Part shown: positions 1 to 64,000 of the stretch, piece by piece | Layout: every line of letters starts with the position of its first letter | How positions within the stretch are numbered: the stretch's first letter is position 1 | IMG/VR virus record: IMGVR_UViG_3300042558_005120 | Location: 1-64,000 of that record | Source: a virus | Length of the DNA stretch: 64,000 bases | Strand: one strand, 5' to 3' | The notes under the pieces: generated by a model | Told to the model about the DNA's origin: nothing | What the model saw: only the letters and a program-made list of their open reading frames with translations | Database searches by the model: none | Made by a program: the position numbers and the translations under genes

Positions 1-417
1 TTAAATTTTGGGGTTTTTTTGTTTTTCTTTTTCATTTTCTTTGGGTGTTTTTTCGGATTCAATTTCTGAATCTTCTGTATCTATATCTTCGCCATCTTCA
101 TTTCTGATTTTACCTTCTTTACGTGTTTCTTTTGAAATTTCAATTGCCTTTTTGATTTTTCCTCTTCGTTCTTCAAGTTCTAGTTTTTCGATGTCATTTC
201 TTGTTAGTTTTATGTCAATGTCCAGAAGTTGAGCTTCAAGTTTATGTGAGTCCTTCATAAGTTTTCTTCTTTCTGCTTGAAGGTCATCCAATTTAGCAAT
301 TAATTCTGCCATATCAGCAGTGGTATCCCCGGAAATATTCGGGTCGACTTCTTCAGGCAACATATTTGATTGACTGTACATTTGTCTCCACTGTTCAAAT
401 TTTATCATCTTTGGCAT
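1..417 (-). CDS. Hypothetical coiled-coil protein with acidic/basic tail; weak match to the capsid-targeting-like leader (MIKFEQW)
   Basis: Complete 138-aa ORF preceded by the late-type motif GAATATATA at 439-447. Confidence 0.6.
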   Translation of the reverse strand: MPKMIKFEQWRQMYSQSNMLPEEVDPNISGDTTADMAELIAKLDDLQAERRKLMKDSHKLEAQLLDIDIKLTRNDIEKLELEERRGKIKKAIEISKETRKEGKIRNEDGEDIDTEDSEIESEKTPKENEKEKQKNPKI

Positions 418-452
418 ATTTAGTAATTTATTTTTTAGTATATATTCTTTTT

Positions 453-3400
453 CTATCTGCCAGTTTTCATTTTTAATACTGTCATACTATCAACGGTGAT
501 ACTCGAGAATCCTTGTTGGATTGCAGAAATGATTGCTTCAGTATCAATCTGAGCTGGTTGCTGCTGTTGCTGTTGTGCCTGTGCAGATTCACCAGGCTGC
601 ATCATTGATTGCGCCTGGCTTCTTTTATCTGCTTCATTATATGCCTGTGGAGATTTATCACCCACTGTTGTACTTTTTCCTCCACCAAACGCAGCACTTA
701 CAGAGTCATTGATAAAGTTAACTATTCCTTCACTTTTTCCAATATCTACTTTGGATATTAGTATCATTGAATCCGTCCAGTCCTTAAACGCCTTGATGCT
801 AATTGGGTCCATGACTTTAAAGTTGTTAGCAAAGACGCCCATGTGTTTTGCCATATCACCGAATGACCTTACGAATTTCTCAAAAGGGTCTGCTATTTTT
901 GACAGACTTTCTGTGGTTTTTGCAAATTTATCGTACTTTTCAAGTAATGTTTGTGATAAGTTTCCATCCATTTTTGCGTAATCTGTTGTGGTAAAGATGG
1001 AACTTATAAAATAATTATAATTGTCAACTGATTTGTGAACTTTATCAGTGTCACTAAACGAACCCATCACAATTTCGGCTATTTCCTTATATTTTACACT
1101 TGCTGCTGCCAGTCCGGTTGAACCACTTTCGATTTCTCTTTTCCAAACACCATATTTTATCCCAGCGTCATACATTGCTTTAGGTAAAAAATCAACAATT
1201 GCATTTAAATTAGTCGCGGCCATTCCAAGTGTCTCTGTATTAATTCTAACTACTTTTGTAGGTGTTAATTTTCCGTCCACTATTTCATTCATCGTAAACT
1301 CACCCATTGCCATTTTTAGTACACTTTCGCCAAGTGTACCAAGCGACCCTGATATTTTTGCTAACATCTCGACACCTGCTGTTAGATATCCCTTTGCAAA
1401 CCACCCTCCTCCTTTTTTCGCATTTTTACCAAAATCGTAAAGCGCTTGAACTAAAGGATTCATTTTGGTTTTTCCAGCCTTTTCTGGGTCGTCAACATTA
1501 CCAACCAATCTCGTTATAAAATCTGCAGCCGCAGTAAAATGCCCTTGTTCTATTTTAATTGGGGCCCCAGGAACCAACTTCGCATCCTTTGTTCCAGGGT
1601 TAATCACAGTCATTGGAACAAATTCGCCGTTTGCCATTTTAAGAATTCCTTCGCCCATTGTATTAAATACAGTGCTTAAGCTTGCTAATGTATTAATACC
1701 TTCGGCTAAATAGCCATTACCAAACCATCCCCCGCCTTCCTTTGCTAGCTTTCCAAATGAAAACAGTGAAGTTACTAATGGATTTGCATTTAGCTTTCTA
1801 GCATCACCGTCCCCGGTCATTTCGGGATTACCAATTAAGTTATTAATAAATTCGCTCGCCTTTTTAAAGTGCTCTATGGTTATCTTTACAGGTGCACCAG
1901 GAACCAACTTAGCATCCGGTGTTCCAGGATTTGCTACAGTCATCGGAACAAATTCAGCTTCAGCTAATTTGAGAACACCTTCACCTACAGAACCAAGAAT
2001 TCCACTTAATTTTGCTAACATATCAATACCGTATGACATATGTCCACGACTAAACCAAGAAGAACCTCCTGATGCTGCTTTTCCAAAATCAGAAAGTGCT
2101 GTTGTTAATTGGTTATTATAAGACCCGTCAGTATTCATACCTAATAAAGCACGAACAAATGTATTGGCGTTTGTGAAATCCTGTTGGCTGAGTTTTCGTT
2201 TCGATTTAGGAACTAATTTTGCATTTTCTGTTCCTGGGTTGATAAGTTCAAATTCAACAACTTCCTGTTGTGCCATATCTGCGACACCTTTTGCAAGTGT
2301 TCCAAGTGTGCTGGATAAACGACCGAGAATGAAAATCCCAAAAAGCAGTTTAGGCATATCCGAGTATTTCAATTCACTGAACGGCTTAACGAATGCGGTT
2401 ACCGTTGCGTTTACGGCATCTTTTAACATTTCACCACTTTCTTTAGTATATTTTGCCTGCATAAACGTTTTAAGACCTTCGGTAAAAGGTCGTAGTGCAT
2501 ATCCTATTGCTGCAAAATACCCAAGACCTAAAGTTATGCCCATTACAAGTGAAAGTCCAGCAATACTACTTCCTAATGATGAAATTGTATATCCAAGAAT
2601 ATCTGCATCCTCTTTTGTTATTGGACGGACTGCATTTGCTTTTGTATATTCTGATAAACCTTTAACAAATAATATTAATGCTCCACCTAATACAATCATT
2701 AAAGCCGCACCGATTCCAACTGCGATATTAATTAACGGAGCGCCAATAACGGCTGCTGCTAATCCTAACCCTGCAATTACAGAACCCAACGCAAGTAATG
2801 AGTTGCCTCCATTTTTCCAATCATTAGCTAAAAATTCTGCAGCCCCAGATTTTACATATTTTGAAACACCCATTACAAATACAATCAGCGCCGCACCCAA
2901 TAGAATCATTAGTCCTGCTCCTATCGTAACTGTTAATGGTATACCGGTTAATAATCCCATTTCGTACATCCCCAAAACTGCAGCAGCTGCGGCTAATCCG
3001 ACAATCACAGCAGCAAGCGCCCCTAATGACACCCATCCTTCTGGTTTTGCTAAAAATTCTGCAGTTCCAGACTTATAATAAAAAACAAGGGCACCAACAA
3101 AAACTATTAAAGATGCCGCCACGATAACCATTGCAATGGCCCCGGCCATTGCTTTATCTTTTATGAAACCAAGGCCAGCAGCGGCCGCGCCCATAATAAT
3201 AATTACTAATCCTAGTTGTATTAGTTGCGCAATTGTTAAATCACCCGCCCCTGACACTTTATAAAAAGCAAGTGCAGCAACAAAGACCAATAAAGATGCG
3301 GATATAATAATAAGTGCAATTGCTCCATTTTTAGAATCTGCTTTACTTAACGCATACAATCCAACTGCTGTAAATAGCATTCCCAGCATTAATGCAAAAG

Positions 3401-4598
3401 CACCCGCCATGTAAAGTTTATTAACAGCTGGTATACCCAGAATAATCATAACCAATGAAATAACAGCAATTCCTGCAGATATCATAAGTAATGAGTCAAG
3501 TGGAGAACCTTTTTTATTTCCCTCGCCCGCTAACTTATGTGCGAGAAATAATACGCCCGCTATTGCTAATAACATTCCAACAAATACTACTCCGCCGGCA
3601 AATATTCTTTTTTGTACCACAGAAGTTGAAAGTGCAAGAATAACAAGTGTAAGAACCGCAATGCCCATAGAAATTTTCCATAATGCCCCGAGAGGGCTGT
3701 TGTCTTTGCCATCAGGCTTCCAATCTTTTGTTAATCCGTATGCAACATAAAGTGCATATGAGATTCCGACTATCATCCCAATAAATACTGAAGTTCCTTT
3801 TGCTATTTGCGGGCCAACAAATGATAATAGAATTAAAACTAAAGAGAATAATGCAATTGATTGGCCCATTTTTAATAGTGAACCCAGTGGACCTTTACTA
3901 AATCCTTCGCCAGTTCCAACAACTTTATTTACTAAATAAAGTGTTAATGCTATGGAAGCAATCACCATATTAAAAATCAAAGTACCTATTAAAACTTGAG
4001 GCGCTACTAAAGAAGTCAACGCCATAACCACCATAAACATACCAATACTCTTTGCCATTCCCATAAGTACAGCTAATGTCTCTGCTTGCTTTTTCTTCAT
4101 TTTTTCTAAGCCTACAAAAGTCTCATTCACCTTTTGAATTACTATAGAAAACATAGTCGCACCGATGATTGCCAACGGACCTAATATAGCTGCCCATGCT
4201 AATCCTTTCATTAGGTGCATGGTTCCTTTACTTATTGAATCAATGAATTTTGCAAAATGAAGTAGTTTTTCGGTGTCGTATTCTAAAACAGGGTTAACAA
4301 TATCTTTAAAAACAGTTTTGTAGAAATCGCTTATAAGAACCCTAGCGTCTGGCTTAATTAGACTTGCTTGAACTGCAACTTCAACCAAAGATTTCATATC
4401 AGTTGCAAATCCTGCTAATGGACTCATACCTATCCCGGCAGCAGGGGCTTTACCTTTACCTTTGGATTCTTCGCCTTCACCTTCACCTTCGCCTTTCTTT
4501 TTCCCTTTGTCACCTTTTTCTAATACTGCCAACATTTTCTTGTTGACATCAATTAAAGCATCTAATCTACTACTTATTTTTACACCGTCTGCTGACAT
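453..4598 (-). CDS. Tail tape measure-like protein with many hydrophobic helices and about four ~100-aa internal repeats
   Basis: 1381 aa, Ala/Gly/Leu-rich helical composition; lies downstream of sheath, tube and hub genes; repeats of the form EFVPMTVxNPGTxDAKLVPG...GGGWF. Confidence 0.7.
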   Translation of the reverse strand: MSADGVKISSRLDALIDVNKKMLAVLEKGDKGKKKGEGEGEGEESKGKGKAPAAGIGMSPLAGFATDMKSLVEVAVQASLIKPDARVLISDFYKTVFKDIVNPVLEYDTEKLLHFAKFIDSISKGTMHLMKGLAWAAILGPLAIIGATMFSIVIQKVNETFVGLEKMKKKQAETLAVLMGMAKSIGMFMVVMALTSLVAPQVLIGTLIFNMVIASIALTLYLVNKVVGTGEGFSKGPLGSLLKMGQSIALFSLVLILLSFVGPQIAKGTSVFIGMIVGISYALYVAYGLTKDWKPDGKDNSPLGALWKISMGIAVLTLVILALSTSVVQKRIFAGGVVFVGMLLAIAGVLFLAHKLAGEGNKKGSPLDSLLMISAGIAVISLVMIILGIPAVNKLYMAGAFALMLGMLFTAVGLYALSKADSKNGAIALIIISASLLVFVAALAFYKVSGAGDLTIAQLIQLGLVIIIMGAAAAGLGFIKDKAMAGAIAMVIVAASLIVFVGALVFYYKSGTAEFLAKPEGWVSLGALAAVIVGLAAAAAVLGMYEMGLLTGIPLTVTIGAGLMILLGAALIVFVMGVSKYVKSGAAEFLANDWKNGGNSLLALGSVIAGLGLAAAVIGAPLINIAVGIGAALMIVLGGALILFVKGLSEYTKANAVRPITKEDADILGYTISSLGSSIAGLSLVMGITLGLGYFAAIGYALRPFTEGLKTFMQAKYTKESGEMLKDAVNATVTAFVKPFSELKYSDMPKLLFGIFILGRLSSTLGTLAKGVADMAQQEVVEFELINPGTENAKLVPKSKRKLSQQDFTNANTFVRALLGMNTDGSYNNQLTTALSDFGKAASGGSSWFSRGHMSYGIDMLAKLSGILGSVGEGVLKLAEAEFVPMTVANPGTPDAKLVPGAPVKITIEHFKKASEFINNLIGNPEMTGDGDARKLNANPLVTSLFSFGKLAKEGGGWFGNGYLAEGINTLASLSTVFNTMGEGILKMANGEFVPMTVINPGTKDAKLVPGAPIKIEQGHFTAAADFITRLVGNVDDPEKAGKTKMNPLVQALYDFGKNAKKGGGWFAKGYLTAGVEMLAKISGSLGTLGESVLKMAMGEFTMNEIVDGKLTPTKVVRINTETLGMAATNLNAIVDFLPKAMYDAGIKYGVWKREIESGSTGLAAASVKYKEIAEIVMGSFSDTDKVHKSVDNYNYFISSIFTTTDYAKMDGNLSQTLLEKYDKFAKTTESLSKIADPFEKFVRSFGDMAKHMGVFANNFKVMDPISIKAFKDWTDSMILISKVDIGKSEGIVNFINDSVSAAFGGGKSTTVGDKSPQAYNEADKRSQAQSMMQPGESAQAQQQQQQPAQIDTEAIISAIQQGFSSITVDSMTVLKMKTGR

Positions 4599-4626
4599 TA
4601 ACTTTAGATTTATTTTGACTATATTC

Positions 4627-4635
4627 TATATATCA
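4627..4635 (-). promoter_or_regulatory. Late-type promoter motif TGATATATA upstream of the tape measure gene
   Basis: One of 14 intergenic copies of (G/A)ATATATA just upstream of structural or virion genes. Confidence 0.65.
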
Positions 4636-4666
4636 AAAGACCTGTGACTATTACGCCACAGGTCTT
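4635..4666 (-). terminator. Rho-independent terminator
   Basis: Stem AAGACCTGTG/CACAGGTCTT followed by a T-run on the minus strand. Confidence 0.7.
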
Positions 4667-4671
4667 GGATG

Positions 4672-5019
4672 TTAAAATTTAGGCATATTGAAACTTGGCA
4701 TCGATGGCATTTTAAATCCACCTCCCATTTTTGAAAGTTGGTTTGTATCAAATTTTGGCATATTTTCTTTCTGCTCTGACTCTTCTTTTTGCCTTTGTTT
4801 GTTCTCTCTTTCTGACCATTCTTTCTGTTTCTCCATTATGTACTCTGCTCGATAAAATTCCATTTTATCTAATTCACTTGGTTGAAGACGTAGAATTTTT
4901 AAGAGTAAAAATTCAACATCAAACCAATTCTCCAAAGATATCTGAAATAAGGAAAATAGATTTGATTCCTCCCTGAAAGTTGAGAGGAGCGGTGACCTCC
5001 GCACCGCTTGGATTGACAT
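4672..5019 (-). CDS. T4 gp51-like baseplate hub assembly protein / tail chaperone C-part; start uncertain
   Basis: ENWFDVEFLLLKILRLQPSELDKMEFYRAEYIME resembles the gp51 pattern; overlaps the gp26-like ORF by about 100 nt in the +1 frame. Confidence 0.5.
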   Translation of the reverse strand: MSIQAVRRSPLLSTFREESNLFSLFQISLENWFDVEFLLLKILRLQPSELDKMEFYRAEYIMEKQKEWSERENKQRQKEESEQKENMPKFDTNQLSKMGGGFKMPSMPSFNMPKF

Positions 5020-5899
5020 ATCGTATTTGCGGATTTACTGAAGATGCTAAAATTTCAACCAATTTATCTAAAGCTGAAATACGAGCAACCGACCAGCCAT
5101 AAGAATCTTGGACTGCTTTGTCATAAGATGCTTGTGTTAAAGCTCTCCAATCATTAAATAAGAAAGGTGCATATTTAATAAATGCTTTATCAAAGTTTTG
5201 GCCTTGTTGTTGTTTTGTTTTAATGTAATTTTTAATAAATGACATCACACCTAATGTTGGAAAATACATAACAAATTTTTCACCATTTCTCATTTCGAGT
5301 TTGAAACAGTGTTCTTCATGGCTAAAATATTTCATCATTCTTTCATCGGGGTTAAAGTAATCAATTACATCTTTTGTTACTTCAATTCTATCACCTACAC
5401 CATCGTTATCTGTTACATTAACATATAGTTTGTTCTCTCCATTCTTAAACGTGTAGTCTCTGATAGCAAAAATAAGATAGAAACGGTCAATCTCCTTTAA
5501 GTCTTTAAATGATGCAGCACGTCCTGGGATTTTAATTTTGCAACATTTTTCAATAATAAAATTAAGCATATCATCTACACCCAATAAGTCGTTCTCGTCA
5601 ATTGTTGACCAGTGACGAATTTCAGCAACAGTTGCGGCACGAATTGCCACTTGTGTTCCGGATTCATAAAATAAACCTTGAGACGGTAGATACTCAATTG
5701 GAACATTTTTCCATCCAAGTTCAGATGCTATTGGGTCATCAACATCGTAGACTTTAAATTTTTCTGCTGTTCCTAGTGAAGTTACTTTAGCGACTTCAGG
5801 CTGTTTTGCTTGTAGAGGTTCGTTACCTACAAGCATTTGTGCTTCTTTTTCAATTTGGTCTCTTAAACTTTCAGAGTCTAAATTTTGTTCGTTTTGCAT
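4919..5899 (-). CDS. T4 gp26-like baseplate hub subunit / tail assembly chaperone
   Basis: LPSQGLFY...VAIRAATVAE...DLKEIDRFYLIFAIR motif; position between tube and tape measure. Confidence 0.6.
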   Translation of the reverse strand: MQNEQNLDSESLRDQIEKEAQMLVGNEPLQAKQPEVAKVTSLGTAEKFKVYDVDDPIASELGWKNVPIEYLPSQGLFYESGTQVAIRAATVAEIRHWSTIDENDLLGVDDMLNFIIEKCCKIKIPGRAASFKDLKEIDRFYLIFAIRDYTFKNGENKLYVNVTDNDGVGDRIEVTKDVIDYFNPDERMMKYFSHEEHCFKLEMRNGEKFVMYFPTLGVMSFIKNYIKTKQQQGQNFDKAFIKYAPFLFNDWRALTQASYDKAVQDSYGWSVARISALDKLVEILASSVNPQIRYVNPSGAEVTAPLNFQGGIKSIFLISDIFGELV

Positions 5900-5936
5900 A
5901 TTACGTTTTTTTGAGTTAAAAAATATTTATTTAGTA

Positions 5937-5945
5937 TATATATCA
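5937..5945 (-). promoter_or_regulatory. Late-type promoter motif TGATATATA
   Basis: Recurrent intergenic motif, upstream of the gp26-like gene. Confidence 0.65.
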
Positions 5946-5974
5946 AAGCCAATTCTAAGTAGCCATTTAAAATA

Positions 5975-6003
5975 AAAAAAGCTACCATTACTGATAGCTT
6001 TTT
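5975..6003. terminator. Probable bidirectional terminator after the tail tube gene
   Basis: AAAAAAGCTA...TAGCTTTTT inverted repeat with A/T flanks. Confidence 0.6.
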
Positions 6004-6031
6004 GAAAAAATATGCAAAATGATTACAAAAA

Positions 6032-6589
6032 TTATAGAATTGTTTCTTCAAAGTAGTCACAACGGAAAACAAAACCCCCGATGCGGTAAATGTCATTATT
6101 GCTGTAGTCAGTTTCAATTTTGGGTAGCGGTGAAGTAGGAAAACAAATTGGATATTTAACTTGGCGGAAAATATCACCGTTTTTGTTAAAGAAGTTGATA
6201 ATCATTGGACCACCAACATAGTCACGCTTTAGACCCATACGACCTGTCAATGGATCGTAAATTAAATCAGTCCACTGACGAAGTGCTTTATAGACATACA
6301 TTGAGTTAGCATCATCCAAGTTAACCTCGAAGTCAATTGCAACATCGTTTGTTGTCTCATCAACCATACCACCGGCAAAAGAACGCTTTGCTGATTTGTA
6401 TTTTTGCTCGATAACACCCGGTTGTTTATTGGTTTCGATACCATCGACCTTTAAAACTTGCTCCATAACTAATGTCCATGCTGAAACAGAAGGTGGAGGT
6501 GTTAACTGAATCTCAAATTGAGCATTATATATAGGCTCGTAGCGGTTCATCGCCGCCTTGGAATTTCTATAGTGTGGTAAACCTGCCAT
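6032..6589 (-). CDS. Tail tube protein (T4 gp19-like)
   Basis: 185 aa directly downstream of the sheath; ALRQWTDLIYDPLTG...DY...CFPT pattern. Confidence 0.75.
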   Translation of the reverse strand: MAGLPHYRNSKAAMNRYEPIYNAQFEIQLTPPPSVSAWTLVMEQVLKVDGIETNKQPGVIEQKYKSAKRSFAGGMVDETTNDVAIDFEVNLDDANSMYVYKALRQWTDLIYDPLTGRMGLKRDYVGGPMIINFFNKNGDIFRQVKYPICFPTSPLPKIETDYSNNDIYRIGGFVFRCDYFEETIL

Positions 6590-6610
6590 AATTTATTTTT
6601 ATTTTTTTAG

Positions 6611-6619
6611 TATATATCA
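6611..6619 (-). promoter_or_regulatory. Late-type promoter motif TGATATATA
   Basis: Intergenic between sheath and tube. Confidence 0.65.
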
Positions 6620-6621
6620 AT

Positions 6622-9600
6622 TTAAACAGCGGCAAAACCGCCTGAAGCGATTGCGCCGGTTTTGAGAACTGTAATACGGTTGATAAATTTTTGTAAACCT
6701 CTTGCTGGTTCGACTCCAATATCAAGAATACCAAAGTTTTGGTCAATGATTTCAGCAGTGTTATTAGTCTCATCCATAATTACAGAATAAGCATAGATAC
6801 CTTGACCGTTTCGAACACCATCCAAGTAAGTTTCAACAATTGTTCGGATTTGAAGACGAGTTGAAGCATCGTTAAATTCAAACAAGTAGTTTTGAAGAAT
6901 ATCAATTACAGCATCTTCAATTGTTATCAACAAGTCGCGGACGTGTAGATTATTGAATGCAGAAATTGTTCTTTGATAACCAGTTTGGTTTGCATAAATC
7001 ATTGGTCCAACATTTTTAACAACAGTGATTGGATTCAATCCAATTGGCTCCAAAAATTCACGGTCACGCAATAAGAAGTCGTATTCTAGACCATTATATT
7101 TTGCATCCGATATAACACCTCGTCTTGGACCCGCCACGATTGCATACGGTTCTCCGTTGATAAATTTACGGACAAAGTTGTTTGAAACGTGAGCAGCTGG
7201 TGGAATACTTTTATTCTTACCGTCTTCACGAAGAATGATGTTTGGCGTAAATACACCAATAAATTTAGCACCATTTTCTTCATCGGGTAAACTCCAAGTA
7301 TAAGAAGGTCCTAATGAAAGATTTCCACCCGTTGAGATATATTCGGTATTCAATACAGGTTTTGGATTTCCAGTTGCAGCATCCGGCAATTCAGTAAAAC
7401 GTGGGTCAGTACTTGCTTGGAATTCAGCCATTGAAGGCGCATTCAAGATTGCCATACATTGCATTCTATTTTTTGCAAGACGACTCAAGTATTGTTTAGG
7501 ACCCATACCAGGTTCCAATCCACCATTGAACGTGTCAATAACATAACGGTATTGAATAATATCCTTTGATTGTAAAGTTACACCAACATTTGTGGTTTCA
7601 ATTACACTCAAGATTTTCTCCAACTGCGCAGGTGTGCCTGGCATATGGAATTCAGTCATCTTGAATCCTGAAAGAGATGTAAATTGGAAACGGTCAACAA
7701 ATTTCTGAATTGGCGTAAATTTAGTAATATAGTCAATTCCGCTTAAAGAAGTAATTCCTGGGATTTGAATTGCTGTATATTCAAAATAAGGAACACCTGT
7801 TGCGGGATCGAACTTTTTCACTTTAGCAGTAATTCTCGTTAATTTTGGATTATTGGCATCGTTGTTTACAACAAAGTCACCAACTTCCAATAATGCAGCA
7901 TTTGTTGAATTTAATTTGAATTTTTTACCACCTGCAAATAAACCAGGACTTTCGATAGAAATATTTGAACTAATGTTCTTTGCTGTAGAAGAATAAACTG
8001 CAAATACAGTTTCACCAACAGCGCCAGTTTGTTGAGTAGAATCAATGTATGTATTATCCAAAGAAGCATAAGTTGCGTTGGCACGAGTTAACAATTGTGT
8101 ATCTGAATATTGGCGAACTCGAGCACCATTTAATCCATATGCCACTTTAGAGTATTGATTGCCGGCTTTACCCCATTGTAAATCAACATTTAAGTAATTA
8201 AATTGTGAACCACCTGTGCCATATTTAACACGGTCACCATCAACTACGATACTTCCTTTAATATTTGTACTCAATTTTGCACCAGGATATGCTTCAACAT
8301 AAGCAAGTTTTGTAATATCAGAATTTTCAAGATTAAATCCTGCTAAAATACCTGCTGTGTTATCTAAAACTTCACCTCTGAAAATTGTTCCGCCTGGTAA
8401 TTCTACTCTAACTAACCCACCCAATGATAAACCGTTGAGCGGATTGTTATCCGCAGCGTCTACGATTCTCACCTTTCTAAAATCAGCAATATTGCTAGAA
8501 TCTAAAACAAAGGCAGCACCTGTACCATCTTGGATATGGTGCACACCAGCAATAAGTACTGCTGGAACAACCGACTCGTCATAAAGAACTACCGTGTTTT
8601 CAGACGATTTTACTACTGTTTGGCCGAGACCGTCAACGCTGTTGATTTGTGCACTTGGATTTAAAATATATCCAAAAGTATTACTAATCGCACCACCAGC
8701 AGTTTGCAAGTCTGGAACCAGATATGGTGCTGCGGGTGCAGTTGGTGTAAATAATGTAACCTTGATAGACCCAGGCTGAACATATGCTAAAAATTCGTCG
8801 GCCGGGAATCCACTAACACACCATTTTTCAAAGAAAAATACAGGGTCTGCTGTAGGTGCTGTTACGGTAATTGTTGTTGTTGCCGTAATTACAGCACTTG
8901 AAATTTGGAAATATTTACTGTACCCAGCAGCTTCAATTAGTATAATATCACCATTTGCTGGTGTTAAGTTGTTAAAATTAACAACCTCGATAGTATTTGC
9001 TAATGTTGGAACTAATGCAGCAACAGTTTCTTCAATGTAATTTGATTCTGGTGCAGAAAAACCGTTTTCGTAATTTGTATCTGTGTGGTTAGGAGAAGAA
9101 AGTTGTAAAAGTATCTCAGAACCAGTATCAATTACGTTTTCGACTTTAACAAAATCAAATGGTGTTGCTGAACCGTTAATGCCGCTATTGGCAGCTAACG
9201 CACCGTACGTTACAACTAAAGAATTTCTGTTAAATCCATTTAACAAAGCTTCCCATTGTGCAGGTGTAAATGTTACATCACTTGGGATTGGTTTTGGAAT
9301 TGCTAAAACGTTACAGAATTTTCCACTAACACCACTGTATGCAACAGACTTTATATAAGGTGCAACAGAACCACTTGCCGGGTCATAAGTTTTTTGAACT
9401 AAATCTTGATTTAAGAAATCTGAATCCTGTCCAGTATGCGATAATACGTTTTTAATTGGTGTATTATAAGAAAGAAAATCAATTGTATCATCAGTTGTAT
9501 TGATAAGAGTATTTCCTACCATATCTACTTTATATACGCTGTTTTCATAATCGCTCAAAGCATCTTCGTTGATGTTTAAGAAAAATCCAGTAACAGCAGA

Positions 9601-10464
9601 ATTGGCATTTACGATTGTATCAATAGATTGGTTTGAACCGTTATTATCAATAAAGTTAGGAATAATACAACCAGTGAAAGAACCTAAAAGCGTAATACCG
9701 TCCAAAGAAACAAATTGATCTAAACGGTCTGCTTTAATACCACGCAAGTCAAAATACTTGCTGTAAGTTGGGTCTTGTGAAAGAAGAGGTAGATTTGTCC
9801 AATCACCTTTTACAAGATATAAGTCAACAAAATAGTCAGACAGGTAGTCTTGCGGGTTTACATAAGGCGGGATTTCATCTGCGCCATAGTATTCCTCGGC
9901 CGTAATGTTGTACTGTGTTACAACACTCGATTTACGGACAATAAAGCTTGCAACTTGTTGTCCTAAATTTACAACATTGAACAAGCGACCACGGTTTGTT
10001 GGTTTGCTATCTACAGTTGCTTGCAGATAATCAGTATCCGGGAACCAAAATCTTTCTTTGTTATAAAAAGAAGAATATAAAGCACGGGTCACATCTCCGT
10101 TTTCTTCATCTGCAGCTAAAGCAATTGAGCGATAATCAACCGCATCTCCACCTTCATTTACAGGTACGTTATTTAATGGTAATAGATTCAATGCAAATAT
10201 TGGACCTGCTGTTAAACAAGTCTCAATTGAGCGATGAAAGAAAGAACCACGAGCCTCTAATACTGAGTCGATTCGTCCAAAGATTCGGCGAGCTGTTGCG
10301 GTATCTCTTAAAAATACTGGCGCATTGAATGGTCCGATACGAGAAAAACCAACAACCAAACGAATTGTTTGAGTTGAAATAACTAGTCTCTCTGAAGCAT
10401 CAAATTCAATGGTGTAGACACCTGAAGCTTTGAACCTGTTAAGATCCAATGTAATTTTTGCCAT
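6622..10464 (-). CDS. Contractile tail sheath protein (T4 gp18-like) with a large central insertion
   Basis: N-terminal SGVYTIEFD...VGFSRIGPFN; C-terminal IPPAAHV...AGPRRG...LHVRDLL...FEFND...MDETNNT...VEPARGLQKF. Confidence 0.9.
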   Translation of the reverse strand: MAKITLDLNRFKASGVYTIEFDASERLVISTQTIRLVVGFSRIGPFNAPVFLRDTATARRIFGRIDSVLEARGSFFHRSIETCLTAGPIFALNLLPLNNVPVNEGGDAVDYRSIALAADEENGDVTRALYSSFYNKERFWFPDTDYLQATVDSKPTNRGRLFNVVNLGQQVASFIVRKSSVVTQYNITAEEYYGADEIPPYVNPQDYLSDYFVDLYLVKGDWTNLPLLSQDPTYSKYFDLRGIKADRLDQFVSLDGITLLGSFTGCIIPNFIDNNGSNQSIDTIVNANSAVTGFFLNINEDALSDYENSVYKVDMVGNTLINTTDDTIDFLSYNTPIKNVLSHTGQDSDFLNQDLVQKTYDPASGSVAPYIKSVAYSGVSGKFCNVLAIPKPIPSDVTFTPAQWEALLNGFNRNSLVVTYGALAANSGINGSATPFDFVKVENVIDTGSEILLQLSSPNHTDTNYENGFSAPESNYIEETVAALVPTLANTIEVVNFNNLTPANGDIILIEAAGYSKYFQISSAVITATTTITVTAPTADPVFFFEKWCVSGFPADEFLAYVQPGSIKVTLFTPTAPAAPYLVPDLQTAGGAISNTFGYILNPSAQINSVDGLGQTVVKSSENTVVLYDESVVPAVLIAGVHHIQDGTGAAFVLDSSNIADFRKVRIVDAADNNPLNGLSLGGLVRVELPGGTIFRGEVLDNTAGILAGFNLENSDITKLAYVEAYPGAKLSTNIKGSIVVDGDRVKYGTGGSQFNYLNVDLQWGKAGNQYSKVAYGLNGARVRQYSDTQLLTRANATYASLDNTYIDSTQQTGAVGETVFAVYSSTAKNISSNISIESPGLFAGGKKFKLNSTNAALLEVGDFVVNNDANNPKLTRITAKVKKFDPATGVPYFEYTAIQIPGITSLSGIDYITKFTPIQKFVDRFQFTSLSGFKMTEFHMPGTPAQLEKILSVIETTNVGVTLQSKDIIQYRYVIDTFNGGLEPGMGPKQYLSRLAKNRMQCMAILNAPSMAEFQASTDPRFTELPDAATGNPKPVLNTEYISTGGNLSLGPSYTWSLPDEENGAKFIGVFTPNIILREDGKNKSIPPAAHVSNNFVRKFINGEPYAIVAGPRRGVISDAKYNGLEYDFLLRDREFLEPIGLNPITVVKNVGPMIYANQTGYQRTISAFNNLHVRDLLITIEDAVIDILQNYLFEFNDASTRLQIRTIVETYLDGVRNGQGIYAYSVIMDETNNTAEIIDQNFGILDIGVEPARGLQKFINRITVLKTGAIASGGFAAV

Positions 10465-10507
10465 TCGTTTTAATATTTATTTTAGTCTTTATAGTATTTC
10501 TATGTTT

Positions 10508-10516
10508 TATATATTC
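10508..10516 (-). promoter_or_regulatory. Late-type promoter motif GAATATATA upstream of the sheath gene
   Basis: Recurrent intergenic motif. Confidence 0.6.
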
Positions 10517-10542
10517 AGAACAAAAACACAAAAAACTGAAAT

Positions 10543-12420
10543 TTACATATCCTTAATTATTCGATAAATGCTCATTAGGTCATCAGTATTCTGAACGTCT
10601 TCATTTACTTTTCGCATAATCACATTTTTAATTGTAGGTTCGACTGTATCATATATATTCTCTACCATTTCGTAAAAATCAGTAGATGAGAAAAAAGGAA
10701 CTAAATCCACACAAGTCATTGCAATATCATCGTGACCGGTTTGTGATTCATAGCGACCTTGGGAATTTAGTCCAAATGCCGTTAGTTCGTCAACAGTTTT
10801 CTTTTCAGTAATAATAATTCTTTTTTGTTGAATTAAACTTCTTAGTTCTCTGGAATAAGATTCTTTATTATCCTTTTGTAGTTTAACACCTATCTTCATT
10901 GTGTCATTTGCAATACTGTGCTTTGTATGTAAAAATAACTCCGGATAGTAGTTTCTATTTTTTGACAGCTTTTCAACAATTATGTTACCTTTAAAGTTAA
11001 TCTCCAAAACTACCGAACAATTCTCATGGTGAAATATGCTGTAAACTAATATCTCTAATACTTTAGCAACTTCATCAACCGAAGTACTGTTTGACTGAAA
11101 TATACCAACCTGTCGAAGTCGGAAGAAACTGGATTCATCATTCCAATCCCTGGTTCCACGAATACCAACAAGAGATTGTGGCTCCATTTTAAAAATATTG
11201 ATAACTGAATAGTCGCGGCCAACACCATCACCTAAATCTAAAACAAAAACAATTTGGTCATTGACTGCATCTCTTCTCGTTGGGTCATAATCTGGGTGCC
11301 ATTTTAAATGTGTACCTAAATCTGGAAAATCTAAAAAGTCATCAATCTCGACCCACTTGTATGGCTTGCAAATTTTATTCAGAAGTTGCAATGTTTGACT
11401 TGAAAGCAATAACCTTGAAGAAGCTAAGAATTGATTTCCATATTCTTGGTTAAAAAGTTCTTCATTTCCTAAGTTAGCAATTTCTCTTTTTTTCCATTCT
11501 TCGTCTCTGCCAGGAACTTCCCACCAATCGACCCTAATAGCATTAAATGCGTTTGACTTAGTTAAAGCACCTTGGTAGATATTATAGAAAAGATTCATCC
11601 CATGGGGCGTGGACGAAATAATCATCCTAGATATCGTTGACGAAGAAAGTGTTGGATAAATTGAACGATAAAAAGGTTCCAAAAAGTTAGGATGGATGTG
11701 AGCAAACTCATCCGCATACAACAAGTGGATAGTAAAACCAATCGCTGCTGTTTTTGTTGTTGCCTGAGAATAAAGACGATTACCATTATCGAATTTCATA
11801 GTAGTTACAGCATTTGTAACGATACCTGGCTTCATAAAGAATGGCAAATTCTTTAACACGATTTTGATTTTATCTACAATCTCAGTAGTTGTTGCTAATT
11901 TATTTGCAACAACCATAGCATTTCTATCAAAGTGGAAACAAATATACCAAGCAATAAATATACTACTTGTTACAGTATTATGTGAAAGAATGCCATTTGT
12001 ATAAAAGCGATGGTTTGGATGGTTGACTGTCAAATCAAACATCGAATAATTGTTACTACTTTTTATTATTTTAATTACTCGCTCAGCGCCATCTTGTGTA
12101 TAGATATAATCACCTATTTCCAAATTGTCAATAAAAATTTGTTGTAATTTATCAGTAAAAATAATATGTTGGTCAGCAGCATATATTTTTTTACCAGTAT
12201 CTGTTTCAATCGTCCATTCTGTAAATGGCTGAGTTATATGGATATCACTAACGCCAACCCAACCCGTGTCCGACATTACTTGTATGTCTGTATTTATACC
12301 AACCGTATTGATAATTTTTTTAGATGAGTCGAATTGGTTTAATTGCAAATGGCGATACTCAAACCGTTCAATTAATTGAATAGTTTTTATAATCGCTATT
12401 TTAAGTATCTTTTTTATCAT
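10543..12420 (-). CDS. terL: Terminase large subunit, C-terminal part, fused to a 148-aa C-intein (intein 12420-11977)
   Basis: Hint motifs AADQH and FDLTV...FYTNGILSHN followed by Thr+1; then gp17 motifs LYADEFAHI, SSTPHGMN, WWEVPGRD, QEY, DLGDGVGRDYS, HDD. Confidence 0.92.
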   Translation of the reverse strand: MIKKILKIAIIKTIQLIERFEYRHLQLNQFDSSKKIINTVGINTDIQVMSDTGWVGVSDIHITQPFTEWTIETDTGKKIYAADQHIIFTDKLQQIFIDNLEIGDYIYTQDGAERVIKIIKSSNNYSMFDLTVNHPNHRFYTNGILSHNTVTSSIFIAWYICFHFDRNAMVVANKLATTTEIVDKIKIVLKNLPFFMKPGIVTNAVTTMKFDNGNRLYSQATTKTAAIGFTIHLLYADEFAHIHPNFLEPFYRSIYPTLSSSTISRMIISSTPHGMNLFYNIYQGALTKSNAFNAIRVDWWEVPGRDEEWKKREIANLGNEELFNQEYGNQFLASSRLLLSSQTLQLLNKICKPYKWVEIDDFLDFPDLGTHLKWHPDYDPTRRDAVNDQIVFVLDLGDGVGRDYSVINIFKMEPQSLVGIRGTRDWNDESSFFRLRQVGIFQSNSTSVDEVAKVLEILVYSIFHHENCSVVLEINFKGNIIVEKLSKNRNYYPELFLHTKHSIANDTMKIGVKLQKDNKESYSRELRSLIQQKRIIITEKKTVDELTAFGLNSQGRYESQTGHDDIAMTCVDLVPFFSSTDFYEMVENIYDTVEPTIKNVIMRKVNEDVQNTDDLMSIYRIIKDM

Positions 12421-13528
12421 ATATAAAGTTTATACATTTTTCTATTGTTTTTATTGGATTTGATTTATACTCTGATTCCCATATCACCATAACTAAAAAA
12501 CCTTCTTGTTCAATTAGAGATTTTTTATTTTTATCAGATTCCCATATATCTTTTGCTGTTGTGCCTATTACTTTATGTATGTATGCTGATTCATAAGTAT
12601 TTGGATTACAATGCCAATAGTCACCGTGGAATTCTATTATTTTGTTATTGATAACAAAATCATAAGAATGTGTTATTTTTTGACTTGGAAAATATCTAAA
12701 AAACTGCTTCCCGTTTAGTGCGCTGTAATACTTATTTTTGCATTTTAAATTATCTACTATTTTTTGAATAAATTCTAATTCTAAATCCGAATAATTATTT
12801 TTAGAGAATTTAACAAAATCTCCATTTTTGTACATATCATTTATTTTTTCGCCCCATTCTTTATTTCTTTTTTGCCAAATCTTTATTCCTTTTTCCTCCC
12901 CATATTTTTTGATACACTTATCAATCGTAAATGTTCTTTGTCTTTCTTTATATTTTTCTATTGCGGTTTCTATATCTTCATATTTATTTTTCCAATATTC
13001 AAAATTAGTTTCTGTTAAGCGATTAGAGAGTGCTTGTTTGGCGAATACGGAAACAGCTTTTTCTTTGTCTTCAATATTTGAATACCCTTTAAAACTTTTT
13101 GAAAATGGTGATAATGTTTTTCGATATTCTTCGGATGTTTTTGATTTATGGTTTGGATTATTCACTCCTTTAAATTTTTTACTCATCAAAGTTCGATACT
13201 TCTCATCCTTCATATGAATTCCTGAATTCTTGGACGTGCTTTTTTTGTCAGAAAGACAGGCGACTGCAGCATTTGGAAATTCTGAGTGATAATCTTTAAT
13301 AGTTTTATCTGTATGGTGATTTTTAATATGAGTTCCGTATATTCTTTTTGCTTTATAGTTGCACCATTTACAAGTAATATAATCAATTCCTTCTATTCCA
13401 TCGAGGCTGTTTGATTTTTTAATTAGTGCCTTTTGTTTTTTTAATTCTTGGGCTTTTTCTTTGCAAACGGTTGAACAATATTTTGTTCCTGTGCCTTTAA
13501 CTGCTGTTTCACAGATTAAACATTTCAT
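12401..13528 (-). CDS. Free-standing homing endonuclease (Vsr/DUF559-like PD-(D/E)xK) between the split terL halves
   Basis: YDFVINNKIIEFHGDYWHCNP...VIWE; N-terminal Zn-finger Cys pairs. Confidence 0.8.
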   Translation of the reverse strand: MKCLICETAVKGTGTKYCSTVCKEKAQELKKQKALIKKSNSLDGIEGIDYITCKWCNYKAKRIYGTHIKNHHTDKTIKDYHSEFPNAAVACLSDKKSTSKNSGIHMKDEKYRTLMSKKFKGVNNPNHKSKTSEEYRKTLSPFSKSFKGYSNIEDKEKAVSVFAKQALSNRLTETNFEYWKNKYEDIETAIEKYKERQRTFTIDKCIKKYGEEKGIKIWQKRNKEWGEKINDMYKNGDFVKFSKNNYSDLELEFIQKIVDNLKCKNKYYSALNGKQFFRYFPSQKITHSYDFVINNKIIEFHGDYWHCNPNTYESAYIHKVIGTTAKDIWESDKNKKSLIEQEGFLVMVIWESEYKSNPIKTIEKCINFIYDKKDT

Positions 13529-13548
13529 ATTTATACTATTTTTTATAG

Positions 13549-13557
13549 TATATATTT
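13549..13557 (-). promoter_or_regulatory. Late-type promoter variant AAATATATA upstream of the endonuclease
   Basis: Variant of the recurrent motif in the 55-nt gap. Confidence 0.45.
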
Positions 13558-13583
13558 AAAGATGAATCTTGCTTTTTGACAAA

Positions 13584-14078
13584 TCAATCCAGCCAATCAT
13601 AAATTTTCCAAAGACGCCATTTTATTTTTTCAGCAAATGTTAATTTGCGTTCCTTTTTCAGTATTATAAAATAAAGGTTTCCTAATGAAATTTCTTTAAC
13701 TTCTTGCTCCGGAAATTTCACCTTTATTTTAGTTGAATAAGAAGCACACTTCCCAATCTGGCGGCTTGCAACCATAACGTTGAAGCGATTATCTTGGAAA
13801 TCTCGTAACATTTTTTTCTGGTACCCTCTAAGTTTAATTCGAGAAATACCTTCGTCCGTCATTGAATAACAATAGTTCTCTCCAAAATAAACTACGTCAT
13901 CTGCGCATTTTGCAATTTCTTGTAGTTCCTCATCGGTATAATCGAAAACAATATCCGGTGCTCGGTAATCTATTTTACCGTCAGCAAAAGGAGAGTAATC
14001 AGCCTGTCCGCCTTGCTCTATTTTTGTAATTTCTTCATTGATCCTTTTGGTTGACCAAACCTTACCTCTACTCGACAT
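13584..14078 (-). CDS. terL: Terminase large subunit, N-terminal part (110 aa), fused to a 54-aa N-intein (Cys1 at 13748)
   Basis: KCADDVVYF...LRGYQ...ASRQIGK Walker A cut before its Thr, followed by CASYSTKIKV (intein block A). Confidence 0.9.
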   Translation of the reverse strand: MSSRGKVWSTKRINEEITKIEQGGQADYSPFADGKIDYRAPDIVFDYTDEELQEIAKCADDVVYFGENYCYSMTDEGISRIKLRGYQKKMLRDFQDNRFNVMVASRQIGKCASYSTKIKVKFPEQEVKEISLGNLYFIILKKERKLTFAEKIKWRLWKIYDWLD

Positions 14079-14727
14079 CTTCTACATCTTTTTTGATTGC
14101 GCCATCTGCTTTGTGTTCTGGGATTGCTTGGCGCAGTGTTTCAATTAGTTTTCGAGTTCCTCGGATTTGATTGCCAGTATTATCTTCAATTTCATAGTCA
14201 CCACTTTTCAGTTCCTGTGGACCTTCTGCTTTTTTGATTCGATAGTCTTCCTTTAAGGACTTGTAATTGTTTTCCATAATTACCATGAATTGCGCCATGT
14301 GTTTGACTATATCCATTTTAGCACGTTGTAATGAAGAAAGAACTTCAAATGCTCGAGGATGTACTCCACCATTATCAATCTCCTCAAGCAATTTGATAAT
14401 AGCATGCTCTGCGGTTTTCATTTGAAACAGCAAACTTGATACGGTTAGTTTATCAACTGTATTTTTTTCTCGGATATATGCAATTTCAGATATAATATCT
14501 CGGTCCAAATAGAATTCAGCAATTGCCGCAACAATTTTTCCCGCTTCATCATCTGCGACTTCTTTGACCGCCATGTAGTTTAAAAATCCTACGGTAGGTC
14601 GTTCGGGTAAAATGCTTTCAGCAAGTTTTAATGAGCTTGCTAGATTTTCATCACTGTTAATAAGTTTTTCCAATTCGTCCTTTTCATTGAGTACTTCGAC
14701 TCTTCTGGGATTTGGTTTTCTTGCCAT
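14068..14727 (-). CDS. Probable terminase small subunit (gp16-like)
   Basis: Directly upstream of terL; HPRAFEVLSSL motif typical of T4-like TerS. Confidence 0.65.
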   Translation of the reverse strand: MARKPNPRRVEVLNEKDELEKLINSDENLASSLKLAESILPERPTVGFLNYMAVKEVADDEAGKIVAAIAEFYLDRDIISEIAYIREKNTVDKLTVSSLLFQMKTAEHAIIKLLEEIDNGGVHPRAFEVLSSLQRAKMDIVKHMAQFMVIMENNYKSLKEDYRIKKAEGPQELKSGDYEIEDNTGNQIRGTRKLIETLRQAIPEHKADGAIKKDVEDVE

Positions 14728-14733
14728 ATTGTA

Positions 14734-16749
14734 TTATTTTGTCTGTCCAATCCAAGGAAGTTCTAATCTTGGAAGAGCGTTGTCTATGATTATAGAATAC
14801 TGCGCATCTTGGACAATGGTTTGATTTAAAATTATGATTTGTTTATTTAAGTCGTTTTCTGATCTAGAGAAAACTCGAATGTTTGTATAAGCTAAGCTGC
14901 TTGCAGGCAAACGATACTGATATCCACCTGTTGCGCTTCGATTGACATTTGTAGCAATCACCGCCTTTGAGTATATATTCTCTAAATCAGTTGTCTGTTC
15001 TGGTGTTGCTGATGACTCGTTCCATTTACGAATCCAAAGGTCTAACGAGATTTGTTGAAAGCAATTATTAACATTAAAGTAGTAAGCATACCAATTGTTC
15101 TCAACAATATTGTTCGGTAATATAAATAGGAGATTCTCAGTCTGACTAACAAAATTAAAATATCGGCTTGCATAAAGTGAAAGCTTCCAACCTGAATTAT
15201 CATCTGGGTTGAGACCATCCATCATTATAGTTTCGTAAGTTACTTCTACTTGATAACCGCTTGTTATAGACCCAGATGCCCAGTTTTGATAATAGGTATT
15301 TAAAAATTGAATAATCTCATTTCGGACTGCAATTGTAATAATAAAACCACCAACAATTGGCGTCTTTGAGACAAAATTGCCAAACACTGAAAGTCCATTA
15401 AAACGTGTAATCTTTAAAAGCGAACCCGGTTGATAGTTTCGGTTTGGAGTAATTGTAAAACTCAGTGGAGTTGTTGTTGTGCCTACAGTCCCGAGTACCA
15501 ATTGTCCTTTAACTGAATCTTTTGGCGTTTGGACTTTTGGGCCTAATTCTTTAAACCAAGCACAGACACCTAATTCATTTTCATTGCTTTCTGAAAACTC
15601 AACCTTTGCTCGATATTTAACAGCAATCTGATTTTCTAAAGGATTGAATATTGACCGCAGGTCATACTGGCTTTCGGATAAAATATTACTCCAATTCATA
15701 AGCCGAGATTCAGTAATTACTAAATTGTCATTTATTTCCAAACGAGTTGGGTCGTATTTTCGACTTCCAATTTTTGGATCATATTGCTCTGGCTTTGTAA
15801 TTTTTTCTTCTTCAACTGTAACTTCTTCATCGAAGCGCTCGATACTGTCCCATGAGATTCCGTCCAATTGTCCTCTGAGTTCCTGCGGTTCGTATCGGTT
15901 TGCTTTGGGGGCATATTTTTTTAATGCAACTTTCCAATATGCAGGTTGATACATAAAGTCTCTAAATAGATATGAGCTTTCAATTTCATAAATTCGATTT
16001 GTCAAAGGAAAGTAAATTATGTCTCTTTTCTGTGGTGCAATTCCAATCCCTAAAACCGATTCAAAATAATTCTTATCAATGTGAACTTCAAACGGCATTT
16101 CGAAATCCAAGCCAAACGGGTTGAAGTTTATTTTTGAATCTGGAAACTCATTATTTGGAACAATTACTTTTATCGTACACGGCTCATCCACATCGTATAA
16201 AGTCCACTCGTGTAAAACTACATCTTTTCCAACTGCCATTGGTACTGCTCTGGCATACATTGTATCATGGCCAAAGATTCGGTTGATAGATGCGCTTAGG
16301 TCTTTGTAAAGAACAACCGCTGGGTTTACTTGATAAGGTCGAAAGGTAAAATTCTCAAGTTTTGTTAGATTTGTTATCGAACCTTTTTCCGCAACGGTTA
16401 AGATTGGTCGGAAACCATAATAAGGGTCATCGGCATCTACGGATTGCTCAAACAATAATGTTATGTCATTGATTGTAATCGGCCCACCACCAATCAGCGT
16501 ATATCGGAAATCAACATAAAGATCTAAGTTTGGGTCTAAGTTACAAATTGCTGTTAAATTTTCAACAGTCAAATCCATCCACGAAGCACGGACCCGATTT
16601 GTTGTCCCCCATCTGAACTCGCGGCGAAGAACCCCAATACCTGAGATGTCCTCTTCCCATCCCGTCATTTTAGTTACCCATTTATACGGCTTTTGCTGAA
16701 CGATTTTTGCGTAATCTCCAATATTTGTTAGAACAGTTGTACAACTCAC
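14734..16749 (-). CDS. Neck/head-closure protein (gp14-like) with additional domains
   Basis: FGLDFEMPFEVHIDKNYF...PQKRDIIYFPLTNRIYEI resembles the gp14 core; preceded by the late motif. Confidence 0.55.
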   Translation of the reverse strand: MSCTTVLTNIGDYAKIVQQKPYKWVTKMTGWEEDISGIGVLRREFRWGTTNRVRASWMDLTVENLTAICNLDPNLDLYVDFRYTLIGGGPITINDITLLFEQSVDADDPYYGFRPILTVAEKGSITNLTKLENFTFRPYQVNPAVVLYKDLSASINRIFGHDTMYARAVPMAVGKDVVLHEWTLYDVDEPCTIKVIVPNNEFPDSKINFNPFGLDFEMPFEVHIDKNYFESVLGIGIAPQKRDIIYFPLTNRIYEIESSYLFRDFMYQPAYWKVALKKYAPKANRYEPQELRGQLDGISWDSIERFDEEVTVEEEKITKPEQYDPKIGSRKYDPTRLEINDNLVITESRLMNWSNILSESQYDLRSIFNPLENQIAVKYRAKVEFSESNENELGVCAWFKELGPKVQTPKDSVKGQLVLGTVGTTTTPLSFTITPNRNYQPGSLLKITRFNGLSVFGNFVSKTPIVGGFIITIAVRNEIIQFLNTYYQNWASGSITSGYQVEVTYETIMMDGLNPDDNSGWKLSLYASRYFNFVSQTENLLFILPNNIVENNWYAYYFNVNNCFQQISLDLWIRKWNESSATPEQTTDLENIYSKAVIATNVNRSATGGYQYRLPASSLAYTNIRVFSRSENDLNKQIIILNQTIVQDAQYSIIIDNALPRLELPWIGQTK

Positions 16750-16767
16750 TTAATAGTGCTTTTTATC

Positions 16768-16776
16768 TATATATCA
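16768..16776 (-). promoter_or_regulatory. Late-type promoter motif TGATATATA
   Basis: Upstream of the neck/terminase operon. Confidence 0.65.
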
Positions 16777-16782
16777 AAAAAT

Positions 16783-16815
16783 AAAAAAAGGGTATGAACA
16801 TAGTCCACACCCTTT
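16783..16815 (-). terminator. Probable terminator
   Basis: AAAGGGT...ACCCTTT stem with an A-run on the + strand. Confidence 0.5.
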
Positions 16816-16844
16816 AACAATCGCACTTGTTTTAAAATATTTTT

Positions 16845-17228
16845 TTATAATTGTTCGATTACTTTTAAATCGATTCCAGAATTGGCAACAGCATCTCGCA
16901 GTTTTTCTAGTTTTGCTTCAATTCTATCGGCACGTGAATCTATTTTTTTTCGTAGTTCTTGATTTATTGAATACTGATTTTCTGCATCATTTTGAATTAT
17001 GTCTCGTAACCTTTTTTCTATGACATGGATATAATCATTTAGGTAGACTTTTTCCTGTGTCAAAGTAGAACGAATGTCATCCATCGATCTGTAAACCGAG
17101 TCTAACTCCCTATGAAAAATTGTTGTGTTTATTTTTTTACTCAACCTATAGTACGCCACGGCGATTGATGCTATCAAAGCAATGGCACACAAAGTTGAAC
17201 AAACGGTAATAATGATTGTTGTAAGCAT
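16845..17228 (-). CDS. Membrane-anchored coiled-coil hypothetical protein
   Basis: N-terminal hydrophobic helix followed by a heptad-like region. Confidence 0.6.
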   Translation of the reverse strand: MLTTIIITVCSTLCAIALIASIAVAYYRLSKKINTTIFHRELDSVYRSMDDIRSTLTQEKVYLNDYIHVIEKRLRDIIQNDAENQYSINQELRKKIDSRADRIEAKLEKLRDAVANSGIDLKVIEQL

Positions 17229-17266
17229 AATGTTTTTTTTGTTTTTTTAAGTGCGATTGTATATCT

Positions 17267-17677
17267 TTATTCAATTAGAGATTTAAAATTTTCAAGTTCG
17301 TCCCAAACTTTATCGCCGAGTAAAGAAACCGCATCATCAAAATCTCGACGAGACCACTGATGGATTTCACACCATTTTTGAATAATCGAATCTTCGACAG
17401 GTTGGACTGCTTTTTTCTTTTCTTTCTCTTTTTTCGTTTTAACGTACATCCAACCAGGTGTTCGATTATATTGCCCGGCCAATAAAGATTGCCAAAAGGT
17501 AACAGCTTCGGATGGATTGATTTTTAAATGATTAAAATAAGCAGCTTGAACTGGATAGCGAATGCTGCACAAACGATTGACCATAAAAAAATGTTTACCT
17601 CGCTCATGTGGCGGTACCGACTTAAATTCATTCGGCTTGGAAATCATATTGTTTATAAACTCAAATAAGTCTGCCAT
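17267..17677 (-). CDS. Clamp loader small subunit (gp62-like)
   Basis: LFEFINNM...FFMVNRLCS...W pattern; size and proximity to gp44. Confidence 0.5.
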   Translation of the reverse strand: MADLFEFINNMISKPNEFKSVPPHERGKHFFMVNRLCSIRYPVQAAYFNHLKINPSEAVTFWQSLLAGQYNRTPGWMYVKTKKEKEKKKAVQPVEDSIIQKWCEIHQWSRRDFDDAVSLLGDKVWDELENFKSLIE

Positions 17678-17682
17678 ATTGT

Positions 17683-18783
17683 TTATTCGAAATTAGAGAA
17701 AAAATCGGAACTAAATGATTTCTTTTCGGTGATAAATTTTGTTCCACTCAACAGTGTGTTAATATCATATTTTGTAATTTTCAATCTTTGTTCCCCAACT
17801 ACTCGATATGTTTTATGAAAATCCTGTTGGATAGTTTCAGGAATCACATCACCATTTAGATATACCAGTTTAATATTACGCTCTATTCTAGCACGTAAGT
17901 CATCAATGACCGGGGTTTGTTTACAATAATTTATTATCCCTGCTGAAATCGTATCTACATACAATTTTAAATCCATGACATTAACATCAAGTGGGAGGTC
18001 GGTGTAAATCAATTCAGCTTTTTGTGGTGTGATTTTATAAGTCTTTTCACCTTTTTTCCAAGACCAAATCGGAGGAACAGCGTCACCTTTATCACCGATA
18101 ATAATTTTCTCAACGATAAATTTATGGGTATCAATTTCTTCAACATCAACCTTTCCCATCAATCCAGAGATGACATCTTTGCTGGCATTAATAAAAGTAT
18201 TTGCATCGAAAAGGTCAAAATGTGAAGATGCCGCTGCGATCCATTTCGTAAAACCAGTTGGGACAATTAACGCTCGAGACTTTGAATTGGGATTAAAAAC
18301 TACAACAAAGTTTTTATCAGTATGTCGGACACATTGTTTCATATCACCATCTCCGGTGATAATTACACTGTCTTCGCCGGCTTTAAGGAATTGATCTGAC
18401 CAAAGATAAAGTAAGTCATCGCATTCCGCGCCTTTTTCCTTGGAAACAATGAAACCTTTTTCTTTAATAATTTCGGCAAAGTCGTTAATTGATTGATAAA
18501 AATTATCCCAGTTAACGCTATCATCTTTTGTCCTATTTCCTTTATAGTCAATATCATCCGTTTCCATCGGAATATCTTTGCGCCAACTTCTGGAGTCAAA
18601 TGTAAAAACAACTTTATTCGGATGTTCAAAATTACGGATTGCGTGAGAAACATCGGTCGCCACTTTACGGACAAACATTTCTTGTTCCTTTTTTGAATTG
18701 AGCAATTTTTTCGAACTTGCATAACCACCAAATGCAAAAAGAGTTTTATAGAAAAAATAATGTCCGTCAAATATTAGATTCAT
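17683..18783 (-). CDS. rnh: RNase H / 5'-3' flap exonuclease (T4 rnh-like); probable start MNLIFDG
   Basis: IFDG, FDSRSWRK, YKGNR, ECDD, GDGDMKQ, GDKGD catalytic motifs. Confidence 0.85.
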   Translation of the reverse strand: MNLIFDGHYFFYKTLFAFGGYASSKKLLNSKKEQEMFVRKVATDVSHAIRNFEHPNKVVFTFDSRSWRKDIPMETDDIDYKGNRTKDDSVNWDNFYQSINDFAEIIKEKGFIVSKEKGAECDDLLYLWSDQFLKAGEDSVIITGDGDMKQCVRHTDKNFVVVFNPNSKSRALIVPTGFTKWIAAASSHFDLFDANTFINASKDVISGLMGKVDVEEIDTHKFIVEKIIIGDKGDAVPPIWSWKKGEKTYKITPQKAELIYTDLPLDVNVMDLKLYVDTISAGIINYCKQTPVIDDLRARIERNIKLVYLNGDVIPETIQQDFHKTYRVVGEQRLKITKYDINTLLSGTKFITEKKSFSSDFFSNFE

Positions 18784-18808
18784 AATTATGAGATTTTTGT
18801 ACAGTATA

Positions 18809-18837
18809 AATATATGAAATTTTCTCGAGACTTGCAA
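18809..18837 (-). promoter_or_regulatory. Candidate early (host-sigma) promoter TTGCAA-N17-TATATT
   Basis: Parallels TTACAA-N17-TATATT at 21620-21648. Confidence 0.4.
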
Positions 18838-18854
18838 GGAAAACCCAATCTTTT

Positions 18855-19103
18855 TTAGTAATATCCAAAACTTTCGATTGCCCTTTTAATACTTCGTTCA
18901 AGCTCTTGGCGAAGAACAAAGATTTGATTTACTGTATTTAAGTTTCCTTTAAAGACTTGTTTTCTTTGCAGCTCATTTTGTTTGTTTACTGCATAGATAT
19001 AAATCCTTGCACCAATTTTAACAACATCGAATTTTTTCCTGGGAAGTATTGGGTATGTTGTTAATATGTAACTATCAATGTCGGAAACTCTTTCAAAAAT
19101 CAT
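18855..19103 (-). CDS. Hypothetical protein
   Basis: 82-aa ORF in operon context. Confidence 0.55.
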   Translation of the reverse strand: MIFERVSDIDSYILTTYPILPRKKFDVVKIGARIYIYAVNKQNELQRKQVFKGNLNTVNQIFVLRQELERSIKRAIESFGYY

Positions 19104-19330
19104 TCTACAACTTCAGGTTTTATATGGACACTGTATTCTCTATTTCTTAGATTTTTACCAAACCATTGACCTTTGGATGTTGCAGAAGAAAAGGATTGGT
19201 AGTCATCATAAGTAAAATTTGGATATGTATATTCGTGGCCATTATGAAAAGTCACTGTAATGTTTTCCGATATGTCATCCCAGTTTGCAGACTTGACCAA
19301 AGATGAATTTACTTCTAAATTGTATTGCAT
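19100..19330 (-). CDS. KTSC domain protein
   Basis: VNSSLVKSANWD...VTFHNG.EYTY...SKGQWF. Confidence 0.8.
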   Translation of the reverse strand: MQYNLEVNSSLVKSANWDDISENITVTFHNGHEYTYPNFTYDDYQSFSSATSKGQWFGKNLRNREYSVHIKPEVVE

Positions 19331-19342
19331 AAAAAAAGTTTA

Positions 19343-20296
19343 TTAGTTTGCTAAAATCATTTGACACTCATATACCGCAGCCAACATTGAAATTGCTGGG
19401 TCAATTACTTGAATTCTTTGTGACTGATAATGTGCAGCCTTAATTACAATTTGTGGGATTTTTCCAACTAACTTTGGATGATTGTCTCTAATGTAGTCAG
19501 GCAATTCAGCACCAAGTGCAGTCAAGACATCGTCAACCTTTGAACCATAGTTGACCATTAAAAATTTATAAGTCTCAGTTGGGTCAGGTTTAGTTCCGCA
19601 AACCATTTGAAATACATCCGCAAACGAATAGTTTAATTTTTTGATGTCTTCAACTTTAATTTCAGTAACACCTTGAATTACGAAACTTTGAACTTTATTG
19701 AGAATTGTTCTCATGTCCGGGAAGTTTCTTTTTACAAATTCAATTACTGCATCTTTTTCAATTTGAATATTTGCAGCTTTCAGGATTGACCAAGTTCGTT
19801 TAATAAACTCAACCATTACTTCTTTTTCCTCTTCATTTGAAACAAAGTCAAATGATATACAATTAAATCTCGATTGTACAGGCTCTGGAACTTTATTGAT
19901 ATAATTACAAGTTGCAATAAAGCGAGCAGTGTGTGCAAATTTTTCAATCGTGGCACGAAGTGCTTTATAGAATTGGTCAGAAGCACCATCAATCTCATCA
20001 AGAATAACAACCTTGTATTTCTCAGCGCCATCCATTAACGAAATAGTCGAGCACCAATTTGTAATTTTGTCTCGAATAACATCGACGGAACTTTCATCCG
20101 AAACGTTGATGTATAAAGTTGGATAGTTTGCAGCCAATACTTTTGCTGAACTTGTTTTTCCTAATCCGGGACTTCCATAAAGAAGGAAGTTTTGATGAAG
20201 TTCACCGTTGCCGAAGGATTTGCGAATGCGGCTTGGTAGAATAAGTTGGTCAAGTGTTTTAGGGCGATACCTTTCGGTAAATAACTCTTGGATCAT
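19343..20296 (-). CDS. Clamp loader large subunit (gp44 / RFC-like AAA+)
   Basis: ERYRP, GSPGLGKT, ILDEIDG, TCNY, SRF, FPDMR. Confidence 0.9.
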   Translation of the reverse strand: MIQELFTERYRPKTLDQLILPSRIRKSFGNGELHQNFLLYGSPGLGKTSSAKVLAANYPTLYINVSDESSVDVIRDKITNWCSTISLMDGAEKYKVVILDEIDGASDQFYKALRATIEKFAHTARFIATCNYINKVPEPVQSRFNCISFDFVSNEEEKEVMVEFIKRTWSILKAANIQIEKDAVIEFVKRNFPDMRTILNKVQSFVIQGVTEIKVEDIKKLNYSFADVFQMVCGTKPDPTETYKFLMVNYGSKVDDVLTALGAELPDYIRDNHPKLVGKIPQIVIKAAHYQSQRIQVIDPAISMLAAVYECQMILAN

Positions 20297-20328
20297 ATTA
20301 TAATTTTTAAGAATGAATAATTTTTATT

Positions 20329-20356
20329 TTATATGCCGAAACGACTTGTGAGTTTT
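20329..20356 (-). promoter_or_regulatory. Bipartite promoter motif AAAACT-N15-CATATAA upstream of gp44
   Basis: One of 8 intergenic copies with a fixed 15-nt spacer. Confidence 0.7.
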
Positions 20357-20677
20357 TTAATCCGATAAATTATTTACAAGTTTTGCAAGGACATGGCCAT
20401 GACAACCTTTTGGGTGACACCAACATCCCAAGACTTTTCCTTTTAATTCTTTAAGGTCAGATAACAACCGACGGCCATCGCCTAACAATATCCAGTTTTC
20501 GTATGCCTGGATTGCTTCTTGTCGAGATTTTACAATAAATTCAGCTCGGGTTTCTTTGTCTTTGATATGTGAAAATGGATTTCCCCATTTGCTCGGACGT
20601 CCAATATAGATATCATAGTCCTCCTTTTTACAGTGGACGACTTTACATTCTGGTGAGTTTTGATTTATCAAATTCAT
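20357..20677 (-). CDS. DUF4326-like protein; probable start MNLINQ
   Basis: VVHCKK...DIYIGRPSKWGNPF...LKGKVLGCWCHPKGCHG. Confidence 0.8.
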   Translation of the reverse strand: MNLINQNSPECKVVHCKKEDYDIYIGRPSKWGNPFSHIKDKETRAEFIVKSRQEAIQAYENWILLGDGRRLLSDLKELKGKVLGCWCHPKGCHGHVLAKLVNNLSD

Positions 20678-20688
20678 TAAAATATAAT

Positions 20689-21285
20689 TTATGAGAAAGG
20701 AATGCCACCCAACCAAAAAACTAATGATTTACGAACTCCACTTGTTACTGGTGTAATACGATGAGTTAAATAGGTTGGGTAGATAACAACACTACCAGCA
20801 GCACGACTCACAGTATACCAATACTCTGGATTTGGACTAGATGCGAACTCTAAATTACCCCCACGGTAGTCATCACTGTCTGACAGTTGAACTGTGACTG
20901 CTAACTTTCGACTTGAATAAGGATGGATATCTCCAATATCCACGTGCCAATCAAAGTGATCTCCAGATTCCCATTCACAATACATAATTGGTTCGGTAAA
21001 ATCTAAAGGTTCAAATTTGAATGCCTCGCCATTTGCCCATAGTGCTAAATCGTATACTCTGCCGTACAACCAACTCCATTCATCCGTATATGGAATCCAT
21101 GCTATTTTACAGGACCTAGTTTCTTTGGCAATTTCACCGGAGACGGTTGCTTGCGACAATTCTAATTCGGCAAGTTGTTTTTTAATATTTTGAATTTCAC
21201 CAAATTCAATGCAGCTTGGTAAAGTAATGCTTGACATTCTGACTGCATTAATCTCCGGGTGCGGATTAGTATCGAGTAATATCAT
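20689..21285 (-). CDS. 2OG-Fe(II) oxygenase (PKHD-type)
   Basis: WHVD, RKL, YRGG, HRITPVTSGVRKSLVFW. Confidence 0.88.
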   Translation of the reverse strand: MILLDTNPHPEINAVRMSSITLPSCIEFGEIQNIKKQLAELELSQATVSGEIAKETRSCKIAWIPYTDEWSWLYGRVYDLALWANGEAFKFEPLDFTEPIMYCEWESGDHFDWHVDIGDIHPYSSRKLAVTVQLSDSDDYRGGNLEFASSPNPEYWYTVSRAAGSVVIYPTYLTHRITPVTSGVRKSLVFWLGGIPFS

Positions 21286-21287
21286 TT

Positions 21288-21602
21288 TTATTTTTTTACA
21301 AGTTCATCTTTCCAAGTACTTTCCTTTGCACTATTTCTCCACGGCCATGTTGATTTTGCTTTGGCATAGTCACCATCATTATATTCTTTAATCCACAATC
21401 TTTGTTCCCAATATTGGTCACACCCCCATACTCCGTAAATAACGAACCACATCCATTCAAAATAAAAATGCGGCTCTCTTTCACACCGGGGTGTTTCCCA
21501 TTTATCTTTCCACATTAATCCAGAGCGGGTGAGTCTTGGAAGCCAAAACCAACTATGATTTTTTTTAAATCTAATTCTAAAAACTGGCCGTTTGATTTTC
21601 AT
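21288..21602 (-). CDS. Trp-rich hypothetical protein
   Basis: 104-aa ORF at the head of a small operon. Confidence 0.55.
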   Translation of the reverse strand: MKIKRPVFRIRFKKNHSWFWLPRLTRSGLMWKDKWETPRCEREPHFYFEWMWFVIYGVWGCDQYWEQRLWIKEYNDGDYAKAKSTWPWRNSAKESTWKDELVKK

Positions 21603-21627
21603 AATTATAAATTTTATTCAATATAAC

Positions 21628-21667
21628 AAAAAAAGTTGGGACTTGTAAGAAAATCACCAACTTTTTT
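21628..21667. terminator. Terminator after the portal gene, overlapping a candidate early promoter
   Basis: AAAAAAGTTGG/CCAACTTTTTT inverted repeat. Confidence 0.55.
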
Positions 21668-21686
21668 AGAATAATTTTGAAATATT

Positions 21687-23312
21687 TTAGAATCCCATTC
21701 CGCCACCCATATCGTTCTGTGCAGCTTGGATTTGCTGAGCAAGTTTCATATCCTCTAAGTCCTGTGCTTGTTTTTCTTTCATCATTCTTTCGTTTGCAGC
21801 AATATCATCAGCAGAAAGTTTCATATATCTTTCAATTACAAATTTAGGTGCAAAGATTGGAACATCAGTGTCCATACCAGAAGCATCTTTCTTTTTGTCA
21901 TAGATACCCATCATTGTGTTTGCGATATTAACTCGCTGTTCCAAGATTTGCATTTCTTTTAATTCTTCAAAGATATTATCTTTATTATATCTGAGTGACA
22001 AACTTGCTTTCATTAATTCGTCTTCAGCAAGCTCTGGGTATATCAGACCAATTTGGATAAAAAGAGGCTTGAGTAATACTTCTTGGAATATTGAACGAAG
22101 ACGATTGATGAATTTAAAGAAACGAATTTCTTCACGGTCAATACCATCGGCCGAAATACTAAATTGACTTCCACCGTTTTCTTTGTCGAAGCGACTGAAC
22201 GGAATTTTCGAATCTTCTTTAACTTTATCTTTGAAATATTTAAGAGCATCAGTATCGGATAAATCAAATCCTTCACTTGCTAATACAGATATATCCGGAG
22301 ATTCACCGTTTTTACTTGGGAATAAGTAGTTTTTGTAGAATTGCATTGAAGGCGAACCGTTGATGCTTAATTCCCCAGAATCATAATCTAAATTGATATC
22401 CTCTTTATAGATATTAATCATCTCTGCTAATGATTCTTTAGCACGTTGCGGTGATTTGGTACCAATTGGGACAACCATTTTCATTCTGAACTGGGAATTC
22501 ATTGTGTTCCAAATTACACGGCTATTTTCCATAATCCTTAGTAGATTGAAAGAACGAACCATCCTTTCAACATAACTCACACGGCCTGTAAAGTTTCCTT
22601 TTGCATAAGAAATATAAATAATCTGTGAGTCCAAAAGAACTCTCTTCATTGAAGGAACGTCTTCATATTGAACCCAGATTTTTTTGAATGTTCCATCACT
22701 TCCTTTTTCAACACCCGGACGTAATGAAATAGGGTCAAGTTCTTTGAAACCCACAATGTTCTTTCCATCCGGGTCATAGATAATCTCAAAGGCAATAAAA
22801 CCGTCAATTAGAAGCTGTCGAAAATATCCCCAAGCATCCTGACCTTCAGAAAAGTGAAAGTGTGTATAGATTTTTTTAAACTGTTGACTAACTTCAGCAA
22901 TAATTTCTTTTTGATTATCCGGAGACAAAATCTCTTTTAGCTTAGTTGTGTCAATATCAGCAAAGAAATTAGAGTCATTAAAAACAATTGCTTCATCTGT
23001 AATTGTATCTACAATAAACTCAATCTCTGGATTCATTGCAAATTTTCTTAAGTAACCTCTTCTTGCCTTGTAGTCTTTGTCGAAAAACGCAATAAATTTC
23101 TTTTGTCCGACGTCGGCGAGTGCTAACGAATATAAAAATTCCTCGGGTAAATAACCTTGGTTACCAAATTCGGATTCAGTAACACCCACTGCTCTGGATT
23201 GCTTAACGACCATGTCATCGTATCGCATTCCTAAGTTAGATAAGGTTTTTAAGCTTTTTGATAATTGACCGAATATTGGATTGACGCCAACTCGGTCGAT
23301 GAAACCTGCCAT
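21687..23312 (-). CDS. Portal protein (T4 gp20-like)
   Basis: PEIEFIVDTITDEAIV, FRQLLIDG, LRIMENSRVIW, SKIPFSRF, REEIRFFKFINRLR. Confidence 0.9.
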   Translation of the reverse strand: MAGFIDRVGVNPIFGQLSKSLKTLSNLGMRYDDMVVKQSRAVGVTESEFGNQGYLPEEFLYSLALADVGQKKFIAFFDKDYKARRGYLRKFAMNPEIEFIVDTITDEAIVFNDSNFFADIDTTKLKEILSPDNQKEIIAEVSQQFKKIYTHFHFSEGQDAWGYFRQLLIDGFIAFEIIYDPDGKNIVGFKELDPISLRPGVEKGSDGTFKKIWVQYEDVPSMKRVLLDSQIIYISYAKGNFTGRVSYVERMVRSFNLLRIMENSRVIWNTMNSQFRMKMVVPIGTKSPQRAKESLAEMINIYKEDINLDYDSGELSINGSPSMQFYKNYLFPSKNGESPDISVLASEGFDLSDTDALKYFKDKVKEDSKIPFSRFDKENGGSQFSISADGIDREEIRFFKFINRLRSIFQEVLLKPLFIQIGLIYPELAEDELMKASLSLRYNKDNIFEELKEMQILEQRVNIANTMMGIYDKKKDASGMDTDVPIFAPKFVIERYMKLSADDIAANERMMKEKQAQDLEDMKLAQQIQAAQNDMGGGMGF

Positions 23313-23328
23313 TTGTTAGTTTTTTATT

Positions 23329-23356
23329 TTATATAAAGAAAAAAGAAATTAGTTTT
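23329..23356 (-). promoter_or_regulatory. Bipartite promoter variant AAAACT-N15-TATATAA upstream of portal
   Basis: Fixed spacing matches the other copies. Confidence 0.55.
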
Positions 23357-23362
23357 TGTATT

Positions 23363-24082
23363 TTAACCACCTGGCTTGGTGTACTTTTTCTGATTTTTTG
23401 TTGCCTTGTCTGCGCTTATATTGTGTTCTGTTAAACCTTTTTTCTTATCTATATAATCATTCCATATTGCTGCTAAACCTTTACCAGCAATGTCTTTTGA
23501 TACATAATACGGTATCTTTTCCCAGTCTTCAAGTTCAATAAGTACAGCACTTTTGATGTTATCAACAATGTAATTTCTTACTGCCCATTGATAACCTATT
23601 GTTGCCTTTTCGTTAAATAACGTATATACAAAATACCAATTTGTTAAATATTGCCAAAGGCGATTAACTGCACCTATTTGATCTTTATCAATAGCCTTTT
23701 CTGCAGCATATATATCATTTTTAAACACCTGGAAGAAATTCTCTAAAACTTCAACTCTTGTGAATTCTGGAAGCAGATTTAAATTTAAACCTTGGACAAT
23801 TACATTACCTTTTTCTGAGACGTATTGTCCATGGACTAATACTAAAGGACGTTTGTCATAGTAGTCAAGTTCTTTCTTGGTTATCGGGTCATACATCCAA
23901 GTATAAATTCGACCGGGTAAAAAGAAGTCAAATTTTCGGGCATGGAAGCGTTCGGTTGTTTCCAGGAACCCGGTATCTTCAAACGGTTTAACTGCATACT
24001 TTTGATAAAAGTAATTAAATGTTTCAGTTCTTCTTTTTCCTTTTGCCTTCTCTTCTTTATAAGCTTCCAATGGACTTTTCAT
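23363..24082 (-). CDS. DNA end protector (T4 gp2-like)
   Basis: PGRIYTWMYDP...YYDKRPLV...GLNLNLLP. Confidence 0.75.
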   Translation of the reverse strand: MKSPLEAYKEEKAKGKRRTETFNYFYQKYAVKPFEDTGFLETTERFHARKFDFFLPGRIYTWMYDPITKKELDYYDKRPLVLVHGQYVSEKGNVIVQGLNLNLLPEFTRVEVLENFFQVFKNDIYAAEKAIDKDQIGAVNRLWQYLTNWYFVYTLFNEKATIGYQWAVRNYIVDNIKSAVLIELEDWEKIPYYVSKDIAGKGLAAIWNDYIDKKKGLTEHNISADKATKNQKKYTKPGG

Positions 24083-24585
24083 ACGCCTTTATTGTACAGA
24101 AATTTTTCAGTGATAACAACAAAAACGTAACCCATTTTTCGGGCATATTCTTTTGCTGCATCAAATTTGGATTTATTAATAATCCATTTTTTCAGTTGCT
24201 CATTGTGAGCAGTAATTTGGTTTATTGATGGCTTTTGCCCGTTAAGAACAGGTTTCTGTAAAACTGATTCGGGCTTCACTTCAACTATATAGTCGACGGT
24301 AACATCTTCAGATTTTTTAACTCGCATAAAAAAATCTACATAATACAAATGCCCCGGATGCTCCGGTTTATCAAATGGGGTTCGGTATGGAATGCCAATT
24401 GGCTCGGATGCCCAGCATACAATATCAGGTGATAAGTCACAATAGCAACAAAAACGTTGCTCCCACGAAGACCTGAAAATTATCTTCGTGGGATCACCTA
24501 TATATTTTTCAGAATTGATTAATTTGTAGTATCCTTGTTTGTAGCCTGATTTTAAAGTTGGTTTATTTTCTTTAATTTTGCTCAT
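24079..24585 (-). CDS. Head completion nuclease (T4 gp4-like, TnsA-N fold)
   Basis: KYIGDP..IIFRSSWE...WASE..IPY...YYVDF...EVKP...KFDAA...ITE. Confidence 0.88.
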   Translation of the reverse strand: MSKIKENKPTLKSGYKQGYYKLINSEKYIGDPTKIIFRSSWEQRFCCYCDLSPDIVCWASEPIGIPYRTPFDKPEHPGHLYYVDFFMRVKKSEDVTVDYIVEVKPESVLQKPVLNGQKPSINQITAHNEQLKKWIINKSKFDAAKEYARKMGYVFVVITEKFLYNKGV

Positions 24586-24591
24586 ACATAT

Positions 24592-24936
24592 CTACAAGTT
24601 ATATAAATTTTCGTGGTCTAAAGATACTTTTGTAAGTGTTGAATTTGGATATAATTTTTTCCAACCTTTGCCGAAACCGTTTTTAATCATTTGTGTATAG
24701 TAAGCAAAAACATTTTTCGATTTTTCAGGGTTGTAACCTTTCCAGTATTTAACAATGTCCATCATAGCAAACGCAATACAATCCTCTCGGTCTTCTTCGT
24801 ATTTGTACTTTAATTTTTTTGATGCGCCTTCAGCCATTGCTCGTAACATCTTAACAGCCTTCGTGGTTAATTCTCCTTTTTCTTTAGATAATGCGATTTC
24901 TTTTCTGAGTTCTTCAGCGTTTACATAATGTGCCAT
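24592..24936 (-). CDS. Late transcription sigma factor (T4 gp55-like), compact; probable start MAHYVN
   Basis: HYVNAEEL...YNPEKSKNVFAYYTQMIKNGF. Confidence 0.8.
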   Translation of the reverse strand: MAHYVNAEELRKEIALSKEKGELTTKAVKMLRAMAEGASKKLKYKYEEDREDCIAFAMMDIVKYWKGYNPEKSKNVFAYYTQMIKNGFGKGWKKLYPNSTLTKVSLDHENLYNL

Positions 24937-24946
24937 GTTTTTAGAT

Positions 24947-25375
24947 TTATCCTGGTCCAACAATATTGTTTTCATTTTTTAAAGCATTGATATATGCCTG
25001 TAATTCAGATATGCATATAGTTATAGAGTCAAAAGACAAATTGGTTTCAGTTTTTAAGTGTGATTCTAAGCCTTTTAATTCATCGTATATGGTTCCAACT
25101 TTTGAAATTACCATATCTATTAGTTTGTTAAATTTCTCTGGAACGTTTTCCTTTGTCTTAACTTTATTCTTTAAATCGTCTTCTGAATTATAAACGCCCC
25201 ACTCGTTAATCTCTAACTTTTTTTTTAACGATTCTTTGATACTAATATTAGCACCATCACTTTGAGCGGCTAACTTTATATCTTCCTTTTTAGAAGAAAT
25301 TTCTGCCTTCTTTATAATTTTAACATCATTACAGTTTGCAATTGCAGTGGTACCATTTTCAAAACGAATAACCAC
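24947..25375 (-). CDS. Probable -1 frameshift extension of the upstream 787-aa protein rather than an independent gene
   Basis: Frame is open back to the A9G site at 25411-25420; only a weak GTG start. Confidence 0.55.
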   Translation of the reverse strand: MVIRFENGTTAIANCNDVKIIKKAEISSKKEDIKLAAQSDGANISIKESLKKKLEINEWGVYNSEDDLKNKVKTKENVPEKFNKLIDMVISKVGTIYDELKGLESHLKTETNLSFDSITICISELQAYINALKNENNIVGPG

Positions 25376-25404
25376 ACTGTTGTCAGCATCATTGCTACCT
25401 ATTA

Positions 25405-27768
25405 CTATACCTTTTTTTTTAGGTATTCAACGGTATCTCCAGTACCAGCACTTTCTTGCAATTGAGTGAATTTTTTGTAGTCTCTGTTAACCTTTGAATA
25501 TTCCTCTTTTACCTTTTCAATTTCTTCATTGATAATTGAAATTAAGTCTTGAACTTCTTCAGATTCAACAAGGTCCTCATCTTGAATACTAATCAATTGA
25601 GTCTTTTTTGCTTGGAGTTTGTTAATAATGTTTGTTAGTTCAGCTCTACGCTCTTCAAACATTTTAACGTATTTTGATTCCTCAGACAACATATCGGTAA
25701 ATGTATGGCCAAGGTCATAATTTGTAAATTCCATTACCATATGTTTTGCTTGTGTTGCATTACAGTTTGGATAGAAAATACTCTCTTTAACCAAAGAATC
25801 CTCACGGTTAATAAAAATCTCATGGCCAAGTTTAAAGACATCCATTTTACGGTTTGTTGCAAAATTAGGAGTGATGGTTTTAATATAATCCATCTCAAAA
25901 ATATTGTTCCAATTCTCAACAACTTTATTCACGACCGTGATGGTTTCTAAGTCACTACTATTGAAAATTCCGGATTTCAAATAAACCTGACGGAATTCAT
26001 CAATAGTTACAGTGTTATCATTAATTTTTATAGTTACTCCGTTGTTATCAGATTCGTTAATAGTAACTTTTTGATTGCGGTTGTATATTGTAATTGTATT
26101 TTCTAAAATAGAAACGTTTGGTGCTGCTAGTATTGTTGACAATTCAACAAATTTTGCTGGCAATTTAGCGAATTCAGATTCGGTTAACGGTCTAACTTTG
26201 TTTCCTTCTTTGATAAACGCCTTTCCTCTAATAGCAAAAATTTCAGAGGTTTCATTAATAATAACCGGAGAATAAACTTTACTTACACTAACATCAGAAG
26301 AATCCGCTTTCATTTGGAAGCTTTTTTCTGATTCTAAAATAACATTATATAATTTACGCAAATTATTATCATATGTGAAACCATTAAGTTTTTCTAACAG
26401 TTTTGTTCTGTTTGATGCACTTCTGTGTGTTAAGTAGTTATCTAAATCTTGTTTAAGTGCGCTTAATATAAAACTACTGTTTCCGTTTTTAGATTCGTGT
26501 AATGTTTTATAAATTTGTATATCTTCAGCATATAATTTTGAGTTTGCCTCTAATATATTGATGTGCTCTTTTACTATATGATTCCAACTCAAACCTTTGA
26601 TTTTTTCTAAAACAGGTTCGATTGCTATATACTCAGGAAGTGTTGTATAGTGTGTTAAAGATTCAATCAAATACATAGTACTTGGGTGTCTCATCAATTC
26701 TGATTCCTTTAATGACATAATTGCTCGTTTAACACCAAGATCCTTTACTGCATTGATACGAACTTCACCGTTAACAAAGTTGACAACTACTGATTCTTGT
26801 ATTGTTGACAGTCTTTCTAATAAGTATCGAGAAACAGATAATTCAAATTTTTCAAATGCCTGTTTGTCTGTATCTAAATGATTATAATCGCTGTAAGCTT
26901 CGAGTACTTCTTTACAGATTTCAATTGCTTCTAAAGATTTTGTAGATTCAATTAAACGCTCAACCCTAGATTTAAATTCCGTTTGTTTTGGTGATTTTAC
27001 AAGTACTTTAGTTTGAATAGTGGAAACATTTTCATTTACTTTTACATTTGTAGTTTCAGCAGACTCAATTGAATTATATAAATTCTTAACCGTTGGACGA
27101 ACTGCTTGGAAATATGTCATATTACCGTTTGCATCTTCTTGGATTGCAGGTGCTTCATAAACACATTTTTCTAAATTCTCCAAAACCAATTGTTTATTGC
27201 TAGCTGTTTTATACACCAAATAGTTATAAATAAGAGATTCGGTTTCGGCAATAAATTCATACTCCCCAGCAGCTTCACACTCAGAAAGTGCTTTATAAAC
27301 TTTAATATCAGTTGCGTACTTTTCAGAATTTTCAGTTAAAACATTCAAGCATTGCTCAACAATAGCATAGCGTTTTAGCGGTGCTAGATTTTCAATTACA
27401 AAATTTATTGTTTGCCACTCTGGTTTTTCGCTGTAAGCAAAAACAGATTCTAACAAATATAAAGTATTTGGATCTTTTACTAATTCAGATTTCTTTAAAA
27501 TATTTAAAGTATCTTTAACACCCAAGTTGTTTATATTTGAAATATAATTCTCAACAATAATAAAATCATTTACAGTAGGGTCAGGAAGTCCTCTAAGCTT
27601 TAATTTTACTGATTCAGTAATTTCCTTTTCAAATTTATCAGACATTTCTGCTGTTAAATTGAAATTATTGTAGGTATTATATTTTGCGAGTGCCTCATTA
27701 CATACCGCAATAACAGCAGATGATTTAGTTGAAGCTTTTAGTGTTTCGATACGTTTTTTGAAATTCAT
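25405..27768 (-). CDS. Putative prohead core / scaffold-like protein with a duplicated N-terminal domain
   Basis: Two ~230-aa repeats (FKKRIETLKASTKS / FKSRVERLIESTKS); many [LIV]-x-E-S sites; late motif upstream. Confidence 0.5.
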   Translation of the reverse strand: MNFKKRIETLKASTKSSAVIAVCNEALAKYNTYNNFNLTAEMSDKFEKEITESVKLKLRGLPDPTVNDFIIVENYISNINNLGVKDTLNILKKSELVKDPNTLYLLESVFAYSEKPEWQTINFVIENLAPLKRYAIVEQCLNVLTENSEKYATDIKVYKALSECEAAGEYEFIAETESLIYNYLVYKTASNKQLVLENLEKCVYEAPAIQEDANGNMTYFQAVRPTVKNLYNSIESAETTNVKVNENVSTIQTKVLVKSPKQTEFKSRVERLIESTKSLEAIEICKEVLEAYSDYNHLDTDKQAFEKFELSVSRYLLERLSTIQESVVVNFVNGEVRINAVKDLGVKRAIMSLKESELMRHPSTMYLIESLTHYTTLPEYIAIEPVLEKIKGLSWNHIVKEHINILEANSKLYAEDIQIYKTLHESKNGNSSFILSALKQDLDNYLTHRSASNRTKLLEKLNGFTYDNNLRKLYNVILESEKSFQMKADSSDVSVSKVYSPVIINETSEIFAIRGKAFIKEGNKVRPLTESEFAKLPAKFVELSTILAAPNVSILENTITIYNRNQKVTINESDNNGVTIKINDNTVTIDEFRQVYLKSGIFNSSDLETITVVNKVVENWNNIFEMDYIKTITPNFATNRKMDVFKLGHEIFINREDSLVKESIFYPNCNATQAKHMVMEFTNYDLGHTFTDMLSEESKYVKMFEERRAELTNIINKLQAKKTQLISIQDEDLVESEEVQDLISIINEEIEKVKEEYSKVNRDYKKFTQLQESAGTGDTVEYLKKKV

Positions 27769-27806
27769 TTCTTGAAATATTTTTTTATGTTTTAATTTCT
27801 ATCTAT

Positions 27807-27816
27807 TATATATATT
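27807..27816 (-). promoter_or_regulatory. Late-type promoter variant AATATATATA
   Basis: Intergenic, upstream of the 787-aa ORF. Confidence 0.45.
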
Positions 27817-27845
27817 AAAGTTTTTTTCTCGAAAAATGGACATTG

Positions 27846-29405
27846 TTATTGTACATATAGTATTCCATTTGATGCGGAAAGTGTAAAATCATTATTATTT
27901 TTTGTTGTAGTGACATTGCTACTAACCTCAATTCGATTAAGTGCTTCACTAAACCCAACTATTGTACTGCCGAATGGGATTCCAATCCCGGTAACCCGTT
28001 GTCCAACTAATGGATAAGTTTCTAATAATGTGGTTACAGTTGGATTTACATTTGTTATTAGATTATTTATCGTGGACGAATCTATGTCCCCGGTAAATTT
28101 TGCTATATCACTTAAAACCAAATAATTAGATTCGTTGTTTGAATCTTCGATTTTCACTTCTAATTTTGTAATTGGCGATGGTGTAAACCCAGAACCACCA
28201 TCAACAATATTTGCTGAAAAAACAGAACCGCTGCTGATTGTTGCCTGAATTATCGGGGCAACAAATGTTGGTGGTATCGTTGGTGGTAATGGAAAAAGAT
28301 TAACTTCAATTAAATCTGTTGATGTATATCCGTATCCTTGATCCAAGACAACAATTTTATCTACCGAACCGAGTGCATCAATAATTGCTCTGACCCGAGA
28401 GTCACGGCCCGTTTCAGAAACTACTACCGACCGATGTCCTTCATTTGCTATTGGTGTTCCGTTTATATCAAAAAATGGTATTTTCCAGTCATAAGTTCCA
28501 ACGTTGTTGAGATTACGAGCAATCAGTGTCCATTCAGTTTCCCCGACAAGGCGATAGTAAAGATTAACCCTACGGATTGGGCCGGTGTTCCCCCATGAGA
28601 TTGGTAACTCTCCACTTGAAAAATATTTTTCATTTGGAACTGGAGAATTAAAAGTAAACCTTGGTTTATTATAATCTTCTGACGAGATATCAATTGTGTT
28701 GAAGCCGGCGATTCTTTTAGCATTACTAAATTCAGTTGTTCGATCTAATACCGGGAAGTAAGTTTCAACTTCAATATTGAATTTAAGTGTGGTTTTAGCA
28801 TCAGCCTGATAAGTAAACTCAAATGTTTTTTCAAGTCCATAGTCTTCGGAAAAGCCTCCCTGGCATGGAATCCTAAACCCTTTGTATGTAACAGAAAAAA
28901 CTTGATTTTTATAAAACGTTTCAACTAATGCCTGTTCAATCTTAAATGCATCTAAATAGGTATCCGTTTCGATTGTTACCTCAAACGCCATATTAATGGG
29001 AATCGAATTTAAGAAGGCACTAAATGTTTGTAGTTCACCATTAACTTCTTTAACGTAATTCCCTCTGACAAAACGATGTGTCATTTTCCCAGTGTCAATT
29101 GTTTTGGATGTTAATGTTACAATCCCTCTTGGTATTACATCATAGTTTCCATCTGCAAAATTACCTGTAAATTCACCACAGTCAAATTTTGGATGAATAC
29201 AGTCATTCCAATTTAAAAAGTAGTCTTGGAGGAATCTTTCGTCCCCGCCCATATTATAGAAAAATGGAACATAGACAGTATCAATACTGTTATCGCCTAA
29301 GATATTCTCGTAGAATATCTTGTCATTTAATAGATTAATGATTCCAACTATTACTGCTCGTGAGTGAACATCGTCGGTATTGTATTTGTGTAGAAACTCT
29401 CCCAT
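27846..29405 (-). CDS. Tail sheath stabilizer / tail completion protein (gp15-like) with a C-terminal beta-rich extension
   Basis: VPFFY...ERFL...IPRG...PINMAFEV...IEQALVETF; C-terminal Ig-like and GxGY repeats. Confidence 0.6.
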   Translation of the reverse strand: MGEFLHKYNTDDVHSRAVIVGIINLLNDKIFYENILGDNSIDTVYVPFFYNMGGDERFLQDYFLNWNDCIHPKFDCGEFTGNFADGNYDVIPRGIVTLTSKTIDTGKMTHRFVRGNYVKEVNGELQTFSAFLNSIPINMAFEVTIETDTYLDAFKIEQALVETFYKNQVFSVTYKGFRIPCQGGFSEDYGLEKTFEFTYQADAKTTLKFNIEVETYFPVLDRTTEFSNAKRIAGFNTIDISSEDYNKPRFTFNSPVPNEKYFSSGELPISWGNTGPIRRVNLYYRLVGETEWTLIARNLNNVGTYDWKIPFFDINGTPIANEGHRSVVVSETGRDSRVRAIIDALGSVDKIVVLDQGYGYTSTDLIEVNLFPLPPTIPPTFVAPIIQATISSGSVFSANIVDGGSGFTPSPITKLEVKIEDSNNESNYLVLSDIAKFTGDIDSSTINNLITNVNPTVTTLLETYPLVGQRVTGIGIPFGSTIVGFSEALNRIEVSSNVTTTKNNNDFTLSASNGILYVQ

Positions 29406-29409
29406 GGAT

Positions 29410-29418
29410 TATATATCA
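29410..29418 (-). promoter_or_regulatory. Late-type promoter motif TGATATATA, 4 nt upstream of the ATG
   Basis: Overlaps the gp46 stop codon; recurrent motif. Confidence 0.55.
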
Positions 29419-31092
29419 CTCAATCTTTTCAACATCTAAATTGGAAAACCCATTGTTCTTTTGAACAACCACACGATAATCAAATATCTCAGTCGGTAGA
29501 GGACTGTGGTTAATAACAAATATATTTAGTTTTAATTCTCGACAAGTTTTATGTAGGACATTTAAGATATGGTAGATGCCATTCATATCAATTGAAGAAA
29601 ATATCTCGTCCAAAAAGAAAAGGTTAATACCAGAGAACCTCATTTTCATAATTCGCATTAAAGCAATGAGCACAGCAAAGTCCATTTTTTTTCTTTCGCC
29701 AGTAGATAATTGCTCAACTGCAATTTCATATCCTAAATGTTTAATGTCAACTGCAAATTCTTCATTAAATGTAACTCGGTATTCAAGTCCTAAAGCTGTT
29801 AGTACCTTTTTGATTTCTGAATTTAGAAGTGGCAAGATTTTTTTAATTGCAATAAGTTTAATTCCTCTGTCGCCAAATATTTCATCAACCAATCCGTAAA
29901 AGTTAATTCTTTTTGTTTCATTATCTTTCTTTTGGATTGCATCGTTTTTCCCACTTGTTGAGTTTTCAATAATATTTCTCAGTGCAACAGTTTGCTCATC
30001 GTTTCCATTTGATTCCGACAGTTGTTTCAATTCTTTATTTGAATTGCTAATTTGAAAGTTTGCTGCTGCAGTTTTGCCTTCAATTTCTTTTTTACTTTCT
30101 AATAGTTTTTTTCTTTTTTCACCTAATTCATTTAATTGTGTTGTTATATCAGCTAACTCTTCTTTAACCTCTTCGTTTTTCTCTAAATAGTTTTGTAACA
30201 ACTCTTTGTGATAGTCGGTATCTAAATTGGTTTCACAAGTAGGACATTGACCTTTTTGTAACAATTTTATTTTTCCGTCTCTTGCTTTTGTTTCATAATT
30301 AATTGAAGTTTGGTTTTGATTTAAAGCGTCAATTGCATCTTTCAATTCAGATTCAGCCCCGGACAGTTTTTCCAAATGTGCTTCTGCATTTTGTATATAT
30401 AATTCCAACTTTTCGATTTTTTCAATCAAGTGTTCTTTTTTCTCTTCTGCAGACTCGTTTAACTTTGTATTTAACAATTCCAATTCCAATGTTGAATTAT
30501 CAATAGTTCTAATCAGAACATTGATTTCAGTTGTAAGTTCATCAACTGCATCTTTGATTTCCCTAATTTTATTTTTAACTTTTGACCGCATATGAGTGAT
30601 AAGTTCAAGACCAAAGATTCGGTCAATGATGTTTCTTTTATCACTTGGACCCATATCCATAAAACTTTTAAAGTCGTTAATGGATAAGGAAATCATATTG
30701 TTAAAAATATAATAAGGAATGCCAAGTATCTCATCTTCCAAAAATGACTGAACATTTTTCTTCCCAGCTTGTTGATACTCAACGCCATTGACAGACAATT
30801 TGAAAAAGTTTGGAGCAACACCACGTTCAATTGTAATCTGCTCTAATCCATTTTTCTCTAACTCTATTTTAACATGGGCGTGCTTATTAAAACGGTTTGC
30901 AATATGTGCTAACTTTTTATTATCAAGTCTGCCGTATAAACCAAATTTGATTGCATCTGATAAACTACTTTTACCAGCACCATTATCACCAAGAACAATA
31001 TAAAAATTACCTTGTTGTTCATCAAATTCAATGGTCTGCCATCTGTTTCCGTATGATGCAAAGTTTTTAAAACTTACTGAACGTATTTTCAT
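29416..31092 (-). CDS. Recombination endonuclease ATPase subunit (gp46 / SbcC / Rad50)
   Basis: GDNGAGKS, CPTC zinc hook, LSTGE, FLDE. Confidence 0.92.
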   Translation of the reverse strand: MKIRSVSFKNFASYGNRWQTIEFDEQQGNFYIVLGDNGAGKSSLSDAIKFGLYGRLDNKKLAHIANRFNKHAHVKIELEKNGLEQITIERGVAPNFFKLSVNGVEYQQAGKKNVQSFLEDEILGIPYYIFNNMISLSINDFKSFMDMGPSDKRNIIDRIFGLELITHMRSKVKNKIREIKDAVDELTTEINVLIRTIDNSTLELELLNTKLNESAEEKKEHLIEKIEKLELYIQNAEAHLEKLSGAESELKDAIDALNQNQTSINYETKARDGKIKLLQKGQCPTCETNLDTDYHKELLQNYLEKNEEVKEELADITTQLNELGEKRKKLLESKKEIEGKTAAANFQISNSNKELKQLSESNGNDEQTVALRNIIENSTSGKNDAIQKKDNETKRINFYGLVDEIFGDRGIKLIAIKKILPLLNSEIKKVLTALGLEYRVTFNEEFAVDIKHLGYEIAVEQLSTGERKKMDFAVLIALMRIMKMRFSGINLFFLDEIFSSIDMNGIYHILNVLHKTCRELKLNIFVINHSPLPTEIFDYRVVVQKNNGFSNLDVEKIE

Positions 31093-31397
31093 TATTTTAT
31101 AAAATTAATATGGTCTAATGATTTAATCATTTTGTGAAACTCTTTAATAATAGCCCCACCTTTTCTTGGATTTCCTTTGTCCGTTAATAACGGAGTCAAC
31201 CCCATACATTCTGGATTATTAGTATTGCCCCAAGCCACATAATGTGTTTTATTTATCTTCACAGGTTCTTTCAGTAAAATTAAATATCGACCATCTTCGT
31301 GTTTATAACTCATTAGTTTTAAATAATCAGTAATACATTTTATGTATTTTTCACCAGTCAACCAATCAGGTTCGTAAGTAGGTTTTGTAAAGTACAT
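31092..31397 (-). CDS. Hypothetical protein between gp47 and gp46
   Basis: 101-aa ORF, translationally coupled. Confidence 0.5.
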   Translation of the reverse strand: MYFTKPTYEPDWLTGEKYIKCITDYLKLMSYKHEDGRYLILLKEPVKINKTHYVAWGNTNNPECMGLTPLLTDKGNPRKGGAIIKEFHKMIKSLDHINFIK

Positions 31398-31407
31398 AAT
31401 AATAAAT

Positions 31408-32526
31408 TTAGTTAATTATCATTTCATTATTTTTTTCCATATCTCGAAGTGTCTCGTGATAGATACCAGTACTTGTTTTTATCAAACGTTCTTTAATACT
31501 AGATGTATATGCTAATTCATTAACATAAGTTTCAATTAATTTAACAATCGAAATTGAGTCAGGATTTTCAATATCCCCTTCTATATCGTCCTCAACCTTT
31601 TCACCTTCTTCTTCGGTAATAATAACGTGATTGATTTTTCGATACCCAGACAGTTTATCCATAAAGACTGCAAATGGAAATTTCAGTGACCATTGCGGTG
31701 TCATATGAATATCCACAAAGTTATTGGCAAATAGACGTTGGATTGTTTCAATGTTTTGCTCGAGCAACCATTCAAGGCGATACCGCAAAAATTTAGGTGA
31801 CCGAGTATTCTCCCAAGAAGTTTCTTCTAATGTTTCCAAATCAACTCGCCAAACAGATTTAATATTGCCTGCATCCGAACGGGTCAGCTGATAAGGCGAA
31901 CCAACCATTCTAATGTTTTTATATTTTTGTGTATAGTGAATATGGCCGGAGTAGACTTGTGTATAATTGTTGAATACTTCTGCTTCATTTCCTTCTTCAA
32001 CTTTAACATTTCTACTGAATGAAACACCCCGGACATCGGTGTGGCAAAAAAGTAAATCAGCTTTGTTTTTTGGATTTTGGACAAATTCTCTAAGTTCATC
32101 TTCCTCTTCAACCCACGGCAAAAACATCCCTGTAGATTTTCCAAAATTAACAAGCTGCGGGTTTTCAAAAACTGTTACATTTTTTGTATGTTTAAAAAGC
32201 TTCATTGAGTTTATCTCATTTGTATGCTTCATAAAAATATCGTGGTTGCCGATAATAATATAAACCGGCAAAATATCCGCAAGTGCTTCGATAATCTCTT
32301 GGCCTTTATTCATAATATACAAATTAATAGACTGTCGAGAATCAAATGTATCGCCGCAGTGAATTAGAATATCACCGGGTTTGTGTTCGGATTTAATTAG
32401 TGGAATTAAAAAATTGTGAAAATAGTCATCAATTATTTCCATCCATTCTTTAGAATTATTTCTGACACCAAAATGTGTATCTGAAATAATCCAAGCTCTG
32501 GTTGCGGGAACATTTAAAGTAGTCAT
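31408..32526 (-). CDS. Recombination nuclease subunit (gp47 / SbcD / Mre11)
   Basis: SDTHFG, GDTFD, GNHD, SGHIH, GSPYQLT. Confidence 0.92.
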   Translation of the reverse strand: MTTLNVPATRAWIISDTHFGVRNNSKEWMEIIDDYFHNFLIPLIKSEHKPGDILIHCGDTFDSRQSINLYIMNKGQEIIEALADILPVYIIIGNHDIFMKHTNEINSMKLFKHTKNVTVFENPQLVNFGKSTGMFLPWVEEEDELREFVQNPKNKADLLFCHTDVRGVSFSRNVKVEEGNEAEVFNNYTQVYSGHIHYTQKYKNIRMVGSPYQLTRSDAGNIKSVWRVDLETLEETSWENTRSPKFLRYRLEWLLEQNIETIQRLFANNFVDIHMTPQWSLKFPFAVFMDKLSGYRKINHVIITEEEGEKVEDDIEGDIENPDSISIVKLIETYVNELAYTSSIKERLIKTSTGIYHETLRDMEKNNEMIIN

Positions 32527-32945
32527 TAAAAAAGTCGTTTAATATTTTTCTTTGCGAATATTTTATACTTGCCATCCAACTCACGGATAATTCGATCTTG
32601 GTATGCAGAACCTAATTCATTAAACAGTGTCTCATACGGCGCAGTCATAAATTCAGCAATTGCTGTAAACCTTTCAACCGCAGACATATCGTCAGACTTT
32701 AATCGGTCATCAAAGTAATAATAGATTTCTGCTAAAACTGATTTGCTGTTTTTTCGTGTTTTCTCAAAGTCCCCAGAATACGGTGACTCTTTGTAGATTT
32801 TGTATAAATCTTCTTGAAGCTTTGTTTCAATATAGTCTTCGTATAAATCCCCAGTTGCTTCTTGAACTACTTTAATTTCACCAAATAGTTCATAGTCAAT
32901 ATCCCCACGGTTAAAACTATTGTTAAATATTTTATCTTCTTTCAT
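32526..32945 (-). CDS. Hypothetical protein, possibly a gp33-like late transcription co-activator
   Basis: C-terminal helical pattern loosely like gp33; weak. Confidence 0.3.
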   Translation of the reverse strand: MKEDKIFNNSFNRGDIDYELFGEIKVVQEATGDLYEDYIETKLQEDLYKIYKESPYSGDFEKTRKNSKSVLAEIYYYFDDRLKSDDMSAVERFTAIAEFMTAPYETLFNELGSAYQDRIIRELDGKYKIFAKKNIKRLF

Positions 32946-32950
32946 ACTTG

Positions 32951-34072
32951 TTATTCGTTAATAATTTGTGAATCGGGGTCTTCGGTTATGGACATATAAT
33001 CATAATCAATTAAAAACTTTTTTCGAGAATTTTTGTATCCGTCATCTCGATTCGCTAACAGTTTTAACATATACTCACGGTTGGCGTGCATAATTTCATC
33101 TTGGATGATACCAAACATAGCATCCACCGTATGACCTAAACCCGAAGACTCGGAAATATTAGTAATATTCAAATCAGTACTGCCGAAACCACTTCTGTTG
33201 ACTTGAGTTGCTGTGATAATTGCCCATTCATTTCGCATTGCCATGGCACGTAGGTCTTCAGCGATTTGTTTAATTTTCATATACATATTTTCGCTGTTTG
33301 GATTTCTCCAGTTTTTCAAGATATTAATGTAATCCAGGACAATTACTTTGAATTTAATACCTTTCATCTCTTCCATTTTCCTTAGATACATTTCCAAATC
33401 GGGAACACCTGCAGATGAAGTCGGAAATTCTTTTACAAATAATTTACCAGGCATCTGTAAATTGTTATAACCGATGCCTGCTAATTTTTTCTTAACCGCA
33501 ACTTTGTCTCTGGCAAAGTCACCATATTCTCGCATACTGATTCCAAGCATATTTGCACCCAAACGTTTGATTACTTTACGGTCTCGCATCTCTAAAGAGA
33601 TTACTGCAGTATTATAACCAAGTTTTACAGAATTAGATGCCACGTTTGCTAACCAGATAGAATTGTGACTTAATATACCGTTTGTATAGAACCTACGATT
33701 CTCATCTGAAAGTTGTAAATCATACATATTCTCGTATGTGCCAGTTTGGTTGATTGAATAAATCATCTCTGGTCCACTATCAGTGAGTATGTAATCACCT
33801 ATTTCTAGTTCATTGATAAATGTTTCAGAAAAAGCATTCAAGCCAGAAGAACATTTATACACAATATGAGTGTCAGCAGCACGTAAATTGAAAGATTCTG
33901 TTTTAATCTCCCATACTTCGTATTCTACTGTTTTGCCTATTGCTTTAATATCAACCCACCCGGTATCTGTTAAAACTTCAAATTCTTCTGTTCTATCTCC
34001 AAAAGTGAATGTTTCTACAAATTTTTTATACGGTCTTTCTTCTTCTGTTTTTTGAATAAAATCTTTTTGCAT
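32951..34072 (-). CDS. Replicative helicase (gp41 / DnaB-like), C-terminal part, fused to a 137-aa C-intein (34072-33662)
   Basis: AADTH, MYDLQL...FYTNGILSHN|SIWLAN; then ISLEM, KEFPT, LDYINI, TATQVNRSG, SES motifs. Confidence 0.92.
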   Translation of the reverse strand: MQKDFIQKTEEERPYKKFVETFTFGDRTEEFEVLTDTGWVDIKAIGKTVEYEVWEIKTESFNLRAADTHIVYKCSSGLNAFSETFINELEIGDYILTDSGPEMIYSINQTGTYENMYDLQLSDENRRFYTNGILSHNSIWLANVASNSVKLGYNTAVISLEMRDRKVIKRLGANMLGISMREYGDFARDKVAVKKKLAGIGYNNLQMPGKLFVKEFPTSSAGVPDLEMYLRKMEEMKGIKFKVIVLDYINILKNWRNPNSENMYMKIKQIAEDLRAMAMRNEWAIITATQVNRSGFGSTDLNITNISESSGLGHTVDAMFGIIQDEIMHANREYMLKLLANRDDGYKNSRKKFLIDYDYMSITEDPDSQIINE

Positions 34073-34126
34073 ATTTTTTATTTTAATCAATACAATTTGC
34101 TGATACTTTAATTTTCTCGGAATTTT

Positions 34127-34642
34127 TTACCAGTTTGAATTAGTTGAATTTGTTTTTATGTGTTTATCATAACTAATAATTATTTCCTCTAGATCTTTTT
34201 TAAGTGATTCCATAAGTTCAATCCAATTTTTTTTAAATAAACAAGATTTTGATGTGCCTGGATATTCTTCCTGGGGTTCTAATATTAGAAAGCTGCCATT
34301 ACAATCACTGGATGAATATTTTACATTGTCAACAATTATTTTGTATTTAAAATCTTTCATAAGGATTTTTATTGTATATGAATACCAAAAGGTAAGACCG
34401 TTATTAGAAATTTCTTTTATAGTACCTTTTATTATAATAATACCGTTTTCCTTATCATCATTTTGAATAACTTCTTTAGATGATTTCCATTTTTCGGCAA
34501 TAAAAAATTTTGTATCTGAATAAATCTCATCTTTTGTTTTTTCTACAGAATCAATTTTCTCCCATGTAAAGTTTTTCTGAGAATACGAATAAAAAGATGA
34601 TAACATCATTAGTGCAATCATTAGATACTTAATAGTTTTCAT
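34127..34642 (-). CDS. Secreted protein (DUF4468-like), passenger gene inside the split helicase locus
   Basis: Signal peptide MKTIKYLMIALMMLSSFYSYSQ; KDEIY...VIQNDDKENGIIIIKG...KDFKYK. Confidence 0.6.
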   Translation of the reverse strand: MKTIKYLMIALMMLSSFYSYSQKNFTWEKIDSVEKTKDEIYSDTKFFIAEKWKSSKEVIQNDDKENGIIIIKGTIKEISNNGLTFWYSYTIKILMKDFKYKIIVDNVKYSSSDCNGSFLILEPQEEYPGTSKSCLFKKNWIELMESLKKDLEEIIISYDKHIKTNSTNSNW

Positions 34643-34680
34643 TTAAGTTATTTTTAGTTTGTTTATAGAATAATTATAAT

Positions 34681-34708
34681 TTATATGAAAAAATAATTAA
34701 TTAGTTTT
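34681..34708 (-). promoter_or_regulatory. Bipartite promoter AAAACT-N15-CATATAA upstream of the passenger gene and helicase C-half
   Basis: Exact motif and spacing. Confidence 0.7.
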
Positions 34709-35785
34709 ATTAATAAAATTAACACAATCGGAAATAACTTTCTCTGGATTATTTCGATAATCATTTTCCCATACAACTAATACTTGGTATCCACATTTTT
34801 CTATTAAATGTATCTTTTCAGTGTGAGCATCCCAAATTTCCTTTGCGGTTTTTTGTATCATTTTGTGGAAATACGTTGATTCATAAGTAGAAGGATTACA
34901 ATGCCAATAATCACCATTGAACTCAATAATTTTTTTGTCAATTACAAAGTCGTATGCAAAACACTTTTGTACTTCTGGAAAAAATCGAAAATATTGTTTT
35001 TGCCCGTTAAGTGCACAGTAATAAGTAGTGGAAGGCTCTAATTGGTCAACTATAGATTTAATTAATTCTAATTCAACAGAAGAGTATATGGTTTTACAAA
35101 TTTTTGTGAACTCACCGTTTTTGTATTTTTCTTCAATCTTTTTGCTCCATTTTATATGTCTTTCTTTCCATACCTCAGGGCCTAAATCTGAACCATATTT
35201 GTCAATACATTTTTCTAAAGTAAACGTTCTTTGTCTTTCCTTTTGCATTTCTTTAGCATCTTTAATTGTATATCCTTTGTTTAACCAATATTCCAATTCT
35301 AAAGGTGTTCTGCCTTTATATAATTCAGGATTATTTCGTATTTTATCTAAAAATACGCCAACCATTGAATTTGTTTGCTTCTTTTGTTGTGCTAAAGCTT
35401 CTTCTTTAGAATATCCTTTGTTTTCCCAATATTCTATTGTATTAAAATGCTGTCCAGGGTTTTCCTGTTTAGATTTACTTATGTTCTTTCCTCTTTTATT
35501 ATAAGAGCTGTTAATCTTATTAACAGCTTGCTCATAAGTTAATCCGAACTTTTCCATCTGCCACTGTGGGTTTGTTGTTAATTTAGCGGTCGCTGTTTTG
35601 TTTTTTAATTCATTGACTTTAGTAACCGCTTCATTATACGTTAAACCAAATTTTTGTATCTGATAATCTACAGAATACGGATTAGATTTTTTCCCCTGTA
35701 TCTCTTTAATTTTAATCAATGCTTCCTCTTCTGATAATCCAAACTTTGTCATTTGATAACTGACGTCTTTCCAACTTTTTCTCAT
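34697..35785 (-). CDS. Free-standing homing endonuclease (Vsr/DUF559-like) between the split helicase halves
   Basis: YDFVIDKKIIEFNGDYWHCNP...VVWE; N-terminal helical repeats (YQxxKFGL, EYWxNKGY); paralog of 12401-13528. Confidence 0.8.
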   Translation of the reverse strand: MRKSWKDVSYQMTKFGLSEEEALIKIKEIQGKKSNPYSVDYQIQKFGLTYNEAVTKVNELKNKTATAKLTTNPQWQMEKFGLTYEQAVNKINSSYNKRGKNISKSKQENPGQHFNTIEYWENKGYSKEEALAQQKKQTNSMVGVFLDKIRNNPELYKGRTPLELEYWLNKGYTIKDAKEMQKERQRTFTLEKCIDKYGSDLGPEVWKERHIKWSKKIEEKYKNGEFTKICKTIYSSVELELIKSIVDQLEPSTTYYCALNGQKQYFRFFPEVQKCFAYDFVIDKKIIEFNGDYWHCNPSTYESTYFHKMIQKTAKEIWDAHTEKIHLIEKCGYQVLVVWENDYRNNPEKVISDCVNFINKTN

Positions 35786-35808
35786 AGTTTGTAATGAATA
35801 TTTTAAAT

Positions 35809-35817
35809 TATATATTC
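35809..35817 (-). promoter_or_regulatory. Late-type promoter motif GAATATATA upstream of the endonuclease
   Basis: Recurrent motif. Confidence 0.6.
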
Positions 35818-35843
35818 ATTGGAGAGATGAAAATTTATGCAAA

Positions 35844-36536
35844 TTAATATGGGATAAATCGTTTATGGAATTCACCAATTTCAATTTCTTCAACAACTCC
35901 TGTTTTTTTGTTTCGGACAGCAATTTTGGCATCAGATGTGGTGCATTTACCAATTTTCATTTCACCGATAAAACAAAAAAGAGCTTTGCTGTACCATCCA
36001 CCGCCTAAGATTAAATCGAGATAAGGATATCCCGTAGAGAAAGTATCTGATGTTGGTTGCTCGTGGCTGTCGGGATTAAAGAAATCCAAACCTTCGTCAA
36101 ATCCAAATTGAATATTATTCCGGTCAGTGATAATCGACTTTGCAGTTTGGACAACATCTTTAATGTTCTCGGCATTGATTTTTGTATTTTTCAGATAGGC
36201 TATCAAATCCATTACTGAAAGATCCAAATTTTTAAATTCAATCCAAGATTGTGCAGTCTCAGAAATCCAGGTTGTGTCGAATTCAGAAAGACGAGTTTCA
36301 AAAATCATTTCAATTTTGGTCGAAGAAAGGTCATCCCCCAATTCTTGCATTTTTGAAATCTCAACACATTGTGCTGATGTAGGTACTTGAGAGTATTTTT
36401 GAATAAACTCAACAGATATTTCATAAAGTTTTCGAATATCTGGAGAATCAAAAAACCTGGGTTTCACAATATCCAACAGCTCTTTGTTGGCCATCAGATA
36501 GTGATAAAATATTTTTTCGAGGTGTGGTGCTGTCAT
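35844..36536 (-). CDS. Replicative helicase (gp41), N-terminal part, fused to a 33-aa N-intein (Cys1 at 35945)
   Basis: FSTGYPYLDLILGGG...IGEMKIGK|CTTSDAKIAVRN; probable start MTAPH. Confidence 0.88.
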   Translation of the reverse strand: MTAPHLEKIFYHYLMANKELLDIVKPRFFDSPDIRKLYEISVEFIQKYSQVPTSAQCVEISKMQELGDDLSSTKIEMIFETRLSEFDTTWISETAQSWIEFKNLDLSVMDLIAYLKNTKINAENIKDVVQTAKSIITDRNNIQFGFDEGLDFFNPDSHEQPTSDTFSTGYPYLDLILGGGWYSKALFCFIGEMKIGKCTTSDAKIAVRNKKTGVVEEIEIGEFHKRFIPY

Positions 36537-36541
36537 AGATA

Positions 36542-36569
36542 TTATATGCAAAATTAGTTAAATAGTTTA
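36542..36569 (-). promoter_or_regulatory. Bipartite promoter TAAACT-N15-CATATAA upstream of the helicase N-half
   Basis: Motif with fixed spacing. Confidence 0.65.
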
Positions 36570-36866
36570 CACCCAAGGCATATAGGTTAACTTAAATCGA
36601 TCTTTATTTTTTTCCAATTTAATTAGACTATCACTGTTAGGATTTACTAATTTATCCAAAAAAGTTCTTAGTTCTTCAATTGTACTAAAATGATATTTCA
36701 TTCCTGACCAAACTTGCTCTGGCAAAAAATCTTTACTTAGTCTATTTAAGTCGTCCAAGGTTGATACCAACGCATAACAGAGGTCGTCATACGTTGGGTA
36801 ACCAGGCATTTCTTGATAGACACCAAGTAAGTATTTAATCGGTAATTTAGACTGATTAATTTTCAT
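36567..36866 (-). CDS. Hypothetical protein
   Basis: 99-aa ORF between uvsX and gp41. Confidence 0.55.
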   Translation of the reverse strand: MKINQSKLPIKYLLGVYQEMPGYPTYDDLCYALVSTLDDLNRLSKDFLPEQVWSGMKYHFSTIEELRTFLDKLVNPNSDSLIKLEKNKDRFKLTYMPWV

Positions 36867-37566
36867 CTTCTAAAATGGTGTTTGCAATTTCATCGTCTTC
36901 CAATTCGTTGATTTCATTAATATTTGGAAGCATAAATGTTTTCTTGATAATTTTTTCATCCAACTCTTTAAGAACTTCTTGCGTGATTATTTTTGCTGTA
37001 AAAAGTTCATTAGGCTTAATTGAATCTGCAAGGTGGCGAACAGCGATTGTCCTGGAAGTTTCCTTTCCTTCAAAGTAAAGGACTTCCTCGACCCCATTTT
37101 CTCGTGTTACTGTAAAACGAGTATTTGCTATTTCCGCTTGTTCGGCCGGAGACTTCTTATTAAATTCCTTTTCGGTAATAAGTTTACCTCTTTGTATTCC
37201 ACAAGTTTCCCAATTCATATACTCTTCTAAGCCAACAAAGCGGTTCATACCGCGAATAAAACTGATGTGAAACTTAATTGGAATTGGTCGAGCAAAACGA
37301 TTCTTTGCAGGTTTAGATGTAACAATAATTCCGGTTCGATTAGTTCCATCTTCCTTTAATTGTGCCTTGCTTAGTTGCAATATAATTGAAGCATTGTATA
37401 TTGCCCCGCCTCCACCACTGATTGTTTGTCCAGGGATATACGACCCGATCGAATTGTGCATCACAACCCCATCTTTGGACAAATAATGATGTGCAGTTGC
37501 AACTTCAATATCGTACACCGTATTTAAGTCACCCTGTTCTTTTTTAAGAAGTTTTAATTTTTTCAT
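36856..37566 (-). CDS. uvsX: UvsX/RecA recombinase, C-terminal part, fused to a 38-aa C-intein
   Basis: MKKLKLLKK...VYDIEV...HHY...VVMHN|SIGSYIPGQTISGGGGAIYNAS...KNRF. Confidence 0.9.
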   Translation of the reverse strand: MKKLKLLKKEQGDLNTVYDIEVATAHHYLSKDGVVMHNSIGSYIPGQTISGGGGAIYNASIILQLSKAQLKEDGTNRTGIIVTSKPAKNRFARPIPIKFHISFIRGMNRFVGLEEYMNWETCGIQRGKLITEKEFNKKSPAEQAEIANTRFTVTRENGVEEVLYFEGKETSRTIAVRHLADSIKPNELFTAKIITQEVLKELDEKIIKKTFMLPNINEINELEDDEIANTILEDEN

Positions 37567-37604
37567 TGTTTGTTTTTATTTTCAGAAATCATACATTTTT
37601 GTAC

Positions 37605-38513
37605 TTATTTAACAAAAATTTCATCACCTTCTTCTAATTCATCAGCAGTAATCCAAGAATCCGTACTTGTAATATCATCTGGGTTAACCAAGAATAAGTG
37701 AAGTGGAGAACATTCAATTTTAATATCACCTTCAAAGTGTAGTTTAATAGTTCGGGTGTTATCATATTTAAATGTATCAACAACCGGCTGTGGTCCATCG
37801 ATTGTCATAACCACATCATTAATTTTGATTTCTTCTAGTTTTTTGCAAGTACCGTCTGCCATTTGTACTTCTGTATCACCTAAAGCACAAGCATAAGTGT
37901 GGTTTGTAAATATAAACGGGATTTTAAATTCAGCAAGGTCAGTTGTGATAACTCTAAAAAGTGAACGAAGATCTTGCTGTTTTGTCATATCCTTTTTCTC
38001 ACTTCCACTTGCAGCATCTACTTTTTCTTTTGTTGTTGCCAAGTTTCCTAATGAGTCTAACACCAACATAATTTTCGGAAGTTCAGTTCCTTTTTCTTTT
38101 GCTTTGCGTAAAGTGTCACATAAGTTAGCAACAAAGTGTCGGACTTCTAATGAAGTTGCAACTGGTTGGTAGCGAACTTTATCTGGGTCAATTCCAAAAT
38201 TTCTCATTATATCTTCATCCACTGCTGCTTCAGAGTCACAATAAATAATATTGTAACCCATCCTTTGAGCTTCACGGCAAGCATTTAATGTTAAAAAAGT
38301 TTTGCCCGTTCCTGACTCACCCGCAAAACAAATTGAACGAGAATTAGGTATCCCGCCAAAAAGTGAACCCGTTAATTGCGCATTTAATAAATAGTTACCA
38401 GTATCAATCCACTCATCAATTTTTGAAAAAGTATTCCCGGTAATAATTGAACCCTTTGGGTTGATTTTGGATAACACCGTATCCAATTCTGAAAAAGAAA
38501 ATCCTTTTGCCAT
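37605..38513 (-). CDS. uvsX: UvsX/RecA recombinase, N-terminal part (208 aa), fused to a 94-aa N-intein (Cys1 at 37889)
   Basis: AGESGTGKT, DSEAA, LDSLGNL, TNHTYA|CALGDTEVQMADG...CSPLH...ELEEGDEI. Confidence 0.9.
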   Translation of the reverse strand: MAKGFSFSELDTVLSKINPKGSIITGNTFSKIDEWIDTGNYLLNAQLTGSLFGGIPNSRSICFAGESGTGKTFLTLNACREAQRMGYNIIYCDSEAAVDEDIMRNFGIDPDKVRYQPVATSLEVRHFVANLCDTLRKAKEKGTELPKIMLVLDSLGNLATTKEKVDAASGSEKKDMTKQQDLRSLFRVITTDLAEFKIPFIFTNHTYACALGDTEVQMADGTCKKLEEIKINDVVMTIDGPQPVVDTFKYDNTRTIKLHFEGDIKIECSPLHLFLVNPDDITSTDSWITADELEEGDEIFVK

Positions 38514-38527
38514 ATAATTTTTTTATT

Positions 38528-39715
38528 TTAAAAAAGTGCAGTTCGCACAAAAAGCTCTTCAGGTATTGAAGGGATGCCCATTGAATTTAAAAATCGGTTC
38601 ATTGGTTCGATAACACATTTTGCAAACTGAATATCATAGTCAACCTCGGGTGCCATTTCAGTAGGGAAACCGCCTGGCAGATATCCAAAGATATTCTGCC
38701 CGGCAGGACCCTTTGATTTTGCATAATAGTATCTAATTTTGTCACCTGATTTGATAAGCTCGTATTTGTTTTTCCATTTTGAGTTATGGACCAAATAGTT
38801 ATGATACCCGGCAGCTCGAACGTGAATGGGACAATTTGGATTTATTATAAAAGTGTCTCGGTCATTTGCGATTCCTTTCTCATAGTCATTGATACTTGAA
38901 GACATCGAAATTGCTTCAATATCACTTAACATAAATTCTTCCTTTTCTTTCTTTAAACGTTGAACGAATTTTTTAAGATCCAACTTGTTTCTTTCTTGAA
39001 AAAGAATAATTAACAAATCTTTTAGTCTTTTTCGAGCAAATGCAGGTGTAGAAGATTGAACAATCTCTACACCCTTTGCATCAATTTTGCTTTGTGGTTG
39101 GTAGCGAATACCATCGCCTTTGCCGGTTTTCCAAGCCTTATCCATAACGTATTTTTTCTTTTTCAAGAAAATAGCTGAATACGAAAGGGTTTCAAATTCT
39201 AGGTTTTGAATATTTTCTGTTCCAGATTTTTCTGCAAATTTTGCAAAATTCTTATCCAAATATTGTTTTAACCTAAGTTTGTAAATTTGATGTATCAGTT
39301 CTTCTGCGGACCCGTTCCAATCACATCCATTAACAACTTCTTGGAAAGTAATATAGACCGAATCTGTATCGCCATAAACTGATACATCATTAATTACTCG
39401 TTCAACTCTGGTTAGACCAAGCTTTGTGTGCAGCTCTTTATCTCGATACCAAAATTCTGAAAAATAACGATTCATAATACTTTGAACAAACTTGATAAGT
39501 TCTTGTCCTTGAAGCGTAATTGCTTCTGCAACTTTAATATTAAAACCAACAAAGTACGCGGATGCGGTTGCACCATAACAGCTGTTGATAAAGATTTTTA
39601 TTGCTTGTTCTTCATTTTTTTTGATGTTCATTAAAGAAGTTAATCTTTCGATTTCAGCTTTAATGTCATCACGACTTGCAGAAACTAAATCAATGTTCGA
39701 ATATTTTAAATCCAT
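38528..39715 (-). CDS. Family B DNA polymerase, C-terminal subunit (fingers-palm-thumb)
   Basis: KIFINSCYG (motif B), YGDTDS (motif C), KKKY, KGVEIVQSSTP. Confidence 0.9.
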   Translation of the reverse strand: MDLKYSNIDLVSASRDDIKAEIERLTSLMNIKKNEEQAIKIFINSCYGATASAYFVGFNIKVAEAITLQGQELIKFVQSIMNRYFSEFWYRDKELHTKLGLTRVERVINDVSVYGDTDSVYITFQEVVNGCDWNGSAEELIHQIYKLRLKQYLDKNFAKFAEKSGTENIQNLEFETLSYSAIFLKKKKYVMDKAWKTGKGDGIRYQPQSKIDAKGVEIVQSSTPAFARKRLKDLLIILFQERNKLDLKKFVQRLKKEKEEFMLSDIEAISMSSSINDYEKGIANDRDTFIINPNCPIHVRAAGYHNYLVHNSKWKNKYELIKSGDKIRYYYAKSKGPAGQNIFGYLPGGFPTEMAPEVDYDIQFAKCVIEPMNRFLNSMGIPSIPEELFVRTALF

Positions 39716-39726
39716 TTTTATATTTT

Positions 39727-40458
39727 TTATTCAACTTTACCTAATGTCAAAATAGTGTCGGTTTCCAAAGAATGGAATATCAAGCGGTCATCTGACATAT
39801 AAGTTTTAGCATCTTCTTTGTCAAGGAATGCAAACTGATTCTTGTAAACAGAAGTTGCAATTTTTGCTTTGGTATTATTTACATTACACAAACTGTAGTT
39901 GTAAGATTTACCACGTGCTGAAAGAACACCTTTAGCTAATTCAAATGTTAGGATTTTTTGATCCGAGTCAATTGTTCCAAGAGAAGCAATTTTTGATTGG
40001 ATATCCTTTGTTAAAACAAAGTCAACTTCAGCCGCATCAGTACTTGCGATTTTTGACATTAACTCATCTGAGATGTGAGTAAACAATCTAAGACTCGCAC
40101 ATGGGAAATTGATTTCCAATTCGGGACTTCTTAATACAATTTCAGTTCCAACAGTTTGTCCGTCAACAGTTTCAGTTTCAATTCGCATTGTAACATCATT
40201 CCCGGTAAAGTGTGAGAAAGCTTTAATCAGTTTATCTAATGAATAAACACCAATTAATACAGTGCTGTCAGTAGATTCATCGTACTCAAAAATTTGACTC
40301 AATTCAATTTTTGAATATTTAACCACACTTTTCTCAGGGGTGTGAGTTTTTGCTTTTAGGTAATCACCTTCGATTTCAAGAAGTAAAGTGTTTGAAATTG
40401 ATTGAAAGCGTTTTAGAAAAGTTACCAAATCATTGGTAGAATGAATTTTAAAAGTCAT
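39727..40458 (-). CDS. Sliding clamp (gp45-like)
   Basis: FLKRFQSISNTLLL N-terminus; size and context. Confidence 0.65.
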   Translation of the reverse strand: MTFKIHSTNDLVTFLKRFQSISNTLLLEIEGDYLKAKTHTPEKSVVKYSKIELSQIFEYDESTDSTVLIGVYSLDKLIKAFSHFTGNDVTMRIETETVDGQTVGTEIVLRSPELEINFPCASLRLFTHISDELMSKIASTDAAEVDFVLTKDIQSKIASLGTIDSDQKILTFELAKGVLSARGKSYNYSLCNVNNTKAKIATSVYKNQFAFLDKEDAKTYMSDDRLIFHSLETDTILTLGKVE

Positions 40459-40499
40459 AATTTGTTTTTTAAGTTAATTTAAGAAATGATTTATTTAAA

Positions 40500-40527
40500 T
40501 AGTATGCAATTTTAAGTAAAAAGTTTT
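40500..40527 (-). promoter_or_regulatory. Bipartite promoter AAAACT-N15-CATACTA upstream of the clamp / PolB-C / uvsX genes
   Basis: Motif with fixed spacing. Confidence 0.6.
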
Positions 40528-41917
40528 ATTCATCTTGAGCATCGTCAATAGCGTAATATTCGATTCCATCGATTTCAGTTGGTTCATCTGAGGTTAGTAG
40601 TGAGTTGAAAAGATTTTTCTGATTCTGCGTTGACCTTACGATTGAACCATCTACCATATTTTGAAATGCTGATTCAGCATTTCTTAATTCTTCTTTTTGC
40701 TGAATAATACTTTTTTCCAATTCTGTAATGGTTTTGATTGTTTTATTGTACTCATCTTCAGACATTGTTTTTAGCAATATCGAATTTAATCTTCTTCTAA
40801 TTGTGTCATTGCTTGTTAAAGTATCAATAAACTCATCAATCTCAGTCTGTTGTCTCATTGATTTGCTGGAAATCATATATTTTAAGTAGGCATTTTTGCA
40901 TTTTTGGAATTCCAATTCCTCAGTGTCAACTTTGAGATAATATCGCAACCTTTCAACATTTAAACTTGCAATTCGATACTTATAGTCATCAATATAGTCT
41001 TCAACACGATTGTAGTTAATTACAACTCCATCTTTAACAAAAACCAAAGTTTCGGTGATTAGCAATTTGGTTGCTTTATCTACCTTTATTTTTAAGTCTT
41101 CCCACTCGGGGATTGTACCTTTGTGTTTAAAAACTATTTCAACTTTCTCCGAAGAATTATTTGTAATTGTACAATTTGGTAAGTCTTCAGTAAATTGATT
41201 AATTTTCTTAAGGAAATTTGTGTATTTCATTAAAGGTGGAAGATCTGTTACCTTAATTGTTTTTGCCTGCTCGTTGATTTCAACAGACCCAGTAATCAAC
41301 CAAGACTTATCCAAACCTTGGTACCTTGTAATTTTTCCAGTAAATCCTTGGAAATGTGGTTTAACTTCTTTAACTTTGCCATCAAGATATTTTTGAATGT
41401 CTTCAAGTTTTCTAGGAAGAATTGTTGTTTTATAACCAACTGCAATTCCTACAATCATTGTAGTCAAACCAATTGGTAAGTCAACCCATAACGGGTCCCA
41501 ACTATCACTTTCATTTTTCTTATTTAAGAAATGACTTTTCTTAATAATCTCTGAAATTTTGGAATTGATTTTAATTGAAGTATAACGTGCCGCAGATGCG
41601 GTGTTATCCACAGGTGTTCCAAAGAAACCATCGCCTTCCAACAGTGAAATACTGTTTCCATAAGGACGTGCTAATTTATTGATGGCTCCGGTTAATGCCA
41701 TATCGCCATGGTGGTACCCTCCAGAAATACAAGCACCAACTAAAGAAATTGTTTTGTTGAAATGGTGGGGCGCATTCATTAGAATAAATCTTTGGACATT
41801 TGTCAAAGCATCATCAAATGCGGGTATTCCTCGGTTTTCTAAAACATAAAGAGCATAGTTTCTGAAGTTAACATCTATATGTTTTGAGACCGAAAGGGAA
41901 ATTGGTTTTGCTTTCAT
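40526..41917 (-). CDS. DNA topoisomerase II, GyrA/ParC-like subunit (gp52)
   Basis: YALYV..RGIP..DALT.VQR, YHHGD, G.FG, SAARYT (catalytic Tyr), GIAVGY. Confidence 0.9.
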   Translation of the reverse strand: MKAKPISLSVSKHIDVNFRNYALYVLENRGIPAFDDALTNVQRFILMNAPHHFNKTISLVGACISGGYHHGDMALTGAINKLARPYGNSISLLEGDGFFGTPVDNTASAARYTSIKINSKISEIIKKSHFLNKKNESDSWDPLWVDLPIGLTTMIVGIAVGYKTTILPRKLEDIQKYLDGKVKEVKPHFQGFTGKITRYQGLDKSWLITGSVEINEQAKTIKVTDLPPLMKYTNFLKKINQFTEDLPNCTITNNSSEKVEIVFKHKGTIPEWEDLKIKVDKATKLLITETLVFVKDGVVINYNRVEDYIDDYKYRIASLNVERLRYYLKVDTEELEFQKCKNAYLKYMISSKSMRQQTEIDEFIDTLTSNDTIRRRLNSILLKTMSEDEYNKTIKTITELEKSIIQQKEELRNAESAFQNMVDGSIVRSTQNQKNLFNSLLTSDEPTEIDGIEYYAIDDAQDE

Positions 41918-41932
41918 ATTATCATTTTTACT

Positions 41933-41960
41933 TTATATGAAATATTCAGCTCAAAGTTTT
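41933..41960 (-). promoter_or_regulatory. Bipartite promoter AAAACT-N15-CATATAA upstream of gp52
   Basis: Exact motif. Confidence 0.7.
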
Positions 41961-41964
41961 CAAT

Positions 41965-41994
41965 AAAAAAAGCATTAGGAATTCCTAATGCTTT
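41965..41994 (-). terminator. Rho-independent terminator
   Basis: AAAGCATTAGG/CCTAATGCTTT stem plus T-run on the minus strand. Confidence 0.75.
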
Positions 41995-42022
41995 CGATAA
42001 ACTAGTTTCAGTGTTTGAGTTT

Positions 42023-42382
42023 TTATTTTAAAGTCAAAAGATATTTTAACTTCATCAATGCGGCTTGAATCTCATCTCGGATATTTGCAAGTTCGCTATC
42101 CTTATCAGACATAAAGGAATCACTGATAAAATCAAACATACCATCAATAAATGCGTTTACGTTAATGGTATCATAGTCTGCAAAACTTACATCTTTCATT
42201 CCACCTAACTTAGGGCGTTGATATTTTCCACTGTAAACCTCAATCATTTGGTCGAACAGGTCATTCAGTGTTTCATAAGTTTCGCCAAAGGCATTGTGTT
42301 CAGCAAAAGATTCGGTTTGCCAATGCAATAATCTAAGTTGTCCTTGCATTTGGATGATGTTTGTCAGTAATTCCTTTTCCAT
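42023..42382 (-). CDS. Ferritin/Dps-like four-helix-bundle protein
   Basis: LLHWQT.SFAEH.AFG..YE...D...E.Y.G...NIRDE...KYLL. Confidence 0.75.
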   Translation of the reverse strand: MEKELLTNIIQMQGQLRLLHWQTESFAEHNAFGETYETLNDLFDQMIEVYSGKYQRPKLGGMKDVSFADYDTINVNAFIDGMFDFISDSFMSDKDSELANIRDEIQAALMKLKYLLTLK

Positions 42383-42490
42383 TTTATTTAGATTTAATAT
42401 TTATTTTAGTTTTTTAATTTTAAAGAAGCGCTTCTTCCTCCCATAACTTGGAACGAATTGTGTTTCCTGCAAAACCCGAATAATAAAAAA

Positions 42491-42748
42491 TTATGCGCCT
42501 CTTTCAGTATCTCTCATATATCTTTTATGCAGCTTTTCAAATTCTTCAAGTAACTTCATCCCTTCAGCCTCTCCAAAATATAAAACAATACCAACTGCTA
42601 ATGCGTCCCATCCATCTTCATAATTTAACTTACTTTTTCCTGCAGCTGATTGCACAGTAAATACCGTACTTGACCATTGTTTATAGTCGTACTTAATTTT
42701 GTTTGCTTCGTTTAACGAAAAGCTTTCAAATGTTTTAATTCTTTCCAT
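42491..42748 (-). CDS. Small protein with capsid-targeting-like leader
   Basis: MERIKTFESFSLNEA. Confidence 0.6.
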   Translation of the reverse strand: MERIKTFESFSLNEANKIKYDYKQWSSTVFTVQSAAGKSKLNYEDGWDALAVGIVLYFGEAEGMKLLEEFEKLHKRYMRDTERGA

Positions 42749-42769
42749 ATTTTTTTGTGTTTTTTAATT

Positions 42770-44173
42770 TTATACATAACGTTCAGCCATACGTTTCCAA
42801 TTTGCTAACCCACCTAATTTAAAACCAGCTGCTTTTACAAATGTTCTCATACTAACAGATTTTGAATCTTTCATAAATTCAAAAATTTCTTCTTTGTCAG
42901 CAAGTGATAATTCCATTGGTTCAAGTTTTGGAAGTAGAACTCGCATTCTTTCAACAAGTGTTGCGTCATCTGGGCTAACATCAACTAATATTGATCTTGA
43001 ACGAATTGCACCATCGGGATCTGCTTTATCCTTTGGAAGATTTGAGATAAAAATAACCTTTCCAGTAAAGTTGAAATAAGAAGGGAATTCTCCGTTTTCC
43101 TGAGCTTCAAGTTCTCCATCTGGGTCATCCTCATAAATCTTAGGGTCATACAATTCACCTTTCATTCTCTTTTGGTAACTAATCTTACGAACCTTTTTTG
43201 TATCAAGTGCTGCTTTAAGAATATTACGACCGTTTTCATCGCGGAATACTGCATCACAGTCATCAAACACAACAATCTTATCATTGTATTGGAAAAACTT
43301 TTTGTACATCTGTATTGCAGAAACAGCACCTGAGATAATTGTATAATCAACCTCAGCAGTTAGTCCCTCATCTTTCAACGCCTTTTCAACATTATAAGTT
43401 TTACCTGTACCGGCTTTACCAGAGATAAATAAACTATTCATGCCAGGTGCATTGGCAGCAATTCTTCCAGTAATATCATAAATATCTTGTAATGTCTCTT
43501 CAAGATATTGAACTTTATCTTGCAAAGTCATAGTATTTTTTTGTTCAACTGGTGATTCTTTCTCAGTTGCAACCACACCTTCTTTGAAATCGTATATCAT
43601 ACGTCTAGGCACACCAAGCTGTTTGGAAATTTCTCTAACAGATTTTCCGGCATCAAGCAATGCTTCGATTTCTCGTACTTCATTTGGTGTAAGAGAGCCT
43701 TTGGCTTCATAAAGAAGATTATCCATATCCTCATTTTCAAAAATCGTTTTTGCATAAGCTGGATTTGAAATAATCAAAATAAATTCACCAACCAATTTTG
43801 TAATTGGGAACCGTTCAGATGTCATAATATAAGTGGCAACATCTGCAGCGTGATCTTCATAATATTCCAATCCACCAACGATTGCACCTCTGCTAGCAGT
43901 TGGAGGTGTAACACGGAAAGCAGATGTTCCTTTGTTTGCATAGAACATAACACCATCTATGTCTTGGCCTTGAATTGTTTTTGTAACAACAAAAGGAAAT
44001 TTCATATAGCCGTTTCCGGTTTCGCGGTTAACCATCGCAGCAATTAGATCTGCAGCTTTGCTCAGTTTTGGAAAATATCCATCAACCTTTGTCATTAAAT
44101 CCGCAGCTTCAAATAATTGCTTTTTTGACTCATTAATAAATGAGTCGTAATCTTTAAGATATCGTAATCCCAT
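42770..44173 (-). CDS. AAA+ ATPase with HTH and capsid-targeting-like leader
   Basis: LRYLKDYDSFINES; SVREISKQLGV HTH; GKAGTGKT, VVFDDCD, ISN, AIRSR. Confidence 0.75.
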   Translation of the reverse strand: MGLRYLKDYDSFINESKKQLFEAADLMTKVDGYFPKLSKAADLIAAMVNRETGNGYMKFPFVVTKTIQGQDIDGVMFYANKGTSAFRVTPPTASRGAIVGGLEYYEDHAADVATYIMTSERFPITKLVGEFILIISNPAYAKTIFENEDMDNLLYEAKGSLTPNEVREIEALLDAGKSVREISKQLGVPRRMIYDFKEGVVATEKESPVEQKNTMTLQDKVQYLEETLQDIYDITGRIAANAPGMNSLFISGKAGTGKTYNVEKALKDEGLTAEVDYTIISGAVSAIQMYKKFFQYNDKIVVFDDCDAVFRDENGRNILKAALDTKKVRKISYQKRMKGELYDPKIYEDDPDGELEAQENGEFPSYFNFTGKVIFISNLPKDKADPDGAIRSRSILVDVSPDDATLVERMRVLLPKLEPMELSLADKEEIFEFMKDSKSVSMRTFVKAAGFKLGGLANWKRMAERYV

Positions 44174-44200
44174 ACTAATATTTTTTTTATTTTAATAGTT

Positions 44201-44209
44201 TATATATCA
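44201..44209 (-). promoter_or_regulatory. Late-type promoter motif TGATATATA
   Basis: Upstream of the leader-tagged ATPase island. Confidence 0.65.
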
Positions 44210-44216
44210 TTTTACT

Positions 44217-46043
44217 TTAGCGACCTTCTAACCATTTTTTTCTTTTATCTGAACTATTTCCAAATGCCATTTCGATAAATTTGCCTGCAGAACGGTCATT
44301 TTTAATTTTAAACATTTTTCGGTCATCCATAACATGGCCCCAGTCTTGAATACTCAATGAACCTAATCCCTTTAAATACCTAACATTTTTATAGTTCGTA
44401 TTTTCATTTATATATTTACTCCACTCATCGGTTGAATAAAAGTATTTTCTTTTTCCTCCGACTTCTGCAGTTATTAAAGGAATGATTAAAATATTAAGTT
44501 TTCCACTTTCGATTATTTGTGGAAACCATCGGTGAAATAGATTAATAATCAAAGATGCAATGTGTCCAATTCCGTCAGGGTCTGGGTCAGTTGCTATTGT
44601 GATATTTGTAAAACTGCAATTTGTTCCGTCATTTGGCTCGAGGTTTAGGATTTGCATCAAGTCAATAATCTCATCATTGCTTGACAAGTCACTTAATGTC
44701 CTAGCATTTTTAACCTTTCCTTTTAATGAATAAACACCGTCGATTCTTGGGTCTCTTTTTTGTAAAACAGATGCCATCGCAGATAGGCCTTCAACTATAA
44801 ATAAAGTACCTTTACTTTGTGATGGCGGAAAATATTTGTCACTGATTTTTTTCTTTGCAGCTTTCTTTTTACTTTTAATGGTTTTTAATTCGGCCTCTCT
44901 GGTATACTCGTCAATACTTTTTTGAACCAAATTAAACAATTCAGATTTTGGTAATTTACTGAAAAACCCTGCCTTAAAATGTTTGTGTAGAACTTCTTGA
45001 ATTTCAGACTTCTTAATTGCATAACGAGTTTTGTTTTGGTCAGCAAACTTAACTAATGCAGGTGGAAGGTTTAGAACCAACATTGTTTCAAAGAAGTGGT
45101 GAGCATACTGATACTTAAAAATATCATTTGCCCAGTCAGTAACAATTTTTTGATGGATACCTGTACAATTCGCACCGTTGATAAATGAAATACTTGTACT
45201 ATTTTCAGATTTTGGCCACATCAAAATCGAACCTATTTTACTCGTTACTGTAAATGTATCTTTAGGCAAGAAGTTAACATCCAAGTTTATTTTTTTTCCA
45301 TCGAAGATAAATTCAAAATCTAGGTTTGAAATAACAGGGTCGTTCTTTTTTAAGTAGTTTCGGAAAACAAACATCGAGAAAAGATATTCAAAGTCCCATT
45401 CGCTGGCTTTGAATGTGTCTTTTCTTGGAATAAATCGAACAGTCGTTCCAAGTGGTGTCCGATTTCTTTTGTTTAATTCTTCATGGAATTTTTTAAATTG
45501 CTTCCATTTGATTTGAAAAGAAACATCTAGGTTTACTGTATGGATTTCAAATTCATCCGAAAGCATATTTACTAATGCAGCACCCACGCCATTTGTTCCG
45601 ATTAAGGCATCTTCAGAAGTTTCATTATAAAAATTTGACCCGGCACGTAGCATTGACACTGCGGTCTCAACATTTGAAACTCCAGTTTTCGAGTTTTTCT
45701 TTTCGGCATTGATAAATCCGTTTCCGGTATCAGTTACAGTAACTTCTCCGGATTGACTATCTATAGACACGGTAATTTTTTTCATTTCGCCATTAAGCCT
45801 TTTTGCTTCATCAAAGGCGTTGTCTACTATCTCGTTAAGCATTTTATAAAAACCGACTGAAATTGTTTTACTTTTTTCAATCAATTTCCCGGATTCAATA
45901 ATGTGAACTTTTTCTTCGCTCAGGTCGACAGAACCAACATACATAGTTGGCCTCAATAAAGTATGTTCAAAATCACTTAAAGAAACTATTTCCTTTGAGC
46001 TGCTTGCGGACTTTTTAGATAAATTTTTTTCTTTCGTTGCCAT
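44217..46043 (-). CDS. DNA topoisomerase II, GyrB/ParE-like subunit (gp39+gp60, intact)
   Basis: LRPTMYVGS, EIVDNAFDE, GTNGVGA, VEGLSA, LKGK, TDPDPDG, YLKGLGS. Confidence 0.92.
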   Translation of the reverse strand: MATKEKNLSKKSASSSKEIVSLSDFEHTLLRPTMYVGSVDLSEEKVHIIESGKLIEKSKTISVGFYKMLNEIVDNAFDEAKRLNGEMKKITVSIDSQSGEVTVTDTGNGFINAEKKNSKTGVSNVETAVSMLRAGSNFYNETSEDALIGTNGVGAALVNMLSDEFEIHTVNLDVSFQIKWKQFKKFHEELNKRNRTPLGTTVRFIPRKDTFKASEWDFEYLFSMFVFRNYLKKNDPVISNLDFEFIFDGKKINLDVNFLPKDTFTVTSKIGSILMWPKSENSTSISFINGANCTGIHQKIVTDWANDIFKYQYAHHFFETMLVLNLPPALVKFADQNKTRYAIKKSEIQEVLHKHFKAGFFSKLPKSELFNLVQKSIDEYTREAELKTIKSKKKAAKKKISDKYFPPSQSKGTLFIVEGLSAMASVLQKRDPRIDGVYSLKGKVKNARTLSDLSSNDEIIDLMQILNLEPNDGTNCSFTNITIATDPDPDGIGHIASLIINLFHRWFPQIIESGKLNILIIPLITAEVGGKRKYFYSTDEWSKYINENTNYKNVRYLKGLGSLSIQDWGHVMDDRKMFKIKNDRSAGKFIEMAFGNSSDKRKKWLEGR

Positions 46044-46044
46044 A

Positions 46045-46701
46045 TTAATAAGTAGTGTCAATAAAATCTTTTTTCAAAACAGAACATTTTTCGTATTCTT
46101 CGAGAATTTCAAAGTGCTTAATCATTTTACTAATTATATCAATTCTTTCTTTGGACGTTGCAAGTTTTATCTGCAAGAACATATCCGAAAAGATAATATT
46201 TTTTTGTTTAAACTTATCTGGATTTTTAATTATAAAGTTATAAACATTCGAATAAAATAATCCAATGTCGCCTTTGGTTTGAAGTTCATCTTCAGGATTA
46301 AATATCCATTCCTCAACGGGTTCTGTTGGTTCTATTCCTTCATTTACTTGTCTTTGATAATCAAGTGCCTTTTGGATTGTTAGCAAAACTCCATTATCTA
46401 CAGCTTCTGTTTGATAGTCAGTCCTAACGTTTTCATCAAAAAGTTCAAGTTCATCAGGCATTTGTAAAACTGGGACTGTAACAACATCACCATAAAGTGG
46501 AACTCCAAAAACTAAAGATGCAATTTGATTTAATGGTTTTTTTCTAGCCATTCCGGTCTCATCGTAAATTAACCAAAAATGGTCAAAACATAAAGGGTCG
46601 ATTGAACTTCCGACTATATCATGGATTTCACCTAATGTAAATGATTCAGTTCTGGGATAAAGAACTGAAACCATGTGATCCACACTAATTTTTACTGCCA
46701 T
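46045..46701 (-). CDS. Hypothetical protein (DUF3846-like N-terminus, UVR-like C-terminal motif EEYEKC)
   Basis: TLGEIHDIVG...YDETG...LN..AS...GDVV; FEILEEYEKCSVLK. Confidence 0.45.
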   Translation of the reverse strand: MAVKISVDHMVSVLYPRTESFTLGEIHDIVGSSIDPLCFDHFWLIYDETGMARKKPLNQIASLVFGVPLYGDVVTVPVLQMPDELELFDENVRTDYQTEAVDNGVLLTIQKALDYQRQVNEGIEPTEPVEEWIFNPEDELQTKGDIGLFYSNVYNFIIKNPDKFKQKNIIFSDMFLQIKLATSKERIDIISKMIKHFEILEEYEKCSVLKKDFIDTTY

Positions 46702-46720
46702 AAATTAGACATTTTTTATT

Positions 46721-46748
46721 TTATATGCAAATTTTGCTATTGAGTTTT
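46721..46748 (-). promoter_or_regulatory. Bipartite promoter AAAACT-N15-CATATAA
   Basis: Exact motif upstream of the topoisomerase operon. Confidence 0.7.
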
Positions 46749-46752
46749 AACA

Positions 46753-46786
46753 AAAAAAGAAAGTCCGTTTCCAAACTTTCTTTTTA
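46753..46786. terminator. Terminator after nrdA
   Basis: AAAAAGAAAGT/ACTTTCTTTTT inverted repeat. Confidence 0.55.
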
Positions 46787-46790
46787 TTAA

Positions 46791-49190
46791 TTACGCCGAA
46801 CATCCAAAACAGTCAAAAGGTGAATCTTTTGGTTTTTGTGGTAGAACATCGGGGTCTTTAGCCTTTTCAAATTTGCTAATATCAATGCCCAAATGCTTTG
46901 CGCCTGTCGAAATTGCCTTTCCTTTAAAGTAATATGAAAGTGTTTTTAATCCTTTTTTCCAAGAATAAAAATGTGCTGAAGAAAGTTTCGATAGCGTTGG
47001 TTTTCCAATATAAATATTCATTGATTGTGATTGGTCAATGAACGGCCCACGATCTGCGGCCATATCAATTAGTTCACGTTGCGGAATTTCCCAAATAGTT
47101 CGATACTTTTGAATTAAGTGCTCTAATCTTTTAACTTTTGCTTCATACTTACGGTCGTCTGAGTCGAGATATCTATTGAAATTAATATTTTGAATTGAAC
47201 CGTCATTTAAAATGATTTCATCTTTCAAATCCTCGGACCAAATTCCAAGTTTTTCAAGGTCGCTGATTAAATACTTATTGATAATTGTAATTTCTCCACC
47301 AATTACACTGCGATTAAATATTGCTGAATGTGCTGGTTCAGTCATTTCATACGAACCAGTAATTTTTGCTGAACTCGCAACTGGCATTTGAGCTGTCACC
47401 AATGAATTGGAGATTCCGTGCTCCATTATGTTCTTTTTAAGTTCTGCCCAGTCCCACATTCCTGACAAATCATCTTCTGTTAATCCCCACATATCCCATT
47501 GAAGTTTACCGTTTGCTACAGGTGAACCTTCAAAGTAGTGATATGGTTTATATTCTCCGGATTTGCACAATTCCATGCTTGCAGTTAATGCGGCAAAGTA
47601 TATTGTTTCAAATATCTTTTTATTAAGCTGCTTAGCTTCAGGTGAAGTAAATGTTAAATCCAATAAATAGAAAACATCTGCGAGACCTTGTGTTCCAATA
47701 CCGATTGCTCTTTGTTCTCGTCCACCTTTTTCTCCTTTTGCTGTTGAATAGTTGTTTATATCAATAACTAGATTCAATGCTCTGACTATTTTTTTAACTT
47801 CTTGATACAACTTATCAAAATCAAATCCATTGCCAGAAACGAAATTCTTTAACACAATAGACGATAGTGTACAAATCGCAGTTGTTTCCTCATCCGTTGC
47901 TTGGAAAACCTCAATACACAAATTTGATTGTTTTAAGACACCAATATTTTGGTGATTGGTTTTTCTATTTGCGCTGTCCTTTGCTGCTAAATAAGGAACA
48001 CCCGTTTCAATCTGGGCTTCGATAATGCTGTTCCAAAGTTCTTGAGCTTTAACTTTAACACCAATTCCCGCATCGATTGCTAATTGATAATTTGCTTCAT
48101 ATTCTTCACCGTAACACTCGTGCAAAGGTTTAATCCCAGCTTTCAGAATATCATTTGGACAAAACAAATACCAGTCATCGTTAGACTCAACAGCTCGCAT
48201 AAAGTTATCTGGAACCCATAATGCTGTAAACAAATCTCGGGCACGTTGTTCATCCTTTCCTGCTTGTTTTTTGATTTCCAATAAATCAAAAATATCTTTA
48301 TGCCAAGGCTCAATGTAAATTGCAGCAACACCCGGACGTCTGCCTTGTTGGTTAAAAAATCTTAATGACTCATTAACAATTTTTAAGTATTTCAATAGCC
48401 CACCTGCATAACCACCTGATGAAGAAAGCCGGCTTTCTTTACTTCTAATGTTTGACATACATAATCCAATTCCTGCAGCATCGGCTGAATAAACAGAGAT
48501 ATCTCTTAGCGTATTAAGCAATCCATCTCTGGAATCACCGTCATTATAATGCAAAACACAGGATGCCAATTGTGGTATCTTTGTCCCGGCGTTAATCATA
48601 ATTGGTGTTGCCGGGGATATTAATTGATTTGATAAAGATTTATAATAGTCAATTGCTTCTTCAAATGTTTTTGTGACCCAAAGTGCAACTCTCATATACA
48701 TATGTTGAGGACGTTCTACTACTACGCCTGTCGGCTTTCTCAACAAATACATTTCCCGTAAAGACTTCCAAGCAAAATAATCAAAATTAAAATCGTTATC
48801 ATGGATAAGTTCCGAGTCGATTTTTTCTGCTCCATACTTTTCAATAATGGCAATTAAACCAGGATTGATAATGCCGTCCTCAGCTAATTCCTTCATAGTT
48901 TCACTAAAGCTGGTTTTTGTTTCTCTGTGGTATGAAGAAATTGCAATACTTGCTGCAAGTTTAGAATAATCGTGGTGACTACCTGTATATGCTGCCGCCA
49001 ACTCAGAAATAAGTTTGTCAATTTGAGAAGTTTTCAGAATACCATCAGTTGGTACTGATGTGATAACCTTTGCAAAAATCTCGACCGGGTTTGTTTTTAA
49101 GTTTTTGTTTGCTTTGTTAATACGAGTAAGGATCTTCTGTGGCGCAAACGAAACCACATCGCCGTTTCTTTTTTCAATTTTTAATGACAT
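46791..49190 (-). CDS. nrdA: Class Ia ribonucleotide reductase alpha subunit
   Basis: ATP cone KRNG, ERPQH, QLASC, QQGRRPG, SNLCIE, MPVASS, DQSQS, C-terminal CFGCSA. Confidence 0.95.
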   Translation of the reverse strand: MSLKIEKRNGDVVSFAPQKILTRINKANKNLKTNPVEIFAKVITSVPTDGILKTSQIDKLISELAAAYTGSHHDYSKLAASIAISSYHRETKTSFSETMKELAEDGIINPGLIAIIEKYGAEKIDSELIHDNDFNFDYFAWKSLREMYLLRKPTGVVVERPQHMYMRVALWVTKTFEEAIDYYKSLSNQLISPATPIMINAGTKIPQLASCVLHYNDGDSRDGLLNTLRDISVYSADAAGIGLCMSNIRSKESRLSSSGGYAGGLLKYLKIVNESLRFFNQQGRRPGVAAIYIEPWHKDIFDLLEIKKQAGKDEQRARDLFTALWVPDNFMRAVESNDDWYLFCPNDILKAGIKPLHECYGEEYEANYQLAIDAGIGVKVKAQELWNSIIEAQIETGVPYLAAKDSANRKTNHQNIGVLKQSNLCIEVFQATDEETTAICTLSSIVLKNFVSGNGFDFDKLYQEVKKIVRALNLVIDINNYSTAKGEKGGREQRAIGIGTQGLADVFYLLDLTFTSPEAKQLNKKIFETIYFAALTASMELCKSGEYKPYHYFEGSPVANGKLQWDMWGLTEDDLSGMWDWAELKKNIMEHGISNSLVTAQMPVASSAKITGSYEMTEPAHSAIFNRSVIGGEITIINKYLISDLEKLGIWSEDLKDEIILNDGSIQNINFNRYLDSDDRKYEAKVKRLEHLIQKYRTIWEIPQRELIDMAADRGPFIDQSQSMNIYIGKPTLSKLSSAHFYSWKKGLKTLSYYFKGKAISTGAKHLGIDISKFEKAKDPDVLPQKPKDSPFDCFGCSA

Positions 49191-49206
49191 TATCTAATCG
49201 GTTTTT

Positions 49207-50157
49207 TTAAAAATCTTCTGTAAATGTGAGTGGCTCACCAATTCTCGCCTTTTGGTAGTCGATTGTTCTGCCTTCAAAGAAATTGTTTTTGGTTTCAATT
49301 GCTATCTGTTCCATAAATTTAAATGGATTACTAACTCCAAAATGTTTTGGTAATCCAAGTTTAACAAACAATCCGTCAACAACAAACTCTAAATATTGCT
49401 TCATCAAATTCGAGTTCATACCGATAAGTGAAACCGACAAAGATTCTGTAACAAATTCCTTTTCAATTTCCAAAGCGGAAAGTAGAATTTCTTTAATCTT
49501 TTCAGCAGAAGGACGTTGTTCGATATGGTTATTTAAAAGATTGATAGCAAAATCACAATGCAAATTTTCATCTTTAAAAATTAAACCATTTGCTTTTGCT
49601 AGTCCTAACATTAATCCTCTCGATTTTAACCAAAAAATTGAACAAAACGAACCGGAGAAAAAGATGCCTTCGACTGCGGCGAATGCAACTAATTTTTCTT
49701 GGAACGTCCCGTTCTTAATCCAATCAAGTGCCCAGTTTGCTTTTTTCTGAACGATTGGCATATTTTCCAAAGCGTTAAAGCATTCGGCTTTTTCTTTTGA
49801 GTTTGAAATATAAGTATCAATTAACTGAGAATAAGTTTCTGAATGCACGGTTTCCATAAAAATTTGTATCGAATAAAAAGAGCGAGCCTCAGGATATTGA
49901 ACATCATTATAAAAATTCAAGGCTAAGTTCTCATTAACGATTCCATCACTTGCTGCAAAAAATGCCAAGATATTTTTAATAAAAAAGCGTTCATTGTCTG
50001 TTAAAGATTTCCAATCTCGGATGTCGTCTGACAAATCAATCTCGGCCGCGTGCCAAATTGCAGCTTCGTGTGCTTTATAAAAATCCCAAATATCGTGATG
50101 GATAATTGGAAAGGTAACAAACCTGGCATTGCTCGGTTCTAAAATTTTTTCGTTCAT
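49207..50157 (-). CDS. nrdB: Class Ia ribonucleotide reductase beta subunit
   Basis: FFAASDGIVNENL, ETVHSETY, VEGIFFSGSF, DENLH, NFFE. Confidence 0.95.
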   Translation of the reverse strand: MNEKILEPSNARFVTFPIIHHDIWDFYKAHEAAIWHAAEIDLSDDIRDWKSLTDNERFFIKNILAFFAASDGIVNENLALNFYNDVQYPEARSFYSIQIFMETVHSETYSQLIDTYISNSKEKAECFNALENMPIVQKKANWALDWIKNGTFQEKLVAFAAVEGIFFSGSFCSIFWLKSRGLMLGLAKANGLIFKDENLHCDFAINLLNNHIEQRPSAEKIKEILLSALEIEKEFVTESLSVSLIGMNSNLMKQYLEFVVDGLFVKLGLPKHFGVSNPFKFMEQIAIETKNNFFEGRTIDYQKARIGEPLTFTEDF

Positions 50158-50158
50158 T

Positions 50159-50473
50159 TTATTCTGGTTTTTTTATTATATTTAAAATTTTCTCTACTAA
50201 CGGGTACTTTAAATGAGCACCTAATTCGGGTGTTAAGTATATAATCAGCAAAACAATAAATGAAAAATTATTTTCATCAACATAAGTAATTATATCAAAG
50301 TCTTCCCATTTTTCTGAATATGTCTCTAAATAGTCGACTATACTTTTTAATTTATTTTGGTCATCCTGAATCTCTTCTAGCGTATAATTTAGTTTTTTTA
50401 TAATATACGGTTTGTTGGTACGGTTTTCTAATTTATTTATTATACTATCAATAATTTCAATTTTGGTTTTCAT
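50159..50473 (-). CDS. Hypothetical protein
   Basis: 104-aa ORF tightly packed between polB-N and nrdB. Confidence 0.5.
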   Translation of the reverse strand: MKTKIEIIDSIINKLENRTNKPYIIKKLNYTLEEIQDDQNKLKSIVDYLETYSEKWEDFDIITYVDENNFSFIVLLIIYLTPELGAHLKYPLVEKILNIIKKPE

Positions 50474-50474
50474 T

Positions 50475-51875
50475 TTAATTATTTAATTGTTGTTCTAAAT
50501 ATTGAATTTCTGCTTCGATTGCTTCGTATTCTTTTTTTGCTGTTTTACGTTTATTATAATAATCAGTCAAAACTGTGCGAAAGATTGAATCTTCCTTTTT
50601 ACTAAAAACTGCCCCGGATGCAGTCAAAATTTCCTTTTCAAAGTCAACAGTTTCCCCAACTTTAATGTTTCGCAAATAAGAGTCCGGAGAAATATTCCAT
50701 TGGCGCATAATAAATGGATATAGAGAAGCAAAGTCCAATGAACCCACCCATTCGTATAATCCAGTTTTCGGGTCAACAACAAAGGCACCTTCGTACTTGC
50801 CTTTTTTCTTTTCAACCTTTTCAGATTTTGGTATTACTTTATTTCGATTTAAACACTCACGGCACATCGCGGCTTCTGCCATATAGATTGGAGAAAATGC
50901 TCGATTGATTTCAACCTTGGTTATGTTTGCAAGTGTTAAAAATGTTTGCAATGTGTTGAGCTTTTCATCAATCAGTTCAACTAATTTGGTATCGACCACA
51001 TTATAAAAAATATACGACTCAAAATCATTATTATATAATTCTTGTAGTGAACCGTTAAATTTTACTTTTTGTACACCCAATGCAGCACTTGCAACAAAGT
51101 CCAGGGTATTGTTTTCTTTAATGTCAACAACCCGATCCCATTTTTTATAGATATCCATATAGTCAACAATCAAACGGTGCATTGGCATCGGATTATCCTT
51201 TCCAACTAATTTCCCAGAAACCGATGAAGGTTTCATATTTATATTAAGTCGCTTACAACGGTTTGTTAAATATTGCCAGTCAAATTTTGTAAAGTTCCAA
51301 CCAGTTAGTAGTGGTAATTTTAAAATTGCTTTATGAAAAAAACTAACTAACATATCGTACTCACTTGAAAACTTCAAATAAGTAAATTCCATAACCATCC
51401 CATTCAACTGCTTTTCCAAGTGTTGATTCATTCGGTTCTCAATACTTTTGATTTGTACTGCAGATAAATCCTTTAATCCCATACAGATCATTTTCTTGCC
51501 ATTACAAAATGCAATTGCTGTTACTGGGTATTTTGCAGTTTCTGGTTTTGGCCATTCGTCTCCAATCTCGACCTCGATATCCATGAACCATTTCTTTGGA
51601 GTATTAAATTCGTAAATTTCATCTATGGTTCCTGACGGCAAAGATTCGATATATTCAATTACTCTAAAGTTAGAGATGTTCTTTGCCTTTTTCTTTTTTA
51701 CTGGCTTGTCGTCCCACGATAAAGTACCAGGATAGGATTTTTCGCCGGACTTACAATACTCCCAATTATACATTTCCTCTTCAGGGATTCTTATGTTTTT
51801 TATCGAGATACCACCTTCTTTATTAAAAAAGGAAATGTTTAATTCTGAGTTTTCTTGTTCAATATCAATTATCAT
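50475..51875 (-). CDS. Family B DNA polymerase, N-terminal subunit (exonuclease + motif A)
   Basis: DIEV, TGWN..FD, YNVVD, YEGAFV, DFASLYP; ends within the fingers domain. Confidence 0.9.
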   Translation of the reverse strand: MIIDIEQENSELNISFFNKEGGISIKNIRIPEEEMYNWEYCKSGEKSYPGTLSWDDKPVKKKKAKNISNFRVIEYIESLPSGTIDEIYEFNTPKKWFMDIEVEIGDEWPKPETAKYPVTAIAFCNGKKMICMGLKDLSAVQIKSIENRMNQHLEKQLNGMVMEFTYLKFSSEYDMLVSFFHKAILKLPLLTGWNFTKFDWQYLTNRCKRLNINMKPSSVSGKLVGKDNPMPMHRLIVDYMDIYKKWDRVVDIKENNTLDFVASAALGVQKVKFNGSLQELYNNDFESYIFYNVVDTKLVELIDEKLNTLQTFLTLANITKVEINRAFSPIYMAEAAMCRECLNRNKVIPKSEKVEKKKGKYEGAFVVDPKTGLYEWVGSLDFASLYPFIMRQWNISPDSYLRNIKVGETVDFEKEILTASGAVFSKKEDSIFRTVLTDYYNKRKTAKKEYEAIEAEIQYLEQQLNN

Positions 51876-51907
51876 ACTGTAAATTTTATAAAAAATAGGA
51901 TTTAATT

Positions 51908-51935
51908 TTCTATGAATTAAACCCTATAAAGTTTT
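51908..51935 (-). promoter_or_regulatory. Bipartite promoter AAAACT-N15-CATAGAA upstream of polB-N / nrdBA
   Basis: Motif with fixed spacing. Confidence 0.6.
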
Positions 51936-52022
51936 TTAAAAAAATATGATAATTCTAAAACTTTTTTTCTGCTTTCTGCATAAAATAACTATGAGTAGTT
52001 TCGGAAGGTTAAGTATCTAAGC

Positions 52023-52631
52023 TTACCTTTGAGCAACATAACCAGACAAGATCTTTGCATCCTCAATCATTTGATCTTTATGAGTCATAACATCAGATTC
52101 TTTTTCTCCAATATGGTGCCCAACAATAAAACCAATTAAATACTTTTCAATTGAATAGATTGGAACAGTAACAAATTGAGTAACGCCCAGCTTTTCTAGC
52201 TCTTTTTTATCTTTGTAATCAATATCTTCAATATCAATAAGAAAGCATTTTTCAGACAGCATTCTTGTTACCCACTGCGGATATTCTGAAGTTAAAACGT
52301 TTTGTTGAAGTCTTTTGAGTTTTTCGTAACCGGGTGCAACAGATTCATAAGTCATTGAAAACTTCTTCATACTTTTGCCATGAAAGAATTTACCACCGTT
52401 ATGAAATTGAAATATTGAGGCCCTGTCAAAATGATAATTTTTTCTAAATGTTTCCAGCCATTCCTGAACTGCAATCATTTCAATAGCATCTACTTCATTA
52501 ATTATCTCATCCTCTTTCTTTTTCTTCTGAGAAATTCTATAGTCTAATTTAGTTTTAACAACAACGGTAATTAATGCTACACAAATAGTACCAACTGTTG
52601 TAATTAGTGTCTGAATAACATCTACGCTCAT
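52023..52631 (-). CDS. Putative holin: N-terminal TM helix plus GAF-like domain (T4 T-like architecture)
   Basis: Single TM helix; DRASIFQFHNG...LGVTQFVTVPI...LIGFI. Confidence 0.5.
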   Translation of the reverse strand: MSVDVIQTLITTVGTICVALITVVVKTKLDYRISQKKKKEDEIINEVDAIEMIAVQEWLETFRKNYHFDRASIFQFHNGGKFFHGKSMKKFSMTYESVAPGYEKLKRLQQNVLTSEYPQWVTRMLSEKCFLIDIEDIDYKDKKELEKLGVTQFVTVPIYSIEKYLIGFIVGHHIGEKESDVMTHKDQMIEDAKILSGYVAQR

Positions 52632-53227
52632 TTCATTTTGCTATTTTTCTTCATCCAACGTTTAACCCATTTTTTGTATTCCTCGTAGGACATAACTCCA
52701 ATTTTATCTTCTTTATTATCAATGTTGTTATCAAACCGGTCACCCGAACCAAGCGTGCCAAGTGTTGGCATTACCACATTACCAACACCGCTTGTATTAT
52801 TCACAGTTGCAGGTGTACCAGGTGGAACTGGAACTGAGGAAACTCCAGATTCTGTTACTTCCTCCTCTTCATCTTCGATAAATTTCATAAATTTTTTCAC
52901 TAATGGATCTTTATTGTCTTTATTTGCGTATGGTAACATTGGCGCTACATTTGATACATAAGAATAAAATTGCGGAAAAGGCCCACCACTTAAAAAACCT
53001 GTTAAATTTTCTTTAACTTTCTTTTTCGGTAAGTCTTTAATTTTTGTTTCAGCAAATCTTTTTAATTCGGCTTTTGACATTGAATCAGCAAGGTCAGAAA
53101 TTTGATCTCGGTATTCGGCGTCTATTTCTTTTGGGTCAGTACCTTCATCCCCGCCACTAAGCTTAAACTTTTTTACTTGATAGGCTTGTGCCATCAATTT
53201 CTGCTGAGATTGTGATACTGCTGGCAT
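52628..53227 (-). CDS. DUF3008-like protein
   Basis: MPAVSQSQQKLM...SMSKAELKRFAETK. Confidence 0.55.
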   Translation of the reverse strand: MPAVSQSQQKLMAQAYQVKKFKLSGGDEGTDPKEIDAEYRDQISDLADSMSKAELKRFAETKIKDLPKKKVKENLTGFLSGGPFPQFYSYVSNVAPMLPYANKDNKDPLVKKFMKFIEDEEEEVTESGVSSVPVPPGTPATVNNTSGVGNVVMPTLGTLGSGDRFDNNIDNKEDKIGVMSYEEYKKWVKRWMKKNSKMK

Positions 53228-53228
53228 A

Positions 53229-53564
53229 TTAACCTAAATCTGTAATTTTGCTATGAACACGCTCACCAAGTTTTGAAAGAGAGTAATGCTTTTCTCCGTT
53301 TTTTTCAACAACATTAAAGTATTGCTCATTTCTTCTCACCCATTGCGGTGATGTTGTTCTTTGTGAGCCTTCGTTCATGCCTTTAATAAATTCGTATAGT
53401 GCAGCCTTTGTTACTGTTTTGTTTTCTTTAACAAAAGATAAAATTCTTTCACGAACAGGCGCATAGTCTGAAACAACTGTTGCTGGATGATTATCTGTGT
53501 ATTTTCTTTTTACGGTTATAAGTGATTCACTTAAGAAAGTTTCGAAATCCATTATAAAACTCAT
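53229..53564 (-). CDS. Winged-helix-like protein with capsid-targeting-like leader
   Basis: MSFIMDFETFLSES; C-terminal YSLSKLGE. Confidence 0.55.
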   Translation of the reverse strand: MSFIMDFETFLSESLITVKRKYTDNHPATVVSDYAPVRERILSFVKENKTVTKAALYEFIKGMNEGSQRTTSPQWVRRNEQYFNVVEKNGEKHYSLSKLGERVHSKITDLG

Positions 53565-53581
53565 ATCTTTAATTTTTTTAG

Positions 53582-53590
53582 TATATATCA
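53582..53590 (-). promoter_or_regulatory. Late-type promoter motif TGATATATA
   Basis: Recurrent motif. Confidence 0.65.
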
Positions 53591-53612
53591 CTTAAGAGTT
53601 AGTGTAATTTTA

Positions 53613-55424
53613 TCAAACATAAAAAACACTGTCGAATCTGGATTTTACTAAATACCAAAACGGGTGCATTTCCTCAGGTGTTAGTTTCTGAAACTCTGTT
53701 TCACTTGTTCCAATTTCAATTACCTCAAGTGCATCTTTGTATAATTTTTTTGAAATTTTCTCAAGTTTCCATTTATATCCTTTTTCGCCCCAGATCGCTT
53801 TGAAATTTTTTGTTTCCATCTCAAATAATTCATAATTATTTACAGAACAATAAATGTGCTCTGGTATAAAATTATCACATTTAGTAATTACTTTCTGAAT
53901 AAGTGGAATGTCTAATATATAATATCCAAGAAAAATTTCATTTCGATTGTTTACAAATCTAGACGCTATTTTCTCAACGTCTTGAGTTTGCATATGAAGA
54001 AAATCATCCTTTACATCGTGGAAAAGAATAATTCTTTTCTTTGTCTGTTTGTGGATATTCTCTAATTGGTCAACTAATTTTTTCGTAATTAAAGAAAGAT
54101 TACATACAACAACAGTTACCGCTTCTTTTTGCTCGTATGACCTTTCGCCGTCGAAAAAGGATTCTAATAAAACAATCGACTTTTCAACTTTACTGTCATC
54201 TGAGCCAGATTCTTTTTTATCTTCTTTCTTTTGACCTTCTTTTTTGTCTTCTTTCTTGTCTTCTTTCTTGTCTTCCTTTTTGTCTTCCTTTTTGTCTTCC
54301 TTTTTGTCTTCCTCATTTAAAATAAAATTAAACTCTAAAAAGGAATAGTCACTTTCAACAAGCCTTGAAATTTCTTCAATTTTTGTATTAAAGTTATTAA
54401 CAATACTTTCACTTAATAGACCGCTTGGGTATTTTGGCTTCTTTAAATTTGCTAGAAATACAGTAAACAAATATTCGTATCTACTATCACTTTCGATAAT
54501 TTGACTTGTTGTTTTGTTTGAAATCCACTGCGAGTTGAAATTTCCACTTTTCTCTAAAAATTTAGGACGCTCCAGACCGGAATCCAAAAAGTCAGGTCCT
54601 TTTGCTTCAACAAAGGAATTAAAAATTTCTGATACGGTTTCCAAATATGCAATATCCGTATCCTTTGTGTCCGATTTAATTTTATTAATGTTAATTGTAT
54701 TGATGTGCTCGCAAATTTCTAAAAGTAAAATATCAAAAAGATGCCCTCTCGATTCCTTTTTACTTTCAATAACTGTATCACTTTCAAGTTTGAAAAGCAA
54801 ATCCTGTTGTTCAAATACAATCGAATCTATTTGCTGTTGGGCTTCATTTAGTAATCCTTTAACTGGGAAAAAGGATTCATTGATTTGCTCAGATTCAGAT
54901 TTTGCAATACTTACTAATTGTTCTATGCTTTCTTCACTGAGTTCACCTTCGAAAAGAGGTTTATTCCATTCGCACCCAAAAATACTTGACCATCTTTCTA
55001 AGACCTTTGAATCTTTGATGTCTCTGGAAATGTCTGAATCTGGTTTTCTGATTGTGATATCCGTTAAGACTAATCCTTTTCTAGGTCGTCTTTCATAACG
55101 TGTGGATAACGGTGCATTGGTTGGAAACCATGAAAACCCGAACCGATGGCGTGGAGGTATTGAGTTTTTAATTTCGGACGGCAAGCTTTGAATATGCGTA
55201 ATAGCCTGTTCATATAAGTCATTAATTGTGCGGTCAATTTTATTGAGCGGAACCTTTCCGTTCTTTCCATAGAAATAAATTTGATAATTATCTTGGTTTT
55301 TTTCAAACGCAAACCGATAAGCATCGAACTTTTCAGTGATGCGGGTTTCTCGTTTCAGAGTCTCACGAAGACCTTTTTCTCCGACTTTTTTGTAGAGTTC
55401 TCTAATATTTTTAATCCCAGCCAT
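53613..55424 (-). CDS. Hypothetical protein with a ligase-like motif I (TEKFD) and an EDKK repeat linker
   Basis: ITEKFDAY...PLFEG; late motif upstream. Confidence 0.45.
   Translation of the reverse strand: MAGIKNIRELYKKVGEKGLRETLKRETRITEKFDAYRFAFEKNQDNYQIYFYGKNGKVPLNKIDRTINDLYEQAITHIQSLPSEIKNSIPPRHRFGFSWFPTNAPLSTRYERRPRKGLVLTDITIRKPDSDISRDIKDSKVLERWSSIFGCEWNKPLFEGELSEESIEQLVSIAKSESEQINESFFPVKGLLNEAQQQIDSIVFEQQDLLFKLESDTVIESKKESRGHLFDILLLEICEHINTININKIKSDTKDTDIAYLETVSEIFNSFVEAKGPDFLDSGLERPKFLEKSGNFNSQWISNKTTSQIIESDSRYEYLFTVFLANLKKPKYPSGLLSESIVNNFNTKIEEISRLVESDYSFLEFNFILNEEDKKEDKKEDKKEDKKEDKKEDKKEGQKKEDKKESGSDDSKVEKSIVLLESFFDGERSYEQKEAVTVVVCNLSLITKKLVDQLENIHKQTKKRIILFHDVKDDFLHMQTQDVEKIASRFVNNRNEIFLGYYILDIPLIQKVITKCDNFIPEHIYCSVNNYELFEMETKNFKAIWGEKGYKWKLEKISKKLYKDALEVIEIGTSETEFQKLTPEEMHPFWYLVKSRFDSVFYV
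54240..54311. repeat. 12-bp coding tandem repeat (about 6 copies) encoding EDKK
   Basis: TTTTTGTCTTCC / TTCTTGTCTTCT units. Confidence 0.9.
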
Positions 55425-55449
55425 TTTAATATTTTGTTTAAATTCTAAT

Positions 55450-55458
55450 TATATATCA
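55450..55458 (-). promoter_or_regulatory. Late-type promoter motif TGATATATA
   Basis: Recurrent motif. Confidence 0.65.
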
Positions 55459-55461
55459 AAG

Positions 55462-55842
55462 TTAAATAAGGTAGCTTTCGGCGAAACCGGATGCGACCAT
55501 TTTTTGGTTGATGTTTACATAGGTAACAGTTTTAATTCCTTCATTTAGTGTTGTAGTTTCCAAATAAATAGTGCCCAGGATCCTTCCGTATTTTTCAGAT
55601 CGATCTTTGATACTTTCTAAAATAATTGATTTTCCCATTATCATTGATGCTAACCAAGATTTTGCTGCTAACCCAGACTTTCGAGTTTCGCCCTTAAGTT
55701 CAGGTGTATTAATTCCGTATAGTCTGATTTTTTGCTTGTGTAGTGTTGTCCAAAAACCAAGATCAATATCAACTGTAATAGTGTCGCCGTCATAGACATC
55801 GGTAACAAATGCTTTGTAAAGATAAAAGTTATTTAGTTCCAT
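55462..55842 (-). CDS. Thermonuclease (SNase-like)
   Basis: VYDGDTI.VDIDLGF...IRLYGINTPE...KYGRILG. Confidence 0.88.
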   Translation of the reverse strand: MELNNFYLYKAFVTDVYDGDTITVDIDLGFWTTLHKQKIRLYGINTPELKGETRKSGLAAKSWLASMIMGKSIILESIKDRSEKYGRILGTIYLETTTLNEGIKTVTYVNINQKMVASGFAESYLI

Positions 55843-55862
55843 GGATAATTTATTTTTTGACT

Positions 55863-55891
55863 AAAAAAAGGTCACAATCAATTGTGACCTT
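55863..55891 (-). terminator. Rho-independent terminator
   Basis: AAGGTCACAAT/ATTGTGACCTT stem plus T-run. Confidence 0.75.
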
Positions 55892-55914
55892 AAAAACAAA
55901 GTTTATATGTTTTT

Positions 55915-56088
55915 CTATTTTCCAGCTTTGTCAATAATTGACCAAACGCCGCCGGTTAACGCAATTACTGAACCGCTGATTTCTGCCCATAACGGTTCGT
56001 CTAATAATCCTTTCATAACAAGAATACCGCCAACGAATGTAAGTCCATGACGGACGATTCCTAAAATTTGTTCTTTTGTTAGTTTCAT
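55915..56088 (-). CDS. Small two-TM holin-like protein (57 aa; missing from the ORF track)
   Basis: MKLTKEQILGIVRHGLTFVGGILVMKGLLDEPLWAEISGSVIALTGGVWSIIDKAGK, translated by hand. Confidence 0.7.
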   Translation of the reverse strand: MKLTKEQILGIVRHGLTFVGGILVMKGLLDEPLWAEISGSVIALTGGVWSIIDKAGK

Positions 56089-56150
56089 AATAATAGAGTT
56101 TTTTTAAAATCCAAATTTCTTTGAACTGTATCAATTACTTTTCTAAATTT

Positions 56151-56807
56151 TTATTGTGCTATTTTAATATCTGTTGGTTTTATTATACTATCGAAAGTAA
56201 CAACAGACTTCATATCCTCTGGCATCAATGGGTCAACCCACCATGTATATCCCTTAGCGTTAATTTCCAATATAACCGGGTCGGGTATTTTAAAGTAATT
56301 AGTTATTTTTCTTGCTGCTCCAATTGATGTTACGCCAAAAACAGCTGCGTATAATTGCATTGTAACATTTTCACCAGATAATCCTTTACTGAAAGTTGAT
56401 GAGTGTGCCTGTGCCTCAGAAGCAATCAGCCCTTTTTGCATTATATTATCAAGATTTGCTTTTGCTGCAACGTGGAATACTTTTCTTGCTTTTACTGGTT
56501 TTGCAGCAATCATTGTTTTCATTTCGTTATCACTTGAATATCCTCTTAATGTTTTTAAAATAAGAATATTCTTATGCTGTCTACCATATTTTTCAATATC
56601 TGCTAATGTTTGTTTGATTTGTAATTCAGTAGAGGTGTCTATATTTACTAACACTCCGTTATCGAATACTTTAACTTCGGCAAAGCCATTTTTTTTAAAA
56701 ATAGCCGCAACATCTTGTTTGACTGCATTTGGATTGTAATTAGATTCATTGATTGAATCCAATTTAGACTCAAGCAAAAATTCATTAAATGTAAAAATTC
56801 TTTTCAT
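56151..56807 (-). CDS. Leader-tagged protein with an ADP-ribosyltransferase/KptA-like C-terminal domain
   Basis: MKRIFTFNEFLLES; VFHVAAKANLDNIMQKGL...AVF...VILEI...IKPTDI. Confidence 0.55.
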   Translation of the reverse strand: MKRIFTFNEFLLESKLDSINESNYNPNAVKQDVAAIFKKNGFAEVKVFDNGVLVNIDTSTELQIKQTLADIEKYGRQHKNILILKTLRGYSSDNEMKTMIAAKPVKARKVFHVAAKANLDNIMQKGLIASEAQAHSSTFSKGLSGENVTMQLYAAVFGVTSIGAARKITNYFKIPDPVILEINAKGYTWWVDPLMPEDMKSVVTFDSIIKPTDIKIAQ

Positions 56808-56815
56808 AATATTTT

Positions 56816-57253
56816 TTATTTTATTTCAACGTTGCGTTTTGCCTTAGCGGACAAATATTGAGGTATCAGTGTTTTGTAAAGTCTTCTGCGTTTTTCATCA
56901 GTTGCATCAATGATTACAGTTTTGTCATAACCATATGAATCTAAAAATTTTTCTATGATTGTGGTTATGGTTTTAAATAAAGTTCTAACATTACCTTCAC
57001 CGGTCATCTCAAAAGTATCAATCTTATTAAAATCTCCTTTATCAAGTCCAAATGATAGATCAAATTTCCCTTCTTCTGCGCGGTATTCTCCTGAATAAAA
57101 CACCACTTTGTATTGTTGCGTTGGCGAATTAAAAGTATATTCAGCGGTAAGTAATTCATCTTCATCGTCATATTGTTCCTCTTCTTCTCGAAAAGGATAT
57201 GGTTTTTCTAAACTTTCATTTATAAAGTCTTCAAATGTTTGGATGTGTTTCAT
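56816..57253 (-). CDS. Leader-tagged hypothetical protein
   Basis: MKHIQTFEDFINES. Confidence 0.65.
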   Translation of the reverse strand: MKHIQTFEDFINESLEKPYPFREEEEQYDDEDELLTAEYTFNSPTQQYKVVFYSGEYRAEEGKFDLSFGLDKGDFNKIDTFEMTGEGNVRTLFKTITTIIEKFLDSYGYDKTVIIDATDEKRRRLYKTLIPQYLSAKAKRNVEIK

Positions 57254-57271
57254 TTTGTATTACTTAAATTT

Positions 57272-58174
57272 TTATTTACTGATGAATTTTTTGAATTTAT
57301 CTAAAAACTCAATAAAATCTTTATCAAATAAATTTATACTTATTCCAATATCTTTTAATGATTCGATATAGTCAGAGAAATATTTTTTATCATATATCGT
57401 AGATTGTTCCAGAGTTTTAATTCCTATATTTGGGTACATTTTTTTATAACCTATATAAGTTTTGTAGTCATTCTTCTCAACGTATTGTTTCAATTTATCC
57501 AAATTCCTATCAATTATGCCAACATTTTTTTTGTAATCAGAATCTTCTAAATTATCAAATGAATATTCATAAAATAATTTCTCTAAAGTATCGAAAGTTG
57601 TATTCCAATCATATATACTTTTGGCAAGATCATCTCCCTGAAATTTAGTTTTTACATATGGAAGTATTTCACTCTTTTTTAATTCTGAATCCTTAGCCCA
57701 CTTAGGATATTTCTTTTTTAATTTATCAAGTAATTTGGAAATCATTTCCGCAATCATGTCTGGCCAAATTATAGTATTATCTTTATAAAGCCCAACACCT
57801 TCGTCATAAATCTCCTTGAAATCCCTTCCTTTATTTATATGCAAATAAACAGCGCCATACTCATTAGCATCAACATAAAATAGAGAAGTAATGTTTTTTC
57901 TATTTTGTGGGGTATTATCAACATCATAAAATTCAATGATTGAATCAATAATTGAATTTGTAACAACATCTATAATAATGCTGGACTTATTTATTCGAGC
58001 TACGTCAAATCTAATTTGCGTCTCATTCTTACCAATTTTAGTAAGACCTTTTTTATGACCCGTAATTTTGGTTAATGCATCAATTAAATTATTTGATATA
58101 AATGTCTTTGCATCGTAACTATCTAACGATTTCAATTCGTTTAAGAAACTTTCAAATGTTTGAATATATTTCAT
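57272..58174 (-). CDS. Leader-tagged hypothetical protein
   Basis: MKYIQTFESFLNE. Confidence 0.65.
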   Translation of the reverse strand: MKYIQTFESFLNELKSLDSYDAKTFISNNLIDALTKITGHKKGLTKIGKNETQIRFDVARINKSSIIIDVVTNSIIDSIIEFYDVDNTPQNRKNITSLFYVDANEYGAVYLHINKGRDFKEIYDEGVGLYKDNTIIWPDMIAEMISKLLDKLKKKYPKWAKDSELKKSEILPYVKTKFQGDDLAKSIYDWNTTFDTLEKLFYEYSFDNLEDSDYKKNVGIIDRNLDKLKQYVEKNDYKTYIGYKKMYPNIGIKTLEQSTIYDKKYFSDYIESLKDIGISINLFDKDFIEFLDKFKKFISK

Positions 58175-58189
58175 CTGTTTTTTGATATT

Positions 58190-58477
58190 TTATTCACCAT
58201 ACCAAGAATATCCATACTCTTCATATTTGCTATGGACTTCTTTTGGTGTTTTATCTTTATACCATGCAGAACCCAATTTTTGAGAAAGCCCTAATTTCAC
58301 AGCTTCACGTTCAATGGCATCCATTTTTTTAATTTCTGCCATGTTATAGTTAGAGTCCTTTACTTTTTGACCTTGTGCATACATATCATCAAGAAGTTTC
58401 TCTACTTTTTTAGGATCTAATCCCTCGTTTAGTTCTGCTTCATTCAAGAAGCTTTCAAATGTTTTGATGTGTTTCAT
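58190..58477 (-). CDS. Leader-tagged hypothetical protein
   Basis: MKHIKTFESFLNEA. Confidence 0.65.
   Translation of the reverse strand: MKHIKTFESFLNEAELNEGLDPKKVEKLLDDMYAQGQKVKDSNYNMAEIKKMDAIEREAVKLGLSQKLGSAWYKDKTPKEVHSKYEEYGYSWYGE
58439..58477. repeat. 39-bp leader-coding direct repeat, 38/39 identical to 59496-59534
   Basis: TTCATTCAAGAAGCTTTCAAATGTTTT(G/A)ATGTGTTTCAT. Confidence 0.9.
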
Positions 58478-58482
58478 AATAA

Positions 58483-58842
58483 TTATTTCTTTAATTTTTT
58501 AGCAAAGTTTATCAAATAATCATTAGCAAAGTCTTCTATTGTTTTTATATAGTCAGGTATTTTTTCAGTTCTAACTTTTATTGCTAATTTTCCCGCCTTT
58601 GTTAGAATTAGAGCAACTTTGCCATCCTCATAACCTAATTTGTAATGACTGACATTTAATGTTTTATAAGTACCGAACTTATCGCCCATAGCTAATCCTA
58701 ACCCAACGTCTGCTTTTGGTAGATTCTGAGCTGGAATTTCGGAAGAAGGTACTGATGTAAGAATATAATTTAATGATTTACCTGTGGCTTCTATAATAGA
58801 TTCTTCATTTAAGAAGCTTTCAAATGTGTGGATATGATTCAT
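58483..58842 (-). CDS. Leader-tagged hypothetical protein
   Basis: MNHIHTFESFLNEES. Confidence 0.65.
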   Translation of the reverse strand: MNHIHTFESFLNEESIIEATGKSLNYILTSVPSSEIPAQNLPKADVGLGLAMGDKFGTYKTLNVSHYKLGYEDGKVALILTKAGKLAIKVRTEKIPDYIKTIEDFANDYLINFAKKLKK

Positions 58843-58857
58843 CTGTTTTTTGTTATT

Positions 58858-59085
58858 TTATTCATCTCCGTAAAGTTCGTGATATTTTTTAGTGTGCTTG
58901 GACGTTTTTAGCAGTTTCTTGCCTTTAGTATCACCTGGCATTTCTTTGTATGCTTTGGGGTCATCGTCATCCATATCAGCTTGTTTTGCGATTTGTGCTT
59001 TCTTCTTGGCTGCAGTACTCTTTGAGATTCCCTTAAAGTAGCCGCCTTCTCTTACAAATTCTTCAAAAGATTGTGTATATTTCAT
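58858..59085 (-). CDS. Leader-tagged small basic protein
   Basis: MKYTQSFEEFVREG...AYKEMPGD...SKHTKKY. Confidence 0.65.
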   Translation of the reverse strand: MKYTQSFEEFVREGGYFKGISKSTAAKKKAQIAKQADMDDDDPKAYKEMPGDTKGKKLLKTSKHTKKYHELYGDE

Positions 59086-59534
59086 TTTTCTACTACAAAT
59101 TTTGGCTTGCCCTCTATGGCCTGTGTATATTTCTTACCTGTTTCCTTACTTAAAGCCTTTAAGTAATTGTTTATGTAACTAATAATGTTTTTGGCTCCAA
59201 CCGGATTGTCCGAATGTACTGTTATCTCAGGAAACTCTTCTCCACTAATGACTTTTTCATCACACAAGTCCATGTGATATTCCACCAGCCAGTCTGCTGC
59301 AGATTTACCAGTCTTTTCAGAACCGCCTGTAAAATCATTAAGGTCGTGGTCAAAAGATATTTTGCTAATGTTGTCAAGGCCGTGTTTTTTGACCGCCTTT
59401 ACAAAGTCTGAGTAGGTTCTAACAATAATCCACTTCTTGTCAATAGGAGTTCTCAGGTCATCCAGGTATATCCACACACCGTTAGAATTGCTGGATTCAT
59501 TCAAGAAGCTTTCAAATGTTTTAATGTGTTTCAT
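59082..59534 (-). CDS. Leader-tagged receiver-like domain of the cyclic-phosphate-processing type
   Basis: MKHIKTFESFLNES; IYLDDLRTP...ISFDHDL...TG...VHSDNPVG. Confidence 0.7.
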   Translation of the reverse strand: MKHIKTFESFLNESSNSNGVWIYLDDLRTPIDKKWIIVRTYSDFVKAVKKHGLDNISKISFDHDLNDFTGGSEKTGKSAADWLVEYHMDLCDEKVISGEEFPEITVHSDNPVGAKNIISYINNYLKALSKETGKKYTQAIEGKPKFVVEK

Positions 59535-59543
59535 TATTATGCT

Positions 59544-59885
59544 TTATTTTTTAGGATTGAATCCAGAATCTCTTGCTTCTTTGGCTAAATCTTTATCTGC
59601 TTTCCCCCATGTTCCTTCACCGCCAGATAAAAAGCTGTTAACTCTGGCGTACGCCCACTGTTCCTGTCCTGCACCTGGACGGTGTCCGCTTTTCCATGCT
59701 GCCATTCCACGGCGAAAAACTGCACGAATTATCCCAATCGGACATCCGGATTCGTCGGCTTTATTCTTTACGCCGGTCTCCAGCTCTTCGCTGCCCAACG
59801 GTCCGCGGTCAGTAGACTTCTGTTCGTTATCATCGGCTTCGTGTAAATAATCCAGCAACCAGCTTTCAAATAATTTTATAAACAT
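59544..59885 (-). CDS. Leader-tagged protein (DUF5824-like)
   Basis: MFIKLFESWL; KADESG...VFRRGMAAW...RPG...QWAYARVNSF. Confidence 0.6.
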   Translation of the reverse strand: MFIKLFESWLLDYLHEADDNEQKSTDRGPLGSEELETGVKNKADESGCPIGIIRAVFRRGMAAWKSGHRPGAGQEQWAYARVNSFLSGGEGTWGKADKDLAKEARDSGFNPKK

Positions 59886-59886
59886 T

Positions 59887-60798
59887 TTATTTTCTTATTT
59901 TATTAATATCCTCTACAAATACTTTAATTGCCTCTTCTGGGTCAAATATACTGAACTGTGGCGCTTGGTTAACTTCTAAAACATACCATTCACCTGTATC
60001 TTTATTTTGTACTAGATCAACACCAGACGTATAGAAACCCATAGAATCATGAGCACGTTTTGCTATATTCATTTCTTCAAATCCTAATGCTACTCTTTTG
60101 CCCGTTCCGCCTAATGAAATATTATTTCTAAATTCTCCGGCTTCTTGACTTGAGCGCTTAACTGTAAATACGTTTTTGTTTCCAATAAAGAAAACACGGT
60201 AATCACAGTCATTCGGAATAAACTCCTGAATTAACAAAACATCATTTTTTAATTTTCCTGCTACTCGTTTTAATTCGGTTTCATTCTTAACAATTGTAAC
60301 ACCTCTTCCTTGTGAGCCGTGTGCGGGTTTTAAGACAATTGGAAATTCATAGTTAGTAGAAACAAAATCAACATTGCAACTTGAGCCTGTGCAGGTATAT
60401 GTTTTAGGAATATTCACATTATTTTCAGATAGCACTTGTAGCTGTTTATATTTATTGCTAGTATATCTTGGTTGTCCGTAACAAAGAAGTGATATGTCCT
60501 TTTCTTTACAGTATTTTTCTACCAACAGAAAATTTTCATACGCATCTGTATCGGCACCATACGAATTAACCAATCCAATAAATACCAATGAATACTCATC
60601 TAATTTCGTTGTATTGTTGAATAGATGCCCATCAAAAAAGTGTATATTATCCAAACTTGAGAATTCTGAGTCGCTGATGTATTTTTTAGTTAACTTTTCT
60701 ACATTATACATCTTATCTTCCATATCACTACAGTCAAAGGAAAAATCTAAAAATAAAACAGGTTTACGTTTATCTAAAAAATCAAAATATGTAATCAT
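59887..60798 (-). CDS. RimK-like ATP-grasp ligase with degenerate leader (MITYFDFL)
   Basis: NK...IPKT, PIVLKP..GSQGRGV, IQEFI, DYRV, FRNNISLGG, GVD, LEVN. Confidence 0.85.
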   Translation of the reverse strand: MITYFDFLDKRKPVLFLDFSFDCSDMEDKMYNVEKLTKKYISDSEFSSLDNIHFFDGHLFNNTTKLDEYSLVFIGLVNSYGADTDAYENFLLVEKYCKEKDISLLCYGQPRYTSNKYKQLQVLSENNVNIPKTYTCTGSSCNVDFVSTNYEFPIVLKPAHGSQGRGVTIVKNETELKRVAGKLKNDVLLIQEFIPNDCDYRVFFIGNKNVFTVKRSSQEAGEFRNNISLGGTGKRVALGFEEMNIAKRAHDSMGFYTSGVDLVQNKDTGEWYVLEVNQAPQFSIFDPEEAIKVFVEDINKIRK

Positions 60799-60815
60799 AT
60801 GTAAGTAATTATTTT

Positions 60816-60824
60816 TATATATCA
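60816..60824 (-). promoter_or_regulatory. Late-type promoter motif TGATATATA inside the leader-tagged array
   Basis: Recurrent motif. Confidence 0.65.
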
Positions 60825-60825
60825 A

Positions 60826-61350
60826 TTACCAAGGCTCATCGGATGTAAGACCTAATTGCTTATAAAAAAGCGATGGACCATAACACGCCCAGAACCCGGC
60901 CTTGTTTGGATCCATTTTTTTCTGTAAATCACATTGGTGTCTAGACCAAAAATTGGCTGCAGCACCAGGATCGCTATTTTTAATACTTAATCCAGAAGCA
61001 TCGCCCCATTCTATCTTCTTTGCAATTATATTGCCTTTCTCATCCACTTTTCCGCTGTTTCGATATACAACGAATTTTTTGTTTCCACCTCTGCTAGGCG
61101 TATCTAATTCAACTTGGCGGCCATCGTATATTGCCTTTTTTCCAACTTCTAAATTTTTTGCCATCCAGGCGGCTTTGTCATTAAGAATAATATTGCCTTC
61201 GTCCCAGTACTTTTTAGTCTCTTCAAAAAGGCTTTTGTATGCATCACTGCCTAAACGGTAAATGCTATTAGTAACGTCCAACCCATTGTCCATGTGGTAC
61301 TGGAACCCTTCACTAACCTGAAAGTCTTCAAATGTCTTTACGTATTTCAT
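60826..61350 (-). CDS. Leader-tagged protein (DUF6321-like)
   Basis: MKYVKTFEDFQVSEG; KKFVVY...WGD...FWSRHQC...AGFWAC. Confidence 0.6.
   Translation of the reverse strand: MKYVKTFEDFQVSEGFQYHMDNGLDVTNSIYRLGSDAYKSLFEETKKYWDEGNIILNDKAAWMAKNLEVGKKAIYDGRQVELDTPSRGGNKKFVVYRNSGKVDEKGNIIAKKIEWGDASGLSIKNSDPGAAANFWSRHQCDLQKKMDPNKAGFWACYGPSLFYKQLGLTSDEPW
61327..61350. repeat. 24-bp leader-coding direct repeat, identical to 61688-61711
   Basis: TTCAAATGTCTTTACGTATTTCAT. Confidence 0.9.
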
Positions 61351-61711
61351 TCTTTAGTGCTTTTTCTATAGTTTTATCAACTCCCCATTCCGGTAAATCT
61401 GTATAGTCATCTTCACTCTTACCTTTTTCAAAACCACTATCTTCAATTTTTACCGCCATTCCTCGATATTTCTTTTCAAAATCTTTAAGTGATTTTTTCC
61501 CGGCACCATCAAAAAACTTTCCGTCGTCTTCTATAAAGTAATGCTGTATTGTAGGACTTGGTTTATATGTTTTGTCAAGAATCCCCCATAGTTGTGACTC
61601 GGGATGTAAGGCTTTGTACGTAGCTGCATATGCCCCACAATAACCATCAACCGTCCAAGCAAGAGTTCCTGAATTGTCTGTAAAACTTTCAAATGTCTTT
61701 ACGTATTTCAT
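61328..61711 (-). CDS. Leader-tagged protein with a possible Cys-His-Asp (papain/transglutaminase-like) triad
   Basis: MKYVKTFESF; GYCGAYA...HYFI...FFDGAG. Confidence 0.5.
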   Translation of the reverse strand: MKYVKTFESFTDNSGTLAWTVDGYCGAYAATYKALHPESQLWGILDKTYKPSPTIQHYFIEDDGKFFDGAGKKSLKDFEKKYRGMAVKIEDSGFEKGKSEDDYTDLPEWGVDKTIEKALKNEIRKDI

Positions 61712-61718
61712 ATATTAT

Positions 61719-61928
61719 TTATTTTTTATATTCTGGAGATTTTACTTTTTTACCTTTGTCGGGACCACCTTCTCTCGGTATCATACCTTGTGCAATCAAT
61801 GAAGTTTTAACACCAAACGGAATATCCTTTCCGCTTTCATAATCCTTTTTATATTTATCAAGTGTTTCTTTTGCGTATGGCGAATCTTTTTCTTGTATAA
61901 AATATTCAAAGGATTTAATGTGTTGCAT
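61719..61928 (-). CDS. Leader-tagged small protein
   Basis: MQHIKSFEYFIQEK. Confidence 0.6.
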   Translation of the reverse strand: MQHIKSFEYFIQEKDSPYAKETLDKYKKDYESGKDIPFGVKTSLIAQGMIPREGGPDKGKKVKSPEYKK

Positions 61929-61941
61929 AAAAATAATTTAT

Positions 61942-62166
61942 TTAAAATTTAAGATTGCCACGTTCAACAGAATAGCCTTCCTTTGCTAAAATTGGTTCCA
62001 CTGCTGTTGCGATTGCATTACCTAACTCTGTAAACAATGCCATATCAAAATTAACCAGACCCAATCCAATGACTGCGTTTTTAATATTATACCTTGATAT
62101 AATCCTTTTTTCATTTATATCTTCTGATTCTGAAATCGAGAATTCTTCAAATTTTTTAATTTTCAT
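61942..62166 (-). CDS. Leader-tagged small protein
   Basis: MKIKKFEEFSISES. Confidence 0.6.
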   Translation of the reverse strand: MKIKKFEEFSISESEDINEKRIISRYNIKNAVIGLGLVNFDMALFTELGNAIATAVEPILAKEGYSVERGNLKF

Positions 62167-62168
62167 TT

Positions 62169-62774
62169 TTATAAGTATTTTTTTAATTCATTATAATATT
62201 TATGTAAAACAGGTGGCATCATTGAGTCAAATGTAGATTTATCATCAGCAGAAATTGCATTTCTAACTGCTGTTCCACTTGCGCCATCTTCATCTCTATT
62301 ATTTACTGACTTGACCATGAATTCCTCGGGTATGGAAATTCCATATTTTTCTTGAAACTGTTTAGCTCTCAGGATTTGCTTTTCATAATCAGATAAACGA
62401 TCTGAACCACACGCCATTCCAATGGGCTCGAAGCCGTCTCGCCTAATGAAATCTACCACGTTTGAAACAAAATTAGGATGCTCTCTGTCTGTCTTATAAA
62501 TTATAAAATCAGCAATAAATGATCTATACTCCTTTGCGATATCTTTTCCTATTTTTGCTAAAAGCTGCTCTGGAAAAGGAGACTTACTGTTTTGTGAAAG
62601 TATTTGAACCGGAATAACCTTTGCGCCAAAAACTTCAGACGCTCTTTTGATTGAACCTAAGTGCCCATTGTGAAAAGGTTGAAATCTACCAGGGAAGTAA
62701 ATTATCCTTTCTGAATTTGCTTCATATATTTGCGATTCGGCAAGAAATTCTAAAAATGAGTTAACGTATTTCAT
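62169..62774 (-). CDS. Leader-tagged HIGH-family nucleotidyltransferase (cytidylyltransferase/NMNAT-like)
   Basis: MKYVNSFLEFLAES; PGRFQPFHNGH, GSDR, SGTAVR. Confidence 0.8.
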   Translation of the reverse strand: MKYVNSFLEFLAESQIYEANSERIIYFPGRFQPFHNGHLGSIKRASEVFGAKVIPVQILSQNSKSPFPEQLLAKIGKDIAKEYRSFIADFIIYKTDREHPNFVSNVVDFIRRDGFEPIGMACGSDRLSDYEKQILRAKQFQEKYGISIPEEFMVKSVNNRDEDGASGTAVRNAISADDKSTFDSMMPPVLHKYYNELKKYL

Positions 62775-62783
62775 TTGAATTTT

Positions 62784-63698
62784 TTATTTAATATCCCAGT
62801 TTACTGGAGTATAGGCATTGATTTTTGCTAAAACATTATCAGCAATTTGCTCGGCCGCAATTGTTGGTTTGCCTGCTCTTTTTACATAAACGTAAAAAGA
62901 CTCAGTTAGCATTACGGTTTTACCTTTTTTATGTCGAGACACAACTCCAATTTCGGCTGGAATAGTTTGTTGTTTTGTTACCACTTCAGTATCAACTCCG
63001 GCCTGGACAAAAGTAAAGACAATATCGCCATTCATATATCTATTAATTTCTTCACCCATTGTAATAAGTTTTAGCATTGTTGCTGATGCACCTTCGTGGG
63101 TGCCAAATAAAATATTACCCGGAACAACCCGAGAACGACTAAGGTTTTGTTGCTGTGCTACTGAAATATGATTAATAACCCATACAATATGAATGTGGTC
63201 CGGGTCATATCCAAGTTCATTTGCAAATTGAGTAATCTCATTAAGTTTTTTGATGTTCTTTAAAGTAACATCAAAAATTAAATTAGGTTTTCGATCTGGA
63301 GCTGCTGCCAATACTGAAGCATACATTCTTTGCATCTTCTTTTCGTCTACGCCGTATTCATCACCAACCACTGCGTGTAACTGTGCAACATCTTCGGGTG
63401 TTTTGAGATTCATTTTTGTAATGTCTATTCCGGTTTCTGCTTTTGCTTTTGCCGCGAAATTCTTGCTTTTCATTGCGAGTGATTTCAGCTCATCAACATC
63501 AAACACCCAGCCGTCAAGACCAATTAAATTATCTTTAATAAATCCTTTTCCGCTACCAGCACCACCTGCCATAATTACAATATTGCCAAACGGCTGATAA
63601 GGTTTGTTGTTGAAAACTATCAGTTTTTCTAATAGTTCATCTTTTGAATTGGATTCCCTAATAAATTCAGTAAGGGATTTTAAGTACTTTAAACCCAT
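62784..63698 (-). CDS. Leader-tagged P-loop kinase (zeta-toxin / AAA_33-like)
   Basis: LKYLKSLTEFIRES; MAGGAGSGKG, DVD, IFDVT, RSRVVP. Confidence 0.7.
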   Translation of the reverse strand: MGLKYLKSLTEFIRESNSKDELLEKLIVFNNKPYQPFGNIVIMAGGAGSGKGFIKDNLIGLDGWVFDVDELKSLAMKSKNFAAKAKAETGIDITKMNLKTPEDVAQLHAVVGDEYGVDEKKMQRMYASVLAAAPDRKPNLIFDVTLKNIKKLNEITQFANELGYDPDHIHIVWVINHISVAQQQNLSRSRVVPGNILFGTHEGASATMLKLITMGEEINRYMNGDIVFTFVQAGVDTEVVTKQQTIPAEIGVVSRHKKGKTVMLTESFYVYVKRAGKPTIAAEQIADNVLAKINAYTPVNWDIK

Positions 63699-63712
63699 TT
63701 TAATAGTTTTTT

Positions 63713-64000
63713 TTATAAAGAAAGAAGCATATCAACAACCTCTTGTTGTGGAAACAAATCAACTTTTCCGGCTTGGACATTTGTATGTAACCATACGCCT
63801 GGGGTTTTATTACATAGTGCAACATCTACTTTGTCAAATGCGCTTATTCCATGTTTCTTGATTTGTTCAACAATACCTTTTCTTGGATCAATACCGTCAC
63901 GGTTAGCAACCCAAAGAATCCAATCCTTTAGGACGGCAATCTGTTTGTCAGAATATCTGTGCCAATGTTTGAATCCTCTAAATGCCTGTGCTAATTCAAC
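63713..64000 (-). CDS. N-acetylmuramoyl-L-alanine amidase-like endolysin, C-terminal fragment (runs off the window; missing from the ORF track)
   Basis: Translated by hand: ...WHRYSDKQIAVL...GVWLHTNVQAGKVDLFPQ... Confidence 0.6.
   Translation of the reverse strand, partial: VELAQAFRGFKHWHRYSDKQIAVLKDWILWVANRDGIDPRKGIVEQIKKHGISAFDKVDVALCNKTPGVWLHTNVQAGKVDLFPQQEVVDMLLSL

Follow-up and report, generated by a model that had tools for sequence, protein, structure and literature searches.

The window analyzed here, a 64,000-nt stretch of IMG/VR record IMGVR_UViG_3300042558_005120, belongs to a T4-like phage and carries TerL and the gp41 helicase as two-piece genes (Table 1). At both loci the halves are neighbors on the same strand, a free-standing endonuclease gene separates the two parts of the intein, and the interruption falls in Walker A, after the Lys and before the Thr/Ser. 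TerL and gp41 are, in other words, two "fractured genes," a kind already known, as are the AceL, GOS-TerL, and Cat inteins. The preliminary description had placed both inteins after I-G-K of a P-loop, and the boundaries bear this out, the two occupying equivalent GK/[ST] sites (VASRQIGK/C...HN/TVTSS in TerL and GEMKIGK/C...HN/SIWLAN in gp41; slashes mark the junctions). With an IntN of 54 aa, the TerL N-extein is therefore 110 aa long. Predicted protein trans-splicing must rebuild RQIGKT in TerL and KIGKS in gp41. In the same 90% cluster, intein-free TerL alleles (587 to 588 aa) have the sequence SRQIGKTVTSS, an exact match to the product expected from splicing; for gp41, the restored Walker A, GEMKIGK-S, is implied by the boundaries only.

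Table 1. Features of the TerL, gp41, and UvsX loci in the window
Feature	Position	Strand	Description
TerL C-extein	10543..11976	-	477 aa plus stop; Terminase_6N and nuclease parts
TerL IntC	11977..12420	-	148 aa; C-terminal GILSHN, then Thr+1
TerL IntC head extension	12322..12420	-	33 aa, head helix plus linker; hairpin arm 2
Head helix MIKKILKIAIIKTIQLIERFEY	12355-12420	-	~22 aa; followed by linker RHLQLNQFDSS
TerL-locus free-standing endonuclease gene	12401..13528	-	375 aa; Cys-rich N-terminus, putatively Vsr-like nuclease C-half
Leader of TerL-locus endonuclease gene	13529..13583	-	Hairpin with TATAAATA; start codon paired
TerL IntN	13587..13748	-	54 aa, Cys1 first; then stop codon 13584-13586
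TerL IntN tail helix KLTFAEKIKWRLWKIYDWLD	13587..13646	-	20 aa; hairpin arm 1
TerL N-extein	13749..14078	-	110 aa; C-terminal VASRQIGK, Walker A through Lys; from ORF, translation, and boundary
gp41 helicase C-extein	32951..33661	-	DnaB_C
gp41 IntC	33662..34072	-	137 aa (143 aa if TTG 34090); C-terminal GILSHN, then Ser+1
DUF4468 protein	34127..34642	-	Signal-peptide-like N-terminus; passenger gene within intein gap
gp41-locus free-standing, putatively Vsr-like endonuclease gene	34697..35785	-	362 aa; N-terminal repeated FGL(S/T)xE(E/Q)A modules
Leader of gp41-locus endonuclease gene	35786-35843	-	Hairpin sequestering start codon
gp41 IntN CTTSDAKIAVRNKKTGVVEEIEIGEFHKRFIPY	35847..35945	-	33 aa; without tail helix
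gp41/DnaB-like helicase N-extein	35946..36536	-	C-terminal GEMKIGK; probable start ATG 36536
UvsX recombinase	36856..38513	-	Third split intein, canonically split, without endonuclease gene
UvsX intein halves	end of 37605-38513 (IntN); start of 36856-37566 (IntC)	-	IntN ~95 aa; IntC 38 aa

Both inteins have Cys as residue 1 directly after IGK and a C-terminal His-Asn before the +1 residue (GILSHN/T in TerL, GILSHN/S in gp41). At the block B TxxH position the two IntCs of the window read AADQH and AADTH, with the His kept and the Thr replaced, and A80, D81, and H83 are invariant or nearly so among relatives. Pfam Intein_splicing matches the IntCs with a score below the cut-off. A model of a homologue, P0002 (pTM 0.83), has the HINT fold, with 58 solved intein/Hint chains at a Z score of at least 8. 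The split is atypical at both loci: the short IntNs carry block A only, and the long IntCs contain blocks B, F, and G, including AADxH and the terminal SHN. Similarity to characterized atypical inteins is distant (~24% identity; phmmer, 2.9e-5 for VidaL and 1.1e-4 for CatC). The top structural neighbors of the P0002 model are VidaL (6vgv; Z 11.6, rmsd 2.5 Å, 110 residues aligned) and Cat (6dsl; Z 11.0, rmsd 2.5 Å, 112 aligned), and both matches span only the core, residues 23 to 148.

The homology of the TerL and gp41 C-inteins, asserted from shared motifs in the preliminary description, is borne out by an alignment of 109 aa at 40% identity (E 2e-26), far more than chance would give. All the motifs it had quoted lie on the minus strand: SDTGWV (12256-12273) and TDTGWV (33953-33970), AADQH (12166-12180, TerL) and AADTH (33866-33880, gp41), LEIGDYI in both (12103-12123 and 33788-33808), and an identical RFYTNGILSHN (11977-12009 and 33662-33694). 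The DNA encoding this 11-mer is identical at only 21 of 33 bases between the loci, which therefore points to old paralogy rather than a recent DNA copy. The IntN cores share about 6 of 33 residues (~20%) in an ungapped alignment, and the nearest matches of each intein are orthologues in other phages (54 to 57%), not each other. Judged by their sequences, the two inteins are thus old paralogues. Relatives fall into 783 clusters at E ≤ 1e-3, and further P-loop hosts of the family are gp46/Rad50-like, ClpX/ClpB-like, and gp44-like proteins.

The gp41 N-extein frame is open back to TTG 36551. For the gp41 IntC, the start is most likely ATG 34072, not TTG 34090 as previously annotated, a 70%-identical relative keeping the Met of ATG 34072 and not the TTG. 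In the relative L007, the DUF4468 passenger gene is absent and the UvsX allele is intein-free. The UvsX intein of the window is, by its split site, unrelated to those of TerL and gp41.

The TerL-locus endonuclease is 54% identical to its gp41-locus counterpart over 199 aa and matches phrog_22677, a family without an assigned function. Its Pfam match (PF18741/REase_MTES_1575) scores below the cut-off. The putative Vsr likeness comes from the region DF..G.FWH...VWE, for which the sole PDB sequence matches are Vsr endonucleases (E 0.15); a search with a five-sequence profile gave no match. In the predicted folds of both leaders the AUG is paired (TerL locus, MFE -7.9 kcal/mol and z -2.1, with TATAAATA in the stem; gp41 locus, z -2.4), modest statistical support for candidate start-codon-sequestering hairpins before both endonuclease genes. 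The last 20 nt of the TerL-locus endonuclease gene overlap the start of the IntC.

The two paralogues differ at their split ends. The helices that the preliminary description had reported for the TerL pair are present on the minus strand, the quoted IntN tail at 13587-13643 and the IntC head at 12355-12420, and are confined to that pair: in the TerL IntN the tail helix extends a core of ~33 aa made up of a beta-hairpin and a helix, and the gp41 IntN stops where this core stops. Similarly, the shared KKF(V/I) core is preceded by ~14 residues in the gp41 IntC versus 33 in the TerL IntC. Among the top 150 cluster representatives the head helix was found with TerL exteins only (55 TerL proteins), nine more representatives with it being fragments too short to show the extein; by form, 15 were contiguous and 49 split. 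In contiguous inteins the two segments form a continuous hairpin, C-terminal to the intein's first beta-hairpin and helix, as in P0049 (...KERKLTLTEKVKRQIYRYYHRYKKYYLLKVIQFIEKIEYRH...). The helices specific to TerL are the two arms of a hairpin, an ancestral insertion of a large TerL P-loop intein clade that spans dozens of 50%-identity clusters.

Eighty IMG/VR loci included 62 split loci with an identifiable IntN and 8 contiguous ones. Both arms were kept, and the split lay inside the hairpin region, in 61 of the 62, with IntNs of 46 to 62 aa; the gaps were mostly 900 to 1,170 nt, the size of an endonuclease gene. Among TerL-N homologues the tail is conserved in the 17 complete IntNs, which end right after the helix, and a hydrophobic stripe is conserved in both arms (34 pairs). 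Compared with an 81% relative, the tail helix has a dN/dS of 0.18, with normal dS and low dN, indicating purifying selection. The head segment has a dN/dS of 0.60 (few sites) and an unusually low dS of 0.23, versus 0.75 in the IntC core and 1.2 to 1.6 on the N side; these head values may reflect nucleotide-level constraint or co-conversion adjacent to the endonuclease rather than protein function.

It could accordingly be asked whether the arm-coding DNA is conserved for the endonuclease, as a homing site, co-conversion tract, or regulatory overlap. The low dS of the head, the 20-nt overlap of the IntC start with the endonuclease stop, and a junction, ...(I/T)L(Y/F)M(K/I)K, recognizable in many split relatives would all fit. 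However, the arms are conserved as protein between clusters that share less than 50% identity, and also in contiguous forms that lack an endonuclease gene, and the tail combines a normal dS with a low dN, making this explanation very improbable.

AlphaFold2 models of homologues showed the TerL terminal segments as confidently helical, in line with the earlier assignment. In the contiguous homologue P0049 (mean pLDDT 89), the tail counterpart is a helix at 173-188 and the head counterpart a helix at 191-204, joined by the turn KK (pLDDT 91 to 95). In P0002, a natural permuted IntC-IntN ORF, the counterparts are helices 187-203 and 2-20, respectively; both terminal helices have a pLDDT of 80 to 91, the IntN part having been modeled without alignment depth. 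Pairing of the helices is probable on these models, the helix-helix contact being suggested by the two-residue turn and the confidence values. Since the hairpin is conserved, the split falls within the hairpin region, and the helices are confidently predicted, re-pairing in trans is plausible. Both arms are net basic; their pairing must therefore be hydrophobic, and the HINT core is an equally possible partner.

The arms may instead be a structural leftover of the clade, for example a remnant linker or stabilizing mini-domain packed on the HINT core, with no role in fragment association; their terminal location would simply reflect where the endonuclease gene chanced to insert. The hairpin is indeed older than the split and functions in cis forms. 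Its site, moreover, attracts insertions in general, contiguous relatives having inserts of 40 to 369 aa there, and AceL, GOS, and Cat, known atypical TerL inteins, lack such arms and still splice (PMC11766414). We nevertheless regard this as rather unlikely given the strong conservation and amphipathic periodicity of the arms, the recurrence of the split in the hairpin region in 61 of 62 loci, and the confident placement of both terminal helices in the permuted P0002 model.

The explanation we favor, and consider the probable one, is that an ancient hairpin was cut by an endonuclease gene, that its arms re-pair in trans, and that any discrimination between paralogues is a by-product. A selfish endonuclease gene would have landed in the hairpin loop, thereby leaving one arm on each half. 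After translation, the arms would most likely re-pair in trans via their conserved hydrophobic faces, so that the short IntN would gain an additional docking surface on the IntC ahead of closure of the HINT fold. Any discrimination against the gp41 halves would then be incidental, and cross-splicing is probably limited already by the divergence of the cores.

The preliminary description had gone further and proposed a docking zipper that ensures cognate pairing, i.e., a specificity module evolved or maintained against TerL/helicase chimeras in a shared cell. The two split inteins could, as it supposed, share one cell, and the arms plausibly re-pair in trans; the role in paralogue discrimination is the part left unsupported. 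In this genome one of two paralogous pairs alone has helices, a helix-type TerL intein and a gp41-type paralogue occur together in a second record as well (G006), and cross-reactivity is mainly a problem of atypically split inteins, the GOS-TerL and AceL-TerL IntNs being interchangeable (PMC7090010; PMC11766414). Yet the hairpin also occurs in contiguous inteins, where docking is unneeded, and characterizes the TerL clade as a whole, across dozens of 50%-identity clusters. Of ten phage records encoding a helix-type TerL intein (100 to 363 kb, 18 to 96% complete), nine, one of them 96% complete, contained no further member of the family. Conversely, IMGVR_UViG_3300035698_010466 carries paralogues in a ClpB-like ATPase and a gp44-like clamp loader, both atypically split and without helices, although this pair is closer than TerL/gp41 (IntCs 54% identical, IntNs ~45% by eye). 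A second contig has coresident helix-less paralogues in gp41 and gp46, and the IntN cores of the window are only ~20% identical already. Selection for specificity thus appears quite improbable. A related notion, that the arms are a natural, portable heterodimerizing clasp that raises affinity and is orthogonal to arm-less GK/[ST] relatives, is tentative and, in our estimate, doubtful.

The loci resemble the phage-derived fractured genes of Dassa et al. (2009, PMC2677866): same-strand halves with a split intein, a free-standing endonuclease gene between them (Vsr-like or GIY-YIG in that report, putatively Vsr-like here), and, before the endonuclease start, a hairpin that includes a TATAAATA-like element. 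That report includes a gp17-like terminase intein "fractured at an unusual point," whose IntC is 122 aa long, and a gp41 locus without endonuclease (compare L007 here). Its gp41-1 to gp41-9 inteins are canonically split (IntN, 88 to 105 aa) at other gp41 sites, unlike the gp41 intein of the window, which is atypically split and in Walker A; helical arms at fragment ends and coresident paralogous inteins are not described in the portion of that report considered here. AceL-TerL, GOS-TerL, and the consensus Cat (6DSL) likewise have a short IntN, a long IntC, and a TerL host, but measure 25/104, 37/115, and 30/104 aa, respectively, versus 54/148 aa here (PMC11766414). The extra ~20 and ~30 residues of the window TerL intein are the hairpin arms; CatC lacks an equivalent, its alignment beginning at query residue 43. 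The nucleophiles also differ, being Cys1/Thr+1 and Cys1/Ser+1 here and Cys/Cys or Ser/Cys in the AceL/GOS/Cat/VidaL group.

The insertion point is the "classic" P-loop site between the invariant Lys and Thr of Walker A, the same GK/(T/S) point (Kelley et al. 2016, PMC5050341; Novikova et al. 2016, PMC4760082), and the preference for P-loop ATPases and TerL is common to those inteins and the present family. The mycobacteriophage TerL inteins described there are contiguous, and the main text of the paper on them does not use the word "split." Another parallel is the split NrdA of Aeromonas phage Aeh1, where the free-standing endonuclease gene mobE splits an essential gene, as here, and the tails on either side of the break, C- and N-terminal, serve as protein interaction domains (Crona et al. 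2011, PMC3045599). NrdA involves no intein or splicing, however, and its tails arose with the insertion, whereas the arms of the TerL intein preexisted as an intramolecular hairpin.

[quoted passage not shown] A natural clade with one hairpin arm per fragment could supply a handle on affinity or orthogonality. If the arms did act as a clasp, swapping or grafting them would reprogram which halves splice, and the coresident P-loop split inteins of jumbo phages would be a naturally orthogonal set. One intein family occupies the Walker A loops of TerL, gp41, gp46, a gp44-like clamp loader, and Clp-like proteins. Because several of its members can share a genome, the avoidance or tolerance of mis-joining, for which the helices alone are an unlikely answer, is a real and testable question.

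All genes between 10 and 38 kb of the window are carried by the minus strand, and in this region the helicase locus has the same architecture as the TerL locus. At the latter, the ORFs of the endonuclease and the C-terminal intein half (IntC) share 20 nt in different frames (12401-12420). For the gp41 IntC, the likely start is the ATG at 34072, which would give 137 aa. UvsX, the neighbour of the helicase locus, carries a third intein, canonically split and without an endonuclease gene. The record covers 109 kb of a T4-like phage genome (estimated completeness 38%) and contains exactly two members of the TerL/gp41 intein family. The DUF4468 passenger product has a signal-peptide-like N terminus and falls in phrog_4002.

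Coordinates of split-intein features in the window and in IMGVR_UViG_3300035698_010466 (loci L113 and L116)
Feature	Source	Positions	Strand
TerL N-extein (110 aa, ends VASRQIGK) and 54-aa IntN starting with Cys	window	13587-14078	-
TerL-locus endonuclease gene, 375 aa	window	12401-13528	-
TerL IntC (148 aa, ends GILSHN), then Thr+1 and remaining TerL	window	10543-12420	-
gp41 helicase N-extein (ends GEMKIGK) and 33-aa IntN	window	35844-36551	-
gp41-locus endonuclease gene, 362 aa	window	34697-35785	-
DUF4468 passenger gene inside gp41 intein gap, adjoining endonuclease gene	window	34127-34642	-
gp41 IntC (ends GILSHN), then Ser+1 and DnaB_C part	window	32951-34090	-
IntC	L113	2998-3342	
IntN ORF end	L116	1477-1815	
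Endonuclease	L116	1859-2989	
IntC	L116	2998-3345	

All motifs quoted in the preliminary description were located where it had placed them, and the homology that it had claimed between the TerL and gp41 C-inteins was borne out (40% identity over 109 aa, E 2e-26). So were the extra segments of the TerL pair, absent from gp41: 20 C-terminal residues in IntN (the tail arm) and about 20 N-terminal residues in IntC (the head arm), the latter preceding the (K/R)K(F/I)(I/V) core common to both IntCs. The TerL splice boundaries were confirmed by intein-free TerL alleles (587-588 aa, same 90% cluster), which read SRQIGKTVTSS. The two endonucleases are 54% identical across their C-terminal 199 aa. RFYTNGILSHN is the same in both IntCs, yet its coding DNA matches at only 21 of 33 bases; the IntN cores have about 6 of 33 residues in common; and the nearest relatives of each window intein are orthologues in other phages (54% and 57% identity), as placed by an IntC-core tree (142 rows, 114 columns) that is poorly resolved and supports only this orthologue nearness, not a single origin of the arm hairpin. 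The pair is therefore an ancient paralogy rather than a recent copy made within the genome. The automatic "helix" label on the tree rows was wrong for a few proteins, e.g., P0028, P0048, and P0076.

When the TerL IntC was used as query in an exhaustive search, 783 clusters were returned at E<=1e-3; the best 150 of these were classified. Among these 150, the head segment (consensus MKKiLKyIILfLIQLIEKyEYRnLsLDEnDISKKI) was seen with no extein other than TerL, apart from fragments too short for an extein, in 49 split and 15 contiguous forms, and arm-less relatives were hosted by TerL, gp41, gp46, and Clp-like ATPases. In contiguous forms, such as protein P0049 and IMG/VR locus L005, a short loop links the tail helix to the head helix; the P0049 arms read ...KERKLTLTEKVKRQIYRYYHRY-KK-YYLLKVIQFIEKIEYRH... 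in one chain. The tail consensus RKLTFxEKxKWxLWKxYDxL, or a recognisable variant, was present in 17/17 complete IntNs of TerL-N homologues from the protein database (excluding P0178, which ends before the tail), and these IntNs mostly end a few residues past the tail helix. In the TerL-N homologues P0188 and P0190, the helix-type IntNs lack Cys1 and start with Ser (GK/SFLSQ...) or Thr (GK/TLGAQTLIKIF...). Head helices were identified in 80 IMG/VR loci, 62 of them split with an identifiable IntN and 8 contiguous; the tail was present in 61 of the 62 (IntN of 46 to 62 aa). In IMG/VR loci the halves are mostly separated by 900-1170 nt, which matches the endonuclease gene in size; in some the gap is 28-221 nt.

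Hydrophobic stripes are conserved in tail and head alike. Against an 81% relative, dN/dS was 0.18 in the tail, similar to the IntN core, and 0.60 in the head, where sites are few and dS is low. Mutual information between the arms would not give independent evidence, as arm subfamilies co-vary with phylogeny. The arm site is an insertion hot spot in general: inserts there measure 40-369 aa. Three contiguous TerL inteins (P0081, P0131, and P0148) have low-complexity-looking inserts of 280-370 aa in the loop that otherwise holds the hairpin and the endonuclease gene; they may be what is left of a decayed or out-of-frame endonuclease.

For structure prediction, two natural homologues were modelled in place of the window's own IntN/IntC pair: P0049, a contiguous TerL precursor, and P0002, a permuted IntC-IntN ORF. 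The AlphaFold2 model of P0049 (76-row alignment, mean pLDDT 89) has an intein core helix (157-168), a tail helix (173-188), a two-residue KK turn, and a head helix (191-204), with pLDDT 91-95 throughout these segments; in cis, the arms form a hairpin. In P0002, a 204-aa ORF, a head-helix IntC is joined directly to a tail-helix IntN (SHN/C), the ...GILSHN end abutting CVGFDTII...KLTAIEWIKFFIWKLYS with no extein between, and thus mimics the trans topology, since the arms sit at opposite chain ends. Its alignment (A5) comprised IntC rows only, the IntN part being without alignment depth; alignments A2 and A4, with IntN fragment rows, were discarded because MAFFT had put those rows on IntC columns. 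AlphaFold2 folded P0002 into one compact HINT domain (pTM 0.83) with head (2-20) and tail (187-203) helices at pLDDT 80-91, and the models suggest arm-to-arm contact. Among solved structures, P0002 was closest to VidaL (Z 11.6; 110 residues aligned at rmsd 2.5 A), followed by Cat (Z 11.0; 112 residues aligned at rmsd 2.5 A), and neither match extends beyond residues 23-148; the CatC sequence alignment begins at TerL IntC residue 43. P0002 and P0151 (204 aa) come from three metagenome contigs of 2.6-5 kb, and a search of IMG/VR for relatives of P0002 found none. Such an ORF is either an intein in circular permutation or the central fragment of a TerL made of three pieces.

The preliminary description had read the TerL-only helices as a possible docking zipper that ensures cognate pairing. 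The hairpin in the cis homologue model makes re-pairing in trans plausible; a specificity role, by which the arms would keep co-resident paralogous inteins apart, predicts that they track co-residence, and they do not. Contiguous inteins also have them, and a second family member was absent from 9/10 records (100-363 kb) with a helix-type TerL intein. Completeness reaches 96% in one of these nine records; the incompleteness of the rest limits the comparison. Arm-less paralogues share IMGVR_UViG_3300035698_010466, where atypically split inteins occupy the Walker A site of a ClpB-like AAA+ ATPase and that of a gp44/RFC-like clamp loader. With 54% identity between the IntCs and about 45%, by eye, between the IntNs, this pair is more alike than the TerL/gp41 pair of the window. 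Family members in gp41 and gp46 also co-reside without arms in IMGVR_UViG_3300037067_001089. The interpretation is supported only in part. The late-promoter motif TATAAATA was uninformative on expression timing (10 matches versus 8.6 expected).

In both endonuclease leaders the start codon is paired within a hairpin (z -2.1 and -2.4), in agreement with the 2009 fractured genes (PMC2677866); the TerL-locus hairpin contains TATAAATA. A profile of five endonucleases gave no meaningful match to PDB sequences. Over window positions 10546-14078, compared with IMG/VR locus L003, synonymous divergence drops as the endonuclease gene is approached, but only from the IntC side (dS 0.23 in the head, 0.75 in the IntC core, saturated in the C-extein, and 1.2-1.6 on the IntN side), a pattern in few sites that would fit one-sided co-conversion during homing. 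In another locus (L045, about 3263-3929), the endonuclease C terminus (…VIWEKEYNENPTETIKNVYNFY) and IntC head (MINILKNIILNL…) lie in one open frame and may be fused or translationally coupled.

A close relative of the window phage, L007 (IMGVR_UViG_3300031951_000268, 1653-7143), has the same split intein in gp41 with a gap of about 55-70 nt, lacking both the endonuclease and DUF4468 genes. Its UvsX is intein-free (FTNHTYASIGSY), and its PolB carries a split intein and endonuclease at YGDTD/S, a site intact in the window (YGDTDSVYITF, within 38528-39715). Intein presence is thus polymorphic at three genes. The window PolB is a 395-aa C-terminal piece only (38528-39715; Pfam DNA_pol_B positions 129-412), and the 243-aa ORF directly upstream (39727-40458) is unrelated and matches no family; the polymerase may be encoded in several parts, a situation found in some T4-related phages.

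The hairpin is older than the split and unconnected with paralogue co-residence. We propose that a TerL P-loop mini-intein bearing a helical hairpin was the starting state, that a free-standing, putatively Vsr-like endonuclease gene would have invaded the hairpin loop, and that one arm then stayed with each fragment, in line with the gene breakage modelled by Dassa et al. (PMC2677866). In trans, the arms would probably rebuild the hairpin and aid docking of the short IntN, much as tails mediate interaction in mobE-split NrdA (PMC3045599), with a possible effect on rate and, conceivably, on specificity.

The loci are arranged like the fractured genes of 2009 (PMC2677866), the inteins are of the AceL-TerL, GOS-TerL, Cat, and VidaL type, and they are inserted at the "classic" P-loop site (PMC5050341, PMC4760082). 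Unlike known systems, the TerL fragments measure 54/148 aa, owing to the hairpin arms; gp41 is atypically split in Walker A; and paralogues are co-resident in one genome. No description of the helical arms was found in the literature searched, the coverage of which was incomplete. In published splicing matrices, the remaining cross-reactivity is chiefly among atypically split inteins, and GOS-TerL and AceL-TerL IntNs are interchangeable (PMC7090010, PMC11766414). Cross-splicing between paralogous split inteins is a reasonable question, for which IMGVR_UViG_3300035698_010466 offers a sharper case than the window.

Follow-up and report, generated by a model that had tools for sequence, protein, structure and literature searches.

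The window, a stretch of 64,000 nt of viral DNA, belongs to a 109-kb record of an uncultured giant phage, which is AT-rich and has an estimated full genome of ~290 kb, the record being ~38% complete and without head genes. Near one end of the window, a row of minus-strand genes is separated by spacers of only -23 to +27 nt, and almost all of these genes begin with the same leader, a 13-codon N-terminal segment of the MKHIKTFESFLNE type that is common to unrelated genes. About 22 leader-bearing genes are found in the whole 109-kb record, 15 of them in this one row. The features that frame the row are:

56151 to 63698, minus strand: leader array, 15 genes in succession, of which 14 carry the leader or a variant form and one (ATP-grasp) a decayed leader
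59887 to 60798, minus strand: the ATP-grasp gene, a member of the array
55868 to 55891, minus strand: the sole strong terminator-like hairpin, downstream of the array
37605 to 38513, minus strand: fragment of a RecA/UvsX-type recombinase with a Hint domain, a candidate crossover enzyme

The coding regions behind the leaders (cargos), regarded as unrelated in the first-pass annotation, are indeed mutually dissimilar in an all-against-all BLASTP comparison with leaders trimmed, and the Pfam families among them are Zeta_toxin, CTP_transf_like, RimK, cREC_REC, DUF6934 and DUF5824. No close relative was found in the collection of cultured phages, which gave only three weak matches of 130-230 nt, and the DUF6934 cargo has a homologue in Flavobacterium phage immuto, where the N-terminus is different. 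A metagenome scan with the ATP-grasp protein returned only one already known contig and two ~52%-identical relatives. The array has no excess of promoter-like sites (37 against 37.3 expected) or terminator-like sites (5 against 4.7 expected), and intergenic promoter and stem-loop cassettes flanking the ORFs are absent from it.

Within the array, three repeats had been pointed out, 38/39, 24/24 and 24/25 identical, and all of them are confirmed in position and identity. Every repeat copy spans the start of a minus-strand gene:

58439 to 58477, minus strand: repeat 1, first copy, the 13-codon leader of the 95-aa gene (38/39 identical to the second copy)
59496 to 59534, minus strand: repeat 1, second copy, the leader of the 150-aa cREC_REC gene (38/39 identical to the first copy)
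61327 to 61350, minus strand: repeat 2, first eight codons of the 174-aa gene (24/24), identical also in the relatives R1 and G5
61688 to 61711, minus strand: repeat 2, other copy, first eight codons of the 127-aa gene (24/24)
58136 to 58196, minus strand: 61-nt module, first copy, comprising the end of the 95-aa gene, a 15-nt UTR and the leader of the 300-aa gene
58804 to 58864, minus strand: 61-nt module, second copy, comprising the end of the 75-aa gene, the UTR and the leader of the 119-aa gene

Repeat 3 (58172 to 58196 against 58840 to 58864, 24/25) sits within this longer 61-nt module, whose copies are identical at 54/61 positions and at 21/22 upstream of the ATG. Under a null model keeping the same amino acids and the codon usage of the genome, repeat 1 has 11 of 12 codons identical where 6.4 are expected (P=0.0034), and repeat 2 has 8 of 8 where 4.7 are expected (P=0.0105). 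Neither of these leader-only repeats is significant after correction for the 136 leader pairs formed by the 17 gapless leaders in the set, which also holds variants. The clear outlier is only repeat 3, the one that includes the UTR: among 5,565 gene pairs, its non-coding part (21/22) is followed by a next-best value of 17/22. Duplicated UTR-plus-leader modules were found in three genomes: the copies here span 61 nt, those of R1 match at 43/43 positions (P=1.2e-4) and those of G5 at 60/60. In R1, G5 and G4, leaders resemble their neighbours more than they do leaders farther away; for the genome studied here taken by itself, this tendency is not significant (P=0.13), and its internal codon excess is small (0.66 against 0.60).

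In regard to the age of the repeats, the first-pass annotation took the leader DNA to be recently duplicated and proposed a comparison of its synonymous identity with the expectation from codon bias. That comparison does not support a recent origin, as the identity of the leader-only repeats is largely explained by amino-acid constraint and codon bias. Furthermore, the 24-nt repeat, extended to 36 nt, is identical in a distant relative in which the gene body is 73% identical, and the identity must therefore be old and maintained. Recent duplication of the 24-mer was rejected on this ground, and the repeats cannot be dated as recent. Between distant genomes, 76 synonymous sites of the leaders are identical against 57.7 expected (P=1.8e-4), the value for the cargos being 45%. 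A general codon effect at the 5′ end of mRNAs was considered and rejected, as 64 orthologous pairs of ordinary genes gave 46.8% against 44.8%. The leader DNA shows an excess of synonymous conservation that is absent from ordinary genes.

The locus was compared across related genomes, all of which are metagenome assemblies. R1 (IMGVR_UViG_3300017722_004839) is ~96% identical to the phage studied here and differs from it by five gene-content events over ~12 kb. The joints and cassettes concerned are:

58438 to 58470, minus strand: left crossover interval of a cargo swap, spanning nt 8-40 of the 95-aa gene, within its leader
58190 to 58438, minus strand: cargo of the 95-aa gene, in place of which R1 has an unrelated 150-aa cargo
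58162 to 58174, minus strand: right crossover interval of the swap, at the beginning of the 300-aa gene's leader (within its first 12 nt)
58825 to 58842, minus strand: crossover interval in the leader of the 119-aa gene, with codons 1-6 different and identity from codon 7
59082 to 59534, minus strand: 150-aa cREC_REC cassette, missing in R1, with population variants that have four leader versions and a near-identical cargo
59535 to 59543, minus strand: joint in the 9-nt spacer directly after the stop codon of the 113-aa gene
61231 to 61326, minus strand: divergent patch in the 174-aa gene (~30% differences to R1), directly after the 24-nt repeat
61328 to 61711, minus strand: 127-aa cassette, missing in R1, with other cargos in its slot in L026 and G5
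62167 to 62185, minus strand: joint at which the match to R1 sets in again, within the UTR of the 74-aa gene
62775 to 62783, minus strand: joint directly after the stop codon of the 304-aa gene, with a divergent nucleotidyltransferase allele beyond it and an extra 306-aa gene in R1

R1 also carries an extra 138-aa gene upstream of the 119-aa gene. The 127-aa cargo has no homologue beyond its own 90% cluster. Of the ten joints, nine are found between roughly 30 nt upstream and 39 nt downstream of a start codon, and three of these are inside leader codons. Six joints are at a stop codon or UTR, and one or two in a cargo, namely the right-hand joint of the 127-aa event and one further joint inside the cargo of the 75-aa gene. 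Among orthologues, differences are 2.3 times more frequent in leaders (6.7%) than in cargos (3.0%; P=3e-4), and they adjoin the indels.

In a second relative, R2 (IMGVR_UViG_3300017778_008252), whose contig does not span the main array, the leader of a 112-aa gene is chimeric. The UTR and codons 1-8 of this gene correspond to the internal leader at 97660 of the genome studied here, everything from codon 9 onward corresponds to the gene at 97316, and the intervening 110-aa cargo is missing. This is exactly what a leader-by-leader deletion predicts, and it adds one joint inside leader codons in a second array to the ten of the main array. One cargo (69% identical, E=3e-79) occurs with different leaders and in different slots in R1 and L026, and another cargo family moves position between genomes. 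Directly upstream of the 174-aa gene, each of three genomes has a different, unrelated cargo in the same slot, preceded by nearly the same 30 nt. Gene order is not identical among relatives, and gains, losses and swaps have their joints at leaders, UTRs or stop codons, the first-pass annotation having proposed leader and UTR. The locus is supported as a polymorphic cassette array, in which wild relatives have gained, lost and swapped genes at or beside leader DNA.

We consider the repeats to be, with a probability of about 0.68, the DNA of a conserved leader and short UTR that head recombining cassettes, the leader serving as a tag similar to a capsid targeting sequence. The leader end, with Glu at position 13 in 15 of 17 leaders and mostly L, I or V at position 11, fits the prohead-protease cut motif [L/I/V]-x-E as far as the sequence pattern alone indicates. 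No S77 prohead protease or gp23-type capsid protein was matched in the 38%-complete record without head genes, the named control genomes being silent too. A Peptidase_S77 match (E=4e-14) was obtained in a related record of 143 kb that carries the same leader.

According to the proposed mechanism, the genes form a hyperplastic cassette array in which each is headed by the 13-codon leader and a short A-rich UTR. As a peptide, the leader most likely has the role of the T4 capsid targeting sequence: it would bring into the prohead cargos that are unrelated to each other, among them a Zeta-toxin-like kinase, a nucleotidyltransferase, an ATP-grasp enzyme, a cREC-REC protein and small proteins of unknown function, and cleavage would follow after its F-[LIV]-x-E end. 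Leader and UTR are the only sequence common to the cassettes, offering 20-60 nt of near-identity in one reading frame, at which the phage's own homologous-recombination machinery could cross over between co-infecting relatives or between cassettes within one genome. The outcome would be deletion, insertion or swap of a cargo with frames intact. The enzyme responsible could be of the UvsX type, as had been suggested; a gene of this type is present, and we infer its role, as we do the direction of events, circular intermediates, packaging and cleavage. The absence of an integrase, also proposed, agrees with the lack of a PF00589 match (integrase/tyrosine recombinase) in the incomplete record, all 14 control genomes giving such a match. 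The idea of leader and UTR as a crossover zone is supported, the joints being found at leader, UTR and stop codon; only three of ten fall in leader codons and one or two lie in cargo. Because six of ten joints are at a stop codon or UTR and one or two in cargo, ordinary recombination in homologous flanks moves cassettes too, and selection against broken genes alone would gather surviving joints at gene boundaries.

It could also be argued that the repeats are only a by-product of a conserved peptide and codon bias, the leader DNA having no special role in crossover and the cassettes moving by ordinary recombination in homologous neighbours or by illegitimate events filtered by selection. The corrected codon test of the leader repeats, the two joints inside cargo (that of the 127-aa event and that of the 75-aa gene) and the majority of joints at a stop codon or UTR are in line with this explanation. 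We regard it as unlikely, however, since four joints lie in leader codons with one flank otherwise devoid of homology, giving in-register chimeric leaders, since UTR-plus-leader modules are duplicated ahead of unrelated cargos in three genomes, and since the synonymous excess of leaders is absent from ordinary genes. Chimeric contigs, produced by short-read assemblers joining strain variants at 24-60-nt repeats, could mimic indels and swaps, as every record is a metagenome assembly and the repeats are near the assembly k-mer length. Such an origin is very improbable, as each genome has unique cargo sequences beyond what mis-joining can create, independent short contigs in the protein collection have the same alleles and a 119+95 fusion that confirms local order, and distant relatives (~70% identity) repeat the cassette pattern. 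Equally remote is tandem duplication of whole genes with the leader as the last recognisable part, for which the paralogous 113-aa and 75-aa genes and a tandem pair of 345- and 344-aa genes in L026 could be cited, as the cargos come from different Pfam families without BLASTP similarity, and their reading as divergent paralogues was rejected.

Beyond the recombining cassettes with a targeting-like tag, it is doubtful, yet conceivable, that the leader DNA is kept near-identical at synonymous sites across a whole clade of uncultured giant phages as a dedicated in-frame recombination site, neighbouring identical leaders being scars of circle integration by a single crossover. Such integrase-free capture would add a capsid-loading tag to incoming genes, and the leader would correspond to an att or PeSL element, but one that codes for protein.

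If the cassette model is true, one short sequence has two jobs, its peptide addressing proteins to the virion and its DNA enabling free trade among phages. This would explain how the phage maintains a rapidly changing repertoire of enzymes and anti-defence proteins, probably injected ones, and would carry the idea of the T-even IP locus and PeSLs over to a repeat that is coding and to an uncultured lineage far removed. The array would also provide naturally occurring fusions of leader and cargo, with which the delivery of proteins by phage heads could be studied or engineered, and its polymorphic joints are concrete targets for PCR and read mapping.

No mention of the leader motif was found in the literature searched, and several known systems share parts of its organization. 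Integron arrays are likewise rows of unrelated promoterless cassettes in one orientation that undergo gain, loss and reordering; unlike in integrons, no tyrosine recombinase was found in the record, no attC-type sites were noticed in passing, and exchange appears to be driven by homology. Rhs/CdiA polymorphic toxin loci swap C-terminal toxins with orphan cassettes, and there too a constant delivery part receives new, unrelated modules by way of a conserved coding segment that acts as homology arm. However, those loci are bacterial and combine a large constant N-terminal delivery domain with a variable C-terminus, whereas here every cassette is a gene of its own that carries an N-terminal tag of 13 residues.

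T-even internal-protein loci were reportedly treated by Repoila et al. in 1994. Their proteins with a capsid targeting sequence (T4 IPI, IPII, IPIII and Alt) are covered by reviews (PMC3012670, PMC9026906), the internal proteins Ip1-3 are described elsewhere (PMC12373910), and the T4 leader is MKTYQEFIAE (PMC8442874). As in the present array, unrelated proteins have only a short N-terminal leader in common, ending in [L/I]-x-E, and gene number, order and identity vary among close relatives with no integrase involved. In contrast, the leader described here differs in sequence and has 13 residues, the phage is an uncultured, AT-rich relative, the array is much bigger, with 15-25 cassettes per locus (~22 per partial genome) and enzymes among them, and packaging and cleavage are putative. 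In the account that Arbiol et al. (2010) give of Repoila 1994 (PMC2839356), the recombination arms proposed for T-even phages are intergenic early-promoter/stem-loop elements, whereas the shared DNA here is coding leader and UTR, with spacers of -23 to +27 nt.

PeSL-mediated modular shuffling in the hyperplastic regions of T4-type phages (Arbiol et al. 2010, PMC2839356; Comeau et al. 2014, PMC4122927) resembles our case in that ~96%-identical phage pairs differ mainly by insertion, deletion and replacement of small ORFs, with joints in short repeated elements at gene boundaries; it is integrase-free and has been compared to integrons. Mini-circles have been shown for PeSLs (PMC2839356, PMC4122927), which are non-coding promoter-plus-terminator cassettes, unlike the protein-coding repeat described here. 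The closest known systems are the T-even internal-protein loci together with PeSL-mediated shuffling.

The source record (IMG/VR; 109,206 bp, 34% G+C, the window being its first 64 kb) is rated ~38% complete by CheckV, which suggests a full genome of around 290 kb. Almost all of its genes lie on the minus strand, and about 22 of them are headed by a 13-codon leader. Two groups of such genes are considered here:

56151-63698, minus: main array, 15 consecutive genes spaced by -23 to +27 nt
genome 96,978-101,324: second cluster of leader genes

Genes are named by protein length, and the part behind the leader, the cargo, forms a cassette together with it. In the main array, 14 of the 15 genes start with a leader of MKHIKTFESFLNE type or a variant, and the remaining one, an ATP-grasp gene, has a decayed leader. 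No pair of cargos was alike once leaders had been trimmed, and the Pfam families they match (Zeta_toxin, CTP_transf_like, RimK, cREC_REC, DUF6934, DUF5824) are mutually unrelated. The 113-aa DUF5824 protein (59544-59885, minus) and the 75-aa protein (58858-59085, minus) fall in one family, so their genes are paralogues inside the array. The 304-aa protein (62784-63698, minus), a possible leader-tagged kinase, has a leader variant of greater length, MGLKYLKSLTEFIRES, and a Zeta_toxin match (PF06414, E=4e-8). A hairpin at 55868-55891 (minus; 10 bp, G+C-containing, followed by a T run), 3′ of a small holin-like gene, is the one good terminator-like site in the vicinity of the array.

All sequences compared are metagenome assemblies. 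The close relatives, both from IMG/VR, are R1 (IMGVR_UViG_3300017722_004839), spanning the main array, and R2 (IMGVR_UViG_3300017778_008252), spanning the second cluster; the distant ones are G4 (126 kb), G5 (101 kb; IMGVR_UViG_3300042691_038651) and the contigs L026 and L027, which have the backbone genes around the array in common with this genome (G0), few of its cassettes, and about 20-25 leader genes each. The DNA shared by G0 and R1 is about 96% identical, and five gene-content events, bounded by joints where content starts or stops matching, separate them in 12 kb:

event A, genome 67,033-67,050: two extra cassettes in R1, both joints at a stop codon or spacer
event B, joints 62775-62783 (directly after the 304-aa gene stop) and 62167-62185 (in the UTR, the short stretch 5′ of the start codon, of the 74-aa gene): nucleotidyltransferase allele 43% divergent, extra 306-aa gene in R1
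event C, 61328-61711: 127-aa gene not present in R1; left joint at the 3′ end of the 69-aa gene, right joint ~110 nt into the 174-aa cargo
event D: 150-aa and 75-aa genes in G0, a divergent 75-aa allele and an extra 138-aa gene in R1; left joint directly after the 113-aa gene stop, right joint within the 119-aa gene leader
event E: 95-aa cargo in G0, unrelated 150-aa cargo in R1; left joint 58438-58470, inside the 95-aa gene leader, right joint 58162-58174, no more than 12 nt into the next leader

The first-pass annotation had expected breakpoints in the leader repeats of relatives. This was borne out in part: nine of the ten joints lie about -30 to +39 nt from a start codon; by element, leader codons contain three joints, stop codons or UTRs six, and cargo one. 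The 24-nt leader at event C is identical in every copy. In the 119-aa gene, codons 1-6 differ between G0 and R1 at 4/18 nt and the next 321 nt contain only one difference. Among orthologous genes of the two genomes, leaders differ 2.3x more than cargos (26/390 vs 149/5040, P=3e-4), with all of the excess adjoining indels. The end of the 127-aa ORF (61328-61350, minus) overlaps the next gene's leader by 23 nt in another frame, its stop being the TGA within that leader's TTTGAA.

Across the relatives, slots vary in content and cargos in position. The cargo standing in R1 in place of the 95-aa one has a counterpart in L026 (69% identity, E=3e-79), where both its slot and its leader version are different, and another cargo family adjoins the nucleotidyltransferase in R1 and lies at the far array end in G4 and G5. 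R1 has no cassette in the slot upstream of the 174-aa gene; in G0, L026 and G5 that slot is filled by three unrelated cargos, whose opening 30 nt are almost the same and are also similar to the leader of the neighbouring gene. Leader DNA duplicated on unrelated cargos was found in R1 (43/43 nt, 13/13 same-residue codons, P=1.2e-4, UTRs differing) and in G5 (60/60 nt, of which 15 nt are UTR). Neighbouring leaders resemble each other more than leaders further apart do in R1 (P=0.007), G5 (P=0.008) and G4 (P=0.04), an effect that does not reach significance in G0 (P=0.13). The ATP-grasp (RimK-like) gene (59887-60798, minus) has the decayed start MITYFDFLD in both G0 and R1. The L026 and L027 orthologues have a canonical leader, and in L026 the gene is found at another position. 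In G5 a second mini-array (30290-32628) comprises eight cassettes of only 77-114 aa, seven starting with MKHIH/STFE.. and one with a variant leader, two of which have 60 identical nt, including UTR, in common.

In R2, the 112-aa gene matches the leader at genome 97660 in its UTR and codons 1-8 and the gene at genome 97316 from codon 9 onward, and the 110-aa cargo between them is missing; such a chimera is what crossing over between two leaders in direct repeat would be expected to produce. Nearly identical bodies of the 150-aa cREC cargo occur in population variants behind four leader versions, and most differences among the variants of the 174-aa protein fall within the first 40 residues. A 650-aa ORF (genome 97328-99280, beyond the window; G000:C1) contains a complete internal leader at genome 97660 and seems to be two cassettes fused in frame, since the corresponding position in R2 is a stop codon. 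In population variant P0008 (214 aa) the 119-aa gene is fused with the 95-aa gene and the second leader is internal, and the 300-aa protein (57272-58174) has one variant, P0031, with a wholly different N-terminus, MKIIITERQ.., joined at the leader-end L-N-E-L.

Three repeats in the array had been described as recently duplicated, and their positions and identities were exactly reproduced:

58439-58477 and 59496-59534: leader only, 38/39 identical
61327-61350 and 61688-61711: leader only, 24/24 identical
58172-58196 and 58840-58864: UTR-containing, 24/25 identical

Recent duplication was not supported for the two leader-only repeats. Against the genome's own codon usage, same-residue codons are identical at 11/12 vs 6.4 expected (P=0.0034) in the first pair and 8/8 vs 4.7 expected (P=0.0105) in the second, neither being significant after correction for 136 leader pairs. 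The orthologous 174-aa-family gene of the distant G5 also opens with the 24-mer, in fact with 36 nt, without a single mismatch, and is only ~73% identical beyond this stretch. Copying stood for the third repeat. It lies within a longer, 61-nt module (copies at 58136-58196 and 58804-58864, 54/61 identical) that spans the upstream gene's last codons and stop, a 15-nt UTR and the leader; its UTR part is identical at 21/22, the next best among 5,565 pairs of upstream regions being 17/22, and the module is truly copied. The 75-aa and 95-aa proteins, just 5′ of the module, both end in Y-G-(D)-E.

Beyond single pairs, an excess over codon-bias expectation was found for leader DNA as a class, which carries extra synonymous conservation. 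The Thr6 codon is ACA in 12/12 leaders (genome frequency 0.46) and the Ser9 codon AGY in 8/8 (0.31). In orthologous leaders of distant genomes, 76/113 same-residue codons are identical vs 57.7 expected (P=1.8e-4; pairs not independent, and pairwise statistics here ignore phylogenetic non-independence), compared with 45% in their cargos; 64 orthologous pairs of ordinary genes showed no such effect in the first 13 codons (46.8% vs 44.8%). Leaders from the same genome show slightly greater codon identity than leaders from different genomes (0.659 vs 0.603, permutation P=8e-4).

In regard to the mechanism, leader and UTR are the only sequence common to cassettes. The simplest reading would be crossing over driven by homology within the 20-60 nt of leader/UTR identity, with ordinary recombination in homologous neighbour genes probably running alongside, as at event C and at the joint inside the 75-aa gene. 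The record encodes a RecA/UvsX-type recombinase, and the proposed integrase-free character agrees with the finding of no tyrosine integrase in the record (~38% complete). Singer et al. are said to have reported in 1982 that short homologies suffice for T4-type recombination. Joint placement fits this mechanism and selection alike, and does not separate the two, because gene-breaking joints would be lost in any case.

The leader itself is a putative capsid-targeting and cleavage signal, by its likeness to the T4 leader MKTYQEFIAE (PMC8442874; PMC9026906), its conserved F-[LIV]-x-E end and a Peptidase_S77 gene in a related record bearing the same leader; head genes are not in the source record (~38% complete).

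T-even phages have two highly polymorphic internal protein (IP) loci, whose products are diverse injected proteins with the leader alone in common (PMC3012670, PMC9026906, PMC12373910). Shuffling at these loci and in RB49/phi1 has been attributed to intergenic promoter/stem-loop elements (PeSLs), for which mini-circles were demonstrated (PMC2839356; PMC4122927); PeSL-like elements at IP loci were seen by Repoila et al., as a passage of Arbiol et al. (PMC2839356) states. The main array leaves no room for intergenic regulatory repeats, and neither promoter-like (37 vs 37.3) nor terminator-like sites (5 vs 4.7) are in excess within it. The comparison with the IPI locus made in the first-pass annotation is apt in that the array works like these systems, but it lacks the defining intergenic feature of PeSLs, because its repeat is coding.
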